In this document: positions 1 to 64,000 of the stretch, piece by piece | Layout of the letters: each line of letters starts with the position of its first letter | How positions within the stretch are numbered: position 1 is the stretch's first letter | NCBI GenBank assembly: GCA_963745235.1 | Contig: CAVUXE010000003.1 | Coordinates: 64,001 to 128,000 of the forward strand | Direction: 5' to 3' | Length of the DNA: 64,000 bases | Origin: an uncultured Spirochaetota bacterium | GTDB lineage: Bacteria > Spirochaetota > Spirochaetia > SZUA-6 > Fen-1364 | Translations under genes and position numbers: made by a program | Notes under the pieces: model-generated | What the model saw: the letters and a program-made list of their open reading frames with translations, nothing else | Databases searched by the model: none | Told to the model about the DNA's origin: nothing

Positions 1-120
1 GAGGGCAATGTGCCTGAAGGCGGAAATCCCGGACCTCGCATAGGCGAGCAGGCTGAGGGCGATGACCACGAGGCCCAGAGATGAGGCGAACAGGTACACT
101 GCGAGAAATGCATGGAGCAC
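1..120 (-). CDS. N-terminal fragment of a membrane protein (runs off the window edge)
   Basis: GGAGGG RBS then GTG at 120; translates MLHAFLAVYLFASSLGLVVIALSLLAYARSG, a hydrophobic helix; not in the ORF track. Confidence 0.6.
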   Translation of the reverse strand, partial: MLHAFLAVYLFASSLGLVVIALSLLAYARSGISAFRHIAL

Positions 121-162
121 CAAACCCTCCGTTCGAACATTTTTTTTGTTGAAGTTGAGCTG

Positions 163-192
163 AGAATATCAAGAAAATATCCAAAATGTCAA
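163..192 (-). promoter_or_regulatory. sigma70-type promoter for the edge ORF
   Basis: TTGACA-N18-TATTCT on the minus strand in an AT-rich intergenic gap. Confidence 0.55.
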
Positions 193-225
193 GACGGTCC
201 GATCTCTAAATAAGATAAACTGCGT

Positions 226-1191
226 TCAGACGGACATGACCCGAACGTTCGGGTCGAGCTCCTTTTTGAGGAACTCCTCGACGAAATCCAGGGTCCCCGT
301 CTGCGCGCTGGGACATCCCTTGCACGCACCCGCGTACTTTATGTAGACCGCGGTTACCTCACCATCAGATTTCATGTCAACGACTTCCAGGTTGCCCCCG
401 TCCCTGATGAGCGCGGGACGGACCTTCTCATCAAGCACCTTTTCAACAGCACGGTGCTTCTGGATCAGGCTGAGGCTGGCAAAACTCTTTGCCTCGGTGG
501 TCCCGGGGGCGCCTTCGCGTTCCATCTCGGCTCGTGTCTCCCGAAGGATATCGACGAGGTAATGGCGTCGGGCCTCATGGCCGCCGGGCCGGATGCAGGA
601 CTTGCAGAAGGCTCCCGCCTTGGTGTAGCGGGTGATATCCTCCACGGTCGTCAGGTTGTTGATCCGGATCACCTCCTTGACCGTCCGAAGACTTACCCGC
701 GCGCACTGGCAGACGACCTCCTCCTCTTCCAGGGAGTCCATGTCAACGCCCTTGTAAACGGCGGCAGCCTTGCGGATCACGTCGTAGGCCATGACGCTGC
801 AGTGCATCTTCTGGGGCGGGATGGCGGCCGTGGCTTCCTCGTCGCGCAGGGCGCGCTCCACGTCGATGTTCGTGATCTTCATGGCCTCATCCACGGTCTT
901 GCCGACGATCATCTCGCACATCATGTCGCTGGAGGCGATTGCGGTGCCGCACCCGAATGTCTTGAAACGGGCGTCAAGGATCCTGTTTGTGCGCGGATCA
1001 ACGGCCCAGAAAGCCCGGATGGCGTCCCCGCACACCTCGGCGCCCCAGTCCGCGACAACGAGGCGGGCGCCGAGCTTTTCCGCATCGGCGCCCGTGATTT
1101 CCCCGAGGTGCCGGGGGTTCAGCATCCGGTCGTTCACCTTGTTCGAGTAGCTCTCCCAGAGGGTCCCGCCTATCAGGTCAGCTTTTGCCAT
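226..1191 (-). CDS. nifU: Fe-S cluster scaffold NifU (IscU + [2Fe-2S] + Nfu domains), epsilonproteobacterial type
   Basis: CGD..FGCG..KMHCS IscU motifs; CQC..CKSC central cluster; C-terminal DGG..GACKGC Nfu domain. Confidence 0.95.
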   Translation of the reverse strand: MAKADLIGGTLWESYSNKVNDRMLNPRHLGEITGADAEKLGARLVVADWGAEVCGDAIRAFWAVDPRTNRILDARFKTFGCGTAIASSDMMCEMIVGKTVDEAMKITNIDVERALRDEEATAAIPPQKMHCSVMAYDVIRKAAAVYKGVDMDSLEEEEVVCQCARVSLRTVKEVIRINNLTTVEDITRYTKAGAFCKSCIRPGGHEARRHYLVDILRETRAEMEREGAPGTTEAKSFASLSLIQKHRAVEKVLDEKVRPALIRDGGNLEVVDMKSDGEVTAVYIKYAGACKGCPSAQTGTLDFVEEFLKKELDPNVRVMSV

Positions 1192-1229
1192 GACAGTTCT
1201 CCTCGCTCCGATTCATCACCACGCCGCGC

Positions 1230-2408
<1,179 letters not shown>

Positions 2409-2442
2409 CTATACCCGGGCGCTCAGTGAGTGTCGAGCCGCC

Positions 2443-3447
2443 TCATTTCACCTTCTTGCGCAGCTTTCGAGGGCTGGGTCTCGGCCCGGCGTCCTGCGGC
2501 ACCGGCTGGCGCGCGCGGGCGCGAAACGCGGCCATAGCGATCACCGCCCCTGCGATCAGAAGCACGTTGAGGATCTGCCCGGTGGAGAAGTTGAACCAGC
2601 TGAACTGGCCCGGGTTGCTCACGGGAGCAAGGGTGATGGGGAAGCCGATTCCCTTGTCCGGTTCGCGGGCATACTCGATGAAGAACCGGAATACGCCGTA
2701 GCCGATCATGTACCACGCGATCACGAAGCCGTTGTATGGCTTGCGCTTCCGCACGATGAACCAGATGATCAGCCACAGCACAAGACCCTCGAAGAACGCC
2801 TCGTAGAGCTGGCTGGGGTGCCGGGGAAGGTTGACCAGCGCGGCGCCGTTGACCGGCATGCCCACGGCCGCCGCGAAATCCCTGACCCACGGCATTGTGG
2901 CGGGGAAACCGTCAGCCGCGGGGAACACCATGCCCCACGAGACCTTTGTGATCCTTCCGTAGAGCTCGCCGTTGATGAAGTTCCCCAGCCGGCCGAAGGT
3001 GTATCCCAGCGGGATGCCGGCCACCAGCATGTCCCCCCAGTCCAGGATGCTGATCTTCTTCACCCGCATGAAGATGGCAAGTGCGATGACCGCCCCCACC
3101 AGGCCGCCGTGATAGGACATGCCCGCGATTCCCGTGAGGCGAAGCCGCCCGTCAACGACGGCAACGGGGAGGATGATCTGGAGGGGATGGTGGAGGTAGT
3201 AGCCGGTCGGGTCATAGATGGTGACGGCAAACGCCCTGGCTCCGATCAGGAGGCCGATGATTGCCCAGAAGAACATGTCGAGGACCAGGTCCTGCTGCGG
3301 CTTTTCCTTGCGCTCCCTGAGCTGCCACGTGAAGAGGAGGTACGTAATGACAAAGGCCACCAGGTACATGAGCCCGTACCAGCGGATGGGCAGCCAGGGT
3401 ACGATCTCAGGATGTATCCACGAAGGATACTGGATATATGCGAGCAT
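2443..3447 (-). CDS. lgt: Prolipoprotein diacylglyceryl transferase
   Basis: IRWYGLMY, GMSYHGG, GRLGNFINGELYG, RHPSQLYEA motifs. Confidence 0.97.
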   Translation of the reverse strand: MLAYIQYPSWIHPEIVPWLPIRWYGLMYLVAFVITYLLFTWQLRERKEKPQQDLVLDMFFWAIIGLLIGARAFAVTIYDPTGYYLHHPLQIILPVAVVDGRLRLTGIAGMSYHGGLVGAVIALAIFMRVKKISILDWGDMLVAGIPLGYTFGRLGNFINGELYGRITKVSWGMVFPAADGFPATMPWVRDFAAAVGMPVNGAALVNLPRHPSQLYEAFFEGLVLWLIIWFIVRKRKPYNGFVIAWYMIGYGVFRFFIEYAREPDKGIGFPITLAPVSNPGQFSWFNFSTGQILNVLLIAGAVIAMAAFRARARQPVPQDAGPRPSPRKLRKKVK

Positions 3448-3466
3448 GCGTCTCTCCTTGATGCCG

Positions 3467-6419
3467 TTACATCTTTTCCGCGATTTTCCCCTGCACCTGG
3501 TCGAAGTACAGGGTGATCATGTTCTTCGGCGTCCGCGTTTCCCACCGTCGGCCGTGGCTTTCGATCACCGCGCCGGGGAAAAGCGTTCCGCGCACGACGA
3601 TCTCCGAACGGACGTGAAGGTCAAACGTGTCATGAAGGGTGATCAGGCGCTTCTTGCGAAGCTCGATTGCCCTCAGGGCCTGGGCCTTTTCCGCCCGCGC
3701 CTGCGAAAGCGCCGTTGCATCCAGTGGTCTGCCGGCAAGCGCCTCCCGCTGGATCCTCTTCATCTCGGCATCCAGCTCCACCGCCCGCCTTGCGATGGCG
3801 GCAACTTCGCGCTCCTCCCGCTCGATCTGGTCCTTGAGCAGGTAGTCCTGGCCAAAGAGGACCAGCGTGGGGATCCCTGTGGCCGAGCCGAGGTTCTGCA
3901 CGGCAACGCCCTGGCGAGCCCGCACTTCACCTCCCACCAGGTTTCCCTTCTCCGAGTCCAGGAGCAGCTTGCCGTTGCATTTCACCTGGCAGCGCAGGCA
4001 CGCCCCCTTCAGGCGCACGTTCTCCGTTGCAATGAGAATGGCCTGCTCGGCGAACGGTGAGGTGATGTCCTTCTTTGCCCTCAGGATTGCCTTCCCCTCC
4101 CCCTTGATCCCCTGCCCGATGAGGATGGAGCCTTCGGAGGACAACAGCGCGGCGTCCACAGTCTCATCCACCTCGATGTCACCGGCTGCCAGGATGCGGA
4201 AGCCCGGTTGAACCGTGCCGTTCACGCGGACGATGCCGGGGAAGTTCACGTTGCCGCTCGTCATGTCCACGTCTCCGGCCACCGTGTGAACCTGCTGGAC
4301 CGTGATGACCGTCCCGTCACGAACCAGCTCGCCGTCAGCCTCCGCGTAGAAGAAGAGGCTCCCGTCCGGCTGGCGCGCCGCGGACACACCGCGCCCTGCC
4401 TGCAGGCCCGAGAGGGCTCCCGCCGGTGGCGGGACGGATTTGCCCGGTCACGTCCCACGACTCCAGGCCTTCCGGAGGAGGCGGCATCACCGTGGCCACG
4501 TGCGCGCCTTTGCCGACGTGGGTGATCCGGTCCTGCGCGCGAAAATCCGCGCGGCCGTCGTCCAGAATCGTCAACGCCTTTCCCGTGGCAAGGCGGATGT
4601 GGAAGGTCACCCGGTTCTCCTCACCCGCGGGCGGGAGCTTCCCCTCTGCGATGAGGCAGTTCTTGAAGAACTTCCCTCGAGCCACGAGGTCCAGTGCCTT
4701 GAGGAGCTTTGTTTCGTCGACCCCCTTGATGATGCCCGCGTCCTGGATCCGGGCCCGCACCTCCTGCACGTCAAGGGAAGCACCCGTCCCCCGCGCGGGA
4801 GTGAACGTGATGAAGCCTTTCATCCGGTCGTCGGAGATGGTGACAACCAGGTCCGCATCCCGGTGGCGTCGCACGCGCAGCAGGATGGTCATGCCATCGC
4901 TGCCTTTTTCCAGGATGCCTTCCTCCAGCGCAATCACCGTCTCGCGCCGCTGCTGAAGTCCCTCGAAAAGGCGCACCTCAGGGGCGGCGCCCTTCAGACC
5001 GGGGATGGTGGCGCCGAACACGTCCACGCCGGAAGCGCCGACCTGTCCCTGCACGATCCGCAGCACGGGCATTTCCGCGGTCACGAGGCCGATGGATTCC
5101 ACCCGCTCCAGCGGGAATTGCGTGAGGGAAGGGACTTCGGCAAGCGCCGCGGTCCTCGTCGCGCTGAATGCTCGAATCCTGTCCGACTCCTCCACCGGGA
5201 GGAACTTCACCAGCCACTCGACGCTTCCGTCCTTGCCGCGCTCGGGAGCCTGGCCGGCAGCGAGTTGGTAGTCCACCAGCTCGTTCTCCGTGCCCTTGAA
5301 GAACTCCTGGAGATCCTTCCTGATCGTCTCTATCGTGTACCTGCGCACCTTGCTGAGGCGGATGGCATCGCTGGCAATGGCGAGTGTCAGGGGCTTCCCT
5401 CCCCCGCGTCCCTTGCGGAGGAAGAGAGTCGCGGCGAGGTTGTCCGGGGAAACCGTGACCACTGCCGCTCCATCGGATGAGGGGCTGAGGGATTTTCCGG
5501 AGAGCGGAGTCCCCGACGTCACCGCCTCCTTCAGGATGGAGGCGATTTCCCCGGCGCTGATCAGCGCCGCGGGGGCGAACCCGATCTTCACGGCCTCGGC
5601 GATGACTTCATCAGCCGTGGGGAGCGGTAGAGCAGGGTCCCCCGGGTCGAAGGAGAGCAGGCAGGTTGCGCCGTCCGCTGAGGCGGAGACCCGCACGGCG
5701 TGATCCCGGAAGGAGACGACGTCCGCCCAGTTTGCCCCGCGCCGCAGGAAGCCATCCCGGACAGACTTGACCTCACTCCCGGTCCTCGCAAGGCCGTCCA
5801 GGAACAGGAACGCCGCCATTTCTGCGCGCTTCGCCGGGACCAGCCTGCCGAAAACGCTCCTGCCCTCCTTCCCGGGCTTCCCCGGCCTGACCTTCGCAAC
5901 GAGCGCGCCTTTGTGCACGAAGCCCGTTGCGGTGACGGCAGGATCTATGGCAACGTCTTGCCGCACCATCTTCTTCTCCACCACCACCTCGATCTCCTCC
6001 CGGGGCGGGAGAAACGGCAGTGATGGCTTGCGCATCACCTTCTTTTCTTTTTTGATTCTCTCTTCGCGAAGGCGAAAACCCCTGGGCGGGGGGGCCTTTT
6101 CCAGCGCCGTTCGCGCGACCCCCGCCAGCCGCGGAGGAATGGGGCAGGGCTCGAACTCCGCCTGCTCAGGCTCCGGGGGGCGCGGCATGATTCCCGCCGC
6201 GGCAACAAAGGTCACCGGTTCACTCTTCTTGCGGGCAACGGATCGGAGTGCTTTCTCGATGGCCTCGGTGTCTATCCCCTCCCGAACCCTCTTCTCCTCG
6301 AGGATGGCAACAAGACTGTCGGTGGACAGCTCCGTCCCGGTTTCGCTGGGCACGATGGTGACGCGCGCCTCGATGCCCTGTTCGTCGAACTCGAGCTTCA
6401 GGTCCCCCTTGACGTTCAT
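3467..6419 (-). CDS. Long DUF342/FapA-family protein, split by a +1 indel near 4444
   Basis: Repeated FapA N-terminal modules; GDVDMTSGNVNFPG beta-helix; removing one G in ACCGGGCAAA joins ORFs 4335..6419 and 3467..4387. Confidence 0.85.
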
Positions 6420-6456
6420 CTCTCCGGCTCAAGTCACAGGATAAAGCAAAGCCCTG

Positions 6457-7956
6457 TCATCCGACAAGGGTGAGCACGGCCAGCGCCGCGAACACCGCGG
6501 CGAGGCCAAGCTTTACCTTCCCCATGTGCGCCTGGAAGAGGGAGGTGATCTTCCCCGAGCTGACGCCGAACCAGGACCCCAGAAAAACTGCAAGCAGGGG
6601 CAGAATGAAACACAGGTTGTACAGCAGCAGAAGCGCGAGGGCTGTGGCGCCGCCGCGTATGCGAACCAGGTATGCGAGCATGGGAAGGTACACCTGTCCC
6701 GTGCACGCGAACTCGAAGATGGACACCAGGAACCCAAGGGCCAGGGAGCTGCCGGCCAGTGCCGCCGTGCGAACGCGCGTGCGGATGGTTGCGTGGATCT
6801 GCTTCTTCAACGAGGACGGGAGCTGGAGGAGGATCTGGTTTGCTCTCCCCTGACGGATGAGGGCGTAGTCGTACAGGCTCATGCCGGCAAAGACCGCGAG
6901 GATGCCCACGAGGGCCCAGCGAAGTCCCAGAGAAACGATGAAGACAGTGCTTGCCGCGCGCAGCACGGCGAACAGGCCGCAGCCGATGCCCAGATACGTG
7001 AGGAAAACGGAGGTCGTGAAAAGCGCGCCGATCAGGACTATGTCCCTCCTGCCTCTCCCCGCGAGCGCCAGGGACGCCAGCAGGAATATCAGGGTCGTGA
7101 ACGCGCAGGGGTTGACGCCATCGATCAGCCCGGCGAGGGCGATGGGCAGCGCCGCCACGCCTCCCGAAGCGAACACCGCCGACAATGGAGACCACACCAA
7201 CGGGGACGGAGGGCTCGCCGCGGCTGCCGCCTCTTTTCGCTGCGCCTCCAGCGCGCCGGCAAGGTTCCTGCGGATGTTCGCGTCGCCTTGCAGGAGGATG
7301 TTCCCGATCGCCAGGGCGGGGATCTCATGAACGGTCGCTCCGCGGGCGGAAGCGAAAGCGGCAAGCTCCTCGTAAAGCGCCGGCTGCAGGACGTCCCGGC
7401 GCTCCACGATGATCGAAAGACCGAGCTCCCGCGACAGCCTCGGTATCTCGGTTGCAAGGAACTGCTCGCAGCTTCTGCAGCCGGGCGTGTAGTAATATGT
7501 CACCCTGACAGGCGCGTCCGCGGCAGGCCCGGCGCCGGAGCCGGTGGACAGGCTTCCCGTCAGGGAGGCACGCCGCTCGGCGCGCACGACGCCCCTGATG
7601 GTGTAGTAGGGAGGAGCAACGCCCGGCTGCCTGGTCTGAACGATGAAGTCCTTGCGGGTGATTCCCGTGTCGTCCGTTGAATCGTAGGCAATCAAGAAGG
7701 TGCCCTCACCGCCAGGCCTGAGGGTGCGCTCAGCCGGCGTCACCGTGAGACACGTGCACGTCGGCAGGAGACTGATGGTTACATCGTCCTGCCCGGCGTT
7801 TTTCACCGTGACCGCAGTCTGGATCTTCTCTCCCTTCATGATCATTCCGAACTTCCACTCTGGCGGGGAAAAGACCACGGTGGGGCTCCCGGCCGAAGGA
7901 AAGGCCCCGGCGCAGATGAGGAGGAGGGCGGAAAGATACCTGGCAGACGACGTCAC
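6457..7956 (-). CDS. DUF1573-like Ig domain + thioredoxin-like CxxC domain + CcdA/DsbD-type membrane domain fusion
   Basis: GTG at 7956 overlaps the upstream stop; signal peptide; TCTC, YYTPGCRSC, DGVNPCAF and EFACTGQVY motifs; about 6 TM helices. Confidence 0.75.
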   Translation of the reverse strand: MTSSARYLSALLLICAGAFPSAGSPTVVFSPPEWKFGMIMKGEKIQTAVTVKNAGQDDVTISLLPTCTCLTVTPAERTLRPGGEGTFLIAYDSTDDTGITRKDFIVQTRQPGVAPPYYTIRGVVRAERRASLTGSLSTGSGAGPAADAPVRVTYYYTPGCRSCEQFLATEIPRLSRELGLSIIVERRDVLQPALYEELAAFASARGATVHEIPALAIGNILLQGDANIRRNLAGALEAQRKEAAAAASPPSPLVWSPLSAVFASGGVAALPIALAGLIDGVNPCAFTTLIFLLASLALAGRGRRDIVLIGALFTTSVFLTYLGIGCGLFAVLRAASTVFIVSLGLRWALVGILAVFAGMSLYDYALIRQGRANQILLQLPSSLKKQIHATIRTRVRTAALAGSSLALGFLVSIFEFACTGQVYLPMLAYLVRIRGGATALALLLLYNLCFILPLLAVFLGSWFGVSSGKITSLFQAHMGKVKLGLAAVFAALAVLTLVG

Positions 7957-8393
7957 GGTACTGCCGGGAACGACGATCTTTTTTCCGGGCGCCACCGGAT
8001 GAGAGCCGCCAGGAAGAGCAGGTCGAAGATGAATACCGCGAAGAGCACCGCGCCCTGGCTGAGGACCACGGGGCCGATCTGCAGGACCTCGGTGCGCGCG
8101 GAGATCAGGGCCGCTCCGGACAGCATGAGCAGGAGGAAAGAGAAGAGGGAGAGAAGCTTTCCGAGCCTGAGAAATCCGATCATCTCGCCATATCTCTCCG
8201 GGAAGAGTGAAAGCATGAAGCCGCCGACAGCCACCAGGAGGTTCCCGGACCCTCCCAGGAGAAGCCACGGGATGATTCCGGGCCCGCCATTCCCGGCGGC
8301 ATGAAAGAGCTGCGCGAGGAGAGAGATGACAATGAAGAATCTGGCGGTTTCCCAGAGGGAGCCGGCCAGGATGAAAGCATGTCTCACCGCCAT
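7953..8393 (-). CDS. Hypothetical 4-TM membrane protein
   Basis: Hydrophobic ORF; ATG at 8393 preceded by TTGACC-N17-TACACT. Confidence 0.7.
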   Translation of the reverse strand: MAVRHAFILAGSLWETARFFIVISLLAQLFHAAGNGGPGIIPWLLLGGSGNLLVAVGGFMLSLFPERYGEMIGFLRLGKLLSLFSFLLLMLSGAALISARTEVLQIGPVVLSQGAVLFAVFIFDLLFLAALIRWRPEKRSSFPAVP

Positions 8394-8510
8394 TGTCCGG
8401 CCGAGTGTAGACGGGTCCAGGACAGCGGTCAATACCTGGGGGTCTTGTCTTCGTTGACAAGGTGGTCATAGATGCAGATCATGGATATCATTCATATGAT
8501 GGAGAACTGA

Positions 8511-9920
8511 ATGAAGCGTATCAAAGCTCGCGAACGGGTCGTGTGGGTCGTCGTCACCGCGGTCCTCCTCGCTGCTCTCGCCCTGTTCTCTTTCTCTCCA
8601 CGGCTGCTGGCGGGGAGCCCGGAGGATGAGACGCAGGCGTACCTCAGCACGATCGGCGAGATGTTCCGGTACATCCGCGACAACTACGTGGACGCGGACA
8701 AGGCCCAGCCAAAAAGCCTGTACGAGGGCGCCCTGAAAGGGTTGTTCGAATCCCTCGGTGATCCCTATTCGGCATACACCAACGCCGCGGATTGGCGCAT
8801 GATTTCCGACACGACCACGGGCACCTTCGGAGGCGTCGGGCTTACCATCACGAAGATCGACAAGGTCGGCGCGGAGGTGGTCACGGCCATCGAGGGGACC
8901 CCCGCGTACAAGGCGGGAATCTCCGCCGGTGACATCATCATCAAGGTCAACGGGGAAGCGGTGGACAAGCTTTCCATTGACCAGATCGTGGACCGCCTGA
9001 GAGGAGCACCGAAGACGGACGTGACGGTCACCGTGAAGCGCGGGGACTCCATTGTCTTCGACGCCACCATCACGCGGGACGTGATCGAGCTCCCCATCGT
9101 CAAGTATGCCATGATCCCCGGCGGCATCGGCTACCTTCGCATAACAGAGTTCACGCCCCAGACCGCGGAGCGCTCCCGGGAGGCGCTGCGGTTCTTCAAG
9201 GACAACAACTACACCTCCCTGGTCATCGACCTGCGAGGCAACGGGGGAGGGCTTCTGTCCGCCGCCGTCGACATGGCAAATCTCTTCATTGACAACGGCC
9301 TGATCGTCGAGATCAGGAGCGAGCGGGTGGCCCGGGAGAACGTGAAATACGAGGCCCGGCCCAACCGGATGATGGTTGATCCCCAGATCCCCATCGTGGT
9401 CCTCGTGGACAAGTATTCCGCATCCGCCTCGGAGATACTCTCCGGCGCGCTGAAGGACCACCACCGCGCGACGCTCATGGGAGAGAAGACTTACGGAAAG
9501 GGCTCCGTGCAGACGGTGATGTCGCTGGGAGACGGAGGGTTCCGCCTCACCACCGCGCGCTACTACCTGCCGTCAGGCGTGACAATCGACAAGATCGGGA
9601 TACAGACGGACAAGCCCGTGGAGGAGCCCGCCCTCACGGACGCGGACCAGAAGGCGCTGAACGACCTCCTGAACGGCTCCTATCTGAAGGATTTCGTGAA
9701 GGCCAACCCGAAGCCCACGGAGGCGGAGGTCGGAGCGTTCATCACCGGCCTGCATGGGAAGGGGATCGCGCTCAGCGACAGGTACCTGAGAAAGCTGGTG
9801 AGAAACGAGGTCAACCGGACGAACAACAATCCGCCCCTGTATGACCTCGACTTCGACATCGTGCTCCAGGCTGCGGTGAAAGCGCTGCAGAATCACGAAA
9901 TCCAGGCCGCGAAGAACTAG
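8511..9920 (+). CDS. ctpA: Carboxyl-terminal processing protease (S41A)
   Basis: LGDPYS, PDZ domain, IDLRGNGGG, SASASEI, YGKGSVQ. Confidence 0.95.
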   Translation: MKRIKARERVVWVVVTAVLLAALALFSFSPRLLAGSPEDETQAYLSTIGEMFRYIRDNYVDADKAQPKSLYEGALKGLFESLGDPYSAYTNAADWRMISDTTTGTFGGVGLTITKIDKVGAEVVTAIEGTPAYKAGISAGDIIIKVNGEAVDKLSIDQIVDRLRGAPKTDVTVTVKRGDSIVFDATITRDVIELPIVKYAMIPGGIGYLRITEFTPQTAERSREALRFFKDNNYTSLVIDLRGNGGGLLSAAVDMANLFIDNGLIVEIRSERVARENVKYEARPNRMMVDPQIPIVVLVDKYSASASEILSGALKDHHRATLMGEKTYGKGSVQTVMSLGDGGFRLTTARYYLPSGVTIDKIGIQTDKPVEEPALTDADQKALNDLLNGSYLKDFVKANPKPTEAEVGAFITGLHGKGIALSDRYLRKLVRNEVNRTNNNPPLYDLDFDIVLQAAVKALQNHEIQAAKN

Positions 9921-9926
9921 GGACGT

Positions 9927-10685
9927 CTGAAGCAGTTTCTCTTACCAGGCTGGTACGCGGGACAGGCACGCATCTCGATCTCCGGAGAAGACCACCGGTA
10001 CCTCGCCCGCGTGCTGCGGCTGCGGGAAGGCACCGAGATCACCGCGGTGGACGCGCACGGCGCGAGGTATGTCATGAAGCTCGCGCGGATCAGCCGCTCG
10101 GGCTGCGAGGCGGAGCTGCGGCCGGCCGAGGCGCCTGCGCCGGCGTCCGGGTCCGCGGCCATCACACTCCTGCAGTGCTTGCCAAAAGGGCGGAAAATCG
10201 ATCTGATTATCCGCCAGGCGACTGAAGCCGGGGTTTCGCGGATTGTCCTCCTGGAAAGCCAAAGGTCCATAGCACGGGCAACAGAGGACGCCAACCGGAT
10301 GGCGCGCCTGGAGAAAGTTTCCCGGGAAGCGCTCCAGCAGAGCGGCAACCCGCGCCTGCCGGTCATGGATCCTCCCCGGCCCCTCGAGACGCTGCGCGGC
10401 ACGGCCGGGCAATGGGGCATGGCGCTGTTCTTCCATGAGGAGCGGCTCTCCGCAAGCACCCTTCACGAGCTGCTTGCCGAGCCAGCGGGGCGCGTGAGCA
10501 TTCTCATCGGTCCCGAAGGCGGGTTGTCGCCCATGGAGAGAGAGCTGCTGGCCGGCGCGGGGTTTCGCCCCGCCTTCCTGGGCCAAACGGTGCTGCGCGT
10601 CGAAACGGCAGCTATTTACGCCATTGCAGCGGTGCAGACGATTCTACAGGAGAGGGACGCGTGGAGATCGGCGCAGAAAAGGTGA
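9927..10685 (+). CDS. rsmE: 16S rRNA m3U1498 methyltransferase; probable CTG start
   Basis: HRYLARVLRL, QATEAG, IGPEGG, VLRVETA; the conserved N-terminus extends upstream of the tracked ORF to CTG at 9927. Confidence 0.92.
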   Translation: MKQFLLPGWYAGQARISISGEDHRYLARVLRLREGTEITAVDAHGARYVMKLARISRSGCEAELRPAEAPAPASGSAAITLLQCLPKGRKIDLIIRQATEAGVSRIVLLESQRSIARATEDANRMARLEKVSREALQQSGNPRLPVMDPPRPLETLRGTAGQWGMALFFHEERLSASTLHELLAEPAGRVSILIGPEGGLSPMERELLAGAGFRPAFLGQTVLRVETAAIYAIAAVQTILQERDAWRSAQKR

Positions 10686-11413
10686 AGCGGATCAAGGTCC
10701 TCGATGTCCCGGTGGATGCCGTGGACCCGGACATGGCCGGCAAGGCCATCGAGGATCTGCTCGGCAATTCCCAGGCAAACCAGATCGTTTTTCTCTCCTT
10801 GCGGGGACTGCTGCGGGCACGCCGCGACGCCGAGCTCATGCGATGCCTTCGGGAAGCGGCCCTTGTCCTCCCCACGTCGCTTGCCATCGTCCGGGGAGCC
10901 GGGTTCCTCGGCACGGGGAAGCTGAGCCTTTTCAACCCTTTCGAGTTCATCATCCGCATCCTCAGCGTCGTAGAGAAATGCAAGGGATCCGTGTACCTGC
11001 TCGGCACTCACAAGAGCCTCCTGGAGACAGCTGAGGTCAATCTCCTGGGGTCCTTCCACGACATCCGGGTGGTCGGGCGCTTCTACGGATTTTTCCCCCG
11101 CGCCGTAGAAGGAGACATCGTCACCGCAATAAAGAAGTCTTCCCCCTCGCTGCTCCTGGTGGGAACGGGCGTGCCGGGGAAAGAGAAATGGCTGCTGCGG
11201 CACAAGAAGGAGCTCAACCCGGGAATCTCCCTGTGGGCGGACAACTGCTTCGAGGTCTTCGCGGGCACGCAAAAGCAGATGTCCCGGAGGCTCCATGCGA
11301 TGGGGCTGGGCGTCCTGTCCGGCATCGGCCGCAAGCCCTGGCGGCTCGCCATGATCATCCCCTACTTCTGGTACCTGATCCTGGTCCTGAGCTACAGGAT
11401 CTTCAGGCTGTAG
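10661..11413 (+). CDS. WecB/TagA/CpsF-family glycosyltransferase (divergent)
   Basis: VYLLG, GFF, LLVGTGVPGKEKW, LGVL..PWR pattern. Confidence 0.8.
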   Translation: MEIGAEKVKRIKVLDVPVDAVDPDMAGKAIEDLLGNSQANQIVFLSLRGLLRARRDAELMRCLREAALVLPTSLAIVRGAGFLGTGKLSLFNPFEFIIRILSVVEKCKGSVYLLGTHKSLLETAEVNLLGSFHDIRVVGRFYGFFPRAVEGDIVTAIKKSSPSLLLVGTGVPGKEKWLLRHKKELNPGISLWADNCFEVFAGTQKQMSRRLHAMGLGVLSGIGRKPWRLAMIIPYFWYLILVLSYRIFRL

Positions 11414-11420
11414 AGGCGGC

Positions 11421-12047
11421 ATGAGCTACGCCAGCTTCCTCAAGCTCATAGAGGTATTCGGGGTCCTGGCTTTCAGCATGACGGGGATCTTCGAGGCCCG
11501 GCGGCTGAAAATGGACATCGTCGGGACCTACTCGGTAGCCATGATAACGGCATTCGGCGGCGGCACCCTGCGGGACCTGTTCCTCCGCCGCTACCCGCTT
11601 TTCTGGATCCAGGAATGGGCGTACGGCGTCGTCATCCTGGTCCTCTCCATCATCTCCGTTGCCATCCTCCGCCAGATCAGGGACAAAAAGAGCAGGACGC
11701 TCGTGCTCGTCGTCACGGTGTTCGATGCCCTGGGGCTTGGCCTTTTCAGCGTGCTCGGCGCGGTGTACTCGCTGCAGGTCTATCCGGGCCTCTTCTTCAT
11801 AGCGGTCATCATGGGGGTCATCACGGGATGTTTCGGAGGAGTCATCCGGGACATCATTGGCAACAAGGTCCCGACGGTTTTCCAGAAGTCCCAGCTCTAT
11901 GCCACGTGCAGCCTGGCCGGCTGCGTCATGTACCTGCTTCTTGCCTCTCTCGATATCCCCGCCGCTGTTTCGATTCCCCTGGGAGTCGCCGTGACGTTCG
12001 TGGTTCGCATGCTCGCTGTGAAATACAACGTCTCGCTGCCGCTGTAG
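11421..12047 (+). CDS. Trimeric intracellular cation channel / UPF0126 membrane protein
   Basis: TAFGGGTLRD, FDALGLG, TGCFGGVIRD duplicated motifs. Confidence 0.9.
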   Translation: MSYASFLKLIEVFGVLAFSMTGIFEARRLKMDIVGTYSVAMITAFGGGTLRDLFLRRYPLFWIQEWAYGVVILVLSIISVAILRQIRDKKSRTLVLVVTVFDALGLGLFSVLGAVYSLQVYPGLFFIAVIMGVITGCFGGVIRDIIGNKVPTVFQKSQLYATCSLAGCVMYLLLASLDIPAAVSIPLGVAVTFVVRMLAVKYNVSLPL

Positions 12048-12056
12048 ATTTCACCC

Positions 12057-12515
12057 TCACGAGCGTTCGAGCTCGCCGAGCCGCAGGTAATCGTAAAGTT
12101 CTTTGAGCCCTCGGTCCATTCTTCTTGCCAGAGCCCTCGCAAGGACGGCTCGAAGGGAAGGGACCAGGAGCAGGTATCCGAGCAGGTCCGTCAGGAAGCC
12201 GGGGGTGACCAGAAAAATGGCGCCTGCCAGGATCCCCAGGAGATCGACGAACTCAGGCCCCGGGTACTCCCTTCTGCGGATCTTTCCCCGCAGGCGCTCC
12301 AGGGCGTCCTGCACCTGGTTCTGGGCAACGAGCACGCCGGGGAGTCCCACGAGCACCGCAAGGACCAGCACGAGCCAGTTCCTGACCAGCGTGGTGAGAT
12401 AGATGAAGAAGACTATTTCGGCGAGCGGAACCAGGGAAAACAACAGGAGCGCAAAGATCAGCTTGAACAGAAAGTCTTTCTCGATGAGTTGGATGAACAG
12501 TCGTAGCTCTCTCAT
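12057..12515 (-). CDS. fxsA: FxsA family membrane protein
   Basis: VPLAEI and LVTPGFLTDLLG motifs. Confidence 0.85.
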   Translation of the reverse strand: MRELRLFIQLIEKDFLFKLIFALLLFSLVPLAEIVFFIYLTTLVRNWLVLVLAVLVGLPGVLVAQNQVQDALERLRGKIRRREYPGPEFVDLLGILAGAIFLVTPGFLTDLLGYLLLVPSLRAVLARALARRMDRGLKELYDYLRLGELERS

Positions 12516-12565
12516 GATGCGGGGAGTGTAGCAGGACCGGGGAAGGTCTGTCAGGCCGGGGGCGG

Positions 12566-12751
12566 TCAGGCTTCTGTGTCGATCTTTGTTCCCAGGGATG
12601 CGTCTTCGACCTTCTCCTGCACCTGGGCCTTCATGATCTTCTCAGCGATGCCCATTGACTGGTCGTTCGCATTCTTCAGAATGTCCGCGAGTCCCTGGAT
12701 GGATCGAGCCAGCTCTGCAACCGAAGCCCCGTGACCAATATCTGCGATCAT
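12566..12751 (-). CDS. Small YjfB-like putative motility protein
   Basis: 61 aa ending LGTKIDTEA; sigma28-type promoter directly upstream. Confidence 0.65.
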   Translation of the reverse strand: MIADIGHGASVAELARSIQGLADILKNANDQSMGIAEKIMKAQVQEKVEDASLGTKIDTEA

Positions 12752-12757
12752 ACGATC

Positions 12758-12784
12758 TTATCGGCAGCACACGGCATAATTTTC
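12758..12784 (-). promoter_or_regulatory. sigma28 (FliA/SigD) promoter
   Basis: GAAA-N15-GCCGATAA on the minus strand; the -10 is a perfect consensus match, 6 nt before the ATG. Confidence 0.75.
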
Positions 12785-12807
12785 ACGCGGGACGCCCGTT
12801 TCCTCGT

Positions 12808-12836
12808 TTGACTGCTTTCGCAATTTGAGTTATCTT
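12808..12836 (+). promoter_or_regulatory. sigma70 promoter of the GT2/acyltransferase pair
   Basis: TTGACT-N17-TATCTT; AGGAG RBS before ATG 12887. Confidence 0.6.
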
Positions 12837-12886
12837 AAGCATAGGCTGTCTATGCATCGATTCTCTATGCATAACAGGAGCTCGTA

Positions 12887-14038
12887 ATGTTCACCATTGC
12901 CGCATTTCTCGGGCGCGCGCTGCCGGCGCTCTTCATCCTCGGAACCCTGTACTTCCTTCTGCTTTCAGCCTCGAACGTTCTGTGGCTGCGGCTGAGCTCG
13001 CGGCCGCCCCGCATCAGGCGGGGCAGAATGGTCTCCGTCCTGATCCCGGCGCGGGACGAGGAGGAGAACATCGGCGCCTGCATTGATTCGCTCCTGACCC
13101 AGAGCTACACCAACTACGAGATCGTGGCTCTCGACGACCAGTCCCACGACGGCACGTGGAATATCATCGAGGGTTTCGCCCGCCGTTTCCCCGACCGCGT
13201 GCGGGGAATCCGGGGAAAGCCTCTTCCGGCGAGCGGATGGAGCGGGAAGACGCATGCCATGCAGCAGCTTGCCCGCCACGCGCGCGGGGAGTACCTGATG
13301 TTCACGGACGCGGACACGGTGCATGGCCGGGACAGCATCTCGTGGGCGGTGACGAACATTGAGGCGCACCGGGCGGACTGCATCTCCGGGTACGTTTTCC
13401 AGGAGCTCGCGACGCTGGGGGAGCTTTTCATAGTTCCCACCATCTACATAATGAGCGCGATGGTCCTCCCCCTGTGGCTCATCGGCGCCACAAGGACCCC
13501 CGGGCTTTCTTTCGCCATCGGCCAGCTCATTGTGTTCCGCCGCAGCGCCTTCGAGGCGATTGGCGGGTATGCGTCGGTCAGGGGACAGATCAGCGATGAC
13601 GTCGCCATAGCGCGGGAGCTGAAGCGGGCCGGCTTCAGACAGGTGTTCCTGGACATGCGCAGGCACGTGAGATGCCGGATGTACAGCGGCTACCGGGCGT
13701 CCTTCAACGGCATCGCCAAGAACATCTACGACTTCGCCAAGCACAGGACGCTCTTCCTCGCCGCCGCCATCACGCTCCTGGTCGGGCTCGTCGTGTTCCC
13801 CTTCGCGCTGCTCCCCGTTCTCCTGGTGACGGGAAATCCTGCAATCCAGTTCGCGTCCCTGTGCGTCGTTCTTTTCCTGGCCGCGTGGACGCTTGCCCTC
13901 TATGATCGCGGACTGCCCTGGTGGTCGCCCCTTCTCTACCCCGTCATGTTCCTTCACCTTCTCTACATGGCCTGGTGGAGCATCGCACGGGCGTTCGGCG
14001 GCCATGCGGTGGTCTGGAAGGGGCGCGCGCTGCGATGA
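12887..14038 (+). CDS. Family 2 glycosyltransferase (CrtQ/CruC/HpnB-like)
   Basis: VLIPARDEE, DDQSHDGT, GWSGK, FTDAD, CRMY motifs; C-terminal TMs. Confidence 0.88.
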   Translation: MFTIAAFLGRALPALFILGTLYFLLLSASNVLWLRLSSRPPRIRRGRMVSVLIPARDEEENIGACIDSLLTQSYTNYEIVALDDQSHDGTWNIIEGFARRFPDRVRGIRGKPLPASGWSGKTHAMQQLARHARGEYLMFTDADTVHGRDSISWAVTNIEAHRADCISGYVFQELATLGELFIVPTIYIMSAMVLPLWLIGATRTPGLSFAIGQLIVFRRSAFEAIGGYASVRGQISDDVAIARELKRAGFRQVFLDMRRHVRCRMYSGYRASFNGIAKNIYDFAKHRTLFLAAAITLLVGLVVFPFALLPVLLVTGNPAIQFASLCVVLFLAAWTLALYDRGLPWWSPLLYPVMFLHLLYMAWWSIARAFGGHAVVWKGRALR

Positions 14039-14875
14039 ATGGAAGAGAACCAAAGAAAAAACATGGCATATCGAAAAGGGAATGACATCGTGGGGTTCAC
14101 CCCCTCGTTCCTGCCCTTCCGGGCGGTGTTCCGGATGGTGATGCTGCCCGTGCACCTGGTGAACTGGCTGTTCTACCGGACGCGCGTCAGGGGGAGGGAG
14201 AACCTCGGCGGGGAGGCAGGCCCGACCCGGCCCGCGGGCGCAATCCTTGTCAGCAACCACACAATGATGATGGACCCGGCCGTGATCGCCCATGCGCTGG
14301 GCCGGCGCCGGACCTACTTCACCATGCTGGAGGAGACGGCGCTGATCCCGTACCTCGGCACCTTCGTGCGGCTGCTTGGCGCCCTCCCCATTCCCGAGGG
14401 GCCGGGCGCCCTGCTCTCAATGGAGGGCGCCGCAAACCGCGCGCTCTCCGAGATGGGCCTCATTCACTTCTTCCCCGAGGGGGAGTGCTACCGCTGGAGC
14501 CAGGACATCCAGCCCTTCAGGCCCGGAGCATTCCTCCTTGCCTGTCGCCTCGGTCTGCCCGTGATCCCCATGACCACCGTTCTGCACGAGAGGAGGTGGC
14601 GCGGACGCACCAGCGTCCGCGTCCTTGGGCGGACGGTGCCTGTCCCCCCGGTCGTGACGGTGATCATCGGCAGACCCATCATGCCCCCCGCGGCGCCGGA
14701 CCCTCACGCGCTGCGGGGCGCCGCGTTGCGCATGGGCGTCCAGGTGAGAGCGCTGATGCAGGAGAGCATTGATGCGCTGGGAGGCAGCCGCGACATCTAT
14801 CGCGGGAGGATGCCGCGGCTGGTGAAAAAGCCCGTGATGGACGGACAGCCGCTGGCGGCTCGGCGGGCGGGCTGA
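14039..14875 (+). CDS. Lysophospholipid/PlsC-family acyltransferase (alternative start 14063)
   Basis: SNHTMMMD (HX4D), FFPEG, FRPGAF. Confidence 0.88.
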   Translation: MEENQRKNMAYRKGNDIVGFTPSFLPFRAVFRMVMLPVHLVNWLFYRTRVRGRENLGGEAGPTRPAGAILVSNHTMMMDPAVIAHALGRRRTYFTMLEETALIPYLGTFVRLLGALPIPEGPGALLSMEGAANRALSEMGLIHFFPEGECYRWSQDIQPFRPGAFLLACRLGLPVIPMTTVLHERRWRGRTSVRVLGRTVPVPPVVTVIIGRPIMPPAAPDPHALRGAALRMGVQVRALMQESIDALGGSRDIYRGRMPRLVKKPVMDGQPLAARRAG

Positions 14876-14878
14876 GGG

Positions 14879-15106
14879 TCAGTCGCTGATACCCTTCTTC
14901 GGGTCCGGCGGGTTTTCTTTCAGGTACTCGTGCTCGAAGCGAACCTGGTCAACGAGGTCCTTGATCTTCCATTCCAGGTTGGTCGGTGTCGTAATGGCAA
15001 ACGCAATCTCCCCGGGGTCGGGGGCCGCCGCCTTGACGGCGCGCATCATGGCGACTGCCTCTTCGTTGGAAAAACCGTGTATCAGGATCAGCTTCCCTTC
15101 GCGCAT
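14879..15106 (-). CDS. DUF3783-like small protein
   Basis: ILIHGFS..FAITTPTNLEWKIKDL..EHEY pattern. Confidence 0.75.
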   Translation of the reverse strand: MREGKLILIHGFSNEEAVAMMRAVKAAAPDPGEIAFAITTPTNLEWKIKDLVDQVRFEHEYLKENPPDPKKGISD

Positions 15107-15197
15107 GCCCTCCAACGTATACGCAAGCTGGGACCGGGGTCAAATCCTTCCCTTGAATCTTGCCGCGCCCGCGGCGCTGATATAGATTCTAACTGGT

Positions 15198-15809
15198 ATG
15201 GGTGACGCCTCGGGCCCCGCGGATGAGCCCCGCTATCTCGGGGGCTACCTCCTCATTTCAGATATCAACCTGATGGACCCGAACTTCCACCGCTCCGTTG
15301 TGCTCATGATAACGCATGATGACAACGGCGCCTTCGGGCTCGTGGTGAACAGGCCGTCGCGGTTCACCCTGGGGGAGCTTGCAGAGGGCATGGGGGAGTC
15401 GCCGGCTGCCTCCATCCCGGTCTACATCGGCGGCCCGCTGCAGCAGGAGTTCCTGTTCATCCTGCACGCCGAGTTCCCGGGAAGCACGGGAAGCGAGCAC
15501 ACGGAACGGCCGGCGGACGGGGTAGTGTTCGAGCCTGCCACGCAGTCAGTCGTTGACTACCTGAAGGATGAATGGAGCCCCCTGCCGGAAGCGGAGCGAC
15601 CGTCCGTCCGGCTCTACGCGGGGTACGCCGGGTGGGGCCCGGGACAGGTAGAGGGCGAGCTGAAGTCCGAGGCCTGGGTTGTCCTCAAGGCCACCCCGGA
15701 GATCGTCTTTCACCGCAACCCCGAGCAGGGATGGTCGGATGCCTTCGGGCAAAAAGGGCCGCTGCACCAGATCATACTCCAGACAGGTTTCAAGCCGTCC
15801 ATGAACTGA
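15198..15809 (+). CDS. YqgE/AlgH (UPF0301) family protein
   Basis: DPNFHRSVV, GLVVNRP, YIGGP, GYAGWGPGQ. Confidence 0.92.
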   Translation: MGDASGPADEPRYLGGYLLISDINLMDPNFHRSVVLMITHDDNGAFGLVVNRPSRFTLGELAEGMGESPAASIPVYIGGPLQQEFLFILHAEFPGSTGSEHTERPADGVVFEPATQSVVDYLKDEWSPLPEAERPSVRLYAGYAGWGPGQVEGELKSEAWVVLKATPEIVFHRNPEQGWSDAFGQKGPLHQIILQTGFKPSMN

Positions 15810-15893
15810 GTGAGCTGAGCGCGCCCTTGCGGCCGCTGCTGTTTTGACCTATACCTGTCCCGTCCGAGCGAATGAGAAAAAAGTGAGCGTCCC

Positions 15894-17024
15894 ATGGTGA
15901 AAGTATTGTTCATAGATGATGATCCCGAAGCCCATCGGACAATGAAGCACGTCCTTCCTGATCCATACCTGCTCGTCTCCGCGTGCACAGGGGAGGCCGG
16001 GCTCTCCGCGGCAGCCAGCGAAGGGCCGGACGTGGTCATCCTGGACATCAACCTGCCCGATGTTGACGGGATTGCCGTTCTCAGACGCCTGGTGAGCACG
16101 CACGCTCCACCCCCCGTCGTGATGCTGTCAGCGCTGAGTGACGCCCGGCTCATCCGGGATGCACTTCTCGGCGGCGCGGTCGACTACATCGTGAAGCCGT
16201 TTGACCTGAAGGAGCTGCTGGGCGCCTTGCGCACGGCGGTGATCAACTCTGACGCGCGTCGCCAGGCGGCCGGGGCCCTGGGAGAGACGCTCCTGGCCGG
16301 GCTGCTCGGGGAGAATCACCTGATGAAGGAAGTGAAGCAGCTCATCCTGCGCTACGCCCCGTCGGATTCTCCCGTGCTCGTGCAGGGGGAGAGTGGGACA
16401 GGGAAAGAGCTGGTGGCTCGCTCCCTGCATGAGGCATCGCGGCGACGGGAGGCTCCCTGCGTTGCCATCAACTGCGGCGCCCTCCCCGAGACGCTCCTGG
16501 AGACCGAGCTGTTCGGCTCCGAGAGAGGAGCGTTCACGGACGCAGTCACGCGGCCGGGGAGCTTCGAGCGCGCCAACGGGGGCACCCTTTTCCTGGACGA
16601 GATCGGTGACATGTCCCTTCCCGCCCAGGCGCGCCTGCTGCGGGTCATCGAGCAGAGGGAGCTCACGCGAGTAGGGGGAAGCAGGTCCATCGTCCTGGAC
16701 GTGCGCGTGGTATCCGCGACGCACCGAAACCTGCGCGCGGAGGTGGCGCGCGGTTCGTTTCGCGCGGACCTCTTCTACCGCCTGGGAGTGCTGCCCATCC
16801 GGGTGCCCGCCCTCCGCGAACGTTCAGACGACATCCCGCTCCTGGCGGCGCACTTCCTCGCGGTCCTGGGAGGGCCGAGTTCAACCCTGGACAACGGCGC
16901 GCTGGATGCGCTGTGCGCACATCCCTGGCCGGGCAACGTCCGCGAGCTTCGAAACGTCCTGGAAAGGGCTGCGCTCAACGCGGGGGGCCAGCGCATCATG
17001 GCGCGCCACATCAGCTTCGATTAG
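15894..17024 (+). CDS. NtrC-family sigma54 activator (receiver + AAA+) lacking the C-terminal HTH
   Basis: Receiver DD/D/K; GESGTGKE, GAFTDA, LFLDEI, FRADLFYRL, WPGNVREL; stop follows within about 20 residues. Confidence 0.9.
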   Translation: MVKVLFIDDDPEAHRTMKHVLPDPYLLVSACTGEAGLSAAASEGPDVVILDINLPDVDGIAVLRRLVSTHAPPPVVMLSALSDARLIRDALLGGAVDYIVKPFDLKELLGALRTAVINSDARRQAAGALGETLLAGLLGENHLMKEVKQLILRYAPSDSPVLVQGESGTGKELVARSLHEASRRREAPCVAINCGALPETLLETELFGSERGAFTDAVTRPGSFERANGGTLFLDEIGDMSLPAQARLLRVIEQRELTRVGGSRSIVLDVRVVSATHRNLRAEVARGSFRADLFYRLGVLPIRVPALRERSDDIPLLAAHFLAVLGGPSSTLDNGALDALCAHPWPGNVRELRNVLERAALNAGGQRIMARHISFD

Positions 17025-17037
17025 CGGTCTGAGGGGC

Positions 17038-17514
17038 CTATTCCACCGAGCGGACGAAGAAGCCCTGGACGACGACCCGTTTGTCTCCCATGGGCGATCT
17101 TGTCACCTCGACGGGGCGGCCGACCACGATCACGCGGGAGTTGATTGCGATGGTTCCCACAACCGGGTTTCTTGGCGGCCGTGCGGGGAAGACCTTGAAA
17201 TATTCCGGGCCGGTGAAATCGACATAGCAGGAGTAGCTCTTCACGTCCTCCGTGCCGATCCACTCTCCCGTGATGACCTCTATCCGTACGCGAAAGGACG
17301 CTTCCTTCTGATCGACAACGTCCACGTCGGAGACCGTGCCGTTGATGATGACCATCTTCCCTGACGGCAGGCTCTCACGGCCTTCCGCGACGGCGGCGAG
17401 GTCTTTCAGCGTAATGGAAAAATCGACCACTCTCTCGAAGTCCGCGCGGGAAATGGCGTGTGCGGCGGTGGTGAGGACCAGGCTCATCATGACGGCGGGC
17501 AGGATTCTTCGCAT
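17038..17514 (-). CDS. Hypothetical exported protein (possible OB-fold)
   Basis: Signal peptide ending AHA; AGGAG RBS; beta-rich sequence. Confidence 0.7.
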   Translation of the reverse strand: MRRILPAVMMSLVLTTAAHAISRADFERVVDFSITLKDLAAVAEGRESLPSGKMVIINGTVSDVDVVDQKEASFRVRIEVITGEWIGTEDVKSYSCYVDFTGPEYFKVFPARPPRNPVVGTIAINSRVIVVGRPVEVTRSPMGDKRVVVQGFFVRSVE

Positions 17515-17535
17515 GGGAGACTCCTTGCGGCAATA

Positions 17536-18279
17536 CTATGGAGGATTGGATTCGGGGTCAATTCCTCTCTTCGTGATGAGCCCCGCGATCTTGCGGAAAA
17601 TGACGCCGATGTGCCTGGCTTCGTTCACCGAGAGCCCCGCGCGTCCCAGGATGTCCTTGAAAAAGACGGCCATCTGGTCGGGGCCGACCAGGTGGAAAAA
17701 GCCGATGCGCTTCAGCGAGCGCGTTATGACGGATACCAGCGAGTCGAGCTCCGCCACGCTCACGGGAGAGAAAGGCGTCAGGTGCCCGGAGGAACGTGCC
17801 CGGAAGATTTCGTAGCATATCACCTGCACGGCGTGGGAAAGATTCAGCGATGGGAACTCCCGCGATGCCGGTATGGTGACCGCGAGGTGACAGAGGGAGA
17901 GCTCCTCGTCGGTCAGGCCTGTCTCCTCGTTGCCGAAGAGGACCGCGATAGTTCCGGCCCCCAGGGATGCCACCCGTTCTCCGAGCTGCTCGGGGAAAAT
18001 GCTGAAATACTTGCGGTTCCTGCCCCGCCGGCGCGTGGTACCGGCGACCAGGACCGCATCCTTCACCGCGTCGGAAAGCCGGGGATAGATGGTGGCGCTG
18101 TCCAGCACGTCCGCCGCGTAGTGCGCCAGTGTGCGCGCCTGCGTCGGATCCAGGATCGCGTCCGGCACGATGCCAAGGGAGGTAATGCCCATGCACTTCA
18201 TGGCGCGGCAGGCCGCCCCGACATTCCGCGGGTCCCGCGGCCGGACAAGCACCACCCTCACATCGGTTTGACCGCTCAT
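17536..18279 (-). CDS. trmJ: TrmJ/LasT-family tRNA/rRNA 2'-O-methyltransferase
   Basis: NVGAACRAMK, FGNEETGL, SLNLSHAV SPOUT motifs; start set to ATG 18279. Confidence 0.9.
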   Translation of the reverse strand: MSGQTDVRVVLVRPRDPRNVGAACRAMKCMGITSLGIVPDAILDPTQARTLAHYAADVLDSATIYPRLSDAVKDAVLVAGTTRRRGRNRKYFSIFPEQLGERVASLGAGTIAVLFGNEETGLTDEELSLCHLAVTIPASREFPSLNLSHAVQVICYEIFRARSSGHLTPFSPVSVAELDSLVSVITRSLKRIGFFHLVGPDQMAVFFKDILGRAGLSVNEARHIGVIFRKIAGLITKRGIDPESNPP

Positions 18280-18394
18280 ACGGCAACGAGAGTAGCCGAA
18301 AAGCTCCCGACGAAGGAAGTATTCGAAGAAAATCCAAGGCAATCTCAGCGCGCGAGCGCTCATGAAGCTTGCGACAGCAGCCGAAAAGCTGATT

Positions 18395-19051
18395 ATGAAG
18401 AAATGTCTTTTCCTCCTGATGACCTGCCTGTGTCTTCCCGCGGATGCCCTGGACTGGGAGCTCCCCGTCTTCACCCTCAGGTACGAGCTGGCGCATGGTG
18501 TGCGCGAAGACCCCGAGGAGGAAACCCTCCTCCCCTCGTCGCTGCGAAACACTGCATCCCTTCGGATCAAGGAGGTCGCTGACCCCGCCGTGTTCGATCT
18601 GACCGTTCGCTACTCCCTGAAGAACTACTTCCTGGCGACCGGGGACTACAGCTATCTGGAGCTGGAGCATGAGCAGAGCTGGCGAGTGAGCGATGCTTTG
18701 AAGCTGGGGTTCCTTGTGGGCGCAAAGAAGGTCGACTTTCCCGACCCCGACGCGGAGGGCTGGGTCAAGGACTACCTGTCCTTCAAGGTCGGGCCCACGG
18801 CGTCCCTGGAGATAGCCGAAGGAACGAAACTGGACGGCACGGTCAGCGCCCGCTACGACATGGCGGAGAACCAGGCCAGGTCGTTCCAGGCATACGTGCT
18901 TTCCACCGGCCTGACCACGCGGATGGACGGGTGGCAGGTTGCCGCACGCTACCGCGGGGAGTTCCGGCTTCCCTTTGACCAGGCGAGCGCCGTCGGTCGG
19001 CTCGGCTACAACACGTGCAGCCTCACCCTCCAGTGGGACCCCTCGAAATGA
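18395..19051 (+). CDS. Hypothetical exported, possibly outer-membrane beta-barrel protein
   Basis: Signal peptide MKKCLFLL..ADA; amphipathic beta-strands; ends SLTLQWDPSK. Confidence 0.65.
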   Translation: MKKCLFLLMTCLCLPADALDWELPVFTLRYELAHGVREDPEEETLLPSSLRNTASLRIKEVADPAVFDLTVRYSLKNYFLATGDYSYLELEHEQSWRVSDALKLGFLVGAKKVDFPDPDAEGWVKDYLSFKVGPTASLEIAEGTKLDGTVSARYDMAENQARSFQAYVLSTGLTTRMDGWQVAARYRGEFRLPFDQASAVGRLGYNTCSLTLQWDPSK

Positions 19052-19084
19052 CCGGCGCGGGTGCGGCCATAACTCCTCCTCTAT

Positions 19085-19183
19085 TTGACAAGTGTGCGGG
19101 AAAGACGATAAGATATTCAGGATCCGGTATCGTGATTGTCGTTCGACGAAACCCTTGCGGCACACATGCGCGGGGACTATACT
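19085..19183 (+). promoter_or_regulatory. Two tandem sigma70 promoters upstream of the STAS-PspA cluster
   Basis: TTGACA-N18-TAAGAT (19085-19114) and TTGCGG-N17-TATACT (19155-19183). Confidence 0.55.
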
Positions 19184-19223
19184 AGAATGGACCAAAGGGT
19201 ATCTTTGAAGGCAAAGGGGCGCC

Positions 19224-19775
19224 ATGAGTAACAACGAGATAGTTCAAGGTTTCGACGACGAAAAGGACGACAGCCTCAAGATTCGCCTCCAGAAGATCGA
19301 CGACACAGACGGGTGCCTTGTTCTGTACCTCACGGGCTACATCGACACCTATAACTCGAACTATTTTCAAAAGCGTGTTGCCAAGGCGATCGAGGGAAAC
19401 TTCATCAAGTTGATCTTCCATTGCGCTGGCTTGAACTACGTCTCCAGCACCGGGATCGGCTCCTTCACGGCATTCCTGAAAGCCGTCAAGCCGCGCGGCG
19501 GTGACCTTGTGCTCCTTGAAATCCAGCCGAAGGTCTACGAGGTTTTCCAGCTCCTCGGGTTCTCCCAGTTCTTCAACATCAAGGAAAACCTTGATGAAGC
19601 GGTGTCGTTCTTCGCGGCACGCGGGGAGGAGGGCAAGGGGAACATCTTCCCCCGCATCTTCAAGTGTCCCATCTGCAGCAAGAAGCTCAAGGCATCCAAG
19701 GCGGGAAGGTTCCGCTGCTCGGAGTGCAAAACAATACTCGCCATTGACAACGCCGGTCAGGTATTTTTAGGTTGA
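19224..19775 (+). CDS. STAS anti-sigma-factor antagonist with a C-terminal zinc ribbon
   Basis: LTGYID, LNYVSSTGIG, VFQLLG; CPIC..CSEC. Confidence 0.9.
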   Translation: MSNNEIVQGFDDEKDDSLKIRLQKIDDTDGCLVLYLTGYIDTYNSNYFQKRVAKAIEGNFIKLIFHCAGLNYVSSTGIGSFTAFLKAVKPRGGDLVLLEIQPKVYEVFQLLGFSQFFNIKENLDEAVSFFAARGEEGKGNIFPRIFKCPICSKKLKASKAGRFRCSECKTILAIDNAGQVFLG

Positions 19776-19785
19776 CGGCTGATCC

Positions 19786-20175
19786 ATGACCGCCCGGGAG
19801 AAAATAGAAAGCTACCTCGTCCGACTTGCCCTCAGCTTCCAGCAGCCAACCGCCGGTACCTGGGTGGTCTCGGACGCCCAGAGAGGGCTCCACAACCTCA
19901 TCATCGCCCTGACGGACTCCCTGGTGGTCATGAGAATGAACGTCATGGAGGTGCCTGCAACCGGCAAAGAAAAGCTCTTCGAAGAGCTGCTTCGGCTCAA
20001 CGCCGCTGACCTTGTCCACGGCGCCTACGGGATAGATGGCCGCAGCGTCATCCTCATCGACACCCTGGAGGCGGAGGGAATGGGTCTGGAAGAGTTCGAG
20101 TCCTCCCTTGATGCCATCGGCCTCGCCGTTGCGCAGCATTACCGCATCCTCTCCGCCTACCGCGTGAAAGCTTGA
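19786..20175 (+). CDS. YbjN/CesT-like (T3SS-chaperone fold) protein
   Basis: LFEELLRLNA.DLVHGAYG pattern; directly upstream of pspA. Confidence 0.75.
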   Translation: MTAREKIESYLVRLALSFQQPTAGTWVVSDAQRGLHNLIIALTDSLVVMRMNVMEVPATGKEKLFEELLRLNAADLVHGAYGIDGRSVILIDTLEAEGMGLEEFESSLDAIGLAVAQHYRILSAYRVKA

Positions 20176-20187
20176 CAGGAGAAATCC

Positions 20188-20884
20188 ATGGGGATTCTTG
20201 AAAGAATACGCACTGTTCTCAAATCGAATATCAACGCCCTCATCAGCAAGGCGGAAGACCCTGAGAAGATGCTGAACCAGCTCATCATCGACATGAACGA
20301 GCAGCTCCTGGAGGCCAAGAAGCAGGTCGCCATGGCCATCGCGGACGAGAAGAAGCTCGAGCGGCAGACGCTGGAGAACAAGGGGCAGGCCGAGGACTGG
20401 GAAAAGAAGGCCATGCTCGCCGTCAAGGCGGGCAAGGATGACCTGGCCAAGGAAGCGCTGCTGCGCAAGCAGGAATACGATGGCTACGCGAGCTCCTTCC
20501 AGAAGGAGTACGACAGCCAGCACACCGCCGTGGAACAGCTCAAGGACGCCCTGCGTCAGCTTTCCGGGCAAGATCGATGAGGCCAGCCGAAAGAAGAACC
20601 TCCTCATCGCGCGGGCCAAGCGTGCCGAGGCGCAGAAGCAGATCCAGCAGACCATGGGCTCCCTCAGCGCCGGCTCATCCTTCGACACCTTCGACCGCAT
20701 GGCGGAGAAGGTGGACCAGATAGAGGCGGAAGCGGACGCCATGAAGGAGCTCGGAGAGGTGACCGCGGACCAGAAGCTGGAGGACAAGTTCAAAGAGCTC
20801 GAGTCATCGGACTCCAGCGCGGACAAGATGCTGGAAGATCTCAAGGCCAAGATGGGGCAGATTGAAGACAAAGAAAAAAAGTGA
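20188..20884 (+). CDS. pspA: PspA/IM30 family protein, split by a +1 indel near 20567
   Basis: SNINALISKAEDPEKML, DLAKEAL, FDRMAEKV..EAEADA; extra G in TCCGGGCAAG. Confidence 0.92.
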
Positions 20885-21500
20885 CCCCCGGTTCACCGTG
20901 CGGATGATCGGGCTCGACACAGTGATGTTCGAACGAGTGAGGGCTTCCCTGCGGGGAAGCCCGTTTCATTTCGAGAGAGAAGGCCCGGGAGACGGCAGCC
21001 CGGCGGAGCAGCCGGATCTCTACGTTGCGCGGGCGGAAGACCTGGGCCTGCTCTCCAGCGGGGGGACCCCCGTCATGGCCTGCGGTCCCGCCGGTCTCCT
21101 GCGTTCCGCGTTCCTGGGAGGATGCGCGGATTACCTTCGCGAGCCCTGGCTCCCGGAAGAGCTCGAGCTTCGCGCGTTGGCGATTCTCTCCCGGGAGCGC
21201 CGCCGGTTCCAGTTTCCCTGGGGGACAGTGTGCTTTGAAGGACAGGACCTGCGCACCCCGACAGGGCTCGTGCGCCTCACTCATGGGGAGTCCAGGATTC
21301 TCCGGCTCCTCCTTCGCGCCAGAGGAGAACCGGTCCCGCGCGCGGCAATTGCGTTCGATCTCTGGGGGAGCCCGGCACGGGCCGCCGGCAGGGCAATCGA
21401 CATGCACGTCGCCTGCGTCAGGAAGAAAGTCAGGCGCGTGGAGACGGCCGCGGGCCGGTTCATTACCTGCGTGAGGGGCAGGGGGTATATGATCCCATGA
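20862..21500 (+). CDS. Atypical response regulator: degenerate receiver + OmpR-type winged helix (start uncertain)
   Basis: GCADYLREPW, LTHGESRIL, RAIDMHVACVRKK, VRGRGY; no phosphoacceptor Asp visible. Confidence 0.75.
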   Translation: MKTKKKSDPRFTVRMIGLDTVMFERVRASLRGSPFHFEREGPGDGSPAEQPDLYVARAEDLGLLSSGGTPVMACGPAGLLRSAFLGGCADYLREPWLPEELELRALAILSRERRRFQFPWGTVCFEGQDLRTPTGLVRLTHGESRILRLLLRARGEPVPRAAIAFDLWGSPARAAGRAIDMHVACVRKKVRRVETAAGRFITCVRGRGYMIP

Positions 21501-21553
21501 CCGCACGGGCTCGTCTTTGCAAACTCCCGACGGGATGATACGCTGGGGGACCG

Positions 21554-22528
21554 GTGAAAGAGCCACTGAAGCTGCCCTTTGTCTTCCTCTTCATCCTCCT
21601 GTGCGTGACAGTGGTTCTTTCAGCACTCGCGCTTTTTTCCGCGTGGGGGCGGTCCGGCTCCGGCGCTCCGTTCGACCTCGCGTGGCTCCTGGGGCATTTC
21701 GCCGCGGCGGCCTTCGAGGTGCTCATCCCCGCCGTCGTCATCTCCATCGTGCTGCTCGGCTTTCGCATGGCGCGCCGTCCCTTTTCCCGGCTCGGCGGCT
21801 TCCTGATCACGTTGTGCGTCGGCTATATCGTCCTGGTGAACGGAATGATTCTTCTTTCCTCCCTGTCAGGCAAGGCAGGGCCGGCGACGTCTGAGGCACG
21901 GGGCTCTCTGCAGCCGCAGACATTCACGCGCCTCGGCACCGCGGTTATTGCCCCTGCGGCCGTGTCAGGTGACAGGCTCGGCGGCGTGCTCCTCTACGAT
22001 GCAGCTGCCCCGCAGGAGCATCTCACCGTGTACCCGGCGGGCAGCGTGTCCGCGGGGGAAGGCGGCCTCTCGGTAACCCTTATTGGGCGAACGCAGCGGG
22101 AGGTCTCCGGGGAGCCCCTGGCTGCACGCTCATCCCTGTTCGCCCCGGACGCCCTCTCCGCCTCGCTCCTTCGCGACACCAGCACCCTCACGGAAGACTT
22201 CCAGCAGCTCATGCAGAGAGGGCTCCCGGACTTCTTTGCCGCTTGTTTTGCGCTGGTATTCCTCTGCGCGGCCTCGCTGGCTATCCTGAGGGTGACCCGC
22301 TGGCCGCTTGCCAACATCATGCTCCTCATGCTGGCGGTCCGCGGATATTTCCTTCTCTACCACCTCCTGGCCACCCGTTTTGCGCCCGCCGTTGCGGGCG
22401 CGGTCACCGACCCGCTCCTGGCCCGACTCTTCCCGTCTGCGTCCTTCATTGTCCTTGGTGTCCTTCTCCTCCTCGTCGACATTCTCTTCATCCCCGCCGA
22501 CAGGTGGTCGCGGATCGAGCCGGCATGA
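21554..22528 (+). CDS. 6-TM membrane protein with a central periplasmic domain (LptF/G-like topology)
   Basis: 3 TM + soluble region + 3 TM; ATGA overlap with the next gene. Confidence 0.6.
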   Translation: MKEPLKLPFVFLFILLCVTVVLSALALFSAWGRSGSGAPFDLAWLLGHFAAAAFEVLIPAVVISIVLLGFRMARRPFSRLGGFLITLCVGYIVLVNGMILLSSLSGKAGPATSEARGSLQPQTFTRLGTAVIAPAAVSGDRLGGVLLYDAAAPQEHLTVYPAGSVSAGEGGLSVTLIGRTQREVSGEPLAARSSLFAPDALSASLLRDTSTLTEDFQQLMQRGLPDFFAACFALVFLCAASLAILRVTRWPLANIMLLMLAVRGYFLLYHLLATRFAPAVAGAVTDPLLARLFPSASFIVLGVLLLLVDILFIPADRWSRIEPA

Positions 22529-24228
22529 ACAGATCACTCCTCGGAAGGATCAGCGCATTCCTTTTCGCTTTCTACGGCCTTTCCTTCGGGGTCTTCTACC
22601 TCGTGTCCGCCCTTCGCTTCACCTCGGAGCTGGTCCTGCCCTCCCTTCGATGGACGTATGCCCTTGATCAGGCCTTCATCCTGTTCATCGACTACCTCCT
22701 TCCCGTCCACGCGGCTGCCATTGCGGTTGCAGCATCCCTGTCACAGCGCGCCGAACCTGCGTCGCAGGCGCAGCCATTCAACAGACTTGTCGCCTCCAGC
22801 CTCGTGACATTCCTCCTTCTCAGTGCCGCCTACACGCTGGCCTTCGAGATCACCTACCCGGCGGCACGCCACCGGCTGACGGACCTCCAGCACACGAGCA
22901 GCCTCGCGCGTCAGATCAGGACGCAATCAGAGCAGGCGGAGCAGAGCAGGGACTACAGGACGAGCCTCGGCCTGGTCAATCGTTATCTCACCCTGGACCC
23001 GGGCAACCGGCAGATGGAAGACCGCAGGGATGCGCTGGAGACCCTTGCAGCGCATCAGGCGGCGCCGCCCCTGCCTCCCAAGCCCCCGGGTGAAGAGGCA
23101 GGCTCGGTGGTGGGCGCCCAGGCGCTGATGGAGAAGGCGCAAGGATATTTCGCCAGCAAGGACTGGTTCTCCGCGCACTACTATGCGCAGAAGGCGAACC
23201 TCCTTGATCCTCGCCGCACGGATGCGCTGCGTCTTGCCGCCGAGGCATCCCAGATGCTCGCGGAGGCCGCCACGCCGGGCCCCAAAAAAGATGCCATGCG
23301 CGCCGCGCTGTACCAGAAGAAAAGAGAAGCCTACCTGCTCCTGAGCGGAGGAAACTCGCTGGAAGCCTATTACAGCTTCACGAAGCTCGCGGTCCTCTAT
23401 CCGCAGGACAGGGACATTGCCACCTATCTGGGGATAGCCAGCGAAGAGGTGAGCAGGAAGTCCTTCTTCCTGGACGAGGCGCGGAGAGTGGAAGCGCTGC
23501 CCGGTGTGGAGCGGATCCTTTTTTACAACAGGGTGGGCGCGGATGGAATGGAGGCGGTTGCCTTCGGGCGGATGGTGCAGGCCAGGGAAGGAACCTATTT
23601 CCTCGACGTCGAGGCGATGCGATACGATGCGGCGGGGAACGTGGCATGGCATTTCCGTGCACCCTATGGGAAGCTCCAGGACAGCACCATCCTTCTGCGG
23701 TGCGTGGACAGGAACAACGCCGCCGTCCAGTTCGTGCCCCTGTACTTGCAGGGCACCCGGCCCGCCCAGGAAAGGGCCTTTCTTCGCATGGCGCCCGCGC
23801 AAGATGAGCTGCAGTTCCTGTCCACTCAGAAGGACACCCTGGCGGATGCCGGCCCCGTCGAGCTGTGGCGCCTGCGCGACTCCCTGGGATCCTTCGGGTT
23901 GTCCCGGGTCGCCCTCACCGTGCAGCTCGTGATGAAGCTCGTCATGCCTTTCGCGTTCCTCATCCTGTCCCTGCTCGCCCTGCCTTTCGGCTGGGCGTTT
24001 CGGGCGCGCTCCGGCGCGGCTCCGTCCGGTTTTGCCGTCCTGCTGGTTCCCCTCGTCCCCATCGTTCTCTCCGTCCTGACCATGCTGTACGTATACGCCC
24101 ACCGTGTGCTCCTGGGATTCGCCGTGCTTGCGTTCGGCTTCACCGCCGCGCTGGTCCTCGGCGCCATCCTCCAGTTCGTGCTGCTCGCGACGGCGCTCGT
24201 CATTCTGGCAGGGCAATCGAGCGCTTGA
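22525..24228 (+). CDS. LptF/LptG-like permease with an inserted TPR-like region
   Basis: [17 protein letters not shown] and [19 protein letters not shown] resemble LptF/G helices; helical repeats ending LDP. Confidence 0.6.
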
Positions 24229-25013
24229 TGGCAATCGCCGGCAAGCTCATTGGGGCCCTGATCGGCTCCATCGCCGGGCCGTTCGGTGCGATCTTTGGAG
24301 GGCTGATTGGGCACCTGTTCGATCGGGCCGTAGAGGACCGCCAACTGCCTGGCTGGCGAAGAGACCCGCGCCTCGGACGCGACCCCTGGACGCAGGGACC
24401 CGTTGACCCTGTTTCCCAGGCGCAAGTCAATTTTCTCACCTGCCTGATCGGCCTTTCCCTCGCCGTGGCGGAGACCGACGGCGCCGTGAGGGTATCTCAC
24501 CTCACGGCAATGAAGGACTTCTTTCGCCGCAACTTCTCCTTCCCCTCCGTGGACCAGGAGCTTCTCCAGAGGCTGATCGACGAGATGTACGCAAACAGGC
24601 ACCGCATCGACGTCCCGGGGTTGTGCGCCTATTACGTCGGTGTCTCCACCTCGGAAGGCCGGGTGCTGCTGCTGCGTCTTCTCTTCCAGATTGCGCTGTC
24701 GGACCCGCTCGGCGTCAGCAGCGGCGAAGAGGAACGCATCCGCCGCATCTCCCTCCTCCTCGGGATGGAAGACGGGGTCTTTCGGCGTGTGCGCGCGGAG
24801 TTCGTGGGCAACGGGCAGGCCGCGTGGGAAGTGCTGGGGGTGTCACCGGACTCCGACGTTGATGAGATCAAGGCGGCCTACCGCCAGATGGCCCTCCAGA
24901 ACCACCCCGACAGGGTCGCCAACCTGGGCCCCGAGTTCGTGAGGATGGCGGAGGAAAAGTTCAAGGCCGTCCAGGAAGCCTACGAGGAGATACGCAGGCA
25001 GAGAGGCTTCTGA
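24228..25013 (+). CDS. djlA: DjlA-like co-chaperone (TM + TerB + J domain)
   Basis: [16 protein letters not shown]; AETDGAV; HPD motif. Confidence 0.88.
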
Positions 25014-25038
25014 GAGGAAACGGCCTCCGCGGCCCGGC

Positions 25039-25587
25039 TTATTTCACAAGAAAGACGAAACGGGCGCTGATGTAGAGGACGTCCACGAAGTTCTGCGAAA
25101 AAGTCGAGTTGGCTGGCATGATGAGATAGACGCCTCCTCCCAGCCGGAACCACGGGGCAAGCTCGACGCTCGCGTTGATGTCGGAGAGCACCAGGGACTG
25201 GGCCGTGAGGCTTGCCAGGCCGAGCCCGAAAGCGCCAAAAATGAAGCCGCCGGCAGTTGCTTCCAGCACGACCGGGCTCAGGTGCAGCTCCAGGAAAGCC
25301 TCGGGATAGATGAGGCTGATGATAAAGAGCGTTGGGATGCGGACCCCGATCCCGCCCCGCAGCAGCCCTTCCTCCCCGAACTGGTAGTAGGCGCGAAAAT
25401 CCGGAACGAGGAAGTAGTACTTCGAGATGTCCAGGCTGGTTCCTCCGAAAAGGGTGGACGAGCTGTTGATTCCAATACTGAGCGGCCAGGCGAGGTTCCC
25501 TTCCAACCGCGCCTGGGCGCCGGCGCTCATCGTCCCCCGGAGCACGAGGAGCGCAACAAGCATGGACAGGACTGTGGCTTTTTTCAT
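25039..25587 (-). CDS. Hypothetical exported beta-strand-rich (possibly outer-membrane) protein
   Basis: MKK signal peptide; GAGGA RBS; alternating hydrophobic strands; C-terminal SARFVF. Confidence 0.6.
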   Translation of the reverse strand: MKKATVLSMLVALLVLRGTMSAGAQARLEGNLAWPLSIGINSSSTLFGGTSLDISKYYFLVPDFRAYYQFGEEGLLRGGIGVRIPTLFIISLIYPEAFLELHLSPVVLEATAGGFIFGAFGLGLASLTAQSLVLSDINASVELAPWFRLGGGVYLIMPANSTFSQNFVDVLYISARFVFLVK

Positions 25588-25623
25588 GACTTTCCTCCTC
25601 ACACTGTTTTCAAAATCGCCTTC

Positions 25624-26906
25624 TTATGCACCGTTCTTGCGGATCCTGGCACCGAGGCTCTGGAGCCTCTGTGTCAGGTTCTCGTACCCCCTTTCGATCT
25701 GGTAGACGTTCTGGATGGTGCTCCGCCCCTGGGCGCACAGGGCCGCAATGAGCATGGCCATGCCGGCCCGGACGTCGGGAGAGACCAGCTCTGATCCCGC
25801 CAGGCGGGACGGGCCCGACACCACCGCGCGGTGCGGGTCGCAGAGGATGATCTTTGCCCCCATCCCGATCAGCTTGTCTACATAGAACATGCGGGATTCG
25901 AACATCTTCTCGTGGATGAGGACCGTCCCCTCCGCCTGCGTTGCCGCCACCAGGGCAATGCTGATGATATCAGCGGGGAACCCCGGCCATGGCGCATCGT
26001 CGATCTTGGGGATCTGGCCGCCCATGGTCGGCACCACCTTGAGGCCCTGGGATGCCGGGACGTGGATCGTGTCCCCCGAGGTCTCCCAGGCAATCCCGAG
26101 CTTTGCCAGGGCCGAACCTCGTCATGCGCATGTTCTGCGGGGCGGCGTCTTCGATCTCCAGCTCGCCGCGCGTGGCCGCGGCGAGACCGATCAGGGAGCC
26201 GACCTCCATGTAGTCGCTGCCGATGCGGAACTCCGTCCCGGAGAGCCGCGTGACCCCCTCGATGGAAAGGATGTTGGAGCCGATGCCGCTGATGCGGGCG
26301 CCCATGGAGACGAGCATCCGGCACAGGTCCTGGACGTGCGGCTCGGATGCCGCGTTCTCGATGACGGTGGTGCCCTCCGCCAGCACCGCGGCCATGAGCG
26401 CGTTCTCCGTTGCGGTGACGGAAGCCTCGTCCAGGAAAATAGGGGCGCCCTTGAGCTTGTTGGCGAGCAGCGTGAAGAAGCTTCCCAGCTCCACGCGGGT
26501 CCCCAGCTCCATCAACGCGAGGAAGTGCGTATCCAGCGGCCTCCTGCCGATCCCATCCCCGCCCGGGAGGCGGCAGCAGCACCCGGCCTTTCCGCGCCAG
26601 GAGCGGGCCGGCGAACAGGATGGATGCGCGGATCTTCTGCGAGAGATGGGGGGGGATCTCTTCCCGCTTTATGTCCAGGCACTGGAAGCGCCAGCGGTTG
26701 TGGTCCAGCTTTTCCGCTGAGCAGCCGAGGACCTTGAGGATCTCGATCATCACGTGAACGTCTTCGATCTCCGGGAGGTTCGACAGGATGACGGGTTGGT
26801 CGGTGAGGAGCGTCGCCGCGAGGCACGGCAGGGCGGAGTTCTTGTTCCCGCTCGCCTTGATCCGGCCCTTGAGGGGGAAGCCACCCTCGATCTCGTAGTG
26901 GCACAT
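25624..26906 (-). CDS. murA: UDP-N-acetylglucosamine 1-carboxyvinyltransferase, split by two +1 indels (near 26563 and 26110)
   Basis: [47 protein letters not shown]. Confidence 0.93.
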
Positions 26907-27018
26907 AAGACCCATTATAGCATTTTCTTTCCTTGTGTCCCCGGTTTCTATACCTTTGGTACGAGCACGCACATATCCTATTGCGTTCCGCAAAAGTCTG
27001 CAGGAGAGGAGAGTCACC

Positions 27019-27414
27019 ATGCCTGAATTGAAGGATCTGTTCCAGTCAGCGGATTGGAAAAAGGAAAAGCACGCGCCGGTCATCGAGACCCCGGAGACGG
27101 TAAAAAAGGGGGAAGCGGTTGCCGTGAACGTCAGCGTCGGCAAGGAGATCCCGCATCCCAACACCACTCCCCACCACATCCGGTGGATCGAGGTCTTCTT
27201 CCACCCGGATGGCGCAAAGTTCCCCTTCCAGGTTGCTCGCGTGGAGTTCACCGCCCACGGCGAGTCGGCGGACGGGCCTGACACGAGCAGCATCTACACG
27301 AACCCCGCGCTCGCCTGCTCCTTCAAGACCGAGAAGCCCGGGACAATCCTTGCCTCCTCGTACTGCAACATCCACGGCCTCTGGCAGAGCGAAAAGAAGA
27401 TCGGGATCGCGTAG
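27019..27414 (+). CDS. sor: 1Fe superoxide reductase (neelaredoxin/class II SOR)
   Basis: EKHAP, HPNTTPHHIRWI, CNIHG iron ligands; AGGAG RBS. Confidence 0.92.
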   Translation: MPELKDLFQSADWKKEKHAPVIETPETVKKGEAVAVNVSVGKEIPHPNTTPHHIRWIEVFFHPDGAKFPFQVARVEFTAHGESADGPDTSSIYTNPALACSFKTEKPGTILASSYCNIHGLWQSEKKIGIA

Positions 27415-27423
27415 GAGGGATTC

Positions 27424-27909
27424 ATGGACGCGCAACTGGAGAAGCTCCTTCAGGACCAGATCAGGAACGAATGGTACTCCGCATATCTGTACCTCTCCAT
27501 GGCGGTGTGGGCGGAGATGATGAACCTGGAAGGTTTCGCCAACTGGATGAAAAAGCAGGCTGGCGAAGAGCAGGTGCACGGACAGAAGATGTTCGACTTC
27601 CTGATAGACCGCGGTGTGAAGGTGGTCCTGCAGGGAATCCCCCAGCCGCCTTCGGATTTCGCGTCGCCGCTGGACGTCTTCCAGAAGTCGCTGGAACATG
27701 AGAAGAAGGTAACGACCATGATCCACGCCATCGCGGACATGGCGGAAAAGGTGAATGATCACCCGACGAAGGTCTTCATCCAGTGGTTCGTGACCGAGCA
27801 GATTGAAGAAGAGAAGAACGCCTCGCACTACACGGAGCTTCTGAAACGGGTTCCCGCCGACTCGGGGGGCATCTTCCAGATAGACCACCAGCTGTCAAAG
27901 CGGGAATAG
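27424..27909 (+). CDS. ftnA: Non-heme ferritin
   Basis: E..SAYLY, EEQVH, HEKKVT, WFVTEQIEEE ferroxidase residues. Confidence 0.93.
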   Translation: MDAQLEKLLQDQIRNEWYSAYLYLSMAVWAEMMNLEGFANWMKKQAGEEQVHGQKMFDFLIDRGVKVVLQGIPQPPSDFASPLDVFQKSLEHEKKVTTMIHAIADMAEKVNDHPTKVFIQWFVTEQIEEEKNASHYTELLKRVPADSGGIFQIDHQLSKRE

Positions 27910-28497
27910 GGGCATGGCCATGCGGCGAAACGCGAACGCATGGCCTGCCACGACCAGGGGAGGGGTTTCGCTCACCACGGCGAAGCCCAGCCTCTGGTAA
28001 AGCCGTTGGGCGTCCGGGTTGTCGGTCTCGACGTCCAGAACCATGCGGCTCGCCCCTGCCCGTCCTGCCTCATCACGGGCCCGGGCGACCAGCAGCGCGC
28101 CAATTCCCCTGCCGCGATGCTCGGGATAGACTGCAACGTTGCTGATGTAATACTCGTCCCTGCGGATCCGTCCCACGGCGGACTGCGACCTCAGCAAGGC
28201 CGGGAGACGACGGACCATGTCCGACCTGAGAAGGAGGAGGAGCGCCAGTCCGGTGCGCAGGTCCTGTGCTCCCTTTGCCTGCCCTGCATACCCAAGGAGC
28301 ATCCCCCGGACGCCTCCCTCCTCTTCCGCGATCAAGGCGTGCTCATGGCCAAAAAGCGTCCCCTGGCCCGCTGCAAGTCCTTCGAGGGCCCGCGCTATGC
28401 CCGGACCGAAGACCGCGGGGAGAAAGTGCGGTGCGGAAAGGAGCATGAGGCGCGCGATGTCAGGTGCATCACCCGCGCGCGCGCCGCGAATCTCCAT
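27895..28497 (-). CDS. GNAT family N-acetyltransferase (start 28497 or 28521)
   Basis: NVAVYPEHRGRGIG, N.DAQRLYQRLGF. Confidence 0.88.
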   Translation of the reverse strand: MEIRGARAGDAPDIARLMLLSAPHFLPAVFGPGIARALEGLAAGQGTLFGHEHALIAEEEGGVRGMLLGYAGQAKGAQDLRTGLALLLLLRSDMVRRLPALLRSQSAVGRIRRDEYYISNVAVYPEHRGRGIGALLVARARDEAGRAGASRMVLDVETDNPDAQRLYQRLGFAVVSETPPLVVAGHAFAFRRMAMPLFPL

Positions 28498-28536
28498 TCT
28501 CTGTGCAAGCTGGGTCACCACGCACGCTCACTGTTC

Positions 28537-28566
28537 TTGACAACCGGACCGGTCGCCCCGTATTGT
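28537..28566 (+). promoter_or_regulatory. sigma70 promoter of the peptide ABC operon
   Basis: TTGACA-N18-TATTGT; AAGGAG RBS downstream. Confidence 0.55.
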
Positions 28567-28594
28567 ACCATGACCATATGAGAAAGGAGAGAGT

Positions 28595-30148
28595 ATGAGA
28601 AGACTCATCACGCTGCTAGCGGTTTTTGCCCTGCTGGGGGCGGCTGTCGTCACATGGGCGCAGGCCAACGACACGCTGGTGTACGGGACCACGGACAAGG
28701 TCACCGACATGGACCCGGCAAGCGCTTACGATTTCCATACGTGGGAAATCTTCCAGAACGTCAGCTCGGGTCTCCTTGCATACACCCCTGGCACCACCAA
28801 GATCGTGCCGGGGCTGGCCACGGGCTACACGGTCAGCGAAGGAGGTGACGAGTACACCTTCAGCTTGCGAAAGGGAGTGAAGTTCTCCAACGGCAACCCT
28901 TTCAACGCAGAGGCGGTGAAGTGGAGCATCGACAGGGTAGCCAAGCTCAATGGGGACCCGGCCGCGCTGGTGACCCAGTACGTCAAGTCCGTGGAGGTCG
29001 TGGATGACGCCACGGTGAAGTTCATCCTCAAGCAGCCCGTCGGGTACTTCCCCGCGCTCGTCGCCACCCCCACCTACTTCCCCATGGACCCCAGCGTCTA
29101 CCCTGAGGACAAGATCGTGAAGGACGTGGGTGAGCTGAACGGCGGGGAGATTGCCGCCCTCGGGCCGTACAAGCTGACTTCCTTCAAGAGGGATGAAGAG
29201 GCGGTCTTCGAGAACAACCCGAACTATTGGGGCAAACAGCCGCCCATCAAGAAGATCATCATCCGCTACTTCGCTGACGCAACCACCATGAGGCTGGCCC
29301 TCGAGAAGGGGGAGATCGACCTGGCGTTCAAGTCCATGAACCCCTCCGATATCGCTGACCTGCTGAAAAATACAAAGTACAACTCCTGGAAGATCCCGGG
29401 GCCGCAGATCCGCTACCTGTGCTTCGAGACCTCGGAGAGCGTGTTCAAGGAGAAGAAGGCCCGCCAGGCGGTGGCCGCGCTGATCAACAGGCCGCAGATC
29501 AACAGAAGGTCTACCTCGGAGAGAATGCGCCCCTGTACTCCATGATCCCCATGGGCATGAGCTATCATACCGACTACTTCAAGTCCACGTGGGGAGACGG
29601 GAACGTGGCAGCCGCGGATAAGCTGCTGAAGAGCCTTGGCTACACGAAGGCGAAGCCCTTCGAGTTCGACCTGTGGTACACCCCGAGCCATTACGGCGAC
29701 CCCGAGGTGAACATGGCAGAGGTCCTGAAGGCCCAGATGGAGAAGAGCGCGCTCGTGAAGGTGAACATCAAGTCGGCGGAGTGGGCGACCTACAAGCAGC
29801 AGTGGGACCAGAAGCAGATGCCCGCGTTCCTCCTCGGCTGGTATCCCGACTACATCGATCCGGACGACTACACCTCTCCCTTCGCGCAGACCGAAGGCTC
29901 AAAGGGCATGGGGATTTTCTTCACCAACGCGGACTGGGACAAGCTCTTCCTCAAGGAGCAGTCAGCAAGCGATGACGCCGTGCGCAGACGCCACCTTCGC
30001 GAAGATCCAGAAGATGTGGACGGACGAGGTCATGACCGTTCCCATCTTCCAGGGCAACCTGTACGTCTTCACGAAGAAGAACCTGACCGGCGTCAGGATC
30101 GGACCGACTCTGATCTTCAACTACGACCAGCTGAAGTTCGTGAAATAG
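28595..30148 (+). CDS. Peptide/nickel ABC transporter substrate-binding protein (family 5), split by two indels (near 29503 and 29986)
   Basis: YTFSLRKGVKFSNG.PFNAEAV, GPYKL, GWYPDYIDPDDY; reading ends LKFVK-TAG at 30148. Confidence 0.9.
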
Positions 30149-30162
30149 AGCAGGCAACCGTC

Positions 30163-30196
30163 GTCGGGTCCCCGCCGGGGGACCCGACACCTTTTC
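30163..30196 (+). terminator. Strong intergenic hairpin after the SBP gene (mRNA stabiliser or partial terminator)
   Basis: GTCGGGTCCCC-GCCG-GGGGACCCGAC perfect 11-bp stem followed by ACCTTTTC. Confidence 0.7.
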
Positions 30197-30202
30197 CTTC
30201 CC

Positions 30203-31219
30203 ATGAGACACCTCCTCAGCTACGTCATCACCAGGCTCGTCCTGGCCGTCCCCATGGTCTTCATCCTGCTGACCCTCGTGTTCGTCGTTCTGCGGGTCAT
30301 GCCGGGAGACCCGGTGGGCGCCATGCTGGGAGGTCACGCCCCGCAGAAGGTGATCGATCAGAAGAAAGAGGAGCTGGGGCTCAACAAGCCAATCACCGTG
30401 CAGTACGTGGAATACCTTGGCCAACTCCTCCGCCTGGACCTCGGTGAGTCGATGATCTTCAAGCAGAAAGTCAGCCAGCCCATCGTGGAGAAGCTCCCCG
30501 CCACCATCGAGCTGACCCTCGCCGGGCTTCTGGTGAGCCTTGGCATCGGCGTGCCGCTGGGGGCATACGCGGCGCAGCGGAGGCGGACAGGGCGCGACTA
30601 TGCGGCCCGGCTGTACGCGAATATCGCCTACTGCATACCGGTGTTCTGGATGGGGCTCATGTTCCAGCTGATCTTCGGGGTGTGGCTGGGGTGGTTCCCG
30701 ATTGCCGGGAGAACCGGAGCTCGCGTGGACGTCTCCTTGTTCAGCAGGACCGGCTTTTACCTCTTCGACACGCTGCGCGCTGGCAACATCGGCGCCTTCG
30801 TGGACGTCCTGTGGCACCTTGTCCTTCCCGCCGTGACTCTCGGGGTGGTGCTGTCCGGCATTTTCGTCCGCCTCACCCGGGCGAACATGCTGGACGTCCT
30901 GAAGAGCGACTATATCCTGGCAGCCCGGGCGCGGGGGATCCCCGAGCGAAGGGTGGTGTACAGCCATGGCCTGCGCAACGCGCTCATCCCGGTGGTCACA
31001 ATGCTGGGGCTCCAGTTCAGCCTCCTCCTGGCGGGGGCAATCCTCACGGAGAGCACCTTCTCATGGCCCGGCATGGGCCGCCTGCTCCTGGAACGGATCT
31101 ACCTGCGGGACTACCCGGTGATCCAGGGGGTGATCATCGTGTACACGCTTTTCGTGAGCGTCGTATCCCTCCTTGTGGACCTCCTGTACGCGGCCATTGA
31201 TCCGCGGGTGAAATACTGA
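30203..31219 (+). CDS. Peptide ABC permease (DppB/OppB)
   Basis: MPGDP, DLGES, AARARG, TESTFSWPGMG, RDYPVIQG. Confidence 0.93.
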   Translation: MRHLLSYVITRLVLAVPMVFILLTLVFVVLRVMPGDPVGAMLGGHAPQKVIDQKKEELGLNKPITVQYVEYLGQLLRLDLGESMIFKQKVSQPIVEKLPATIELTLAGLLVSLGIGVPLGAYAAQRRRTGRDYAARLYANIAYCIPVFWMGLMFQLIFGVWLGWFPIAGRTGARVDVSLFSRTGFYLFDTLRAGNIGAFVDVLWHLVLPAVTLGVVLSGIFVRLTRANMLDVLKSDYILAARARGIPERRVVYSHGLRNALIPVVTMLGLQFSLLLAGAILTESTFSWPGMGRLLLERIYLRDYPVIQGVIIVYTLFVSVVSLLVDLLYAAIDPRVKY

Positions 31220-32112
31220 TGGGCAATCAGCAGCCGCCCCGCCGCCTCCTGCGCTTTTCCCCGGCGGCAGGGATCGCGTCACTGATCAGGAAATACGGCG
31301 GAGAGTGGTGGATCCTCATGGCGGGCGCTCTCATCATCGTCTTCATCGTTTTCATGACGGCGTTCCCGCGGGTTTTCACGCGCTACAGCCCGCTGGACCA
31401 GGAGGCGGGCGGTCAGATGACGGCCCCCAGCAGGGCGCATATCATGGGGACGGACAACCTGAGCCGCGACGTGTGGGCGCGCGTGGTCTACGGAGCGCAG
31501 ACCATCCTGGGGGTCGCCCTGGCCGCGGCCCTGATGTCCGCGTTGATCGGCATTCCCCTTGGCCTGCTCTCCGGCTTTGCCGGCGGCATCTTCGACCGGA
31601 TCCTTTCCCTCGTCATGGACTCCGTGTATTCGTTCCCGGGGCTGATCCTCGCAATCGCCTTTGCCGCCATGCTGGGTCCCGGGGTCATCAACATCACCCT
31701 CGCGGTGGCCGTGGTCTATATTCCCACATACTTCCGCCTGGTGCGCGGCCAGACCCTGTCCATCAAGGAAGAGGTCTACGTGGAAGCGGCTCGGGCCATC
31801 GGCGCCCGACGCCCGACCATTCTCAGCCGCTACGTGTTCCCCAACGTGATCGCCACCGTGGTCGTGATATTCTCCCTGAACATCGCGGATGCCATCATGA
31901 CCGAGGCAGCGCTTTCCTACATCGGGCTGGGGCTCCCCGCGGGAATTCCGGACTGGGGGATGGACCTTTCCATGGGGAAGAAGTTCCTTCCATCCGGCAT
32001 GTGGTGGATGATCACCTTCCCGGGACTCATGATCATGCTCCTTGCCCTCGGCTTCACAATGCTCGGCGAAGGTCTGGCCGAGGTGCTCAATCCCCGGCTG
32101 CTGGAGAAGTAA
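31219..32112 (+). CDS. Peptide ABC permease (DppC/OppC)
   Basis: MGTDNLSRD, YVEAARAIGA, EAALSYIGLG, WWMITFPG. Confidence 0.93.
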   Translation: MGNQQPPRRLLRFSPAAGIASLIRKYGGEWWILMAGALIIVFIVFMTAFPRVFTRYSPLDQEAGGQMTAPSRAHIMGTDNLSRDVWARVVYGAQTILGVALAAALMSALIGIPLGLLSGFAGGIFDRILSLVMDSVYSFPGLILAIAFAAMLGPGVINITLAVAVVYIPTYFRLVRGQTLSIKEEVYVEAARAIGARRPTILSRYVFPNVIATVVVIFSLNIADAIMTEAALSYIGLGLPAGIPDWGMDLSMGKKFLPSGMWWMITFPGLMIMLLALGFTMLGEGLAEVLNPRLLEK

Positions 32113-33093
32113 GTGCAAAGCACCTCGGAGACCATCCTCAGGGTGAACGACCTCACCATCCAATACCCGATTTCCATCGGAATCGTTCGCGCCGTGGAAG
32201 GGGTGTCATTCACCCTGGCGGACGGGGAAGCGCTGGGGCTGGTGGGTGAGTCGGGATGCGGCAAGTCCACCCTGGGGCTGTCCCTCCTCAAGCTCCTCCG
32301 CCCGCCCGGTCGGGTCACCGGCGGCAGCATCCTGTATCGCGGGACGGACATCCTGGGCCTGGACGGGCGCGCCCTGCTTGCGATGCGGGGGCGCAGCATC
32401 TCCATGATCTTCCAGAACCCCCTGACGTCGTTGAACCCGCTTTTCACGGTGGAGCGCCACTTCCTGGAGACCATCCACTTTCACGACCCGTCGATGTCGC
32501 GCGGCAAAGCCCTTGCGGCAACGGGGAAAATGCTTACCACCCTCGGCATCGAGGAGAAGCGGCTTCGGGAATACCCGCACCAGCTCTCCGGCGGGATGCG
32601 CCAGAGGATCATGATAGGGCTCGCCCTGATCATGAACCCCGACATCCTGATTGCAGACGAGCCCACGACCTCCCTGGACGTGATCGTGGAAGCGGGGTTC
32701 ACCGAGCTGCTCGCGAACCTGCGGAAGGTCTACAAGCTCTCCATCATCCTCATCACGCACAACCTGGGCCTCGTTGCGGAGATCGCGGACCGGATCGCCG
32801 TGATGTACGGGGGAAGGATCATGGAGATCGGCTCGGCGCAGGACATTTTCGCCCGGCCCATGCATCCCTACACGCAGGGGCTGATCGATTGCGTTCCCAA
32901 CATCCGGCTCGACCAGAAGGAGCTGGTGACGATGCCGGGCAGCCCCCCGACCTGGTAGCCCCGCCCGTGGGCTGCAGGTTTGCCCCTCGCTGCCCGAAGG
33001 TGATGCCCGTGTGCACGGAGCGAATCCCCCGGGCTCCTGGAGCATGCCCCCGAGCACAGCGCCGCATGCTGGCTGTACGAGAGGGACGGCTGA
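32113..33093 (+). CDS. Peptide ABC ATPase (DppD/OppD), two indels in the 3' part (near 32946 and 33030)
   Basis: GESGCGKS, LSGGMRQR, ADEPTT, HPYT, GCRFAPRC..AACWLY. Confidence 0.9.
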
Positions 33094-33096
33094 GTC

Positions 33097-34073
33097 ATGG
33101 CGACACTCGTTGCGGCCATCGACCTGGTGAAGGACTTCCCCCTCCGCGGCTCCCTCTTCGACGCTTTCTCCTCCCACCGCGCGGCAGTGCACGCGGTGGA
33201 TCGGGTCAGCCTCACCTCGCCGAAGGAGAGGTGCTCGGGCTGGCCGGAGAGAGCGGCTCGGGCAAGTCCACAACGGGACGGCTGCTCCTTCGGCTCCTCG
33301 AGCCTACTTCGGGACGGGTCGAGTACCGCGGCAGGGACATCACGGGCCTGGGCACCCGGGAGCTGGCGGCGTTTCGCTCCCGGGCCCAGATCGTTTTCCA
33401 GGATCCCAACTCATCGCTTTCCCCTCGCATGAGCGTCGGACAGGCCATCACGCATCCCCTGCAGATCCACGGAATCGGGACCGCAGCGGAGCAGAAGGCC
33501 CGCGTGCTGGACCTCATGGAGAAGGTCGGGCTCTCCCCGGCCCAGTTCCTCTACCGAAAGTACCCCCACCAGCTCTCGGGCGGGCAGAGCCAGCGGGTGG
33601 TGATCGCCCGGGCGCTGGTCACGCGGCCTGACTTCCTTGTGGCGGACGAGCCCATCGCCATGGCGGACGTTTCCGTGCGCGCGCTCATCCTGCAGCTCAT
33701 GCGGCAGCTCAAGGAGGACATGGGGCTCACCTACCTGTTCATCACGCATGACCTGGCCACTGCGAAGTACCTGTGCGACAGGATCGCCGTGATGTACCTC
33801 GGACGGATCGTGGAGGTTGCCCCGCGGGACGAGCTTTTCAGCCGTCCGCACCACCCCTACACGAAAGCGCTCCTTGCCGCCGTGCCCGTCCCGGATCCCC
33901 GGGCCCGGCGCGACAAGAACCTCCCCCGAGGAGAGATCCCCAGCGCGATCGATCCGCCACCCGGCTGCCACTTCCATCCCCGCTGTCCCTTTGCCGTGGC
34001 GAAGTGCAGGGAAGCGCGGCCGCCCCTGCGGGAAATCGCCCCCGGGCACGTGTCCGCCTGCATCCTGGACTAG
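33097..34073 (+). CDS. Peptide ABC ATPase (DppF/OppF), -1 indel near 33216
   Basis: HAVDRVSL, GESGSGKST, LSGGQSQR, GCHFHPRC. Confidence 0.9.
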
Positions 34074-34150
34074 CCCACAGGCTGTCCGCGGACGGGGACG
34101 GGAACGCCTCTCCGGCTCGCCGTTCCCGGGAACCGTCAGTATCTTCTCTC

Positions 34151-35326
34151 ATGCGAATAGAACGTCGAATTCGTGGCGCAGTGTGCCTCTCGGTCCATCC
34201 CCACGGGTGCGAGGAGCACGTCCAGGAGCAGATTGCCTACATCAGGTCGCAGCCGGCGCCCGAGGGAGGGCCGCGAAAAGTCCTGATCATCGGGGCCTCC
34301 ACGGGGTACGGCCTGGCTTCCCGCATCACCGCCGCATTTGGAAACAGGGCGGACACTGTTGGCGTTTTCTACGAGCGGCCCGCGGATGACGAGCGGACCG
34401 CCTCCGCGGGCTGGTACAACAGCGCGTTCTTCGAAGAGGAAGCGCGGAAGGACGGCTTGCGGGCGTGGAGCCTGAACGGCGACGCCTTCACAGACGATAT
34501 CAAGCGCCAGACCCTCGAGCTCGTGCGCACAACCATGGGCCCGGTGGACCTGGTGGTCTACAGCGTGGCTGCCCCCCGGCGGGGGGAGCACACCTCCTCG
34601 CTTCGGCCCATTGGCAAGCCGTTCACGAGCAAGACCGTGAACTTCCAGACCCGCCAGGTCTATGAGACCACCGTCCCTCCATCGACCGAACAGGAGATCA
34701 CGGGGACTATTGCCGTGATGGGCGGGGAGGACTGGAAGTTGTGGATCGAGGCGCTGCGGGGCGCCGGGCTCCTGGCACAGGGCGCCATCACCATTGCATA
34801 TTCGTACATCGGCTCCGCTCCCATGGCTCCCATCTATAGAAGCGGGACCATCGGCAGGGCCAAGGAGCACCTGGAGGCGACCGCCCGGGAAATGGATGCG
34901 GAGCTTGCCTCCATTGGCGGAAGGGCCATCGTGGCGGTGAACAAGGCGGTCGTGACGCTGGCGAGCGCCGCCATCCCCTTCGTGCCTCTCTACATCGCGC
35001 TCCTGTACAAGGTCATGAAGGACAGGGGCAGCCACGAAGGCTGCATCGAGCAGATGAACCGCCTCTTCCGTGATCGGCTGTACACGGGGGGCCCCATCCC
35101 CGTGGACGAGGCCGGCCGCATCCGGCTGGACGAGCGGGAGCTTGACGCGGCGGTCCAGGAGCGAGTGCAGAAACTGATGGAGCAGGTCTCAACGGAGAAC
35201 CTGCAGCAGCTGTCGGACTTCGAGGGCTACCGCAAGGAGCTTGCCCGCATCTGCGGTTTCGATTCCCCCGGCGTGAACTACGCGGAGGACGTCGACCCGC
35301 GCGTGAGGATTCCGTCGCTGATCTAG
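34151..35326 (+). CDS. fabV: Enoyl-ACP / trans-2-enoyl-CoA reductase FabV/Ter
   Basis: HPHGC, GASTGYGLASRI, INGDAF-like motif, VMGGEDW, GTIGRAK, HEGCIEQ. Confidence 0.93.
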   Translation: MRIERRIRGAVCLSVHPHGCEEHVQEQIAYIRSQPAPEGGPRKVLIIGASTGYGLASRITAAFGNRADTVGVFYERPADDERTASAGWYNSAFFEEEARKDGLRAWSLNGDAFTDDIKRQTLELVRTTMGPVDLVVYSVAAPRRGEHTSSLRPIGKPFTSKTVNFQTRQVYETTVPPSTEQEITGTIAVMGGEDWKLWIEALRGAGLLAQGAITIAYSYIGSAPMAPIYRSGTIGRAKEHLEATAREMDAELASIGGRAIVAVNKAVVTLASAAIPFVPLYIALLYKVMKDRGSHEGCIEQMNRLFRDRLYTGGPIPVDEAGRIRLDERELDAAVQERVQKLMEQVSTENLQQLSDFEGYRKELARICGFDSPGVNYAEDVDPRVRIPSLI

Positions 35327-35414
35327 GGCCGCCGCTCCGTCCCCGGCCGCGGCTGAAGCGCCGCTGAAAGCGCTGCCTTTACCCGCCCCCCTCTCCCCTG
35401 CTATCCTCGATTTC

Positions 35415-36494
35415 ATGGACACGTCCACCCTCGTGAAGGAGCTCGTGGAAGCGCGCGGCGCCTCGGGGTACGAGACCGAAGTCCGCGAGGTGGTGAAGAA
35501 GCGCTTCAGCGAGTTCGCCCACGAGGTGAGGGTGGACGCCCTGGGCAACCTGATTGCCCTGCGCAGGGGTGAAGGCGCCTCCGCTCCGCGGCCGTGCGTC
35601 ATGCTCGCCGGTCACATGGATGAGATTGCCCTCATGGTGACCCGCTTGGAAAAAGGGTTCCTCCAGGTCACCCAGATCGGGGGCTTCGATCCCCGGGTGC
35701 TTTTTGGCCAGGAGGTGGTGGTTCACGGCTCCCGGGAGCTGCCCGGACTGGTTGTCAGCGTTCCCCCCCACTTCACGGACCCCTCGGAAAGGGAAAGGCC
35801 TGTGCCGCTGGAGAAGCTCTTCATCGATGTCGGGCTTCCGCCGGACGAGGTCACGGGCACAGTTTCCGTTGGCGACATCGTGACGCTGCGCGGCCGCTAT
35901 ACCCAGCTCACCGGAGGGTACGCGGCGGGCAAGTCGATGGACAACAGGGCGGCCGTGGCCGCCATCGCGCTGTGCCTGGAAGAGCTGGCCCGGCGAAGAC
36001 ACTCCTGGAACGTGTTCGCGGTGGCCACCGTCCAGGAGGAAGCCTCCATGGCAGGCGCCGTCACGGGAGCATACGGCATCGACCCCACCATTGCCGTGGC
36101 CGTGGATGTCACCTTCGGGATGCAGCCGGGGCTGTCGCCGAACGAAACAGTGAAAATGGATGGCGGCCCGAGCATTGCCATCGGACCCAATTTCCACCCG
36201 GTCCTCCGCGAGAGGCTCGCCGCGGCAGCGGCGGCGCTGGAGATTCCGCATCAGACGGAGGTGATTGCCGGGTCGAGCGGCACCGACGCCTGGGCCATCC
36301 AGGTGAGCAGGTCCGGCGTTCCCTGCGGCCTCCTGGGGATTCCCCTCCGGTCCATGCACACTCCCGTGGAGACTGTCTGCCTGCGGGACATCGAGAGAAC
36401 GGCAAAGCTCCTGGCGGAGTTCGTCGCCCGGCTCACCCCGGGATTCGAGGACACTCTTTTTACCCGTGACGCGCTCGCGGGGAGAGGAGCCTGA
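35415..36494 (+). CDS. M42 (TET) aminopeptidase, paralog 1
   Basis: AGHMDE, DNR, VQEE, VDVT, GTDA, MHT. Confidence 0.93.
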   Translation: MDTSTLVKELVEARGASGYETEVREVVKKRFSEFAHEVRVDALGNLIALRRGEGASAPRPCVMLAGHMDEIALMVTRLEKGFLQVTQIGGFDPRVLFGQEVVVHGSRELPGLVVSVPPHFTDPSERERPVPLEKLFIDVGLPPDEVTGTVSVGDIVTLRGRYTQLTGGYAAGKSMDNRAAVAAIALCLEELARRRHSWNVFAVATVQEEASMAGAVTGAYGIDPTIAVAVDVTFGMQPGLSPNETVKMDGGPSIAIGPNFHPVLRERLAAAAAALEIPHQTEVIAGSSGTDAWAIQVSRSGVPCGLLGIPLRSMHTPVETVCLRDIERTAKLLAEFVARLTPGFEDTLFTRDALAGRGA

Positions 36495-36498
36495 GAAA

Positions 36499-37536
36499 GT
36501 GCTGCTGAAGAGGCTCTCGGAGGCTTTCGGCGTCTCGGGGCACGAAGAGCACGTGCGGTCTCTCATCCTCCAGGAAATCAGAGACCGCGTTGATGAGTGC
36601 CGGGTCGACCCGATGGGGAACCTCATCGCCCGCAGGAAAGGACCTGGCTCCTCCGCGCTGCGCGTGCTCGCTGCCGCGCACATGGATGAAGTCGGTCTCA
36701 TGGTCACGCAGATCGAGGACACGGGTCTCCTTCGATTCGCGAAAGTCGGCGGCATCGATGACCGGGTCCTTCCCGCGCGCGCGGTGCTGGTCGGGGACGG
36801 CCGCGTGCCGGGGGTCATCGGGTCCAAGCCCGTGCATCTGACGGAGAAGGCCGAGCGTGACAAGGTCATCGACTTCAAGCAGCTTGCCATCGACATCGGC
36901 GCCTCCAGCAAGGGGGAGGCGGAGAGGCTTGTCCGCCGCGGGGACTGCGCCGTGTTCGCAACCGACTTCCTGGAGCTCGCTTCCACCGGCTCGTGGCGGG
37001 CCGTGCGCGGCAAGGCCCTGGATGACCGGGTCGGGTGCGCGCTCCTGGTCGAGCTCCTGAAGGAAAAGCTGCCCTTCGAGCTCATTGCCGCCTTCACGGT
37101 GCAGGAGGAAGTGGGGCTGCGGGGGGCCCGGGTTGCCGCCTACGCGGAGGACCCTGACGCCGCGGTAGTCCTGGAGTGCACGGCCGCCAACGAAGTGCCG
37201 AGCCGAAAGGACGTGAGCCCCTCCACCCGGCTCGGAGACGGCCCGGCGGTCACGGTCATGGACAACAGCTTCATTGCGGATCCGCGGATGGTTGAGCACT
37301 TTCTCTCCGTTGCCGCCCGCAAGGGCATTCCGGTCCAGGTCAAGCAGCCCACCATCGGCGGAACCGATGCGGGAGCCATCCAGCGCGTGCGCCGCGGGGT
37401 TCCCGCAATCACCATCGCGGTGCCCGCGCGTTACATCCATTCGCCGGCGGCCATCATGAACGGGGCGGACTTCGACCACGCGATGGCCCTCGTGCGGGAG
37501 GCAATGCCGCGCCTCCCCGACGCCCTGAGAAAGTGA
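36499..37536 (+). CDS. M42 (TET) aminopeptidase, paralog 2 (GTG start after AGGAG; ORF extends to 36466)
   Basis: AAHMDE, DDR, VQEEVG, LEC, GTDA, IHS. Confidence 0.93.
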   Translation: MLLKRLSEAFGVSGHEEHVRSLILQEIRDRVDECRVDPMGNLIARRKGPGSSALRVLAAAHMDEVGLMVTQIEDTGLLRFAKVGGIDDRVLPARAVLVGDGRVPGVIGSKPVHLTEKAERDKVIDFKQLAIDIGASSKGEAERLVRRGDCAVFATDFLELASTGSWRAVRGKALDDRVGCALLVELLKEKLPFELIAAFTVQEEVGLRGARVAAYAEDPDAAVVLECTAANEVPSRKDVSPSTRLGDGPAVTVMDNSFIADPRMVEHFLSVAARKGIPVQVKQPTIGGTDAGAIQRVRRGVPAITIAVPARYIHSPAAIMNGADFDHAMALVREAMPRLPDALRK

Positions 37537-37537
37537 G

Positions 37538-38563
37538 GTGGACGTGAAGGAGATCATCCGGAAGCTGACGGAATGCTACGGGCCCTCGGGACACGAGGCG
37601 GGCGTGCGCCAGTTGATCCTGGCTGAGCTCACGGATGGAGGCGTCCTGTCGGGGCGGAAGATCGAGACGCGCGTGGACGCCATGGGCAACCTCCTGGTGC
37701 ACCAGAAGGGGAACGGCGGGGGCCGCAAGGTGATGCTTGCGGCGCACATGGATGAGATCGGGGTGGTTGTCACGCACGTCGACCAGAGAGGGTTTCTCAG
37801 GTTCGGGAGCGTTGGCGGCGTGCGCCCCCTTTCCCTCAGCGGCGGACGCGTTCGGTTCTCCGACGGGACAGTCGGGGTGATCGGCCTGGAGAAGCTGGAG
37901 GACACCGCGAAGATCCCTCCCCTGGAGAAGTACTTCATCGACGTCGGCGCGGCGAGCCGCGCGGAGTGTCTGATCAAGGTGGGTGACATCGGGTGCTTCC
38001 AGCGCCCCTGCGAGGAGCTGGGGGACAGGATGATCGCCAAGGCCATGGACGACAGGATCGGGTGCGCCGTTCTCATCCAGGCCCTGCGGGAGCTGCGCGC
38101 GTCCCCGCACGACATCTCCTTTGTTTTCACCGTGCAGGAGGAGATCGGGTTGCGCGGCGCGGTCACCTCGGGATACGGCGCCGAGCCCGATCTGGCCCTT
38201 GCCGTGGACGTCACGCTCACGGGGGACACACCCGAGTGTCCTCCCATGGCGGTGGAGCTGGGCGCCGGCCCGGCCATCAAGATCAAGGACAGCGGGATGC
38301 TCACCCACGTGGGAGTGAAGGAGTGGCTCCTGGCCACGGCAGAGCGCGCCGGCATCCCCCACCAGAGAGAGGTCCTCGTTGCCGGCACCACGGATGCTTC
38401 CGCCATCCAGACCACGCGCGCGGGAGTGCCTGCCGGCTGCGTCTCCATCCCGACGCGCTACGTGCACATGCCCTCGGAAATGGTGGACTACCGCGACGTG
38501 CGGGGCGCGGTGCAGCTCCTGGTGCAGGCGCTGTCGGGACCGATCGACATCAGGAGCCCCTGA
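37538..38563 (+). CDS. M42 (TET) aminopeptidase, paralog 3
   Basis: AAHMDE, DDR, VQEEIG, VDVT, TTDA, VHM. Confidence 0.93.
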   Translation: MDVKEIIRKLTECYGPSGHEAGVRQLILAELTDGGVLSGRKIETRVDAMGNLLVHQKGNGGGRKVMLAAHMDEIGVVVTHVDQRGFLRFGSVGGVRPLSLSGGRVRFSDGTVGVIGLEKLEDTAKIPPLEKYFIDVGAASRAECLIKVGDIGCFQRPCEELGDRMIAKAMDDRIGCAVLIQALRELRASPHDISFVFTVQEEIGLRGAVTSGYGAEPDLALAVDVTLTGDTPECPPMAVELGAGPAIKIKDSGMLTHVGVKEWLLATAERAGIPHQREVLVAGTTDASAIQTTRAGVPAGCVSIPTRYVHMPSEMVDYRDVRGAVQLLVQALSGPIDIRSP

Positions 38564-40131
38564 TGGACCGGGACGGCACCGCACCCCCCTTTCGCTCCCT
38601 CGATACGCGCATCTTCGCGAGCATTGTCGAGGAGAGCCCGACCTCGGTCATCATCACGGACCTGCGCGGCAGCATCGAGTACGTGAACCGCAAGTTCACC
38701 ACGCTGACCGGCTACAGCCGCGGAGAAGTGCTGGGGAAGAACCCGCGCCTCCTGAAATCCGGCCGCCAGTCACCGTCCGTGTACGAGGAATTGTGGCGCA
38801 CCATCGTGGCCGGTGGTGAGTGGCGCGGGGAGCTGTGCAACCGGAAGAAGAACGGCGAGCTGTACTGGGAGCTCGCGGCCATCTCCGCCATCCGGGGAGA
38901 TGACGGCGGCATTGCTCACTTCATAGCGGTGAAAGAGGACATCACCGACCGCAAAGGCATGGAGGAGCTGCTGCGCCACGCGAAGGCCTCCGCGGAAGCG
39001 GCCAACCTTGCGAAGAGCCAGTTCCTTGCCAACATGAGCCACGAGCTGCGCACCCCCCTCAATTCGATCCTCGGCTTCAGCCAGCTTCTGGAGATGCAGC
39101 GAGCTGACGGGGCGGGACGCGCCGGGGCCCTCACGGACAAGCAGCGCGAGTACCTGCGCTGGATCAGGGACGGGGGGGAGCACCTGCTGGACATGGTCAA
39201 CGACGTCCTGGATCTCTCCAAGATAGAAGCGGGGAAGGTGGACCTGGAGAAGAAGCCATTCGATACGGCCGTGCTCGTCCGCCGGGTCCTCACCACCGTC
39301 CGGTCCCTCGCGGCAAAGAAGCACCTCCACGTGGACACCGCCATCGCTCCCGATCTCGGCCTGCTCGACGCCGACGAGGTGAGAGTCAAGCAGGTCCTCT
39401 ACAACCTTCTTTCCAACGCCATCAAGTTCACCGAGCGCGAAAGAAAGATCGGCGTGGAGGCAAGCGGGCACGGCGGGGAGTGTGAGATCACCGTGTGGGA
39501 TGAAGGGATCGGGATCGACGTCGGGGACCGGGAGCGGATCTTCGAGCCTTTCGAGCAGCTGCGCAAGGAGCACGACGAGCACGGGACCGGCCTCGGACTG
39601 ACCATCGTCAAGAACCTCGTGGAGATGCACGGCGGCACGGTTTCCGTCCAGAGCGAGGTGGGCAAGGGCAGCCGCTTCACCGTCCGACTGCCCGGCAGGC
39701 TTCCCGAGAAAAGGGCAGCCTCGCGGGAAACGGCCGCACGCGACACGGAGGAGGCGCGGGAGGAGATGCCGGACATGGCCGGACGGACGGTGCTCGTGGT
39801 GGATGACAGCCCCGCGAACAGCGCCCTGATGCAGAGGATCCTTTCCGCCCTGGGCTGCACCGTGCTGCTCGCCGGCAGCGGTGAGGAAGCGCTTGCCGTG
39901 GCGGGGCATTCCACCTGCGACGCCATATTCATGGACATTCACCTGCCGGGCATGACGGGTACGGAGGCGATGCAGCACATGAGGGAAGCCGGCGTCCGAG
40001 CGCCTGTTGTGGCCCTGACGGCATTCGCGATGAAGGGGGACAGGGAGCGCTTCCTGGCGGACGGGTTTGACGCCTACATCGCCAAGCCGCTGCGGATATC
40101 CGAGATCGTTTCCTTCCTTGAGAAGCTGTGA
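38563..40131 (+). CDS. Cytoplasmic PAS-PAC hybrid histidine kinase with receiver
   Basis: PAS (GKNPRLLKSG), SHELRTPL, NLLSNAIKFT, GTGLGL, FMDIHLP. Confidence 0.93.
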   Translation: MDRDGTAPPFRSLDTRIFASIVEESPTSVIITDLRGSIEYVNRKFTTLTGYSRGEVLGKNPRLLKSGRQSPSVYEELWRTIVAGGEWRGELCNRKKNGELYWELAAISAIRGDDGGIAHFIAVKEDITDRKGMEELLRHAKASAEAANLAKSQFLANMSHELRTPLNSILGFSQLLEMQRADGAGRAGALTDKQREYLRWIRDGGEHLLDMVNDVLDLSKIEAGKVDLEKKPFDTAVLVRRVLTTVRSLAAKKHLHVDTAIAPDLGLLDADEVRVKQVLYNLLSNAIKFTERERKIGVEASGHGGECEITVWDEGIGIDVGDRERIFEPFEQLRKEHDEHGTGLGLTIVKNLVEMHGGTVSVQSEVGKGSRFTVRLPGRLPEKRAASRETAARDTEEAREEMPDMAGRTVLVVDDSPANSALMQRILSALGCTVLLAGSGEEALAVAGHSTCDAIFMDIHLPGMTGTEAMQHMREAGVRAPVVALTAFAMKGDRERFLADGFDAYIAKPLRISEIVSFLEKL

Positions 40132-40727
40132 CGTTTCGCGCGGTGCTCTTCGACTTTGACGGCACCCTCACCCGGCCTGAAGCGCTGGACTTCGGCGAGC
40201 TTCGCCGGCTCCTTTCCTGCCCGCCGGGCGAGCCGATCCTGGAGCACATCCAGGCCCTCCCCACGGAAGAAGAACGACGCAGGTCATGGGAGATCCTGGA
40301 CGCCTTCGAGCTTGCCGCGGCGCGCGCGTCGGTCCCCAACGAGGGATCGGAGGAATTGATCCAGGCGCTGAAGGAGGCGGACATACCGCTGGGGATCCTC
40401 AGCAGGAACAGCCGGGCCTCGGTGCTTGAGGCGATGGAGCGCTTCGCCAGGATGGAGCCAGGGGATTTCTCAGTCATCATCTCCCGCGAGAGTCCCGGAC
40501 GGCCCAAGCCGCATCCCGACGGGGTCGAGCTGGCGGCGCAGTTGTTCGCGCTCGAGCCATCCGAAATCCTCATGGTGGGGGATTTCGTGTTCGACATCAT
40601 GGCAGGCAAGTCCGCGGGGGCAGGAACGGCCTTCCTCACCAACGGCCGGCCCGTGCCGCAGATGCAGGTGAGCCCGGATTACATCGTGTCGACTCTCGCT
40701 GAGCTCCGGCAGGTCCTGGCGCTGTAA
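40128..40727 (+). CDS. HAD-superfamily hydrolase (class IA)
   Basis: FDFDGTL, KPHPDG, MVGDFVFD. Confidence 0.9.
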   Translation: MTFRAVLFDFDGTLTRPEALDFGELRRLLSCPPGEPILEHIQALPTEEERRRSWEILDAFELAAARASVPNEGSEELIQALKEADIPLGILSRNSRASVLEAMERFARMEPGDFSVIISRESPGRPKPHPDGVELAAQLFALEPSEILMVGDFVFDIMAGKSAGAGTAFLTNGRPVPQMQVSPDYIVSTLAELRQVLAL

Positions 40728-40777
40728 GGCCCGGCCGTGCGGCACCTCCCGGAGCAGGAAAGTCCCCGCCCGGCTTT

Positions 40778-41194
40778 TCAGTCCCCGCTGACGGTTACCA
40801 CAAGGGTCCTTTGCCGCGGCCGGACGTCGCATTCGAGCAGAAAGACCTGCTGCCATGTGCCGAGCACGGGCCTGCCTGATTCCACGGGCAGCATCAACGA
40901 CGGGCCCAGCCAGGTGGCTTGCAGGTGGGAGTGGCCATTGCCGTCGTGCCAGGCTCTTTCGTGGCCATAGTCACGGCTGGGCGGAACAATCCTGTCCAGG
41001 GTCGCAGGCAGGTCCGCCATGAGGCCAGGCTCGAACTCGATGGTCCCCACGGCCGCCGTGCTGCCCACGACAAAAACGTGCGCCGTGCCGGTTTCGACTC
41101 CGGCGTCCGAGATCTGACGGGACACCTGGGGCGTGATGTCATGCATGTCCCGGTGACCAGAGGTCTGCACTTCGAACTTTCCCTGCCAGGTCAT
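40778..41194 (-). CDS. yjbQ: YjbQ (UPF0047) family protein
   Basis: GSTA, DGNGHSHL, LGTWQQ. Confidence 0.9.
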   Translation of the reverse strand: MTWQGKFEVQTSGHRDMHDITPQVSRQISDAGVETGTAHVFVVGSTAAVGTIEFEPGLMADLPATLDRIVPPSRDYGHERAWHDGNGHSHLQATWLGPSLMLPVESGRPVLGTWQQVFLLECDVRPRQRTLVVTVSGD

Positions 41195-41958
41195 GGTGCC
41201 TCCCAGCGTCCCAGGAACGCGAGCATCCGATGAAAGCCTTCCCCCTCCCGACGGAAAGAGCCGAGCCCCGGAGAGCAGCATGTGCAGTCCGTGGTCACGA
41301 GGATGCTGCACACTCCGGCGGCCTCCAGCAGCTGAACGTTCGCTGTTTTCAAGTCCAGGCGGAAGTCTCCCCCCGGACCGCGTGACACGGCGGCCTCTCC
41401 GAACTGCCCGCGGAACCCGTCATGCCTCTCCTGCCCCACCGTGTAGCAGCAGGGCCCGATTCCCGGCCCGATGACAGCCAGGATATCGCCTGCCCTCGTT
41501 CCAAAGGATTCCGTCATCACCCGGATGGCCTCCCGGACAATCCCGGTCCCCCTCCAACCCGAGTGCACGAGGCCAAAGGCCCCCGTCCTCCTGTCAGCGA
41601 GAAAAATGGGAAGGCAATCCGCAACAGTGACGGTCAAGACAGCGTCAGGACGAGAAGTGACCATCCCGTCCGCCTCCAGGGCCGCAAGGGACTGCGCCCC
41701 TTGATCACCGACTACGATCACCGTCTTCGAATGGACCTGGTGAGCCGCAAAGGCGCGGCCCCGGGAGACTCCAATGCTGTCAAGAAACCGCGCCCGGTTG
41801 GAAAGCCCCCGCTCGCTGGACAGCGCCATATCGCCCGCGGCCGCAAGTGACAATCCGGCCGATAGCCCCGCCAGCGGCGGAGCTGCGGCGCTCGCCGGAA
41901 GGGGAACTTCGCTAAGCAAATCCACCTGGCCGTATGACAGCGTGACGGCGCTGGTCAT
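41191..41958 (-). CDS. pgeF: YfiH/PgeF laccase-domain purine nucleoside phosphorylase
   Basis: QVHS, ADGMVT, VADCLP, HSGWRG, IGPGIGPCCY. Confidence 0.9.
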   Translation of the reverse strand: MTSAVTLSYGQVDLLSEVPLPASAAAPPLAGLSAGLSLAAAGDMALSSERGLSNRARFLDSIGVSRGRAFAAHQVHSKTVIVVGDQGAQSLAALEADGMVTSRPDAVLTVTVADCLPIFLADRRTGAFGLVHSGWRGTGIVREAIRVMTESFGTRAGDILAVIGPGIGPCCYTVGQERHDGFRGQFGEAAVSRGPGGDFRLDLKTANVQLLEAAGVCSILVTTDCTCCSPGLGSFRREGEGFHRMLAFLGRWEAP

Positions 41959-44763
41959 TCCCCAGTGTCAACGGGCAGGGTCAGGAGAACCGGCTCGAAC
42001 CCCCCATCGTAGCGCGGCGTGGTGGTCCAGATCTGCGCCTGGCCGCTTGTGGTCCAGGACTTGCCGTTCTTCGTCTGGCGGGACACGGTGTACGTGACGG
42101 TGGCGCCTTCGGGGACATCGATTTGAGCGGCAAACATGTGGGGCCGGCCTTTCGCGAGGCCCGGCTTCTCCCACACCGTGTCCTTTCCATAGGGTCGCCC
42201 TGTCTTTGCATCCGTGATCTCGATGCTGGTTCCGTATTCGCCTTTCTCGTTCTTTGCAAGCTCATCCTGGCCGGGGGACTTCTCCCCCTTCCCTTTTCCA
42301 GCGAGGGGCGACGAAGCGTACCCGGCGGTCTTCACCGGGCTTCCTATGGGCGGCCATGACACCTGCGGGGAAGCCCCGTAGAGCAGGAACGGTACGGTCA
42401 GCGCCACGGTGTCGTCCGCCGGGAGCGCGGCAGTGTAGGAAAGAAAGTGCCCTGCGCTGGTTGGGATGGCAACCTCGATCTCGATGAGCCTGTCCCGACC
42501 CAGCGAAACTCCCGCGGACCGATACTGGAAGGAAACCGCCAGATCAGGTCCGCGCTGCCTGGCGTCCACGGGGACGGAATCCTGGGAAATCGCCTGAGAA
42601 CCGCGGTACGGGCGGACTGTCACCCTGGCCGTGTTTCCGATCCGGTCCCTGCCTGCAAGAAGGGCCGCGAGCTCCCGCTTGCCGAGAACGAGGTTGCTCG
42701 CCGTGACCGCGACGTGATCCGGGCCGGCTGCCGCTGGCTGGTTGGCTGCCTGGGGAAGCGCGGCGGGCTGCGCGGGCTGGTGGACTGGCTGCTGTGCCTG
42801 CTGCTGCGCGGGCTGGTGCACTGGCTGCGCTGGTTGCTGCTTCGGCTGCTGGGCAGGCTGGGCAGGTTGTTGCGCCTGCGGCTGTGTGGGTTGCTGAGCC
42901 GGCCGTGTTGCCTGCTGGACGGCCTGCGGGAGGATTGACTGCGCGGGCTGGGCCGCCTGCGGCGCGGGCTGCACTGCCTGGGGCGCCGGCTGGGCCGCCT
43001 GCGGCGCGGGCTGCGCTGCCTGCGGCGTCGGCTGCACTGCCTGCGGCGCCGGCTGGGCCGGCAACGCCTCCCGGCTGACCTGCAGAAGGTACTGCCGCTG
43101 GAACCCGTCTTCCGCCCGGACGATGAAGACAACCGACGCCACCGTTCCGGGGACTATCGAAAGGGAATAGCTCATCTGGGCAGCTGGATTCACGACGGGC
43201 TGGCCGGCAATCTGCACCGTCGCAGACGGGCTGGCGGCGGCCACGTCCAGCCTCACGCTGTCAGCCGAAGCGGGAAGGGCCAGTGCATAGGAGCCTGCCC
43301 GGGTGGAAAACGGCGGGCTCATCACGCCTGTCGAGGCGGCAAGGGACGCCAGGTCCGAATTGTGGTCGGGAGCGGAGCGACGGACCTCAACCCGGTATCG
43401 AAGCACTCCGCCGTCCTGGGCAGTCACCGACAGGATGAGGGGGAACCTTTCCACGGCCCGCGGCATGTCCACAAGGGCACCATCCGGGGAGGTGGGATCC
43501 CCACGAGCCGCCAGCGCCCCCCGCCCGCCCGCTCCCGGCTCCCCGCCGGAAATCTGCACGGCGGCGACCCTGCTCTGTGCGTGCGCGATGACGCGAACTT
43601 GCTGCGTCGCAAATGGCACCGACATCGCATACATGATCCGGCTGGGCTGGAAGTCAGGCGAAAGCGCGCCGTTTGCAACCGCGAGGTCCGCAAGGAAGTT
43701 GTTCGTGTCTGGCGGACCGCGGCGGATGTCCAGGAGATACTGCTGCACGCTCCCGTCCTGGGCGGTGACCGCCACGACGAGCGGAAGACGGTTCACCAGG
43801 GAGAAGTCGATGGCCGCCCCCGCGGGTCCGGCGGCATCACCCGCGTACTGCAGGGGAGTTGCCTGGGCCTGCCCGTTTGCAATGGCCTCTGCCGCCACGA
43901 GCGCCATGGTGGCAAAAGGGCTCTGCGGCTGCGCATGGAGAACGAGCCGCTGCGTCTCGAACGGCACCACGACCTGGTAGCCCAGAGACGTGGGAGAAAA
44001 GCCGGGAGACAGGGGAATCCCCTGCAGGTCGAGCAGCGACAGGAACGCGTTGTTGTCCGGAGCCGCCCTGACAATCGTGACGACGTACCTGTCCCGTGTC
44101 ACACCGTCTTCCGCAACCGTTTCGATGGTCACAGGCCGCTCTCGAACGGATTGGAAATCAATGACGGCCGCCCCGGCAGAGCCGGGTGTCTCGCTGCCGT
44201 TTACGATGACGCTCTTCGCGAACCTGCTCTGGGCCTGCGCCTCTATCCGGACGCTGCCGGACGCGAAGGGCACCGCCAATCTGTATGCGTGGACGGCGGG
44301 GTTGAACACCGGCTGGAGCGTCGAGCCGACCGGGCAGGACGAGCCTGACAAGGCGAGGGTTCGTCTCCTGCTCCCGGACCACCACGCGGTAGCGCCACGG
44401 CTGCTTCTCCCCCGGGACCTCGATGGAGTAGATGACGGGGACGGAGAAGTCGTTCGGAGTTATTCCGTTCTGCTGCACCACCCGGGTCCCGCTGGAGATG
44501 ACGGTAATGGTCGCCTCCGCGTTCAAAGACAGCTTCGCCACCAGCGAATGCACGTTCGTCCCCGGAGCAACGACGAAGAAGACTTCCTTGGGCTCAACCG
44601 TGACGTTGAGCGCGCCCGGGAGGTCACCCGAAAGGGAGGGATTCGACGCGGCGGGAAGAACGAAGGAATCAACCGGGCCGTGCCCCCGCGCCCCGCTGGC
44701 GCAGGAGAGGAGCCCGGCGAGCACGGATACCGACGCCAGGGCAACCAGGATCAGCTTCTTCAC
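41955..44763 (-). CDS. Lipoprotein with tandem cadherin-like beta-sandwich domains and a Gln/Pro/Ala linker; +1 indel near 44332
   Basis: Lipobox LLSC; four repeats with L.P.F.P and A(Q/E)DG..Y motifs; removing one C in CTGCCCGGTC joins the two ORFs. Confidence 0.8.
42735..43065 (-). repeat. Intragenic 21-nt tandem repeats encoding (PQAAQPA)n plus degenerate QQPAQ units
   Basis: About 5 near-identical 7-aa units followed by Gln/Pro-rich variants. Confidence 0.85.
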
Positions 44764-44790
44764 GATGTCCTCCCTTTTGGATGAATTGTA

Positions 44791-45456
44791 TCACTGCAGA
44801 AGAGTTTCGCTCAGGCGCCGAATGCTGTCCGCGCCAAGGTCGATGTCCGCGGGGAGAAGCCTGTCGATGAGCAGGCCCGCCCAACCGTGGACCTCGGCCC
44901 AGAGGGAAAGCACCAGCGCCGTGGTCTCCTGTGAGGGTCGCCACCCGCGCCCTCGCGCCTCTTCCACCGCACGCACAAGGCAGGCGAGCGCCCTGGCGCT
45001 GTTGATCCGGCAGCTTTCAGAGTGAAGGCTGAAACCAAGGGGAGAGAACATGAGCCTGTACAACGCCGGCCGGGACTGGGCAAACCGCAGGTAGGCGCGA
45101 AACAGGCGATGCACCCCGGCGGCGGCCCCCTCCGCGCCGAGGCCGGACCCATCTCCGCCTCCCGCATTGCTGGCCCCCGAGGTCCCGTCCGTCTCCGCTG
45201 GAGTGCGGTCACCGGCACCCGGCACCACCTCTTCCAGGGAATCAGCGAGCATCCTGAAGCCCTCTGCCGCCAGCGTTGCGAGCAGCTCACGCTTGTCGGC
45301 AAAGTGCCTGTACGGCGCGGTCTTCGAGACGCCGGCGGAAGAGGCGAGCGCGCGAAGGCTTACCCCTTCGAGCCCCTCCCTTTCCAGCACCTGGAAGGCC
45401 TCATCGATGAGCGCTTTCCGCAGCGCTCCATGGTGGTAGGGTTTCCTGGTTCTCAC
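44791..45456 (-). CDS. TetR/AcrR family regulator (WHG-type C-terminal domain)
   Basis: YHHGALR, VSLRALASSAGVSKTAPYRHF, WAEVHG; GTG start 7 nt after a TTGACC-N17-TAACTT promoter. Confidence 0.9.
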   Translation of the reverse strand: MRTRKPYHHGALRKALIDEAFQVLEREGLEGVSLRALASSAGVSKTAPYRHFADKRELLATLAAEGFRMLADSLEEVVPGAGDRTPAETDGTSGASNAGGGDGSGLGAEGAAAGVHRLFRAYLRFAQSRPALYRLMFSPLGFSLHSESCRINSARALACLVRAVEEARGRGWRPSQETTALVLSLWAEVHGWAGLLIDRLLPADIDLGADSIRRLSETLLQ

Positions 45457-45482
45457 CAGGTGGAAGTTACACCGCGTGTGAA

Positions 45483-45566
45483 AAGTGGTCAATGCCAACA
45501 ATTTATGTTGACGATGCTTACATCCTGGGTCATCTTGAACCCTGACAATATTGGCATCGCCAACAT
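45483..45566. promoter_or_regulatory. Three 19-bp operator-like dyads between the divergent tetR and epimerase genes
   Basis: AAGTGGTCAATGCCAACAA (45483), ATGTTGACGATGCTTACAT (45505), ATATTGGCATCGCCAACAT (45548). Confidence 0.65.
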
Positions 45567-45577
45567 AGGAGGACGGT

Positions 45578-46592
45578 ATGAGTGAAGGTCTCCAGGTAGT
45601 CTTTGGGACGGGGCCCGTTGGATGCGCAACGGCTGGCCGCCTGCTGGACAAAGGATTGCGCGTCCGGATGGTCAACCGAAGCGGCAGGCGTCCCTCTTTT
45701 TTCGCGCCGCGCTCCCCGGAGCAGGAAACGCGGCTTTCGGTCGCGGCCTGTGATGCAATGGATGAATCGGCTGTTCGCGCCGCGGCCGCGGGGGCGTCTC
45801 ACCTCTACAACTGCGCCCACGCGCCCTATCACCAGTGGGAGGCCGTCCTGCCGGTCCTCTATTCCAACCTGGAAAAAGCGGCCCTCGAGCAGAATGCCGT
45901 TTTCGCGGCTGCTCAGAACCTCTACATGTACGCGCGCGGCCTGGCAGTGATCAATGAACAGGCACGCGTGGATCCGCCGTCACGCAAGGGCCGGCTCGAT
46001 ACAGTCATTGCACGAAAGCCTCGAATCAGCCGGTGCCCGGGACGGCCTTCGGTGGACAACCGTCCGCGCTTCGGACTTCTACGGTCCGGGGGCCACCGAG
46101 CAGAGCCTGTTCGGGACACTCCGGTTCCTGGATCCACTGTTCGCGGGCAGGTCACCCATGCTCATCGGTGACATCGACCAGCCCCATACATTCACCTGCG
46201 TTGAAGACTACGGCGGCGCCCTTGCCACCGCGGCCCTCTCCCCCCAGGCCCTGGGCCGGGCGTGGATCGTTCCCAACGACCGCACGCTCACCACGCGCGA
46301 GGTCGCCGGGCTCTTTCTCTCCGCGGCGCGTCTCGACACGGGCCGCACACCGCGGATCCACACGGTCCCGCGCGCGGGCATAGCCCTCGCCGGGCTGTTC
46401 AATCCCGTGATCCACGAGGTCGTGGAGATGCTGTATCAAAAGGAGGAGCCGTATGTCGTGGACGGCAGCCGGTTCCGTGACGCGTTCGGATTCAGGCCGA
46501 CACCGCTGGAGGAGGGAGTGCGGAGCACCATCGAATGGTACAAGGCCATGAAAGCCAGCACCGCGAAAGCCGGGAGGAAGCTCGGGGGTTGA
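45578..46592 (+). CDS. NAD-dependent epimerase/dehydratase (atypical SDR), +1 indel near 45998
   Basis: VFGTGPVG, NLYMY, RASDFYGPG, EMLYQ. Confidence 0.85.
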
Positions 46593-46593
46593 G

Positions 46594-48129
46594 CTACGCC
46601 TGCAGGAAAGGGATGCTCACCGTGAACACGCTGCCCGCCCCAGGGGCGGACTCCACGGCAACCGTGCCCTGATGCAGCTCGGCGAGGCGCTTGACGAGGC
46701 TCAGGCCCAGGCCCGTGCCGGGGATGCTCGCGGTGAGCTCGTTCCTCGCGCGGTAGAACTCTTCGAAGACTTTCGCTTTTTCCGCGGGCGACATCCCGAT
46801 GCCGTCATCTCTCACGCTGACCGTCGCATAGATCCCCGCGCAACCCATGCTCACCTCGACGCGACCGCCCTCCCGGCCGTACTTGATGGCATTCTCCACG
46901 AGGTTGGAGAACACGATGGAGAGAGCCTCCCTGTCCGCAAGCACCAACGGGGCCGGCCCGCAGGGTGTCGGGGCATCGCAGACGGACACGGTTATCCGCT
47001 TTTCCGCGGCACGCTCGGCATAGGCTGCCGCGACGTCCTTGAGGATTGCTCCCATGTCCACAGGCGTGCGCTTCAGAGTGAAGTTCCCGGTCTGAATGGC
47101 CGTGAGGTTCAGAAGCTCATTCACCATTCCGCGCAGGGTCCGCACCCGCAGGAGTGACCTCTGGATCATGTGGCGCTCTTCCTCGGGGTTTTTCACGAGC
47201 ATTCCGCTCAGGATGAGGTTGAGCCAGCCTTCCGTGGCCGCCAGGGGGCTCTTCACCTCATGGGCAACCATGGAGACGAACATTGACTTCGCGGTCTCCA
47301 GCTTCTTGAGAGCGGTGATGTCGCTGAACACGGCCACGGCGCCGCTGGTCACCCCGCCCGGCTCGATCACGGGGCTTGCGTTCACCATGTATGTTTCCTT
47401 GCCGAGGGGGATCTCCCGGGAAAGGATCATGGGGCCGCCGGGGGAATCGATGATCAGCTGGAGGATCTCCTGGACGTCCGTATTGTGGATCTCCGCGAGG
47501 GGGAACGGGATCTCGTTTCTCGCGCACTGCGACAGGATGCGGGCCGCGGCGTCGTTTCGCAGCACGACCAGCTTTTCCATGTTGACTACCAGGATCCCGT
47601 CTGTCATGCAGGTGATGATGGTGTTGCTCTTGGAGCGCTCGGAGGCGAGCTCCAGGAGGCGCTTTTCCCTTTCCGCCAGGAGGCGCTTGGCGCTCAGCGT
47701 CAGGGCCCTTTTCTCCAGGCCGTTCTTGATTGCGAGGAGAAGCTCGTCCGCGGTGAACGGCTTGGGGATGAAGCTGTATGCGCCCTGGCGCGTCCCCTCC
47801 ACCGCTGTGTCGATAGTGGCATGTGCCGTGATGATGATGCAGACGATATCCTCATCACGCGCACGCACCTCGCGCATCAGCTCCAGGCCCGACATTCGCG
47901 GCATCTGCAGGTCTACCAGGAGGACGCTGAAAGGTCCTCTTTCCAGGAACTGCTCCAGCCCCGCCTTGCCGTCGCCCGCGGTGATGACGTCGTACCCTTC
48001 GGAGGAAAGGATCTTCCGGCAGCCCTCGCGGACCCCGAGCTCGTCATCCACCACCAGGATGCGCTCGGAGGCTTCTGCGCCCACGGGTTTTGCGCTCACC
48101 GGTTCTCCGCTCACTGGTTCCCCAGTCAC
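46594..48129 (-). CDS. Receiver-PAS-histidine kinase
   Basis: ILVVDDE..VDLQMP..KPF; AHEVKSPL; NLVENAIKY; GTGLGL. Confidence 0.92.
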   Translation of the reverse strand: MTGEPVSGEPVSAKPVGAEASERILVVDDELGVREGCRKILSSEGYDVITAGDGKAGLEQFLERGPFSVLLVDLQMPRMSGLELMREVRARDEDIVCIIITAHATIDTAVEGTRQGAYSFIPKPFTADELLLAIKNGLEKRALTLSAKRLLAEREKRLLELASERSKSNTIITCMTDGILVVNMEKLVVLRNDAAARILSQCARNEIPFPLAEIHNTDVQEILQLIIDSPGGPMILSREIPLGKETYMVNASPVIEPGGVTSGAVAVFSDITALKKLETAKSMFVSMVAHEVKSPLAATEGWLNLILSGMLVKNPEEERHMIQRSLLRVRTLRGMVNELLNLTAIQTGNFTLKRTPVDMGAILKDVAAAYAERAAEKRITVSVCDAPTPCGPAPLVLADREALSIVFSNLVENAIKYGREGGRVEVSMGCAGIYATVSVRDDGIGMSPAEKAKVFEEFYRARNELTASIPGTGLGLSLVKRLAELHQGTVAVESAPGAGSVFTVSIPFLQA

Positions 48130-48575
48130 CGCAGGAGCTCTTCAGCCTTTGCCAGCAGCGCCTGCGGGGAGACCGGCTTGTCGAAGAACGCATCCGCATG
48201 CATGGCCGCCAGGTCCTCCGCGGTCCGCGGATGAAAGTCGAAGCCCTTCTGGCTGGAGATGGCGGAGACAATGATGATCGGGGTGCCCGCGAAGCGCGGG
48301 TCGGTCTTCACCGCGCGCGCAAACGAGAAGCCGGAATCAAGGGCTTTCATCATCACGTCGCAGACAACAAGCGTCCGCCGGGCTCCCGTCTGCCCGGCGC
48401 CGAGGGCCGCCAGCGCCGACTGCGGATCGCAGTGGCAGGCCACCTGGTAGCCCCGTGCTTCGAAGATCCTCCGCTCCAGCTCAAGGAAGTCGGTGTCATC
48501 GTCCAGGAGAAGGATCAGCGCGCCTTGCGGCGCGGCGCCCCCTGTTCCGGCGCCTTGCTGGCCGGCCGGGTGCAT
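48126..48575 (-). CDS. Stand-alone response regulator receiver
   Basis: LLDDD, VCDVMM, VSA, DKP. Confidence 0.88.
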   Translation of the reverse strand: MHPAGQQGAGTGGAAPQGALILLLDDDTDFLELERRIFEARGYQVACHCDPQSALAALGAGQTGARRTLVVCDVMMKALDSGFSFARAVKTDPRFAGTPIIIVSAISSQKGFDFHPRTAEDLAAMHADAFFDKPVSPQALLAKAEELLR

Positions 48576-48967
48576 CAGGGCTCCCTTCCAAGGGCCTTGT
48601 TGACCATGGCAAGGAGCAGCTGGGGGTCCACCGGCTTTTCCAGCAGTGCATCAACGGGGAGCCACGTGTGATCCGGTTCCAGTCGGAACGGGATGGAATC
48701 ATTCACCGAGGTGATCATGACGAGGGGAATGGTGCGCGTGATCTCGGAGTTCCGAAGCTCCCGAGAGACGTCGAAGCCGTCGTTGGGGCTTTCCATCACC
48801 ATGTCCAGGATGATGAGGTCCGGACGTTTCCTCTCCACCTCGTCCAGGCACTGCTTTCCATTGAAGGCCACCCGCACCGTGTAGCCGTTTTCCGTCAGGA
48901 GGGCCCGGTTCATCTCCACGAAATCCGCGTCATCGTCCACAAGAAGCACCGTCTTATCCCACCCCAT
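48575..48967 (-). CDS. Stand-alone response regulator receiver
   Basis: LVDDD, ILDMVM, ITS, EKP; GGAGGAG RBS. Confidence 0.9.
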   Translation of the reverse strand: MGWDKTVLLVDDDADFVEMNRALLTENGYTVRVAFNGKQCLDEVERKRPDLIILDMVMESPNDGFDVSRELRNSEITRTIPLVMITSVNDSIPFRLEPDHTWLPVDALLEKPVDPQLLLAMVNKALGREP

Positions 48968-50966
48968 GGATCTCCTCCCTGGTCCTGTCGCCAACGGGGA
49001 TGCGCACGTGGAAGGTTGTACCCTTTCCCACCTCGCTGTCCACCGTGATGTCTCCCGCATGCATCTTCACGACCCCGTACACGATGGACAGCCCCATGCC
49101 GCTGCCTTTGCCCAGCTGCTTCGTCGTGTAGAAGGGAGTGAAGATGTCCTTGAGCGTTTCCTGCGGCATCCCGCTGCCCGTGTCCCTCACGCGGAGCACG
49201 GCGAGGTCACCGGATTCCGAGAGGCCGACGCTGACCACCACCTCGCCGCCCGCCTCCCCGTTGATCGCGTCGATGCCGTTCTGCACGAGGTTCACGAGCA
49301 TCTGGCGGATCTGCTCTCCGTCCGCGCTGACCCGGGGCATTGCCTCCTGGACCTCTGCCCGCACCCGCGTCCCGCTGTCGGCAAGTTTCATGTTCATGGA
49401 ATCAGCGATGTCATGGGCAATGAGCCCCAGGTCAGTTGGGGTCTTCACCACCCGCGACTGTCGGGCGAAATCCAGGAGGCCGCGCATGATGGACCTGCAC
49501 CGGTTTGCCTCGTTCACGATCATCTGGATGTCCTCCGACTCCGCATCCCCCTCGCGGTGGGCCTTCAGGAGCATGTGGGAGTACAGGAGAATGGTGGAAA
49601 GCGGGTTGTTGATCTCGTGGGCCACCCCCGCGGAGATCTGGCCCATGGAAGCGAGGCGCTCCGTCTGGACCAGCCTGTCCTGCGTGGCCTGGTGGGACTT
49701 CTGGAGCACCGCGAGGGTCATCTCCAGCTCTTCCACCAGGTAGGGAAGGCACATGCTCACCTCGGCAATCCCCTGGCACACGGCAATGGCCTTCTCCCTG
49801 CAGGACGGGTAGCCGCATGACCCGCAATCCAGCTGGTCCTCGGGCCCGAACTTGCGCATGAGGCGCAGCGTGGCTTCAATGTCCTGCTCGGCCGGCTGCG
49901 GCAGGACCACCGCGTCCTCCGCGAACTCCCTGCGCAGGTCGATGTCGGCAAACTCCGCAATTGTCTCCCCCATGTCGCGGCTGGGCTGGCTCTCGTTCCG
50001 CGCATGGATGTAGTCCGTGAGCATCTCCCTGCGCGCCACGGCGCCCATGGTCCCCGGCATCCGGGGCCCGTTCAGACAGCCTTCGCAGAAAAGGACGTCG
50101 AACATGCGCGCCTTGCTCCTGCCTTCGGCCAGCTCCCTCAGCGCGGAGATGACCCGGTCCTTCCCCTCGGTGACGACGACGGTGTTCTGCAGGATGTCAG
50201 CGTCGAATCCGGCGGCGCGAAGAAGGCCTCCGGAGAGCGGGATGGACCGACCGAGGTACGACGCCGGACCGTCGAAGTCCGACGGCGGGAACGACGTCGG
50301 GTCCACGGCTGCCGTCCGCCACAGGGCGGAAAGCTCCTCATAGGTCAGCACCGCGTCCACGGTCCCTTGAACGAACCTGTCCCGTATTTCCGCCTTCTTG
50401 GCGATACAGGGACCGACGAATACCACCCGCACTCCCGCCCCGAACCTCCGCTTGATTGCGCGCGCGGTCGCGATCATGGGGGAGACGATGGGAGCCAGCG
50501 CGCCGTGCAGGGAAGGCAGGTATTTCTGGACGTAGGACACGATGGCGGGGCACGGGGTGCTCACCACGGGCTGGCTTGCCCTGATGGCCTGGCGAGCCAG
50601 GATGGCGTACTCCTGGCTGATCAGCTCCGCCCCGAATGCCACTTCCCAGACCTGGGAGACTCCCAGGGCTCGCACCGCGGACACGATCCTGCCCGGCTCG
50701 ATTCCCGCGAATGCCACCGGGAACGAAGGGGCGAGACAGGCAAACACCCGCTCGCCCGCTTCCAGCATCCTGGCAACCGCCATGGAGGAGTCTTCGATCC
50801 TTTTCGCCTTCTGCGTGCAGACTTTCACGCAGTTGCCGCAGGCGATGCATTGCTCCGCGATCACCGTGGCCTGCCCGGAGATGACCTTGATTGCCTTTGC
50901 CGGGCATTCCCGCACGCAGGTGTAGCAGCGGCGGCACTTCTCGGGAATTGTCGAGACTATCCCCAT
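48954..50966 (-). CDS. Sensory [FeFe]-hydrogenase (group C1-like) fused to a histidine kinase
   Basis: 2x[4Fe-4S]; H-domain motifs STPCPA, GPCIAKKAE, LFCEGCLNG; DCGSCGYPSC FeS domain; AHEINNPL and HATPase. Confidence 0.9.
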   Translation of the reverse strand: MGIVSTIPEKCRRCYTCVRECPAKAIKVISGQATVIAEQCIACGNCVKVCTQKAKRIEDSSMAVARMLEAGERVFACLAPSFPVAFAGIEPGRIVSAVRALGVSQVWEVAFGAELISQEYAILARQAIRASQPVVSTPCPAIVSYVQKYLPSLHGALAPIVSPMIATARAIKRRFGAGVRVVFVGPCIAKKAEIRDRFVQGTVDAVLTYEELSALWRTAAVDPTSFPPSDFDGPASYLGRSIPLSGGLLRAAGFDADILQNTVVVTEGKDRVISALRELAEGRSKARMFDVLFCEGCLNGPRMPGTMGAVARREMLTDYIHARNESQPSRDMGETIAEFADIDLRREFAEDAVVLPQPAEQDIEATLRLMRKFGPEDQLDCGSCGYPSCREKAIAVCQGIAEVSMCLPYLVEELEMTLAVLQKSHQATQDRLVQTERLASMGQISAGVAHEINNPLSTILLYSHMLLKAHREGDAESEDIQMIVNEANRCRSIMRGLLDFARQSRVVKTPTDLGLIAHDIADSMNMKLADSGTRVRAEVQEAMPRVSADGEQIRQMLVNLVQNGIDAINGEAGGEVVVSVGLSESGDLAVLRVRDTGSGMPQETLKDIFTPFYTTKQLGKGSGMGLSIVYGVVKMHAGDITVDSEVGKGTTFHVRIPVGDRTREEIHGVG

Positions 50967-51059
50967 ATGCCCACCGCAGCGGCAGCCTCTTTCTTCACTG
51001 CCGTCACAAACGGTCCCAACCCTTGCCAGCTACACATGCGCACCCTCGCGGTGCCTTTC

Positions 51060-52830
51060 CTACACCCGCTCCCTCGCGACGTACTTCGTGTGGAGCAGAT
51101 GGTGGGATTTCTCCCCGAGGGGCTTGTGAAGGTATTGATCGTAGATTGCCTTCACCTCGGGGTTGTTGTGAGACTTGCGGATGGGTTTCCCCTCGTCCTC
51201 CTTGTAGATGGCGGCGATCCGGGCTTTGCGCACGTCATCCGTAGTGAGCCGCGGCTGACCGCCGCCGCCGATGCACCCACCCGGGCACGTCATGACCTCG
51301 ATGAAGTGATATTGCTCGCCGGAGTGAATCCGCTCGATGAGCTTCCGGGCGTTCCCCAGGCCGTGCGCCACGCCGACACGCACCGTCACGCCCTCCAGGA
51401 AGGACCATTCGGGCACGGTTCCTTCGATCTTCACTGCGGCTTCCTTGATCCCCTGCAGCCCGGCGATGGGAGCAATGTGCAGGTTCTCGAAAGGCAGGGT
51501 CCTTCCGGTCACGATCTCGTACACGGTTCGCAGGGCAGCTTCCATCACGCCGCCGGTGTTGGCGAAGATGTCCGCCGCTCCCGACGACGCGCCCAGGATG
51601 CTGTCCATGGCGCCATCCGGCAGGCTCGTGAAATCTATCCCGGCCTGCTTGATCATACGCCCCAGCTCACGGGTGGTGAGGACCACGTCAACGTCACGCG
51701 CGCCGCTCGCGCACATCTCGGGCCTCTGGGACTCGTACTTCTTGGCCGTGCAGGGCATGATCGAGACCACGAACATGTCTTCGGGTTTCTTCCCGATCTT
51801 CTCTGCAAAGTAGGTCTTTGCCACGGCGCCGAACATCTGCTGCGGAGACTTGCACGTCGAGATGTTCGGCAGGATGTCGGGCCAGAAGTGCTCCGCGTAC
51901 CTGATCCACCCGGGCGAGCAGCTGGTGAACATGGGAAGCGCCACCTGCTTCTTGTCCACGAGCGCTCCCTTGAGGCGCGTCAGCAGCTCCGTTCCTTCCT
52001 CGATAATGGTCAGGTCCGCGGTGAAGTTCGTGTCGAACACCCGGTCGAACCCCATCTGCCGGAGCGCGGTGACCATCTTGCCCGTGACGAGCGTTCCCGG
52101 CGCATAGCCGAAGCACTCACCCAGGGCGGCCCGGATGGCGGGAGCGGTCTGAACCACCACGGTCTTCTTCGGGTCGTCCAATGCCTCCCACACGCTGGCA
52201 ATCTCGTCGCGCTCGCTGATTGCGCCCACGGGGCACACGGCGGCGCACTGTCCGCATTGCACGCAGACCACCTCGGAGAGCGGCTGCGCGAACGCCGGGG
52301 CGATCATGGCCTTGAAGCCCCTCCCCTGCGGGAAGATGGCCCCCACTCCCTGCGTCTCCCCGCACACCGTGACGCAGCGCCGGCAGGACACGCACTTGGC
52401 GGTGTCACGCACGAGCGCCGGAGTGCTCAGCGTCGGTCATGCGCCTGCTCTTCGCTCCGGCGAAGGTGACCTGGCGGATGCCCAGGTCACTCGCAATGGC
52501 CTGCAGCTCGCAGTCGACGTTGCGGTCGCAGGTCTGGCAGTCCCCTTCGTGGTCGGAGAGGATGAGCTCAACCACGGTTCGCCGCGCGTTCCTGGCCCGG
52601 GGAGAGTTGGTTTGCACCTCCATTCCCTCCGCCGCCATGGTCACGCAGGAGGGCATCAAGGTCTTTGCGCCTTTCACCTCCACCAGGCACACGCGGCAGC
52701 TCCCGATGGCCTGCACGCTCTTGAGGTAGCACAGGGACGGGATCTTGATCCCCGCCAGCCGGGCGGCTTCCAGCAGGTTCGTCCCGGCCGGGACCTGGAT
52801 CTTCCTGTTGTCGATGGTCAAAGCTGGCAT
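51060..52830 (-). CDS. hydA: Group A [FeFe]-hydrogenase catalytic subunit (HydA/HndD), +1 indel near 52430
   Basis: [2Fe-2S], His-ligated and 2x[4Fe-4S] motifs; FTSCSPGW, MPCTAKKYE, EVMTCPGGCIGGGGQP. Confidence 0.95.
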
Positions 52831-52831
52831 G

Positions 52832-55800
52832 TCAGTTGGCTCCTTCTTCTCGATAGTCGCACCGCAGGCACCGCTTGCTCTCCGCGAGCGCGGCCCCGCA
52901 CGGCAGCGTGAGCTCCACCTCCGCAAAGGTCCCGCTGCGCTTCGCAATCGGGATGAGCTTCACCGCCGGCCTGGCGCCCGCCACGGGATCCGCGTCCGGA
53001 TCGAACTGCGCGTCAGACACGCGGCAGGTCCGCCACGGCGCATGACTCTCTCCCGTCAGGTACGCGTCGATTCCGGCAGCCGCTCTCTCCCCCGCGGCGA
53101 TTGCCTCCACGACGGAGGAAGGGCCGCTGACGGCGTCACCCGCCGGCGAACACCCAGTCCACCGAGGTCTGTCCCGTGACCGGGTCAGCCCACAGGTACT
53201 CCCGCTCGTTCTGTTTCACCGCGACCCCGTCGAAGAGCGCGGAAGGCACGAGCTTCTGCCCGATGGCGGCGATGACCATGTCTGCCTCCAGGCCGGAAGT
53301 CGTTCTCGCCCTTTGCCACGGGTTTCCTGCGGCCCGTCCGGTCGAAATCACCAAGGTCCATTGTGCGGAACTTTACGGCCGTGAGCTTTTCACCCTTCCT
53401 CACAAGCTCCAGCGGAGCCGCAAGGAACTCGAAGCGCACGCCTTCCCTTTCCGCCTCTTCCACCTCTTCCGCGAAAGCCGGCATCTCCGCCCGCGTGCGT
53501 CGGTAAACCACCGTGGCGCTCTGTGCCCCCAACCGAAGGGCCGTGCGCGCCGCATCCACCGCCGCGTTCCCTCCCCCGATGACCACGACGTTCCTGCCGA
53601 CCCTGGCTTTCGAGGTGAGGTTGTATTCCTTGAGGAACCCCAGCGCGTCCACGACTCCCTTCCCGTCTTCTCCGGCCATGCCGAGGCTCATTCCCTGGGG
53701 AGCGCCGACTCCGACGAACACGGCTTCGTATCCCTGCTCCTTGAGGCCGGCCAGCGTGAAGTCGGTCCCGAGCTTCTTCTTCGTCCTGATGGTCACGCCC
53801 ATGTCGGCAATCATGTCGATCTCCCGGTCCAGGATGTCGCGCGGGAGGCGATACGCAGGGATGGCCTGCCGCAGCATGCCTCCTGGTTTGCTCTCAGCCT
53901 CGAACACCGTGGGCTTGTAGCCCAGGCGCGCCAGGAAGTACGCGCAGGAAAGGCCCGCGGGGCCGGCGCCGACAACCGCGATCTTCCGCTCGCCGTTCTT
54001 TCCGTCCGCAATGGGATCCGGGAGCTGGGGAGTCTTCTCCTGGTCCGACAGGAACCTCTTGACCGCTCGAACGGACAGGGGCTCGTCCAGCGTGGACCGC
54101 CGGCACTTGCCCTCGCAGGGGTGGAAACAGACCCGGGCGCAGACCCCGACGAACGGGTTTCTCTCCCGGTGCAGCTTGAGGGCCTCGTTGTAGCGCTTTT
54201 CGCCGGTGAGGCTCACGAAGCCCGGGACGTCCACGCCCGCGGGACACGCGTTCTGGCAGGGCGCCCGCACCAGCTCCGCGCACACCCCCGCGCGGCACTT
54301 GTGGTCCCTGATGTGCTCCACGAACTCATCGCGGAAGTAGCGGATGTTGGAGAGAACCGGGTTCGGGGCGCCCTGCCCCAGGGCGCAGAGGGCCGTGTCC
54401 TGGATCGTCTTTCCCAGCTCGATGAGCCGCTCGATGTCCCCTTCCTCACCCTTCCCGGCGCAGATGCGGTCCAGGATCTCCAGCATCCTTCGCGTGCCGA
54501 CCCGGCAGGGCGTGCACTTGCCGCAGGACTCGTCCTGCGTGAACTCCAGGAAGAACCGGGCCATGTCCACCATGCAGGAGTCCTCGTCCATGACGATCAG
54601 GCCGCCGGACCCCATGATGGCGCCCAGCTGCACGATGGACTCGTAGTCGACGGGAACGTTCAGGTGCTCCTTGGGGATGCGATCCGCCGGACGGTCCGCC
54701 CATCTGCGCCGCCTTGAACTTCTTCCCGTTGGGGATCCCGCCGCCAATGTCGTAGATGATCTCCCCCAGCGGCACGCCCATGTTCACCTCGACAAGGCCG
54801 ACGTTGTTCACCTTGCCGGTGAGCGCGAAGATCTTCGTCCCGGGGCTCTTCTCGGTCCCGACGGACCGGAACCAGGCCGCTCCGTTGGTGATGATGAGGG
54901 GAATGTTCGCCAGCGTCTCCACGTTGTTGAGCACCGACGGCTTCTCCCAGAGGCCCGCGTCGGACGGGAACGGCGGCCGCGGCCGCGGCTCTCCCCGCTT
55001 TCCTTCGATGGACCGCATGAGGGCCGTCTCTTCGCCGCAGACGAATGCGCCGGAACCCCTGGCGATGTCGATGTCGAAGTCAAAGCCGGTGCCAAGGATG
55101 TCCGTGCCCAGGAGGCCACGCTCACGGCACTGGTTGATGGCAATGGTGAGCCGCTCGATTGCAAGCGGGTATTCCGCCCTGCAGTAGATGTATCCCTGGT
55201 GCGCGCCGATTGCCCGGGCGCCGATGATCATGCCTTCGATGACCGCGTGCGGATCGCTTTCCAGCACGCTCCTGTCCATGAACGCGCCCGGGTCTCCCTC
55301 GTCCGCGTTGCACAGGAAGTACTTGATCTCCGATTTCGAACGGGATGCGAACTCCCACTTGGTGCCCGTGGGGAAGCCCGCACCGCCGCGGCCGCGAAGC
55401 CCCGACTTCTTGACCTCTTCCGTGATGCCCTGGGGAGTCATCTCGAGGAGCGCCTTTGCCGTCGCGATATAGCCCCCCCGCCCGATGTACTCCTCGATGC
55501 TCATGGCGGAGATCCTGCCCTTGTTGTGAAGCACGCGCAGGTTCTGCCGGGCAAAGAACGGGATATCGGCGTAGTGGGGGATCACTGCCTGCGTGATGGG
55601 ATGGCGGAACATGAGCCTTTCCACCGGTCTCCCTTTCAGCACGTGCTCCTCAACGAGCTCCGCCATGTCCTCCGGCGTGAGCTTCTGATAGAAGAATCCA
55701 CCCGGGTACACCACCATGATGGGGCCGCACGCGCAAAACCCGTTGCAGCCTGTCTGGACCACCGCCACCTCTCCCGTGGCGCGCGCATCATGCATGTCTT

Positions 55801-55930
55801 CAATGGAAACGGCATCCGTGAGCTCGTGCGCCGCCAGCTCCTTGACGAGCGCGTCGCGCACCCTTTGCGCTCCCGAGGAGACGCAGCCCGTGCCGAAGCA
55901 CATGAGGAGATGCATCCGTGTCGTCTTCAT
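52832..55930 (-). CDS. hydB: NuoF-like HydB/HndC subunit fused to a GltD/NfnB-like FAD/NADPH oxidoreductase; three indels (near 54681, 53292, 53140)
   Basis: GRGGAGFP, NADEGDPGAFMDR, FVCGEET, GGPSG, ESCGKCTPCR; then CQNACP, CARVCFHPCEGKC, GAGPAG, GGGNAA..YRR, FAGGD, CLRCD. Confidence 0.9.
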
Positions 55931-56349
55931 GCTCTTGCCCTCCCCTGCTTCTTCTCAGCGTCCGAGGGCTCGCTGCCCACGTACACGACATAGGCACCCG
56001 CCGACTTGCCCGCCAGGGTCTGATGGAAGACTTCCCTGACGGTCGCGCCGTCCAGGTGGCCGTACAGCACGGGCTGAGCGCCGAGGGTCTCCACTGTCAT
56101 CACCGGCTCGTGCTCGCACGCCCCGATGCATCCCGAGGTGGTGAGCCTGATGTCGGTGCGGCCGCTCTTCTCCAGCTCTTCGGCCAGCGCGTTCACCACG
56201 TCCCTGGCTCCGCTTGCAATACCGCAGGTGCCCATATGCACGGTGAAGCACATCCTGTAGCCGTCCTCTCGCAGGGCCGCTTTCTTCTGCGCCTCGTCAC
56301 GAATGGCCAGGATGTCCTGGAGACTCCGTATCTTTTTTGTCTCAGCCAT
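55927..56349 (-). CDS. Thioredoxin-like [2Fe-2S] ferredoxin subunit (HndB/HydD)
   Basis: MGTCGIASGA, SGCIGACEHEP. Confidence 0.88.
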   Translation of the reverse strand: MAETKKIRSLQDILAIRDEAQKKAALREDGYRMCFTVHMGTCGIASGARDVVNALAEELEKSGRTDIRLTTSGCIGACEHEPVMTVETLGAQPVLYGHLDGATVREVFHQTLAGKSAGAYVVYVGSEPSDAEKKQGRARA

Positions 56350-56971
56350 GGACCTTCACTCCCTTCTTTGCCGTCGCGCGGGCGCCCCTGGCCGCGGGCT
56401 TTCGTGGCCTGGCCGCTTTCCCCGGTTCAGCGGCGGCCGGCTCCCGGTAGCGCGCAAGTATCTCGCGGATCTTCGCCGGCCGCACGCGTTTGTGCACCTC
56501 TTCATCAATGGAGACGGCCGGCGCCAGGCCGCAGGCGCCGAAACAGCGGGCCACTTCGAGACTGAACATCCCGTCTTTCGTGGTTTCCCCCACCTCGATG
56601 CCGAGCTCCTTGCGCATGGCCTCCAGCACCTGCTTGCCGCCCCTCACGTAGCAGGCGGTCCCCAGGCAGACGCGGATCACGTGCCTGCCGCGCGGCTGCG
56701 TGGAGAAAAACGCGTAGAAGCCGACGACCCCCGCCACCTCGCTGTAGGACTTGCCCATCTCCCGGGCAATCCTTTTCAGCACGTGCTCCGGCAGGAAGCC
56801 ATAGATGCCCTGCGCCATCTGCAGCACGGGGATGAGGGCACCGGGCTTGTCCCGGTGCTCCGTCAACACCTCCCCGAGCCTGTCCTGCAGCTCGGCCTCG
56901 GTCGCCTGCCCGCAGCAGGCGTCGGAAACGCGCGGCATACCGCGCTGCGCCGCACCAGTCACCTCGTTCAT
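56342..56971 (-). CDS. hydC: NuoE-like [2Fe-2S] subunit (HydC/HndA)
   Basis: LIPVLQ, CLGTACYVRG, CFGACGLAP. Confidence 0.93.
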   Translation of the reverse strand: MNEVTGAAQRGMPRVSDACCGQATEAELQDRLGEVLTEHRDKPGALIPVLQMAQGIYGFLPEHVLKRIAREMGKSYSEVAGVVGFYAFFSTQPRGRHVIRVCLGTACYVRGGKQVLEAMRKELGIEVGETTKDGMFSLEVARCFGACGLAPAVSIDEEVHKRVRPAKIREILARYREPAAAEPGKAARPRKPAARGARATAKKGVKVHG

Positions 56972-56984
56972 GCTGTTCTCCTCT

Positions 56985-57530
56985 CTATCTGGTCACGTCC
57001 AGGGCGTCGAGCCCTTCGGCAATTTTCTCCCGCATGCGCCGCGCCAGGCCGATCTCCCCCCGCTGGCCCGCCGGCAGCGAACGGGCTATGTCCGTGGTGC
57101 TCACGCGCCATTCCCGGTCAGCCACCCGCAGCAGGCTGCGCAGCTCCACGCCCGGGTTCGTGCACACCACGGATGCAAGAGTCCCGGCGAGATCTCCCAG
57201 CGGGCTGCGGTCCACGCTGGAAAGAGGGATGCTCGCCTGGACGCTGAGCCCACCCAGCGGGGACCTGCCCAGCTGGAAGGTCCCACCGGCCTGCTCGGCG
57301 CGAAACTTGAAGAGGCTCAGGCCCAGCCCTGTTGTCTTTCCCTCCTTGGTGGAGAAGAAAGGGTCAGCGGCGACGTCTCCGGAGACGCTCAGGCCCGGAC
57401 CATCGTCTTCCACGCGGATTGTCATGATGTCCCGGGACGGCTCTTCCTCCAGGGACACCGTGATGACCGCGGCGCCGGCACGGATGGAGTTCTCCAGCAG
57501 GTCGAGGATGTGCAGGGATATCTCACGCAA
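56985..57530 (-). CDS. Hydrogenase-associated HATPase_c (kinase-like) protein lacking an H-box
   Basis: TTG start; REISLHILDLLENSIRAGA, DDGPG, DPFFST, GLGL, DRSPLGD. Confidence 0.85.
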   Translation of the reverse strand: MREISLHILDLLENSIRAGAAVITVSLEEEPSRDIMTIRVEDDGPGLSVSGDVAADPFFSTKEGKTTGLGLSLFKFRAEQAGGTFQLGRSPLGGLSVQASIPLSSVDRSPLGDLAGTLASVVCTNPGVELRSLLRVADREWRVSTTDIARSLPAGQRGEIGLARRMREKIAEGLDALDVTR

Positions 57531-58284
57531 AGGAGCACCTCCTCCCATCCGCGCCCCGGAGGGCCAGGGCAAGCTCCGCAAAGGCGGGCTCGCGAACGTC
57601 CAGCACGGTAAAGCCTGACCCGATGTCGCTGAGGAAGTGCCCGTCCGAGGAGCACAGGAGCGGCAGCCCGTGCTCCTGCCACGCCGAGGCCGTGCCCCGC
57701 GCCGCTCCCGCCGCCGACACCTCGAGGCCGTCGAACGGCACGTCGGGGGGAAGGAAGCCGAGCTGGCCGGGCACGCTGAAGCTGCGCCTGTCCATGTGCG
57801 CGGCCACGGCAAGCCCGCCATGTCTATGAATCAGCGTCACGGCGTCGCACAGGCTGAAGAGGCTCGCGGCCGCGAGCATCTTCGGCTCGATCCCCGTGAT
57901 GTTTCCGTCCGCATCCACGAGCTCCTGCTCGCAGCTGCGGCTGCCGGACGCCGGGGCGCGGGACAACAACGGCCGCCAGGCGGGAAGCCCCTCCCGCACC
58001 TCCTCTGATGCCGCGAAAGCGGCTGCTTCGTCCGGGAAGAAGCCCAGGACGTGGACTTCCTCCCGGGTGGTGATCTCCATCCCGGGAATGACACGGGGGC
58101 CGCCGAGTGACTCGGAGGCCTTCCTGACCGCAAGGACATTCCCGGCGCTGTTGTGGTCGCACACCGCTATCATCGCCATCCCCTTTTCCATTGCTTCACG
58201 GACGATGGCGCGGGGCCGCATCTGCCGCGACGCGCAGGGAGAAAGGACCGTGTGGATGTGCAGGTCCGCGGCGCATCGGATCAT
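57523..58284 (-). CDS. PHP-domain phosphoesterase
   Basis: DLHIHT.LSPC, CDHN, EITTREEVH, AAH, SSDGH. Confidence 0.9.
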   Translation of the reverse strand: MIRCAADLHIHTVLSPCASRQMRPRAIVREAMEKGMAMIAVCDHNSAGNVLAVRKASESLGGPRVIPGMEITTREEVHVLGFFPDEAAAFAASEEVREGLPAWRPLLSRAPASGSRSCEQELVDADGNITGIEPKMLAAASLFSLCDAVTLIHRHGGLAVAAHMDRRSFSVPGQLGFLPPDVPFDGLEVSAAGAARGTASAWQEHGLPLLCSSDGHFLSDIGSGFTVLDVREPAFAELALALRGADGRRCSFA

Positions 58285-58637
58285 CCCTTCGTTTTTCCTC
58301 GAAGCCCCAGCGCGTAGAGCTTCCCCGCCGTGTCGAAGGTCGACTCCCGGGTGGCGAACAGGCTGATTTTCTCCGCGGCCGCCCTGGCGCGCACGTCCGC
58401 GGGAGGCCTCATTCCCGAGGCAAAAACAACCGCCGCAAGGCCGGCATGGACGGCTACCGCCACGACATTCATGTGAACCTGGATGGTGATGAGCAATCCG
58501 CCGGCCGGAGCGTTGGCAAGCACGTCGCTGAGGAGGTCGGAGGCGTGCGCCGCATCCACGTTTCCCGCTTCGTCCATGGGAAGCTCGGTGGTGAGGTTCT
58601 CCAGGCCGAGTGCGTCCGCGATCTGTCTCAGCTTCAT
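58281..58637 (-). CDS. DRTGG/HPr-kinase-N-like small protein
   Basis: MKL.QI...L.L, SDLLSDVLA, NVVAVA. Confidence 0.82.
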   Translation of the reverse strand: MKLRQIADALGLENLTTELPMDEAGNVDAAHASDLLSDVLANAPAGGLLITIQVHMNVVAVAVHAGLAAVVFASGMRPPADVRARAAAEKISLFATRESTFDTAGKLYALGLRGKTKG

Positions 58638-60199
58638 CTGTGCTTCTCCGTGAATGGGCAATCTGCCCGGTCTGCCCGGCCCATGACGACATCCTCCGCG
58701 AATGCCGCGCAGGAGGGAGCGCCGCAGGAGCCGCAGTCCCTGCCGGGCAGGGAGCGCGTTTCCCCGTCTATGCGGGAGAGCTTCCGAATTGCCTCACCCA
58801 TGGCGGCATCCAGCCTCAGGCCCGGACGCTGCGCGAAAGGCATTGCCCGCGCGGCGACCCCCGCAGGCACGCCCGGCGTCGCAGGAACGGTCTGCCACAT
58901 GCCGGCGAGCTCCGGCTGCGAGCCAAGGAGAGGGGATGCGGAGCATCCTCCCGCGCAGAAGCGAAGGTCCAGGACGGCCGCGCGGCCCAGCGCTCCGGTC
59001 TCAGCGCGGGAAAGGACCCTCATCACGCTGCGGGCACCGCTTGCAGCCAGCTCGCCGGGCTGCAGGGACGCGAGGGGGGGAACGGTGACACCCAGGGGGC
59101 GACGGACGGCAGGCTGGACGTCCAGAAGAGGCCGGATGGCTGCCTTCAAAGCAGCCGGAGAAACGACTGTCAGCCTTTCCGTGAGGCTGGACCGGGCGCA
59201 CTCCCCGTATTGTCCCGGGCATGCGGCCACAAGGAATACTGGACGCAAAGGGAACTCCTCGCAGGCTGTTTCGGCTGGTGAATGAAAGACGCAAAGATTC
59301 GGAATGAGGGAGGGGAACCTGCTTTCGATCACCGCCGCAACAGGCGGACATAGCGGAGGGATTCGAGGGAGAGGGAGCTCCCGTGCCGCGGCTTCGCGCC
59401 GGGCCTCCGCCAGAAGCGACTCCTCCCACTCCTCGAGCAGCCTCATCTCGGTGAACCCGAGCTCGCGCAGCGCGGAGAGAACCTGCTCCGGGGGGCGGAT
59501 GCCGAAAAGGGCAGCGAGCAGCCCGCTGGGTGCAAGGAGAAGTGCGTCCGCCGGGACACCCGGCAGGGGCGCGCGCGGGATGTCAAAGGCCCTGTCAGGG
59601 CACTCCTCGATGCACGCAGTGCAGCCGATGCACAGGTGCTCCAGGAGAACGGGGCGCCGGTCCCGGGCGCGAATTGCTCCCACGGGGCAGGCAAAGATGC
59701 ATCTCCGGCAGCCTCTGCAGCGATCCGTGTCCACCACCAGGGGTGTTGACGAAACGGGAGCCTGTGCCGGAGAGGGCGAGCCCGTCCCGAAGAGAATCGT
59801 GGACCTGATGCGCGTGCCTCGGCCCACCCTGGTCTCGATCTGGAAATGGTCGCTGTTTCGACGGATATTCGGAAGGCCGAGGCCGGCTCCGAACCCCATC
59901 TGCCGGGCCTGCTCGGAGGCCGTGGACCAGCCCTCCTGCAAGGCAAGCTCGACATCGGGTATCCCCGGGCCCTCGTCAGCAACCTCCAGGTCGAGCTTCG
60001 TCTCATCCACGCGGGCCCACAGGGTGCCGGTGCGGGCGTGGATGACCACGTTCATCTCCGCTTCGTAGGCGGCAATCATTGCGCGTCGCAGGACGGAGGC
60101 ATCCACGCCGAGCTTCGAAAGCTGCTCCTTGAGCTTCCGCGCCGCAAGGCCGGCGGAATCGAAGTCCCCTCCCGCAATTCGAAAGCTCAGCGTGATCAT
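58634..60199 (-). CDS. RsbT-like Ser/Thr kinase fused to 2x[4Fe-4S], a degenerate [FeFe]-hydrogenase-like domain and a C-terminal FeS domain
   Basis: YEAEMNVVIH, DEGPGI, GWST, GFGAGLGLPN; CRGCRRC..CP and CIGCTAC..CP; PLCPP, AACPGQ, FCAGGC; LPGRDCGSCGAPSC. Confidence 0.85.
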   Translation of the reverse strand: MITLSFRIAGGDFDSAGLAARKLKEQLSKLGVDASVLRRAMIAAYEAEMNVVIHARTGTLWARVDETKLDLEVADEGPGIPDVELALQEGWSTASEQARQMGFGAGLGLPNIRRNSDHFQIETRVGRGTRIRSTILFGTGSPSPAQAPVSSTPLVVDTDRCRGCRRCIFACPVGAIRARDRRPVLLEHLCIGCTACIEECPDRAFDIPRAPLPGVPADALLLAPSGLLAALFGIRPPEQVLSALRELGFTEMRLLEEWEESLLAEARREAAARELPLPRIPPLCPPVAAVIESRFPSLIPNLCVFHSPAETACEEFPLRPVFLVAACPGQYGECARSSLTERLTVVSPAALKAAIRPLLDVQPAVRRPLGVTVPPLASLQPGELAASGARSVMRVLSRAETGALGRAAVLDLRFCAGGCSASPLLGSQPELAGMWQTVPATPGVPAGVAARAMPFAQRPGLRLDAAMGEAIRKLSRIDGETRSLPGRDCGSCGAPSCAAFAEDVVMGRADRADCPFTEKHR

Positions 60200-60549
60200 T
60201 GCGGCGGCACCTTCTCCGCGCCCAGGCACTGCGCGGCGCGCGCGCAAAGGTTTTCACGGCTTGCCCGCGATACCAGGAGCGCGGCGCCGGCTTCGCGGGC
60301 GAGTGCCACGACCCCCGCGTCAGGTTCCTTTCCATCAGAAAGACAGATCCCCGGAACGTCCATCAGCTCCGCCACCCGGATAAGCTGACCATTGGCAAGC
60401 GAGGTGATAAGAAGTGTGCCGGGACCGGCGTTTGCGATGAGGTCGCTCATTGTCGCTCCGCCGTAGACGCGGAGGACATCCGGGTTTGCCGGTCCGCTCG
60501 GGACGACCAGGCGGGCTTCGATGGCGCTAGCAAGCTGTTCGACCTTCAT
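60196..60549 (-). CDS. DRTGG-like small protein, first gene of the hydrogenase operon
   Basis: MKVEQL, TMSDLIA, LLITSL.N.QLIRVAEL, GKEP. Confidence 0.82.
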   Translation of the reverse strand: MKVEQLASAIEARLVVPSGPANPDVLRVYGGATMSDLIANAGPGTLLITSLANGQLIRVAELMDVPGICLSDGKEPDAGVVALAREAGAALLVSRASRENLCARAAQCLGAEKVPPQ

Positions 60550-60588
60550 GAAGCCTTGATCCAATTCGACAGGATCGCTTCGATATAT

Positions 60589-60604
60589 TGCAAGCGTTGT
60601 GCCA
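60589..60604 (-). promoter_or_regulatory. sigma54 -24/-12 promoter of the hydrogenase operon
   Basis: TGGCAC-AACGC-TTGCA on the minus strand, matching TGGCAC-N5-TTGCW exactly, 40 nt upstream of ATG 60549. Confidence 0.85.
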
Positions 60605-60755
60605 ATCGTGAATTCAGTCTCGATCAAGTTGGCGGGCTTCGAGATCGAAATATCACAATGGGATCAAGTCTTTCCGCTGTAATGAGATGTGATCGTCAGG
60701 CTTCAGGGGGAATTCCGGCATTCAAAAAGGGCTAAACGTCCTCAGGCATCGTTTG

Positions 60756-60789
60756 TGGGCATATCTTGCACATGGGCGACTTATGCACA
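60756..60789. promoter_or_regulatory. Tandem 17-bp dyads, candidate enhancer (UAS) for a sigma54 activator
   Basis: TGGGCATATCTTGCACA directly followed by TGGGCGACTTATGCACA, about 150-185 bp upstream of the -24 box. Confidence 0.6.
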
Positions 60790-60803
60790 CCCGGGCGCGT
60801 CAG

Positions 60804-62714
60804 CTAGTCTGCTCTGCCGAGGGCGTTCTGAACAGCGGAAATGAGGGCCTGAAGGCTGTGGGGCTTTTCTACAAGGCCAAGTGCGCCCTCGCGAAGGAGC
60901 TCCTGGGCGGAGCTGTCGATGACATGGCCAGTCGTGATGAGCACGCGCGCCTGGGGACTGGCTTCCCTGAGAAGCCGCAGGCACTCCTTCCCGCCCATGC
61001 CCGGCATGACCAGGTCCAGCACCACCAGGTCGATGCCGATGCCATTTCCGAATCTCGCCAGGCCTTCCCTGCCGTCCCTGGCGGTAACCACCGCGTACCC
61101 GCAGCTTTCCAGCATCCGTGTGATCACCTGCCGCACCTGGGGATCATCATCGACAACGAGGATGGTGCCGTGGCCGCGGGAGAAGCCCTGCTCTGAAGCT
61201 CCCTGCGGGGAGGTCCCGTCCGTCTGTTCGCTGCGCTCGCTCAGCGGCAGGAAGAGCTCAAACGTGGAGCCCTTTCCCGGAACGCTTGTCACCTCGATGA
61301 AGCCATTGTGGCTCGCGACGATTCCGTAGACCACGGCGAGCCCGAGCCCCGTGCCGCTGCGCACCGCCTTCGTGGTGACAAAGGGAATGAACAGTCTCTC
61401 GAGCATCTCCGGCGGCATTCCGACGCCCGTGTCGCGAACCGACAGCACGACATACTTTCCCGGCCGCCCGCTCACGTATTTTGCCGCCTCTTTCTCCGTC
61501 AGCTCCACCACGGACGTCCCGATGGTGAGAGTGCCGCCGGCAATTCCTTCCGCCCGCTCCATCATTGCATCCCGGGCGTTCAGGCAAAGATTGACAAGCA
61601 CCTGGCTCATCTGGTTGGGATCAGCCTCGATATTCACGGCGTCGGGAGAGAAAGACAGCTCGATGGCGATCTTTGGCGGAAAGGTCCTCTTGATGAGCTG
61701 CCACGTCTCACGGGCGATGTTGTTCAACGACACGGTCTGGCGCGTCCCCGGTGACTGCCGGGTGAAGAGGCGAAGCTGGCGGGTCAGCGCGGCGCCGCGG
61801 TCCACCGCGGCCCGCACCTGGATCAGGTCCTCGTACATCACGGTATCCCGCGGCGCTTCGATCAGGAGAAGCTCCATGTAGCCGTTGATGGCGGTGAGGA
61901 GGTTGTTGAAGTCGTGGGCGATCCCGCCGGCCAGCATTCCCAGGGCGTCCATCTTCTGGACCTGGAGGATCTGGGCCTGGAGTCTCTTGCGCTCGGTGAT
62001 GTCGACCACGGAGGACATCAGGCCAATGGCCCTGCTTTCCTCGTTTCTGACCACGGAAGCGGACAGCTCCACGCTGAACACGACGCCGTCCTTGCGGCGC
62101 GCCACAAGCTCCCCCCGCCACCCCCCCGAGCGGGGAAGGAGCTGCACGATGTCGCGAGCTTTTTCCCCGACCCAGATGTCTCCCATGGGAGCGCCGATGG
62201 CTTCGGCGGCGGACGCGTAGCCCCACATCTGCAGGAACGCGGAGTTCACCCACGTGATCTTCCCGTCAAGGTCCGCCAGCACGATCCCGTTGATCGAGGT
62301 ATTGATGGCGTGATTCTTGATGAAGAGCTCCTGGCTCTGGCTTTCCAACGCGGCGGAGAGCGCGTGACGCAGCTGTTCCTGGTCCGTGAGAATCTGCTGC
62401 TCGCGGGATTTCATGAAACCTGCAAGAAGCGCCTCAATGAAGGCGTCGGCGGCCGTGAGCGATTCCTGATTCCGCAGCCGCGTGCTGAGAAGCAGGATCG
62501 TTCTTTCGCCGAGTCCCTCCCTGGCAAGCTTCTGGCCGACCCCGGACGGGTCGGCAGCCGGGTCCTTTTCGATGAACCCGAGGAAAGAGCCCGCAAGCTC
62601 CTGTCCGATCTCCAGAAGACGGCGCGGATGCAGGGAATACCGGTTCTCGAACGCCGATTCACGCAGGCTCGAGCCGAGTGCATCCCCAAGAGTCTTCAGA
62701 GCGGACTCGGTCAT
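60804..62714 (-). CDS. Hybrid histidine kinase: helical N-terminal (RsbR-N-like) domain + PAS + HisKA/HATPase + receiver
   Basis: AHDFNNLL, NLCLNARDAM, PFVTTK, GTGLGL, VLDLVMP. Confidence 0.9.
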   Translation of the reverse strand: MTESALKTLGDALGSSLRESAFENRYSLHPRRLLEIGQELAGSFLGFIEKDPAADPSGVGQKLAREGLGERTILLLSTRLRNQESLTAADAFIEALLAGFMKSREQQILTDQEQLRHALSAALESQSQELFIKNHAINTSINGIVLADLDGKITWVNSAFLQMWGYASAAEAIGAPMGDIWVGEKARDIVQLLPRSGGWRGELVARRKDGVVFSVELSASVVRNEESRAIGLMSSVVDITERKRLQAQILQVQKMDALGMLAGGIAHDFNNLLTAINGYMELLLIEAPRDTVMYEDLIQVRAAVDRGAALTRQLRLFTRQSPGTRQTVSLNNIARETWQLIKRTFPPKIAIELSFSPDAVNIEADPNQMSQVLVNLCLNARDAMMERAEGIAGGTLTIGTSVVELTEKEAAKYVSGRPGKYVVLSVRDTGVGMPPEMLERLFIPFVTTKAVRSGTGLGLAVVYGIVASHNGFIEVTSVPGKGSTFELFLPLSERSEQTDGTSPQGASEQGFSRGHGTILVVDDDPQVRQVITRMLESCGYAVVTARDGREGLARFGNGIGIDLVVLDLVMPGMGGKECLRLLREASPQARVLITTGHVIDSSAQELLREGALGLVEKPHSLQALISAVQNALGRAD

Positions 62715-63505
62715 TTTTCCAGAATGACGCCCTGCATGGTCACGGAGTCCTGTTTCATCGTTTCTTCCTCAACGGCCGTCTTCATGCCGATCCACTCTTC
62801 CAGGGGCAGGAAGCCGGGCTCCCTCACTCTCCATGGCCGTATCAGCTGCTGGAGAGTATCCAGGGGTCGGAACCTCATGGGTTGGCCGAGCCCCTTGTAG
62901 ATGTTGAAGATCTCCTGCAGCGTGGGTGATATGGCCTCTCCCTGCAGGCACATGTCGCAGAGGAAGAGCCGGGAACCCGCATCCGCCCAGTCGTAGAGGG
63001 CTTTCATTGCATGGCCGATGGCATCGTCACTCAGAAAAAACGCGACTCCGTTGATGCCGAACGCGATCCTTCGGCTGGTTCCGAAAAACTCCGTGACCAC
63101 GGGCGCGCCCAGGAGATCCTCCGGCGTGCCCACGTTGCAGGCGACGTAGCGTGCGTTGGGGTTGTCCTTCAGTATTTCCTGCCCGTACGCGACGGTGACG
63201 GGGTCGATGTCGGAATAGATGACCTTCGTGCCCGCCGGGGTGATCTGGTGGATGTGATCGATTGTCGGCAGTCCCGAGGCAAAATCGATGAACTGGGTGT
63301 ATCCATCCGCCGCGAGCCGTCTCACCGCCTCGCCAAGGAACCAGCGGATGAGCCGGAGAACTTTCGGGAGAAAAGGTGCCTGCTTGAGGACTTGCTGGGT
63401 CGCCTGTCTGTCCACGTCGAAATTGTGGTTTCCTCCCAGCATGAAGTCGTACATCCGGCCGGCGTTGGGCTTGCTCGAATCAGCGATTGACGCGTACTCA
63501 GGCAT
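62711..63505 (-). CDS. SAM-dependent methyltransferase (Methyltransf_19 / actinobacterial type)
   Basis: PNAGRMYDFMLGGNHNFDVDR, QFIDFASGLPT..H.H, YSDIDPV. Confidence 0.88.
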   Translation of the reverse strand: MPEYASIADSSKPNAGRMYDFMLGGNHNFDVDRQATQQVLKQAPFLPKVLRLIRWFLGEAVRRLAADGYTQFIDFASGLPTIDHIHQITPAGTKVIYSDIDPVTVAYGQEILKDNPNARYVACNVGTPEDLLGAPVVTEFFGTSRRIAFGINGVAFFLSDDAIGHAMKALYDWADAGSRLFLCDMCLQGEAISPTLQEIFNIYKGLGQPMRFRPLDTLQQLIRPWRVREPGFLPLEEWIGMKTAVEEETMKQDSVTMQGVILEK

Positions 63506-63640
63506 TGTGACTCCTCTTCCCCTCTCTCCAGTATCATCGCGGAAAAGGGGGCCCATAGCAAGGTTCGCCGCACCTGGATGAAAAAGGCGGCGTCCGGCGT
63601 GGCCGCCCCGGGGGACAGGGTCACACGCGCGCGGCTGGAA

Positions 63641-64000
63641 TCAAGCTCTGCCCAGACGCTGCGGGGTTATCACGTTGGAAGTCCTGTCCAGGACCAGGCG
63701 TACTCCGCTCATCGACTGGGCAACCGCGAAAGGCACATGGCAGAGCTCCACGAGCACGCCACGGTGGATCTCCCCTGCTGCCGCGACAGTGGATTCCTTG
63801 TTCTTGTCCAGCAAGGCAGCAAGGCCTTTCGCGGAATCGCTCATCTTGTGCATTGCGGTCTTCAGATTGTCACGAGCCTGGAGAAGGTGCGGGTCCCCCT
63901 GCCCCCGAGCGGCAAGCCTGGCCTCCACGTCCTTGAGCGCGAGGCCGAGCTCCGCGTTCTTGTCCTTGATCCAGGCAAGCTTCTGCTGAACCCGGGAGTC
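63641..64000 (-). CDS. C-terminal fragment of a second DUF342/FapA-like protein
   Basis: Coiled coil followed by VAAAGEIHRGVLVEL, resembling the tail of the 3467 protein (VRGTLFPGAVIE). Confidence 0.6.
   Translation of the reverse strand, partial: DSRVQQKLAWIKDKNAELGLALKDVEARLAARGQGDPHLLQARDNLKTAMHKMSDSAKGLAALLDKNKESTVAAAGEIHRGVLVELCHVPFAVAQSMSGVRLVLDRTSNVITPQRLGRA

What the first reader, a model, noticed from the sequence alone, without database searches (positions are those of the whole stretch)
46594..60789. Integrated H2 locus with three different hydrogenase-family proteins and two phosphorylation systems
Seen: 13 co-oriented, mostly overlapping genes. They encode DRTGG, kinase-hydrogenase-like fusion, DRTGG, PHP, HATPase, HydC, HydD, HydB-GltD, HydA, sensory hydrogenase-HK, two receivers and a receiver-HK. 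Known: DRTGG/kinase/PHP genes flank multimeric [FeFe]-hydrogenases in Firmicutes but are largely uncharacterised. Inference: catalysis, a Ser/Thr switch and a His-Asp relay are combined under sigma54 control in a spirochaete, a combination I do not know to be described.
Basis: partly seen in the sequence, partly recalled or inferred. Interest (0 to 1): 0.85.

Follow-up and report, generated by a model that had tools for sequence, protein, structure and literature searches.

The report
Hydrogenase operon with built-in hydrogen sensors
A spirochaete gene cluster places a hydrogen-converting enzyme, two hydrogenase-like sensor proteins and two phosphorylation relays behind one sigma-54 promoter; it is real and conserved in several phyla, but untested, and parts of it were already catalogued.

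Summary
The 13 co-oriented minus-strand genes are there (46594-60549), behind the window's only exact sigma-54 promoter match (60589-60604). As written, HydB-GltD carries three single-base insertions and HydA one. They are probably assembly errors: other genes in the window are split too, and a 98-100% identical metagenome protein reads through all three HydB-GltD sites. The cassette is not unique. Of 27 related loci with enough flank, 21 carry all nine upstream genes in the same order (17 Spirochaetota, 3 Planctomycetota, 1 labelled Nitrospiraceae). Of 21 strict sigma-54 motifs in all fetched loci, 18 lie just before the first operon gene. The catalytic core matches 'sub-type I BfuABC' (NuoF fused to a GltD-like FAD module; mSystems 2024). 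The sensor-kinase has the residue changes typical of sensory [FeFe] hydrogenases. The other hydrogenase-like protein has a SpoIIAB-like kinase head that is predicted to dock the first DRTGG protein at an invariant serine (ipSAE 0.70, best control 0.00). Likely working: an [FeFe] counterpart of the [NiFe] H2-sensor/kinase/sigma-54 circuit, plus a Ser-phosphorylation switch. No activator is encoded nearby and nothing has been tested. I file it as a new variant of a known kind, of moderate interest.

The parts
60589..60604 (-). sigma-54 (-24/-12) promoter, TGGCACAACGCTTGCA, about 40 nt upstream of the g1 ATG
   Evidence: Only exact match in the window. An equivalent strict motif lies 12-46 nt before g1 in 16 of 22 loci that have g1. 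18 of 21 strict motifs in all loci lie before the first operon gene.
60196..60549 (-). g1, DRTGG-like protein (117 aa) with invariant Ser35
   Evidence: Pfam DRTGG 15.1 bits, below cut-off; 11 of 18 orthologues match. Model pLDDT 92, best fold match 2ioj (DRTGG), TM 0.77. Paralogue of g3: hhalign 98.4%, E 6e-15.
58634..60199 (-). g2, SpoIIAB-like GHKL kinase head fused to 2x[4Fe-4S] ferredoxin, a hydrogenase-like domain and a C-terminal 4-Cys FeS motif (521 aa)
   Evidence: Pfam. Invariant Cys pattern in 17 orthologues. Fold: residues 1-140 match SpoIIAB (1til_E, TMt 0.85); the rest matches [FeFe]-hydrogenases (8ryh, E 3e-12).
58281..58637 (-). g3, DRTGG protein (118 aa) with invariant SDLLSD motif
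   Evidence: Pfam DRTGG E 1.9e-5, 24.9 bits against cut-off 25.2; 22 of 23 orthologues match; alignment A4.
57523..58284 (-). g4, PHP-family phosphoesterase (253 aa), DLHIHT metal motif
   Evidence: Pfam PHP 28.1 bits (cut-off 26.4) and PHP_C; orthologue N-termini conserved.
56985..57548 (-). g5, stand-alone HATPase_c (GHKL) protein (187 aa)
   Evidence: Pfam HATPase_c E 2.5e-12. Kept together with g3 in loci that lack g1, g2 and g4.
56342..56971 (-). g6, HydC/BfuC (NuoE-like 2Fe-2S)
   Evidence: PF01257 E 5e-49; NuoE/HoxE NCBIfam hits.
55927..56349 (-). g7, HydD/BfuD, small thioredoxin-like 2Fe-2S protein (140 aa)
   Evidence: PF01257 partial match, 24.9 bits against cut-off 24.8.
52832..55930 (-). 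g8, HydB/BfuB: 2Fe-2S + NuoF (FMN, SLBB, 4Fe-4S) fused to GltD-like DPD_II 2x[4Fe-4S] + FAD/NAD(P). Broken here by three +1 frameshifts (near 54680, 53290, 53140).
   Evidence: Pfam/NCBIfam on the pieces; frames; intact 1014-1096 aa ORFs in 7 of 8 loci checked; P0241 reads through all three sites.
51060..52830 (-). g9, HydA, catalytic [FeFe]-hydrogenase (M3-type N-terminus, H-domain, SSU domain). Broken here by one +1 frameshift near 52420.
   Evidence: NF040763 scores 166.6 + 695.6 bits on the two pieces. Motifs TSCSPGW, MPCTAKKYE, EVMTCPGGC. Intact 584-592 aa ORFs in 8 of 8 loci.
48954..50966 (-). g10, HydS-type sensory hydrogenase domain fused to a HisKA/HATPase_c histidine kinase (670 aa)
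   Evidence: Pfam; AtoS/ZraS-like kinase core; 120 of 120 listed relatives share the architecture; motifs.
48575..48967 (-). g11, receiver-only response regulator
   Evidence: PF00072 E 8e-19; the acidic pocket, Asp, Ser/Thr and Lys are readable in the sequence.
48126..48575 (-). g12, receiver-only response regulator
   Evidence: PF00072 E 1.2e-11; sequence. Orthologues sit in this position after g10 in 50 of the 60 loci tabulated.
46594..48129 (-). g13, receiver-(PAS-like linker)-HisKA-HATPase_c kinase (511 aa)
   Evidence: Pfam; PnpS/PhoR-like over residues 140-507. Found after g10 and the receiver(s) in 25 of the 27 long-flank loci; L005 has too little downstream DNA and L023 has only a partial match.

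Best explanation
The locus is one sigma-54-driven operon. It encodes a multimeric NAD(P)H-linked [FeFe]-hydrogenase together with two hydrogenase-derived sensors that control it at two levels.

(1) Enzyme (shown by homology). HydA (g9) has a full H-cluster site, with Ser at the proton-relay position. It works with HydC (g6), HydD (g7) and a HydB (g8) in which the usual ferredoxin-side clusters are replaced by a GltD/NfnB-like 2x[4Fe-4S]-FAD-NAD(P) module. This is the 'sub-type I BfuABC(D)' kind. Inferred: it couples H2/H+ to NADH and NADPH.

(2) Transcriptional loop (inferred). The H-domain of g10 keeps the four cluster cysteines and the P2 lysine, and has the three substitutions typical of sensory HydS. 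It reports H2 (or the reduction state of its Fe-S chain) to its own AtoS/ZraS-type kinase core. Phosphate passes to the receivers g11 and g12 and to the receiver of g13. The kinase half of g13 then acts on an unlinked NtrC-type activator, which opens the conserved sigma-54 promoter before g1. This works like the [NiFe] sensor/kinase/sigma-54 circuit, with sensor and kinase fused.

(3) Post-translational switch (inferred). The SpoIIAB-like head of g2 is gated by g2's own Fe-S/hydrogenase-like body. It binds the DRTGG protein g1 and phosphorylates its invariant Ser35. The PHP protein g4 removes the phosphate. g3 (DRTGG) and g5 (GHKL ATPase) form a second pair. The output of this switch is unknown.
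For: - Domain content.
- Co-conservation: of 27 loci with at least 9.6 kb upstream and a full-length g10, 21 have all of g1-g9 in the same order and strand.
- g13 and one to three receiver genes follow g10 in 25 of those 27 loci; L005 lacks downstream DNA and L023 has only a partial g13 match.
- Promoter: unique exact site in the window; strict motif before g1 in 16 of 22 loci; 18 of 21 strict motifs in 1.86 Mb (both strands) of loci lie before the first operon gene, including L020 (first gene g3) and L038 (first gene g6).
- The g10 kinase core is closest to the NtrC-partner kinases AtoS and ZraS (PDB 9jfj, E 2.5e-37).
- Sensory signature of g10: Pro, Gly and Leu/Phe at the positions of CpI C299, M353 and M497, with the lysine kept, against the rule given in PMC10055695 (passages).
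- In Peptococcaceae and Desulfosporosinus loci the same sensor module is fused directly to a sigma-54 activator. In L056 it is followed by a strict sigma-54 motif and [NiFe]-hydrogenase genes. This independently links the sensor module to sigma-54.
- g2 fold: SpoIIAB head plus hydrogenase body; its ATP-binding boxes and 16 Cys are invariant in 17 orthologues.
- g1 and g3 are DRTGG paralogues whose invariant Ser residues align.
- Complex prediction, g2(1-150)+g1: ipSAE 0.70 in each of 3 runs, best of 3 controls 0.00. That mark was reached by 116 of 157 solved complexes and 2 of 215 mismatched pairs (counts hold only roughly, because my own alignments were used). Runs agree in at least 98% of contacts; partner pLDDT 87. 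The interface holds g1 residues 32-36 and g2 residues 41-49 and 101-111, the ATP-lid region. The g1 fold is DRTGG, not STAS, so this is not a simple recall of SpoIIAB-SpoIIAA.
- g1, g2 and g4 are lost together while g3 and g5 stay in L020, L043 and L052.
Against: - No sigma-54 activator and no DNA-binding output lies in the locus or in the 10 kb downstream flanks of the orthologous loci. tblastn with the window's one NtrC-type gene hit only L026, L054, L055, L056 and L059. That gene, at 15876-17021, is 30 kb away and shows no HTH.
- The upstream flanks of the related loci were not visible, because they are cut near g1.
- g10 has CxxC where catalytic enzymes have Cx3C in motif P3. Whether it binds a [2Fe] subcluster is unknown.
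- g2 lacks the P2 lysine, so it may be a redox sensor rather than an H2 sensor.
- I saw no HydE/F/G maturase gene among the window ORFs scanned.
- In this window g8 and g9 are frameshifted.
- The 93-nt gap before g10 could hold a separate promoter. The scans found no sigma-70-like site, and no terminator-like site in an intergenic gap on the minus strand, so they decide nothing.
- The complex is a model, not a measurement.
- There are no expression or biochemical data for any member of the cassette in the papers I could search.
Confidence: 0.55

Rival explanations
1. The two hydrogenase-like proteins sense redox rather than H2. On this reading g10 and g2 report the reduction state of the ferredoxin/NAD(P)H pools through their Fe-S chains, with no [2Fe] subcluster. 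The locus would then be a redox-balancing operon, not an H2-responsive one.
For: g2 lacks the P2 lysine and has only a partial Pfam H-domain match, profile positions 27-105 of 245. g10 has a CxxC P3 variant. PMC11406978 (section 7) reports that P1-P3 were hard to find in its HATPase-bearing 'C1' proteins. No HydEFG genes were seen among the window ORFs scanned.
Against: g10 keeps all four cluster cysteines, the lysine, and the substitution pattern of HydS proteins that do bind an H-cluster (PMC10055695 passages). All four H-site Cys of g2 are invariant across phylum labels. Maturases may lie elsewhere in the genome.
Confidence: 0.2
2. In this organism the catalytic genes are real pseudogenes. 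Four genuine +1 mutations would have inactivated HydB-GltD and HydA while the sensory genes stay intact, so the locus is a decaying or repurposed sensor cassette.
For: Four insertions lie within 2.4 kb, while the other roughly 10 kb of the locus shows none. All four run in the same direction.
Against: Split genes occur elsewhere in the window too: EPSP synthase in three pieces, PspA, an SBP_bac_5 binding protein and FapA. Several related long-read MAG loci show similarly fragmented hits. P0241 is 98-100% identical to the four g8 pieces and reads through all three g8 sites to the same C-terminus. GC3 stays high in each shifted frame.
Confidence: 0.1
3. g1-g5 are not a phospho-switch. They would instead be structural, assembly or chaperone-like accessory proteins of the hydrogenase. 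The His-Asp genes g10-g13 would form a separate transcription unit that merely sits next to the operon.
For: PMC9304861 (Fig. 1 legend, passage) says the 'hisK' and 'hydD' genes in the A. mobile operon are not part of the purified holoenzyme, so their role there is open. There is a 93-nt gap before g10. L026 and L036 have g10, a receiver and g13 without any hyd genes upstream.
Against: The ATP-binding boxes of g2 and g5 are conserved. The predicted g2-g1 docking puts the invariant Ser at the ATP lid. The PHP metal motif is conserved. The g9-g10 gap is only 14-135 nt in the 8 loci measured. g10 follows HydA directly in 24 of the 27 long-flank loci; the exceptions are L036, which has no hyd genes, and L037, where other genes lie between.
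Confidence: 0.15

Closest known systems
[NiFe] group 2b regulatory hydrogenase circuit (HoxBC-HoxJ-HoxA of Cupriavidus; HupUV-HupT-HupR). The class is named in the HydDB table, PMC5037454 (passage); the gene names and sigma-54/NtrC details are recalled.
   Same: A hydrogenase-derived sensor talks to a histidine kinase. The hydrogenase genes appear to be read from a sigma-54-type promoter.
   Different: Here the sensor is an [FeFe] H-domain fused to the kinase in one chain. Two receiver-only proteins and a second receiver-kinase are interposed. No NtrC-type regulator is encoded nearby.
Putative sensory [FeFe] hydrogenases, group C (TmHydS; HydDB C1 'histidine kinase-linked', C3 'phosphatase-linked')
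   Same: N-terminal ferredoxin clusters, an H-domain with non-Cys, small and non-Met residues at the positions of C299, M353 and M497, and a C-terminal 4-Cys cluster (PMC10055695, PMC13104023 abstract start).
   Different: g10 has no PAS domain; HisKA/HATPase_c follows directly. P3 is CxxC. The HydDB subclass could not be run here.
Sub-type I BfuABC(D) of Hydrogenedentota and relatives (PMC11406978); fused hydB of Kiritimatiellia (bioRxiv 10.64898/2026.10.06.756941)
   Same: BfuB/HydB in which DPD_II plus an FAD/NAD(P) domain replaces the B3/B4 clusters. P1 has Ser at the fifth position. Homologues are reported in Spirochaetota and Planctomycetota. Group C genes are reported next to A3 genes.
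   Different: In the parts I read, those papers do not mention DRTGG, PHP, response regulators or sigma-54 (find). Their figures and most supplements were not visible to me.
SpoIIAB-SpoIIAA / RsbW-RsbV partner switching (PDB 1til, 1th8)
   Same: The g2 head has the SpoIIAB fold (TMt 0.85) and its ATP boxes. A small partner protein is predicted to present a serine to the ATP lid.
   Different: The partner has a DRTGG fold, not STAS. The candidate phosphatase is PHP, not PP2C. The kinase is fused to an Fe-S/hydrogenase-like body. No sigma factor target is evident.
HydS-type sensor fused to a sigma-54 activator
   Same: The same Fer4 + H-domain + FeS sensor module (36-40% identity to g10 residues 1-413), with output through sigma-54.
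   Different: These are one-component regulators: AAA+ and HTH_8 sit in the same chain. In L056 the downstream genes encode a [NiFe] hydrogenase.

Membership tests
Catalytic [FeFe]-hydrogenase, group A (HydA) | H-cluster motifs P1 (TSCxP), P2 (MPCxxKxxE), P3 (ExMxCxxGCxxG) | tested here: met
   TSCSPGW, MPCTAKKYE and EVMTCPGGCIGGGGQP in g9. Ser replaces the relay Cys, as reported for most Bfu sub-types (PMC11406978, section 7).
Catalytic [FeFe]-hydrogenase, group A (HydA) | One intact reading frame | tested here: not met
   One extra base near 52420 splits g9 in the window. Orthologues are intact, 584-592 aa, in 8 of 8 loci.
Bfu/HydABC sub-type I (PMC11406978) | BfuB = NuoF core with DPD_II 2x[4Fe-4S] and an FAD/NAD(P) domain in place of B3/B4 | tested here: met
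   Complex1_51K, SLBB, NADH_4Fe-4S, Fer4_20 and Pyr_redox_2 lie in series over the g8 pieces. There are single ORFs of 1014-1096 aa in 7 of 8 loci. P0241 shows continuity.
Bfu/HydABC sub-type I (PMC11406978) | Electron bifurcation or NAD(P)H-linked H2 turnover | not testable with these tools
   Needs the purified enzyme.
Sensory [FeFe] hydrogenase (group C, HydS) | Cluster-ligating Cys and P2 Lys kept; non-Cys at C299, small residue at M353, non-Met at M497 | tested here: met
   g10: STPCPAIV, GPCIAKKAE, LFCEGC, invariant in 12 sequences. The rule comes from PMC10055695 (passages).
Sensory [FeFe] hydrogenase (group C, HydS) | C-terminal PAS domain, as in TmHydS | tested here: not met
   No PAS hit in g10 at E<=0.001; HisKA and HATPase_c follow the FeS motif.
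Sensory [FeFe] hydrogenase (group C, HydS) | HydDB subclass (C1/C2/C3) and H2-dependent signalling | not testable with these tools
   HydDB is not available here, and there is no biochemistry.
Two-component His-Asp systems | H-box His and ATP-binding domain in the kinases; Asp pocket, Ser/Thr and Lys in the receivers | tested here: met
   HisKA + HATPase_c in g10 and g13; Response_reg in g11, g12 and g13. The residues are readable.
Sigma-54-dependent operon | -24 GG / -12 GC element at the correct spacing before the first gene, and conserved | tested here: met
Sigma-54-dependent operon | A cognate bacterial enhancer-binding protein | tested here: not met
   None in the locus or in the downstream flanks of the orthologous loci. 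The upstream flanks of the loci were not visible. rpoN was not looked for.
SpoIIAB/RsbW partner-switching module | GHKL Ser-kinase fold with N, G1 and G2 boxes | tested here: met
   HATPase_c_2 E 1.1e-8 and TIGR01925 E 3.7e-10; fold match 1til_E, TMt 0.85; boxes invariant.
SpoIIAB/RsbW partner-switching module | STAS-domain substrate and PP2C phosphatase | tested here: not met
   The partner candidates have a DRTGG fold, and the phosphatase candidate is PHP. It may work like the family but is not a member.
DRTGG domain (PF07085) | Pfam match above the gathering score, or the DRTGG fold | tested here: inconclusive
   The window copies score 15.1 and 24.9 bits against a cut-off of 25.2. Orthologues match in 11 of 18 and 22 of 23 cases at E<=0.01. 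The g1 model matches 2ioj with E 6.5e-7. The fold is met; the window sequences alone fall below the cut-off.
PHP phosphoesterase (PF02811) | Pfam match above cut-off and the N-terminal HxH metal motif | tested here: met
   28.1 bits against 26.4, plus PHP_C. DLHIHT or a close variant (DMH[IV]HT, DLHIHS) is present in all 19 orthologue N-termini listed.

The most novel reading that the evidence does not exclude
The cassette is a self-contained, horizontally mobile 'H2-stat' with two new signalling mechanisms.

(a) It would be the first [FeFe] counterpart of the [NiFe] H2-sensor/kinase/sigma-54 circuit. The H-cluster domain would drive a fused histidine kinase directly, through a four-protein relay.

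(b) It would be a new kind of partner switch. DRTGG proteins replace STAS proteins as serine-phosphorylated partners of a SpoIIAB-like kinase, a PHP enzyme replaces PP2C, and the kinase is gated by its own hydrogenase-derived Fe-S body.

Together these would tune a flavin-doubled (FMN + FAD) hydrogenase both transcriptionally and post-translationally.
Probability: 0.3. Interest if true: 0.8.

Novelty: new variant of a known kind. Interest (0 to 1): 0.55.

Why it matters
Whether group C [FeFe] 'sensory' hydrogenases really sense H2, and how they pass the signal on, has been open since the class was named. HydDB still lists C1-C3 as putative (PMC5037454).

This cassette offers a readable output for that question: a fused histidine kinase, defined receivers and a conserved sigma-54 promoter. 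H2-dependent autophosphorylation and promoter activity could therefore be assayed directly.

It also gives a concrete, testable role to the DRTGG, PHP and GHKL genes that travel with multimeric hydrogenases. The docking prediction names a serine to mutate.

The fused FMN+FAD HydB bears on how these enzymes couple H2 to NADH and NADPH. Because the cassette occurs in abundant anaerobic Spirochaetota and Planctomycetota, it is relevant to H2 budgets in peat, sediment and soil.

Tried and rejected
- Terminator and sigma-70 promoter scan of 45500-63000. It found no sigma-70-like site, and no terminator-like site in an intergenic gap on the minus strand. This tells nothing about operon limits.
- Search for a sigma-54 activator near the cassette, by tblastn with the window's NtrC-type gene against 61 loci. 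It hit only non-orthologous loci (L054, L055, L056, L059) and an unrelated spot in L026.
- The upstream co-oriented hybrid kinase 60804-62714 was considered as part of the system. It could not be tested, because the related loci are cut about 0.1-0.7 kb before g1.
Searches found nothing relevant. PMC5886521 only lists an unrelated PHP gene. PMC6288185 has no passage on regulators.
- Supplement text of PMC11406978 searched for DRTGG, PHP, response regulator, histidine kinase and sigma-54. It returned only unrelated KEGG rows. The file was cut when stored, and the PDF figures (S4, S5) were not visible, so the full architecture may be drawn there.
- ESM Atlas for g2. It gave same-architecture clusters labelled Spirochaetota and Actinomycetota, and no new lead.
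- First Pfam pass on longer ORF versions of g1 and g3 gave no hit at E<=0.001. This was resolved with refined starts and family-level scans.
- A g8c query piece and a g11 query piece were cut in the wrong frame. Their hits were ignored. g11-type receivers were counted together with g12.
- HydDB classification could not be run.

Full report
WHAT IS IN THE SEQUENCE. The window has about 64% G+C, so long spurious ORFs abound. A GC3 frame plot, Pfam and NCBIfam pick out 13 consecutive genes on the minus strand, from 60549 down to 46594. In order they are:
- g1, DRTGG-like
- g2, HATPase_c_2 + two Fer4 + partial Fe_hyd_lg_C + PF04060 FeS
- g3, DRTGG
- g4, PHP
- g5, HATPase_c
- g6, NuoE-like HydC
- g7, small 2Fe-2S HydD
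- g8, NuoF core fused to a GltD-like Fer4_20/Pyr_redox_2 module
- g9, HydA
- g10, Fer4 + Fe_hyd_lg_C + FeS + HisKA + HATPase_c
- g11 and g12, receiver only
- g13, receiver + HisKA + HATPase_c

Start codons were refined. Neighbouring genes overlap or abut, except for gaps of 13 nt (g5/g6), 1 nt (g8/g9) and 93 nt (g9/g10). About 40 nt before the g1 ATG lies TGGCACAACGCTTGCA. This is the only exact match to the sigma-54 consensus in the window; with up to two mismatches there are 20 matches against 26.6 expected. A co-oriented PAS-HisKA-HATPase-receiver hybrid kinase ends 255 nt upstream of g1, at 60804.

FRAMESHIFTS. The coding frame steps 0>1>2>0 within g8 and 1>2 within g9. At each of the four sites the window has exactly one base more than L001, L024, L002, L013 and L042, and at three of the four sites also than L003.

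I read these as assembly errors, for three reasons:
- Other genes in the window are split in the same way. EPSP synthase is in three pieces, and PspA, an SBP_bac_5 binding protein and FapA are each in two.
- Several related MAG loci show similarly fragmented hits.
- P0241 is an 814-aa protein from a 5.7-kb metagenome contig. It is 98-100% identical to the four g8 pieces, and it reads straight through all three g8 sites to the same C-terminus.

Intact orthologues measure 1014-1096 aa for HydB-GltD in 7 of 8 loci checked (L005 is broken) and 584-592 aa for HydA in 8 of 8. A real, recent pseudogenisation is not excluded. I give it about 0.1.

ORIGIN. The best relatives of g10 (up to 93% identity) and of g2 carry names such as 'MAG: Spirochaetia bacterium'. 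The closest loci are Spirochaetota MAGs. The window's flank beyond g13 holds a 213-aa ORF, a TetR gene, a cadherin-like protein, a HAD hydrolase, a PAS hybrid kinase and an M42 peptidase. It is syntenic with L001, L002, L003 and L024. The genome is therefore a relative of those MAGs, and the assignment does not rest on a transferred cassette alone.

THE CASSETTE IS WIDESPREAD. All 120 listed relatives of g10 (at least 61% identity) share its four-domain architecture. A scan of one genome per species with alignment A1 gave 61 loci. L001-L052 are orthologues at 52-92% identity. Their labels are Spirochaetota (most), Planctomycetota, Verrucomicrobiota, Nitrospiraceae, Deltaproteobacteria, Myxococcota, Hydrogenedentota, Poribacteria, Omnitrophota and one 'Bathyarchaeia'.

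I ran tblastn with each window gene against these loci. Of the 27 loci with at least 9.6 kb upstream and a full-length g10:
- 21 hold all of g1-g9 upstream, in the same order and strand. By label, 17 are Spirochaet*, 3 are Planctomycet* and 1 is Nitrospiraceae.
- L020 and L043 lack g1, g2 and g4 but keep g3 and g5-g9. The shorter locus L052 shows the same pattern.
- L023 keeps only g8-g9.
- L038 keeps g6, g8 and g9.
- L036 has no hyd genes.
- L037 is rearranged.

One to three receiver genes and g13 follow g10 in 25 of these 27 loci. L005 has too little downstream DNA, and L023 has only a partial g13 match. The same result means the locus is not a peculiarity of this genome.

SIGMA-54. A strict motif, TGGCA[CT]-N5-[TC]TGC[AT], lies 12-46 nt before the g1 start in 16 of the 22 loci that have g1. 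Four more have one-off variants, and L034 has too little upstream DNA. In the 1.86 Mb (both strands) of all loci the strict motif occurs 21 times. Of these, 18 lie just before the first gene of the operon, whichever gene that is: g1 sixteen times, g3 in L020 and g6 in L038. This is strong comparative support for a sigma-54 promoter.

The activator is missing. tblastn with the window's only NtrC-type gene (15876-17021; receiver + AAA+, no HTH found) hit nothing in the orthologous loci. The hits were L054, L055, L056 and L059, plus an unrelated spot in L026. Upstream flanks were not visible.

A useful side result came from L054 (Peptococcaceae) and L056 (Desulfosporosinus). There, the same Fer4/H-domain/FeS module is fused in one 736/740-aa ORF to Sigma54_activat, an AAA lid and HTH_8. 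In L056 this ORF is followed by a strict sigma-54 motif and by [NiFe]-hydrogenase small and large subunit genes. The sensor module is thus wired to sigma-54 in another lineage, in one-component form.

THE THREE HYDROGENASE-FAMILY PROTEINS.
- HydA has TSCSPGW, MPCTAKKYE and EVMTCPGGC. The site is complete, with Ser at the proton-relay position, as reported for most Bfu sub-types (PMC11406978, section 7).
- g10 has STPCPAIV, GPCIAKKAE and LFCEGC, invariant in 12 sequences. The cluster cysteines and the lysine are kept. Pro, Gly and Leu/Phe stand where catalytic enzymes have Cys299, Met353 and Met497. This is the pattern PMC10055695 (passages) describes for sensory HydS. It differs from TmHydS in lacking PAS and in having a CxxC spacing.
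- g2 aligns with g10 over about 430 residues (24% identity, E 8e-11) and with HydA (E 1e-11). Its model (pLDDT 84.7) matches [FeFe]-hydrogenases over residues about 150-521 (8ryh, E 3e-12) and SpoIIAB over residues 1-140 (1til_E, TMt 0.85). Sixteen Cys are invariant in 17 orthologues, including the four H-site positions, but the P2 lysine is absent. It may therefore hold only the cubane.

THE SER-PHOSPHORYLATION MODULE. g1 and g3 are paralogues (hhalign 98.4%, E 6e-15). Their invariant serines align: MSDLI in g1 and LLSDVL in g3. The g1 model (pLDDT 92) matches the DRTGG protein AF1212 (2ioj, TM 0.77) and the CBS-DRTGG region of a pyrophosphatase. No STAS protein was among the hits listed.

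Complex prediction with g2(1-150) and g1, both supplied as alignments, gave ipSAE 0.70 in each of three runs against 0.00 for the best of three controls. That mark was reached by 116 of 157 solved complexes and 2 of 215 mismatched pairs; these counts hold only roughly because my own alignments were used. Contacts agreed in at least 98% of cases, and partner pLDDT was 87. The interface includes g1 residues 32-36 and g2 residues 41-49 and 101-111, which cover the N-box helix and the ATP lid. This supports binding but does not show it.

The co-loss of g1, g2 and g4, with g3 and g5 retained, suggests a substrate/kinase/phosphatase triad and a separate DRTGG/GHKL pair. The g3-g5 pair was not tested.

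WHAT IS ALREADY KNOWN.
- HydDB lists [FeFe] C1 'histidine kinase-linked', C3 'phosphatase-linked', A3 'bifurcating' and [NiFe] 2b 'histidine kinase-linked ... activates two-component system' (PMC5037454, table passages).
- PMC11406978 (section 7 read in full; passages of sections 6, 8 and 9) defines sub-type I BfuABC. Its BfuB has DPD_II plus FAD/NAD(P) in place of B3/B4. The paper reports homologues in Spirochaetota, Planctomycetota, Verrucomicrobiota, Kiritimatiellota and Pseudomonadota. It notes that 21 of 53 HATPase-bearing 'C1' genes, and nearly all 'C3' genes, lie next to A3 genes.
- A 2026 preprint on Kiritimatiellia (passages) reports the fused hydB in 163 genomes.
- PMC6052044 (passage) lists A3, C1 and C3 genes in the spirochaete Rectinema cohabitans.
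- PMC9304861 (Fig. 1 legend) notes that 'hisK' and 'hydD' in a Bfu operon are not part of the holoenzyme.

None of the passages I read mentions DRTGG, PHP, the receiver relay or sigma-54. My searches found no paper that describes the full architecture or tests any part of it. Subscription journals, figures and most supplements were outside my reach.

VERDICT. It is overstated on uniqueness. This is a conserved, multi-phylum, uncharacterised cassette whose enzyme core and sensor adjacency are already catalogued. The regulatory wiring appears not to be described: the sigma-54 promoter, the four-protein His-Asp relay and the DRTGG/SpoIIAB-like/PHP module. I rate it a new variant of a known kind, interest 0.55.

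Noticed in passing
L054:10001-12211 and L056:3647-5869, with L056:6032-8770: A HydS-type sensor module (Fer4 + Fe_hyd_lg_C + FeS) is fused in one ORF to a sigma-54 activator (AAA+, lid, HTH_8) in Peptococcaceae CEB3 and a Desulfosporosinus MAG. In L056 it is followed by a strict sigma-54 motif and by [NiFe]-hydrogenase small and large subunit genes. This looks like a one-component [FeFe]-type sensor controlling a [NiFe] enzyme.
   Followed up: partly
window 25627-27293 (-), 20176-20881 (+), 28574-30444 (+), 3470-6428 (-): EPSP synthase is split into three frames. PspA, an SBP_bac_5 binding protein and FapA are each split in two. This points to indel errors across the whole window, not only in the hyd genes.
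   Followed up: partly
window 60804-62714 (-): A co-oriented PAS-HisKA-HATPase-receiver hybrid kinase (CckA-like by NCBIfam) lies directly upstream of the sigma-54 promoter. Whether it belongs to the system could not be tested, because the related loci are cut before this point.
   Followed up: no
window 15876-17021 (+): This is the only NtrC-type gene in the window (receiver + sigma-54 AAA+ + lid, 382 aa). No HTH_8 was found in it or in the following ORFs. It is either an HTH-less activator or another truncated gene.
   Followed up: partly
L043:1-9985: A Thermoguttaceae locus carries two hydC/hydB sets in tandem before HydA, one with the GltD-like extension and one shorter. It lacks g1, g2 and g4. 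The Kiritimatiellia preprint describes similar tandem arrays.
   Followed up: no
L037 (record labelled Candidatus Bathyarchaeia): A rearranged but recognisable cassette (HydB, HydA, g1, g2, g4, g10, a receiver, g13) sits in a MAG labelled archaeal. This could be misbinning or gene transfer.
   Followed up: no
window 35322-38563 (+): Three tandem M42 glutamyl-aminopeptidase paralogues.
   Followed up: no
window 54680, 53290, 52420 (-): Three of the four extra bases lie in or next to GATC, CCGG or CCTGG. A link to methylation-related base-calling errors is my speculation only.
   Followed up: no

Follow-up and report, generated by a model that had tools for sequence, protein, structure and literature searches.

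A predicted HydB subunit with an NfnA-type NADPH module in place of its ferredoxin-like domain in a sub-type I [FeFe]-hydrogenase operon of an uncultured Spirochaetota bacterium

Background

In anaerobes, Bfu-type enzymes govern how H2, NADH and ferredoxin are balanced, and structural work has only recently explained how they operate. A 64,000-nucleotide stretch of DNA from an uncultured Spirochaetota bacterium (GCA_963745235.1, CAVUXE010000003.1:64001-128000; "the window") contains a gene that raises the question of whether the bifurcating core of such an enzyme is workable with a pyridine nucleotide on its low-potential branch. The gene almost certainly encodes the β subunit (HydB, or BfuB) of a tetrameric Bfu-family [FeFe]-hydrogenase, HydC-BfuD-HydB-HydA, in the variant called "sub-type I". 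By keeping the full bifurcating core and apparently placing an NADPH port at the ferredoxin end, this variant amounts to a natural experiment on the core. If the core does work in this way, H2 would be tied directly to the anabolic NADPH pool in Spirochaetota of peat and soil and in many other phyla.

Operon organization and classification

The genes lie on the minus strand in the order hydC-bfuD-hydB-hydA (Table 1). hydC is present in a single frame and is 79% identical to its orthologue in genome G015. A counterpart of bfuD is found by tblastn at the same position in 20 of 29 related hydrogenase-linked loci, and a HydA follows the fused gene in 23 of 29, the other six loci stopping short of that position. 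The window's HydA has catalytic-type motifs; the ORF 51060..52412 contains all three H-cluster motifs (TSCSPGW, MPCTAKK and CPGGCIGGGGQ).

Table 1. Features of the hydrogenase operon and its neighbours, in window positions. Coordinates of the sub-features within hydB piece 2 were derived by hand from colinearity with a 1031-aa orthologue.
Feature	Coordinates	Strand	Evidence
hydC/bfuC, NuoE-like, thioredoxin-like [2Fe-2S] (C1 cluster), 209 aa	56342..56971	-	Pfam 2Fe-2S_thioredx E 5.2e-49, residues 34-175
bfuD/HndB-like small thioredoxin-like [2Fe-2S] protein, 140 aa	55927..56349	-	Pfam 2Fe-2S_thioredx E 2e-05
hydB piece 1, residues 1-416: N-terminal [2Fe-2S], FMN/NADH domain, SLBB; ends GGPSGG	54683..55930	-	Pfam, translation
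Break 1, hydB, one extra base	54679..54682	-	orthologue reads straight through
hydB piece 2, residues 418-878: [4Fe-4S] helix bundle, hinge, junction, module start	53296..54678	-	Pfam
His/Cys hinge of hydB	~54282-54315	-	within piece 2
NuoF-to-GltD junction	~54273	-	within piece 2
Six of the NADPH module's Cys	54105-54258	-	within piece 2
FAD GxGxxG	~53953-53970	-	within piece 2
NADPH site GGGN...YRR	~53497-53577	-	within piece 2
Break 2, hydB, one extra base	53291..53295	-	DNA
hydB piece 3, residues 880-930, part of FAD/NAD(P) fold	53139..53291	-	Pyr_redox_2 profile 226-274, E 4.4e-4 (alone under the curated cut-off); tblastn to orthologues
Break 3, hydB, one extra base, creates in-frame TGA	53138..53141	-	DNA
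hydB piece 4, residues 931-1031 and stop: FAD domain end, C-terminal tail	52832..53137	-	alignment to Csac NfnA, T. maritima NfnB
Invariant C-terminal Cys pair (CLRCD)	~52859-52872	-	within piece 4
hydA N-terminal piece, [2Fe-2S] and His-ligated [4Fe-4S] domains	52432..52830	-	Pfam Fer2_4 E 7.4e-21; NADH-G_4Fe-4S_3 E 1.1e-16
Break 4, hydA, one extra base	52431..52431	-	orthologue intact
hydA C-terminal piece, 2x[4Fe-4S], H-cluster and small-subunit domains	51060..52430	-	Pfam Fe_hyd_lg_C E 4.6e-97; Fe_hyd_SSU E 1.2e-25
Sensory hydrogenase-like histidine kinase (Fer4, Fe_hyd_lg_C, FeS, HisKA, HATPase_c)	48954..50966	-	Pfam
Response regulators after the histidine kinase	46594-49060		Pfam

Under the HydDB rule for group A2, the protein beside HydA has a GltD/GltA domain but not NuoF. 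Since the HydB neighbour of HydA has NuoF as well as a GltD-like part, the enzyme falls in group A3 and not A2 by this rule. Its layout is exactly that of the "sub-type I" BfuABC(D) of group A3 [Zheng & Huang, mSystems 2024, PMC11406978]. As described there, sub-type I BfuB has, in place of the B3/B4 domain, a DPD_II domain with two [4Fe-4S] clusters together with a C-terminal FAD/NAD(P) domain. Its BfuA partner belongs to the M3a type, some members also have BfuD, and Spirochaetota are among the phyla named; the cultured Syntrophus gentianae DSM 8423 and Desulfotignum balticum DSM 7044 are listed there as having homologues. In the window, Fer4_20 and Pyr_redox_2 follow NADH_4Fe-4S, with hydC upstream and hydA downstream, and no structural difference from sub-type I is seen; the window gene is an ordinary member of a published, widespread type. 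The published description comes from genomes, without biochemistry, and its authors state that more studies are required; the portions of that paper used here make no mention of a kinship to NfnA, of a C-terminal Cys pair or of non-hydrogenase clusters with the fused subunit. Neither an assay of a HydB-GltD enzyme nor activity, cofactor or structure data for any member turned up in full-text searches of PMC and bioRxiv.

By its description, a related arrangement occurs in archaeal hybrid [FeFe]/[NiFe] complexes, in which a NuoF-like HydB carries a domain resembling the glutamate synthase small chain, modelled on 7MFM chain I [Greening et al., Cell 2024, PMC11216029]. These complexes differ from that of the window in being archaeal, in combining [FeFe] and [NiFe] modules and in being represented by AlphaFold models only.

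The histidine kinase encoded next to the operon is probably a regulatory partner of the hydrogenase; group C hydrogenases are reported to adjoin A3 clusters [Zheng & Huang 2024, PMC11406978]. Elsewhere, the genome encodes the maturases HydG and HydF (matches above curated cut-offs). It also encodes a canonical HydABC and an NfnABC-like cluster, both of which keep the ferredoxin-like domain; consequently, the fused enzyme is considered an extra rather than a substitute.

Reading frames of hydB and hydA

As assembled, hydB is spread over four frames of 416, 461, 51 and 101 codons, separated by three +1 breaks, and hydA contains a fourth break. A first-pass annotation of the window had placed the fusion within one ORF and held that it was not an indel artefact. 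This is correct for the junction, which lies inside the ORF 53185..54747, but not for the gene, since 52832..55930 is not one frame and its three indels are themselves most likely artefacts.

The four breaks are probably assembly errors. This conclusion is drawn from public contigs that lack the extra bases, from intact orthologues, and from the splitting of other genes in the same window: aroA extends over three frames, and pspA and an SBP_bac_5 (ABC-transporter binding-protein) gene over two each. The contigs come from public runs of four independent studies (X1 to X4) and are ~99% identical to the window. At break 2, one base (53291) is missing in the contigs of all four runs. At break 3 one base is missing at 53141 (X1) or 53145 (X2, X4), with X3 giving no cover, and at break 4 the base at 52431 is missing in X1, X3 and X4, with no cover from X2. 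At break 1, a contig of X3 lacks one base at 54679, a depth-2 contig of X4 keeps it, and X1 and X2 do not cover the site. The orthologues in G015 and G007 are unbroken, orthologue length being 1031-1046 aa, and hydB piece 2 is colinear with the 1031-aa orthologue without indels. Thus, the organism probably makes the full 1031-aa protein.

It could instead be argued that the operon is a genuine pseudogene in this strain, inactivated by four real frameshifts. The breaks all lie within 2.3 kb and are locally dense, given that hydB and hydA are the only multi-frame genes in a 29 kb region syntenic with G015 (20 ORFs matched). In addition, the contigs without the extra bases must derive from other strains, because they differ from the window by about 1% elsewhere (for example, the 1,913-base X1 contig has 14 letter differences and 3 gaps against window 52300-53653), and at break 1 the omission is seen in X3 alone, the X4 contig arguing the other way. 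However, every piece is 82-95% identical to intact orthologues, with no in-frame stops and no other decay; each break is a single extra base; the essential aroA and two further window genes are split likewise; and related MAGs with few contigs have similar splits both here and in neighbouring genes. Loss of the operon is therefore given only a slight chance, and it ranks last among the explanations considered. Programmed +1 frameshifting was rejected, as the four sites have no common motif, the orthologues are uninterrupted and unrelated genes are also split. A third multi-frame flag in the comparison with G015 (a G015 ORF against window 33027-34067) comes from a short secondary HSP and does not mark a break.

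Many joints and loose ends of the public contigs, with high summed depth, fall at two conserved NuoF stretches (54408-54655 and 55152-55399), where they are read as homologues from other organisms.

The bifurcation-type core

The first piece of HydB is 94% identical to the G015 orthologue and contains 2Fe-2S_thioredx (residues 4-95), Complex1_51K (E 3.9e-48) and SLBB domains. The second contains NADH_4Fe-4S (E 1.9e-35, full profile), Fer4_20 (DPD domain II, E 1.2e-17) and Pyr_redox_2 (E 2e-21). This Pfam domain order bears out the first-pass description of a HydB fused to a GltD/NfnB-like NADPH module, and the strings on which that description relied (GAFMD, KIFAL, GGPSG, H..C..C, GGGN...YRR and CLRCD) are all present in the translation.

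Residues 1-555 of HydB align end to end, up to the hinge, with the bifurcating HydB of A. mobile (E 3.5e-232), A. woodii and T. kivui, and the same residues can be aligned in full across the solved HydABC and NiFe-HydABCSL enzymes (A. woodii 7Q4V, T. kivui 8A6T, T. maritima 7P5H, A. mobile 7T2R; E 1e-187 to 3.5e-232). Common to these enzymes and the window are the N-terminal [2Fe-2S], the FMN site, the [4Fe-4S], the hinge, and the HydC and HydA partners. Bifurcating β subunits have been distinguished by an Ala or Glu and a Met near the NADH site, a Phe near the FMN, and GGPSG [Losey et al. 2020, PMC7311640]; all three signatures are found in HydB, as GAFMD, the Phe of KIFAL and GGPSGG. The hinge site of bifurcating HydB proteins, which consists of one His and three Cys, holds Zn or [2Fe-2S] [Xiao et al. 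2025, PMC12018979], and a His, a Cys-x4-Cys and an upstream Cys in the window's hinge align with those of HydB structures, suggesting an equivalent site.

Conservation was counted by position in an alignment of 118 full-length relatives. The Ala, Met and Phe of the bifurcation type, the Gly/Pro/Ser/Gly/Gly of GGPSGG, and the hinge His, Cys-x4-Cys and upstream Cys are invariant (118/118), and the four Cys of the N-terminal [2Fe-2S] and those of the [4Fe-4S] (NADH_4Fe-4S) are kept in 113-118 of the 118.

The NADPH module

The alignments to the HydB of A. mobile, A. woodii and T. kivui end at residues 541-542 of 597-599, or 573 of 630. The last ~57 residues of those HydB proteins, with two CX2CX2CX3CP motifs, have no counterpart in the window: the alignments stop at the hinge, and beyond it no such motif of the ferredoxin-like (B3/B4) domain is found. 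In its place is a module of ~480 residues that is nearly certain, from its sequence matches, to be of the NfnA/StnC type, with two predicted [4Fe-4S] clusters, an FAD and an NADPH-type site. Consequently, the earlier statement that the usual 2x[4Fe-4S] domain is absent holds for the ferredoxin-like domain, but the domain is replaced rather than lost, since the module brings eight Cys of its own. These eight, including the C-terminal pair, are invariant in the 118 relatives, as is the YRR, and the FAD glycines are conserved.

Among solved chains, the best matches to the C-terminal 487 residues are Csac NfnA (E 3.1e-115), Tsi NfnA and S. ovata StnC. Lower scores are obtained with T. maritima NfnB (2.9e-85) and GltD (6.5e-58). 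The same FAD glycine and YRR strings occur in Csac NfnA, Tsi NfnA and T. maritima NfnB, and in NfnI-like proteins the two Arg of such sites are reported to hold the 2'-phosphate of NADP(H) [PMC8965080]. As far as alignment can tell, the folds of both core and module are fixed by these matches to solved chains.

The comparison with Bfu types, Stn and NfnABC that the first pass had proposed thus identifies the layout as sub-type I and the module as closest to NfnA/StnC. In the Nfn-Bfu enzymes (C. saccharolyticus 9BOV, T. sibiricus 9N5U, S. ovata 8OH5), the matching region is NfnA/StnC residues ~101-567 (E 3.1e-115 to 4.7e-109), with the same order of parts, the YRR site and a Cys pair after the FAD domain; the tail with this pair aligns with Csac NfnA up to residue 567. 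The large subunit of NfnSL (NfnAB) and GltD (4YLF/4YRY, 5JCA, 2VDC; E 2.9e-85 to 6.5e-58) belong to the same fold family, with two [4Fe-4S], FAD and an NADPH site, but their Cys-pair segment is N-terminal and the window's is C-terminal (residues 447-480 of the module query match residues 11-43 of the T. maritima NfnB chain). Also, the window operon lacks an NfnS or GltB partner. CLRCD at the end of the protein, which had been noted earlier, is therefore no stray ending: it is the N-terminal Cys pair of NfnL/GltD moved to the C-terminus, as in the NfnA of Nfn-Bfu.

The location of the module differs from that in Nfn-Bfu, where it is in the A subunit, between the [2Fe-2S] and HydA-like Fe-S domains and on the mid-potential path, and where NfnB keeps its ferredoxin-like domain. 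In the window the module follows the hinge and makes up the C-terminal half of the B subunit, and a true hydrogenase serves as the A subunit. Judged by these alignments, HydB is virtually certain to be a chimera, a BfuB of the bifurcating hydrogenase type through the hinge and an Nfn-Bfu-type NADPH module thereafter.

Proposed coupling and its alternatives

The earlier suggestion that one complex may couple H2 with both NAD(H) and NADP(H) has a structural premise that is supported by sequence in the 118 relatives; the coupling is a matter of inference. We tentatively favour it, at a little short of an even chance, with NADP(H) occupying the branch that leads to ferredoxin in the standard enzyme. 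There, this second branch passes by way of the swinging domain of HydC to B3/B4, which deliver the electrons to ferredoxin [Xiao et al. 2025, PMC12018979]. Based on that work, we infer that H2 would be split at the H-cluster of HydA and that the electrons would then reach the FMN/[4Fe-4S]/[2Fe-2S] "flavobicluster" of HydB and HydC. One branch would reduce NAD+ at the FMN, and the other would enter the two [4Fe-4S] of the module and pass through the FAD to NADP+. The net reaction would be 2 H2 + NAD+ + NADP+ <-> NADH + NADPH + 2 H+, with NADP(H) taking the place of ferredoxin as the lower-potential partner; near the low H2 pressures found in peat and soil, it would run in either direction.

The nearest solved relatives of the module are the NADPH-oxidising modules of NfnABC/Stn, so that it is sensible to read the complex as one that couples H2 to both nucleotides, a reading already in print. 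The emphasis of Zheng & Huang [2024, PMC11406978] is instead on an FAD that may act as a second bifurcating centre. Energetically, there is little reason to bifurcate between the two nucleotides, given that NADP+/NADPH lies only ~100 mV below NAD+/NADH under physiological conditions [PMC9304861, Table 1], and this counts against the favoured coupling. So does the position of the module in NfnABC, where it feeds the mid-potential path via NfnA and not the low-potential branch. Finally, the retained bifurcation-type core could equally serve the docking of ferredoxin on the new clusters.

In NfnSL, the two [4Fe-4S] of the large subunit lead to ferredoxin, the distal cluster of NfnL having that role. 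If the two [4Fe-4S] of the window's module replace B3/B4 in the same sense, ferredoxin would still be a substrate, docking there, and the FAD/NADP(H) would be a fourth port or a second site of bifurcation. Such an enzyme would merge the functions of HydABC and Nfn, with H2, NAD(H), NADP(H) and ferredoxin in one complex. Conservation of the entire bifurcating core and hinge agrees with this, as does the homology of the module to the NfnSL-type subunit, seen as a sequence match; the second bifurcating FAD centre postulated by Zheng & Huang [2024, PMC11406978] and the "likely ferredoxin" acceptor placed at the glutamate-synthase-like domain of archaeal HydB [Greening et al. 2024, PMC11216029] point the same way. 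However, a module of 480 residues at this place alters the surface, and in Nfn-Bfu the accepted view is that bifurcation does not occur at the FAD of the NfnA-type module [PMC9304861]. Also, the genome already has its separate canonical HydABC and NfnABC-like cluster. Retention of ferredoxin as a substrate is thus judged rather unlikely.

The invariant bifurcation-type residues bear on another possibility, a non-bifurcating hydrogenase with two independent ports, in which NAD+ would react at the FMN and NADP+ at the FAD, or either nucleotide would drive H2 formation at low H2, with no obligatory coupling. H2 reduces either nucleotide exergonically at standard potentials [PMC9304861, Table 1], the HydB proteins of S. 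wolfei and S. aciditrophicus, which have no B3/B4, do not bifurcate [Losey 2020, PMC7311640], and GltD/NfnL-like subunits are plain NADP(H) ports elsewhere, as in the NADP-dependent Fdh3 of T. onnurineus. Yet the non-bifurcating enzymes lack the three Losey signatures, the N-terminal [2Fe-2S] and the hinge His, all of which HydB has. Since the bifurcation-type residues are invariant across the 118 relatives, they are argued to be in use, and a core of this type would have no purpose in an enzyme that is simply linked to NAD(P). Two uncoupled ports are accordingly considered quite unlikely.

Fused subunits outside hydrogenase loci

Fused NuoF-GltD genes are also found in a sister clade. These clusters also include a NuoE. 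In 30 of the clade's 34 loci, the genes after the fused one encode a short protein of the [2Fe-2S]/2x[4Fe-4S] kind and a conserved one of ~525 aa, which contains the glutamate synthase FMN domain (PF01645) and is 72-88% identical between phyla. The module could therefore be an adaptor to a docking partner, such as a GltB-like FMN protein or glutamate synthase, in which case the complex would be an H2- or NADH-driven reductase of another substrate; the idea behind HydDB group A2 likewise ties hydrogenases to glutamate synthase. Against this, PF01645 has no match among the 55 window ORFs scanned and is present in none of 26 hydrogenase-linked loci, the hydrogenase-linked modules form a clade of their own (26 rows, SH-aLRT 99), and the NADPH site is intact and invariant. 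An adaptor role in the window is very unlikely. In the quick tree search used, support is weak (SH-aLRT 82-93) for the backbone that joins the two fused clades to the unfused NfnA-like rows.

Coupling of NAD(H) and NADP(H) might extend beyond the hydrogenase. It is possible, though on balance doubtful, that the fused NuoF-GltD subunit serves as a portable Bfu-type bifurcation core for NAD(H) and NADP(H), with NADP(H) replacing ferredoxin as the low-potential partner, and that it has been plugged into at least three catalytic partners: the [FeFe]-hydrogenase of the window, the GltB-like FMN protein of the 30 sister-clade loci, and formate-dehydrogenase-like subunits. We know of no Bfu enzyme that confurcates NADH and NADPH without ferredoxin. 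If the subunit is such a core, confurcation of NADH and NADPH would power the formation of H2, or a different reduction, without any part for ferredoxin. The fused subunit is found beside the formate-dehydrogenase-like subunits in two loci (L061 and L079).

Operon and domain content

The operon hydC-bfuD-hydB-hydA carries a B subunit in which a NuoF-like (HydB) half is joined to a GltD-like NADPH module (see table). Codons 1-416 of hydB encode Pfam domains 2Fe-2S_thioredx, Complex1_51K (E 3.9e-48), and SLBB; the following 461 codons encode NADH_4Fe-4S (E 1.9e-35), Fer4_20, which is DPD domain II (E 1.2e-17), and Pyr_redox_2 (E 2e-21). Thus, the domains reported in the first-pass annotation are present and the NuoF-to-GltD junction does lie within one ORF (53185..54747), but the gene that it took to be continuous has three +1 breaks as assembled. 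In HydA, Pfam identifies Fe_hyd_lg_C (E 4.6e-97) and the small-subunit domain, and all three H-cluster motifs are present; the MAG genome encodes the maturases HydG and HydF, with scores over curated cut-offs.

Directly 3' of hydA is the gene for a sensory hydrogenase-like protein in which Fer4, Fe_hyd_lg_C, and an FeS domain are joined to HisKA/HATPase_c, and after it come two response regulators of a single domain each and a hybrid receiver-kinase. The sensor kinase and response regulators probably form a circuit that senses H2 and controls the operon. Located 5' of hydC are a protein with a PHP domain, two short ORFs that match no Pfam family, and a 537-aa protein that begins with a HATPase-like domain, ends with an FeS domain, and also has a 4Fe-4S dicluster and a weak match to Fe_hyd_lg_C. 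The 537-aa protein is similar to the HATPase_C-bearing "group C1" relatives mentioned by Zheng and Huang (PMC11406978). Elsewhere in the window, three tandem paralogues of M42 glutamyl aminopeptidase adjoin a trans-2-enoyl-CoA reductase gene.

Features of the window and coverage of the frame breaks by four public sequencing runs (X1-X4)
Feature	Position	Strand	Basis or observation
NuoE-like gene (hydC)	56342-56971	-	Pfam
Small thioredoxin-like [2Fe-2S] gene	55927-56349	-	Pfam
Fused hydB	52832-55930	-	Pfam
[FeFe]-hydrogenase gene hydA	51060-52830	-	Pfam
Sensory hydrogenase-like protein	48954-50966	-	
Response regulators and hybrid kinase	46594-49060	-	
PHP-domain to 537-aa protein	57523-60627	-	
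M42 paralogues	35415-38560	+	
trans-2-Enoyl-CoA reductase	33773-35323		
aroA	25627-27293	-	frame-split
SBP_bac_5	28574-30444	+	frame-split
PspA	20188-20881	+	frame-split
FapA_N/FapA	3470-6428	-	probably split over two frames
hydB break	~54679-54682		at 54679, one base omitted in X3; X1, X2 without cover; X4 depth 2, base not omitted
hydB break	~53291-53295		at 53291, one base omitted in X1, X2, X3, X4
hydB break	~53138-53141		one base omitted at 53141 in X1, at 53145 in X2, X4; X3 without cover
hydA break	~52431		one base omitted in X1, X3, X4; X2 without cover

Frame breaks

Three-frame translation and inspection of the DNA place three +1 shifts in hydB, and translation and DNA place one in hydA, the fourth of the operon; each is a single surplus base relative to the orthologues. 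The fused gene is one ORF in the nearest relatives (1031 aa in genome G015, 1046 aa in genome G007). The G015 orthologue is 95% identical across the middle hydB piece, and its hydA is intact. At least 10 of the 30 relatives searched have the fused gene in a single open frame of at least 1,017 codons, and in others the gene is cut at contig ends or split as in the window.

A true pseudogene in the strain might be suggested by the local density of the breaks, since hydB and hydA are the only multi-frame genes among 20 ORFs matched in 29 kb syntenic with G015. However, when Logan contigs from the four public runs, which come from four studies of peat and soil, were aligned on 52300-56000, only five insertion/deletion rows were listed, all at the four breaks, each of which at least one run reads without the surplus base. 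One 1,913-base contig of X1 differs from the window over 52300-53653 by 14 letters and 3 gaps, the latter precisely at breaks. Furthermore, unrelated genes in the window are split likewise: EPSP synthase (aroA) is divided among three frames (profile positions 2-103, 107-264, and 297-417), and PspA (1-125, 127-218) and an SBP_bac_5 binding protein (1-234, 233-366) between two each. Together with the four hyd breaks, the split genes amount to at least eight frame breaks in the 64 kb, indicating an error-prone assembly. The weight of evidence therefore favors assembly error despite the local density, and a pseudogene is highly improbable.

A third multi-frame flag in the G015-syntenic region was rejected as a spurious secondary HSP. 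Similar splits occur in related MAGs: G007 (G007:C16; L019/L020) has both hydA and the sensor-kinase gene divided between two frames. At loci L043, L045, and L088, the open frame of the fused gene is just 607-773 codons, yet both halves are present.

Origin and conservation of the two halves

In the intact orthologue, the whole of residues 1-555 can be aligned with the B subunits of bifurcating enzymes of known structure: A. mobile NiFe-HydB (E 3.5e-232), A. woodii HydB (1.2e-221), T. kivui HydB (1.5e-206), and T. maritima HydB (1.7e-186). In the solved HydBs the alignment ends at the hinge, the His/Cys site that closes the hydrogenase-type part, ~57 residues short of their chain ends; their ferredoxin-like domain is the part missing from the fused protein. 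The last 487 residues are nearest to the NADPH module within the Nfn-Bfu A subunit (Csac NfnA, 3.1e-115; Tsi NfnA, 1.4e-109; S. ovata StnC, 4.7e-109), with lower matches to T. maritima NfnB (2.9e-85), P. furiosus NfnI (5.4e-77), and GltD (6.5e-58). Whereas a Cys pair opens the Fe-S domain in NfnL/GltD, in the fused protein, as in NfnA, the pair lies at the extreme C-terminus. The tail ("...CLRCD") aligns both with NfnA to residue 567 and with T. maritima NfnB residues 11-43, so the pair has moved to the very end of the protein. Comparison with the Bfu-family, Stn, and NfnABC proteins, as the first-pass annotation had suggested, thus gives a HydB core to the hinge and then a module closest to NfnA/StnC, so that the protein is chimeric, with a BfuB core of the hydrogenase type and an NADPH module of the Nfn-Bfu type.

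A homologue search among up to 8,000 candidates listed at least 120 clusters, every one with the same Pfam set; 118 (980-1,100 aa) were aligned, leaving out two of 814 and 832 aa. The four Cys each of the N-terminal [2Fe-2S] and the [4Fe-4S], the His and Cys of the hinge, and the module's eight Cys, C-terminal pair included, are invariant or kept in at least 113 of the 118. So are the FMN/NADH loops, the glycines of the FAD site, YRR, and the residues by which Losey et al. recognize bifurcating beta subunits (Ala, Met, Phe, and GGPSG; PMC7311640). In NfnI-like proteins, the two arginines of YRR are described as holding the NADP(H) 2'-phosphate (PMC8965080).

Distribution and published relatives

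The closest loci are in MAGs labeled as uncultured Spirochaetota/Spirochaetia. At 59-69% identity, members are in MAGs labeled Planctomycetota, Riflebacteria, Victivallales, Verrucomicrobiota, Thermoleophilia, Chitinivibrionales, Fibrobacterota, Raymondbacteria, and "Deltaproteobacteria". A HydA with an H-cluster domain comes after the fused gene in 23 of 29 loci, the other 6 ending before it, and a BfuD-like gene was matched in 20. The genome from which the window comes also encodes a canonical HydC-HydB(617 aa)-HydA cluster (G000:C37; L015) and an NfnABC/Stn-like cluster (G000:C15; L011, L013), the latter made up of genes for a NuoE-like protein, an NfnB of 595 aa that has a ferredoxin-like domain, and an NfnA-like protein with a GltD module. 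The B subunits of both clusters carry ferredoxin-like motifs. The fused enzyme is thus an addition to these systems, not a replacement.

The layout has been published as sub-type I BfuABC, in which B3/B4, the ferredoxin-like domain clusters of canonical HydB, are replaced by DPD_II and FAD/NAD(P) domains; the same authors list Spirochaetota among the phyla with sub-type I, report distant homologues in two cultured bacteria, and state that its mechanism needs study (Zheng and Huang 2024, PMC11406978). Archaeal HydB has been modeled with a glutamate-synthase-like domain (Greening et al. 2024, PMC11216029). The HydDB group A2 rule shuts out neighbors that carry NuoF as well. A full-text literature search of PMC and bioRxiv found no enzymology of the fused HydB-GltD enzyme. 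The fused hydB of this frameshift-prone Spirochaetota MAG is a member of a known, uncharacterised kind.

Proposed mechanism and a sister family

In Bfu enzymes, bifurcation takes place at a site made up of FMN, a [4Fe-4S], and the [2Fe-2S] of HydC; the FMN is where NAD(H) reacts, and a swinging HydC domain carries the low-potential electron to B3/B4, where ferredoxin binds (PMC12018979). The fused HydB retains all parts to the hinge and has, in place of B3/B4, two [4Fe-4S] that would lead through FAD to an NADPH site. On the simplest reading, which we hold tentatively, NADP(H) may replace ferredoxin: 2 H2 + NAD+ + NADP+ <-> NADH + NADPH + 2 H+. It is somewhat unlikely that ferredoxin still docks, on the new clusters, with the FAD as a fourth port or second bifurcation site, and unlikely that the two nucleotide ports are independent, with no coupling. 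The coupling of H2 to both NAD(H) and NADP(H) put forward in the first-pass annotation seems reasonable from the protein's architecture, and is not new.

In a quick tree, the hydrogenase-linked clade (26 rows, SH-aLRT 99) is accompanied by a second fused NuoF-GltD clade (38 rows, SH-aLRT 96) with no hydrogenase linkage. At 30 of its 34 loci, the fused gene is followed by genes for a 225-aa [2Fe-2S]/2x[4Fe-4S] protein and a ~525-aa protein with a glutamate synthase FMN domain (Pfam checked in 4 loci), the latter 72-88% identical across phyla. Two other loci (L061:4483-11174 and L079:4021-10450) have fused NuoF-GltD and then a formate-dehydrogenase-like A subunit with molybdopterin domains, which is a third kind of partner. 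Across the hydrogenase, FMN-protein, and formate-dehydrogenase-like contexts, the fused subunit thus looks like a module for several catalytic partners. It is quite improbable that the GltD-like module of the hydrogenase serves, like that of the sister family, as an adaptor for some further partner.

The four-gene cluster of the sister clade (L050-L099, in 30 of 34 loci; e.g. L063:3474-9932) encodes a NuoE-like protein, the fused NuoF-GltD (~1060 aa), the 225-aa Fe-S protein, and the ~525-aa FMN-domain protein. We know of no description of it. Its MAG labels include Acidobacteriota, Ignavibacteria, Bacteroidota, Gemmatimonadota, Zixibacteria, Latescibacterota, and others.

Follow-up and report, generated by a model that had tools for sequence, protein, structure and literature searches.

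The cassette and its reading frames

Within the window, by which we mean the whole 64,000-nucleotide stretch of DNA analysed here, a gene cassette runs on the minus strand in the order DRTGG, kinase::sensor, DRTGG, PHP, second GHKL ATPase and then hydC–fd–hydB–hydA (Table 1). The kinase::sensor gene starts with an ATG (MITLSF...) and contains no internal stop, so that the uninterrupted 521-aa ORF announced in the preliminary description is indeed present. An open-frame listing begins the same frame at a TTG (58634..60247, minus strand, 537 aa); the ATG start is supported by the N-terminal consensus of the aligned homologues (MITxSYRIxGGDF, n = 61) and by the overlap of this ATG with the stop codon of the upstream gene (end 60196) in an ATGA arrangement. 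At the other end, the stop of the fused gene overlaps the start of the downstream DRTGG gene, again as ATGA.

Table 1. Features of the cassette, with contigs that span the kinase–sensor junction (positions in the window)
Feature	Position	Strand	Evidence
Upstream small DRTGG-like protein, 143 aa	60196..60627	-	ORF; MSDVL-type conserved motif
Fused kinase::sensor gene, 521 aa, stop codon included	58634..60199	-	ORF
SpoIIAB/RsbT-type GHKL Ser/Thr kinase domain, aa 1-136	59792..60199	-	HATPase_c_2, ATP boxes, Foldseek
Flexible linker, aa 137-153	59741..59791	-	pLDDT < 50 at residues 141-149
Two [4Fe-4S] ferredoxin-type motifs, aa 155-203	59591..59737	-	Fer4 matches
H-domain-like region, about aa 215-440	58880..59557	-	Fe_hyd_lg_C, HMMER alignment, Foldseek, column counts
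C-terminal Cx2Cx4Cx16C [4Fe-4S] motif, aa 484-516	58652..58750	-	PF04060
Downstream DRTGG protein, 118 aa from overlapping ATG	58281..58637	-	DRTGG E 2.2e-5
PHP-domain phosphoesterase (exact start uncertain)	57523..58302	-	PHP, PHP_C
Second GHKL ATPase without HisKA (start inferred)	56985..57548	-	HATPase_c E 6.5e-12; syntenic in relatives
hydC (NuoE-like), 2Fe-2S ferredoxin, hydB, hydA	51060..56971	-	Pfam, NCBIfam
Second hydrogenase-like sensor, 670 aa: Fer4, H-domain, FeS, HisKA, HATPase_c	48954..50966	-	Fe_hyd_lg_C 151.7 bits
Junction-spanning contig X1, record 8	59127-60700		0 gaps
Junction-spanning contig X2, record 16	59481-60700		0 gaps
Junction-spanning contig X3, record 24	59212-59979		0 gaps
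Junction-spanning contig X4, record 31	59530-59902		0 gaps

The junction between the two halves of the gene, near 59780, is spanned without a gap by four contigs from four runs and four studies, one of which may be the sample behind the window's own assembly. Comparison with other assemblies listed no inserted or deleted letters within the fused gene. The apparent frameshifts of the hydCBA operon, for their part, correspond to single extra letters in the window relative to other assemblies. In this electron-bifurcating hydrogenase operon, which the cassette precedes, hydB codes for a fusion of NuoF with a GltD-like domain, and the product of hydA is a group A [FeFe]-hydrogenase. The second hydrogenase-like sensor reads CIAKKAE in motif P2 and thus retains a Lys at the K358 position.

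The genes around the fused gene are largely conserved in other genomes, whether kinase and sensor are fused or split. A homologue of the upstream DRTGG-like protein, which itself gave no Pfam or NCBIfam match, precedes the kinase in 22/23 fused and 49/56 split loci; the downstream DRTGG gene is present in 20/20 fused and 45/55 split loci, the PHP gene in 19/19 and 44/52, respectively, and a NuoF gene in 16/16 fused loci. In the downstream DRTGG protein, residues D34, L35, L36, S37, V39 and N57 are invariant among 54 sequences, and in three of 30 Bacillota loci this protein is fused to the C-terminus of the sensor. The split arrangement is exemplified by Caldanaerobacter subterraneus, where the genes follow each other as DRTGG, 142-aa kinase, 434-aa M2e protein, DRTGG, PHP, NuoE, HATPase, Fd, NuoF and HydA. 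A Pfam scan of the 11 proteins encoded between 53185 and 63556 revealed no STAS, PP2C or sigma domain. The fused gene thus sits in a multi-gene cassette that is conserved in both fused and split loci, and its product is not the one-component sensor kinase proposed earlier.

Architecture of the fused protein and of its H-cluster pocket

Pfam assigns residues 18–134 of the fused protein to HATPase_c/HATPase_c_2 (HATPase_c_2 E 1e-8), residues 155–203 to two Fer4 motifs and residues 484–516 to FeS (PF04060, E 1.5e-13); Fe_hyd_lg_C matches residues 237–312 only weakly and over part of its length (E 1.3e-6, 28.7 bits), and Pfam matched no PAS domain in the protein. The AlphaFold2 model has a mean pLDDT of 84.4 and a pTM of 0.81. 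When submitted to Foldseek, about 140 N-terminal residues match SpoIIAB (1til_E, TMt 0.83, rmsd 2.3) and about 380 C-terminal residues match [FeFe]-hydrogenases (8ryh, E 9.4e-12). Altogether, Pfam and Foldseek agree with the initial description of a single polypeptide in which an anti-sigma-type GHKL kinase is joined to two [4Fe-4S] motifs, an H-domain and an FeS domain. The C-terminal Cx2Cx4Cx16C motif is, in the relevant passage of PMC8163306, the one that defines the M2e and M2f enzymes.

Homologues of the fused protein are numerous: 724 proteins were retained at E ≤ 1e-5 out of 8000 candidates scored. The best 120 of these 724 display 48 to 100% identity with coverages of mostly 98–100%, apart from nine shorter proteins (68–93%), and homologues spanning the whole length of the fused protein measure 518–565 aa. 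The conserved features comprise (i) the boxes of the kinase domain, namely N-box residue N50, the G1 box D75–G79 and the G2 box G102–G108, all invariant in 61/61 homologues; (ii) the ferredoxin-type cysteines C161, C164, C167, C171, C190, C193, C196 and C200, invariant in the homologues; (iii) the four cysteines of the C-terminal motif (C489, C492, C497 and C514), also invariant; and (iv) the four H-cluster cysteines C284, C327, C415 and C419, invariant in 61/61 homologues.

The H-cluster motifs themselves differ from those of group A (TSCCP, MPCxxKxxE and CxxGCxxGGGQP). In the HMMER alignment to the Desulfovibrio enzyme, the TSCCP of P1 aligns to PPLCP, and not to PLCPP as first read, so that the proton-relay Cys (the first Cys of TSCCP) is replaced by Leu283 and the cluster-binding Cys is retained. 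The other readings of the preliminary description, i.e. an ACPGQYGE motif devoid of Lys, a CAGGCSAS motif and four remaining cysteines, are correct: P2 is AACPGQYGE, with Gln330 at the K358 position and Ala325 in the M353 column, and P3 is CAGGCSASP. The Cys299 column varies among fused as well as split sequences. Q330 is found in 59/61 homologues. Note that a Gln conserved to this extent could hydrogen-bond cyanide, which would speak against the loss of the di-iron subcluster. The Fe_hyd_lg_C score of the fused protein is also far below the 151.7 and 325 bits reached by the window's two other hydrogenase-type proteins.

Residue K358 of the hydrogenases is important for cofactor insertion. It lies in close contact with the distal CN of [2Fe]H, and P354 contributes to the cavity, as set out in a passage of PMC10147833. 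At the K358 column, Lys is found in 0/22 fused loci (19 Q, 3 E) versus 55/57 split loci; Ser/Thr occupies the M353 column in 0/22 versus 57/57, and Pro the P354 column in 1/22 versus 57/57. More specifically, the replacements in the fused clade are K358 to Q/E, M353 to A/V and P354 to A/S. The same pattern emerges from representatives chosen at 50% identity, since none of the 47 kinase-bearing ones has K or R at the K358 column, as compared with 44 K and 7 R among the other 72. Judging from these columns, the motif changes make up a conserved replacement set proper to the fused clade, and not a random erosion: the earlier notion of eroded motifs was right about the P2 and P3 residues that have changed and wrong about the way they changed.

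Fused and split forms of the gene pair

Among the best 80 genome loci, 22 are fused and 58 are listed as split, one of the latter (L034) being a fused gene cut by a single in-frame stop. In the sample of Bacillota loci found with the sensor part alone, and hence unbiased, 30/30 are split. Kinase and sensor are thus usually separate adjacent genes, as stated in the preliminary description, but the fusion is not rare. Fused loci carry five phylum-level labels (Spirochaetota, Planctomycetota, Actinomycetota, Verrucomicrobiota and a "Deltaproteobacteria" MAG). The tree comes from a quick search, without L001, L034 and L047 (under 300 aa), and has a midpoint root that is not established; its outgroup branches are long and its basal fork is open. 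In this quick tree, all full-length fused rows, 21 with the window protein included, form one clade (SH-aLRT 100) with a long stem (1.48 changes per column), which groups with the split group D rows and not with the window's own proteins of groups A and C. The fusion is therefore common and old, not a local oddity. The gene unites in one reading frame a pair that is mostly found split, namely a SpoIIAB/RsbT-type kinase and a group D (M2e-type) sensor.

In the fused protein, the flexible linker occupies the site of the intergenic spacer of the split pairs, which in split loci contains a ribosome-binding site and a start codon besides the stop. A conserved in-frame stop with read-through at the split junctions was considered and rejected: the ribosome-binding sites and starts are normal, all three stop codons are used, and there are sometimes two to three stops. 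Kinase and sensor are in the same frame in 58/58 of the split loci among the best 80; this excess is explained by the locus ranking, which selects such matches, the unbiased Bacillota sample giving 12/30 in the same frame and 18/30 in a different one.

Both genes of the pair have known counterparts. According to passages of PMC3561251, TTE0887 and Cthe_0335 are group D M2e sensors whose genes lie close to protein kinases and upstream of bifurcating hydrogenases of the trimeric type. The group D sensor TamHydS of Thermoanaerobacter mathranii, as described in parts of PMC8163306 and PMC13104023, shares with the fused protein the two [4Fe-4S] motifs, the H-domain, the Cx2Cx4Cx16C motif and the lack of PAS; the passages of PMC8163306 add the absence of the proton-relay Cys299 and, together with those of PMC3561251, the position upstream of a trimeric bifurcating hydrogenase and beside a kinase-like ATPase. 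In contrast to group D, the kinase belongs here to the same polypeptide, and K358, the Ser/Thr at M353 and P354 are all replaced (the comparison being made via TamHydS relatives); the sensor part shares only about 28% identity with its Caldanaerobacter counterpart. The gene pair and the group D cassette are therefore known, and the kinase-fused form with its rebuilt pocket is a variant of them.

The kinase half resembles SpoIIAB, RsbW and RsbT in fold (TMt 0.81–0.83, rmsd 2.1–2.7 Å) and in its N, G1 and G2 boxes, and homologues are annotated 'RsbT' at JGI. It departs from them in that the cassette has DRTGG and PHP proteins instead of a STAS partner, PP2C phosphatase and sigma factor; likewise, its NCBIfam score for SpoIIAB is 39.9 bits versus a cut-off of 135 bits. 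Group C (M2f) TmHydS and the HydS-histidine kinase of the window (48954-50966) are also comparable in having the C-terminal FeS and accessory clusters, a signalling domain and a location beside hydABC, as far as the passages of PMC8163306 describe them. They differ by a PAS domain or a HisKA–HATPase_c module (a two-component route) and by keeping Lys358, whereas the fused protein is coupled N-terminally to a Ser/Thr-type kinase and lacks this Lys. A further parallel, drawn from a passage of the same paper (PMC8163306), is the regulatory [NiFe]-hydrogenase HoxBC with its kinase HoxJ, where H2 is likewise signalled by a slow hydrogenase to a kinase controlling hydrogenase genes; it differs in having an unrelated metal site, sensor and kinase on separate polypeptides, and a kinase of the histidine type.

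Proposed working of the sensor kinase

Taken with its operon context, the fused protein is very probably the sensor kinase of a group D cassette; its reading frame, domains, fusion, conservation, synteny and residue pattern are observed, and its signal, phosphorylation target and cofactor content are what we infer from sequence. We propose that the Fe-S module, consisting of two ferredoxin-type clusters, the C-terminal cluster and a [4Fe-4S] cluster bound by the four H-cluster cysteines, would gain or lose electrons with the redox or H2 state of the cell. With its ATP-binding motifs intact, the N-terminal kinase domain would sense this redox change by way of the covalent linkage and would then act on a partner from the cassette, the best candidate being the downstream DRTGG protein, in which a DLLS motif is invariant. 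The PHP phosphoesterase may reset the switch, and the output would tune the adjacent hydrogenase. This whole chain, Fe-S-only redox reading included, has in our view an even chance of being right. As to the signal, the preliminary description had put forward Fe-S redox or O2; a sensor kinase responding to Fe-S redox, and possibly to H2, is the best reading, and no result favours O2 over redox or H2.

Whether the module still carries a di-iron site bears directly on this scheme. Since the K358/M353/P354 pocket is rebuilt, we judge an Fe-S-only redox sensor to be likelier than a true H2-splitting sensor, with a slightly better than even chance that the fused clade has lost the [2Fe] subcluster. 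The presence at the locus of a Lys-bearing hydrogenase-like histidine-kinase sensor, itself a candidate for H2 sensing, is in line with such a loss. The earlier suggestion that only the [4Fe-4S] subcluster is bound is accordingly a live possibility as regards the lost Lys that would contact the distal cyanide, but it has to accommodate the invariance of the bridging Cys and of the three other ligands. This same invariance, together with the retention of Q330, would be expected of a true H2 sensor with a complete H-cluster, in which Gln stands in for Lys and slow turnover like that of TamHydS lets H2-driven reduction gate the kinase. Such a sensor would share the operon context of the group D sensors, and genes for the maturases HydF (503.7 bits) and HydG (417.3 bits) are present in the genome. 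Moreover, passages of PMC8163306 describe TamHydS, the only characterised group D enzyme, as binding the H-cluster despite an altered pocket and as functioning with this non-canonical pocket, also without C299. The H2-sensor explanation nevertheless has to face the fact that neither K nor R ever occupies the cyanide-contacting position, be it in the fused loci or in the kinase-bearing representatives, and that Glu ranks second among the residues there. The low Fe_hyd_lg_C score and the loss at M353 of the hydroxyl donor Ser/Thr, which is well conserved in M2e according to a passage of PMC8163306, point in the same direction, and we regard this explanation as possible, with a chance well short of even.

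Maturase genes were surveyed in genomes of the fused clade: HydF is over the cut-off in 9/20, fragmentary in four and not found in seven of these genomes, which are of unstated completeness. A group A HydA is nevertheless present in the five Spirochaetota genomes that have neither HydF nor HydG, and the census therefore cannot separate the two readings of the cofactor. Nar1/NARFL proteins have a hydrogenase fold with Cys ligands and Fe-S clusters only; in eukaryotes, where they occur, they serve cluster assembly and are linked to neither a kinase nor a hydrogenase operon. Their likeness to the fused protein, judged from description only, is a possible analogy. On this analogy, it may tentatively be suggested that the kinase-fused clade forms a class of its own among hydrogenase-derived sensors, one that has lost the di-iron site and would be a bacterial counterpart of Nar1. 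In such a class, the redox or O2 state of a [4Fe-4S] cluster would be converted into Ser/Thr phosphorylation of DRTGG proteins and thereby into control of the bifurcating hydrogenase, and H2 sensing would be left to the Lys-bearing HydS-histidine kinase at the other end of the operon.

A different view of the output is that the GHKL domain works as in partner switching or in anti-sigma factors, gripping and releasing a partner by ATP binding, with no phosphorylation. The closest fold is indeed that of the anti-sigma factor SpoIIAB, the scanned neighbours include no STAS substrate or sigma factor, and the cassette contains two paralogous small DRTGG proteins. However, the catalytic ATP-binding boxes are all invariant, as is the Ser in the DLLS motif of the downstream DRTGG protein, and the PHP phosphoesterase accompanies the cassette in every fused locus where it was scored, which suggests a phospho-switch; we thus find a pure binder improbable. 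The partner of such a binder could be a DRTGG protein or a hydrogenase subunit, for example, with release set by the redox state of the clusters. Complex prediction for the fused protein and the downstream DRTGG protein returned "no answer" (score 0.00), which argues neither for nor against binding. Finally, an assembly artefact or a decaying gene, i.e. two genes joined by a sequencing error, has next to no chance of being correct: the single extra letters in hydA and hydB might have hinted at it, but it is already contradicted by the gap-free contigs across the linker, the 22 fused loci in independent genomes, the full-coverage homologues and the invariant motifs.

Group D sensory hydrogenases precede the main H2-producing enzymes of many anaerobes. 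In the 2026 paper on TamHydS, a passage presents the finding of the interaction partner(s) as a critical next step (PMC13104023). The natural fusion, which occurs in several phyla, identifies the SpoIIAB-like kinase as a direct partner of the sensor, and the sensor::DRTGG fusions likewise name the DRTGG protein as a second partner. Our literature search yielded no paper linking hydrogenase sensors with DRTGG/PHP proteins or with RsbT/anti-sigma kinases, although older hydrogenase surveys may mention fusions; a hydrogenase review and a genome survey (PMC6288185, PMC9431212) contain no passage on sensor kinases. The fused protein offers a single-chain object for testing the redox control of kinase activity by the clusters, and the clade-wide swap of the cyanide-binding Lys amounts to a natural experiment that asks if signalling requires the di-iron site at all.

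Peat and soil are the habitat of the host organisms: eight runs, all from peat and soil metagenomes and belonging to four studies, contain at least half of the sampled words. H2 turnover in peat and soil feeds methanogenesis. Two RNA runs (X19 and X20) contain 0.09 and 0.07 of the sampled words, respectively.

The fused gene and its split counterparts

The target is indeed the uninterrupted frame of 521 residues announced by the preliminary description, as borne out by the ORF listing, the start codon, the Pfam domains and the predicted fold. Its ATG at 60199 matches the consensus N-terminus of 61 homologues and shares an ATGA overlap with the stop codon of the gene upstream. The AlphaFold2 model, which rests on a 61-sequence alignment, has a mean pLDDT of 84.4 and a pTM of 0.81, with clear disorder limited to residues 141–149 and 487–495; Foldseek matches about 140 residues at its N-terminus to the anti-sigma kinase SpoIIAB (1til_E, TMt 0.83) and about 380 at its C-terminus to [FeFe]-hydrogenases (8ryh, E 9.4e-12). 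The junction near 59780, where a sequencing error might have joined two genes, is crossed by gap-free contigs from four public runs, each from a different study; one of these runs is possibly the source of the window itself, and the gene interior shows no inserted or deleted letters relative to the contigs of other runs.

Features of the window and of the target protein
Feature	Position	Strand	Content
REC-HisKA-HATPase protein	46594-48129		comes after the 670-aa sensor
670-aa sensor-histidine kinase	48954-50966	-	Fer4, Fe_hyd_lg_C (151.7 bits), FeS motif, HisKA + HATPase_c; Lys kept, no PAS domain
hydA	51060-52947		apparent frameshifts
TSCSPGW site of catalytic HydA	51915-51917		in place of TSCCPGW
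Extra window letters	52431, 53141/53145, 53291, 54679		one letter absent at each in other runs' contigs
hydB	53185-55930	-	NuoF-type (Complex1_51K, SLBB, NADH_4Fe-4S); apparent frameshifts
Target, 521 aa	58634..60199	-	kinase and sensor
Open frame containing the target	58634..60247	-	no interruption
Segment with inverted copy	59667-64000		copy past the window
PAS-HisKA-HATPase-REC hybrid kinase	60804-62714	-	immediately upstream of the cassette
HATPase_c / HATPase_c_2	target residues 18-134		Pfam
Fer4 x2	target residues 155-203		Pfam
Fe_hyd_lg_C	target residues 237-312		Pfam, 28.7 bits, weak and partial match
FeS motif PF04060	target residues 484-516		Pfam

Among 8000 candidates scored, 724 are relatives of the target at E <= 1e-5; the best 120 of these 724, many of them named "RsbT" by JGI, carry PF02518 (120/120), PF04060 (118/120) and PF02906 (105/120). 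A locus scan restricted to one genome per species gave 587 relatives, of which the best 80 loci were retained. A single open frame spans kinase and sensor in 22 of these 80, two of which (L001 and L047) are truncated by contig ends; the hosts are Spirochaetota, Verrucomicrobiota, Planctomycetota, Actinomycetota and one "Deltaproteobacteria" MAG. A stop separates the two parts in the other 58, found in Bacillota, Bacteroidota, Chlorobiota, Acidobacteriota and others, one locus counted as split (L034) being a fused gene broken by one in-frame TGA. The claim that kinase and sensor are usually separate genes is therefore right for the lineages with split loci, e.g. Caldanaerobacter subterraneus, where the sensor belongs to the group D (M2e) putative sensory [FeFe]-hydrogenases. 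The target is the fused form of this known split pair. Kinase and sensor share a frame in all 58 split loci of the best-80 list; conserved read-through at these junctions was rejected, since the junctions are ordinary and the best-match list (L021–L080) is biased to a shared frame, an unbiased sample of 30 having 12 loci with a shared frame and 18 without, so that the pattern is a ranking artefact.

Gene order tells the same story. In C. subterraneus (L074), the succession DRTGG, 142-aa kinase, 434-aa sensor, DRTGG, PHP, NuoE, HATPase, Fd, NuoF, HydA is that of the window, apart from the reversed order of NuoE and the HATPase gene. TTE0887, Cthe_0335 and others have been classified as group D M2e sensory hydrogenases, whose genes precede those of trimeric bifurcating hydrogenases and have kinases nearby (PMC3561251). 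Neighbours were counted by tblastn with the window proteins, at loci with a long enough flank only: the upstream DRTGG gene is present in 22/23 fused and 49/56 split loci, the downstream one in 20/20 and 45/55, PHP in 19/19 and 44/52, and NuoF within 5 kb in 16/16 and 22/43. Missing neighbours in split loci are expected given divergence from the window queries, and the cassette is conserved in both classes. Note that five Spirochaetota loci (L001, L003–L006) have a homologue of the PAS-containing hybrid kinase in the same position. Past the window, the contig end (L111, G000:C3:140936-145256) is an inverted copy, 96.5% identical over 4345 bases, that takes in the PAS kinase, the DRTGG gene upstream and the first part of the target, stopping at the contig end; a genuine inverted duplication could account for it, as could an assembly artefact of fold-back or strain origin.

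The di-iron pocket of the fused clade

In 61 homologues sharing 48–94% identity, no change occurs in the eight ferredoxin-type cysteines, the four C-terminal cysteines or the N, G1 and G2 boxes of the kinase, and Gln330 is found in 59. The four H-cluster cysteines, already noted as remaining, are likewise invariant. The altered second and third H-cluster motifs also stand (P2, AACPGQYGE; P3, CAGGCSASP). TSCCP (P1) is altered too, although the reading PLCPP was slightly off: HMMER aligns TSCCP of the Desulfovibrio enzyme to PPLCP, so that the relay Cys is a Leu and the ligand Cys is retained.

A quick maximum-likelihood tree built on the sensor parts (80 rows, root not established; L001, L034 and L047 excluded as too short) groups the 21 fused rows in a single clade (SH-aLRT 100), its stem 1.48 changes per column long, and places the target among the Spirochaetota rows. 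On the same alignment (CpI numbering), the K358 column holds Lys in 55/57 split and 0/22 fused rows (19 Q, 3 E); M353 is S/T in 57/57 split and 0/22 fused rows (V, A, I); P354 is Pro in 57/57 and 1/22; and the third residue after the bridging Cys is Gly in 57/57 split rows, as against 20 Ser and 2 Thr in the 22 fused ones. A library-wide search (119 representatives at 50% identity, at least 380 aa) gave no K or R at K358 in the 47 kinase-bearing representatives (36 Q, 6 E, 5 other), against 44 K and 7 R in the other 72. K358, P324 and Q325 are in close contact with the distal CN of [2Fe]H, and P354 is among the residues forming its cavity (PMC10147833); therefore, the fused clade has altered exactly second-sphere residues of the di-iron site. 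"Eroded" was the wrong word for these motifs, as the clade conserves its own replacements: its pocket is a distinct, selected variant.

Whether the di-iron subcluster itself persists is more delicate. Sequence arguments tilt slightly towards loss of the canonical site: neither the fused loci nor the kinase-bearing representatives have a positive charge at the cyanide contact, where Glu ranks second; two more pocket residues are gone; the clade stem is long; the Pfam score of the hydrogenase domain is very weak; and the far end of the operon encodes a second, Lys-bearing hydrogenase-like sensor fused to a histidine kinase. The target could nevertheless still hold the subcluster, given its invariant cysteine ligands, a conserved Gln that could hydrogen-bond a cyanide, the HydF and HydG encoded in the window's genome, and the precedent of TamHydS, the characterised group D enzyme, which binds the H-cluster despite an altered pocket (PMC8163306). 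A HydF census of 20 fused-clade genomes (9 over the cut-off, 4 fragmentary, 7 not found) does not discriminate between the two. HydF and HydG were found in none of five Spirochaetota MAGs (G302–G305 and G321; loci L002–L006), which may reflect binning loss; all five encode a group A HydA, over the family cut-off in four. Altogether, the preliminary view of a one-component sensor kinase that may bind only the [4Fe-4S] subcluster is supported in part: the target represents a genuine fused form of the group D pair of sensor and kinase, conserved and widespread, whose di-iron pocket has been remodelled, and loss of the canonical site is the mildly favoured reading.

Candidate signalling partners

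According to the conclusion of PMC13104023, the partners of TamHydS have yet to be identified; the fused protein makes signalling by group D sensors accessible to direct experiment. As Rosetta-stone evidence, the fusion suggests that the SpoIIAB-like kinase is the direct partner of the sensor. A second natural fusion makes the downstream DRTGG protein a further candidate: in 3/30 loci of a separate Bacillota sample, retrieved using just the sensor part as query (L091, L094 and L098, in G159, G121 and G034), the C-terminal cluster domain of the sensor continues into a DRTGG domain, yielding proteins of 570–580 aa. The downstream DRTGG protein contains a D-L-L-S-x-V stretch, invariant in 54 sequences, whose Ser would be a putative phospho-acceptor.

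The hydrogenase operon and the second sensor

Open frames of 677–710 aa, similar to the 670-aa sensor-histidine kinase, adjoin hydA in 3/5 Spirochaetota relatives (G302, G304 and G305), with a weaker hydrogenase match. The apparent frameshifts in hydA and hydB correspond to single extra window letters, that at 52431 being absent in all four runs; both genes are probably intact in nature, and the assembly contains indel errors. HydB has a GltD/NfnB-like extension (Fer4_20, Pyr_redox_2); such a fused flavoprotein subunit is unusual for a hydABC operon. The TSCSPGW of the catalytic HydA recurs in 12/23 group A HydA matches of the compared loci, Caldanaerobacter included, and is a common natural form rather than a defect.
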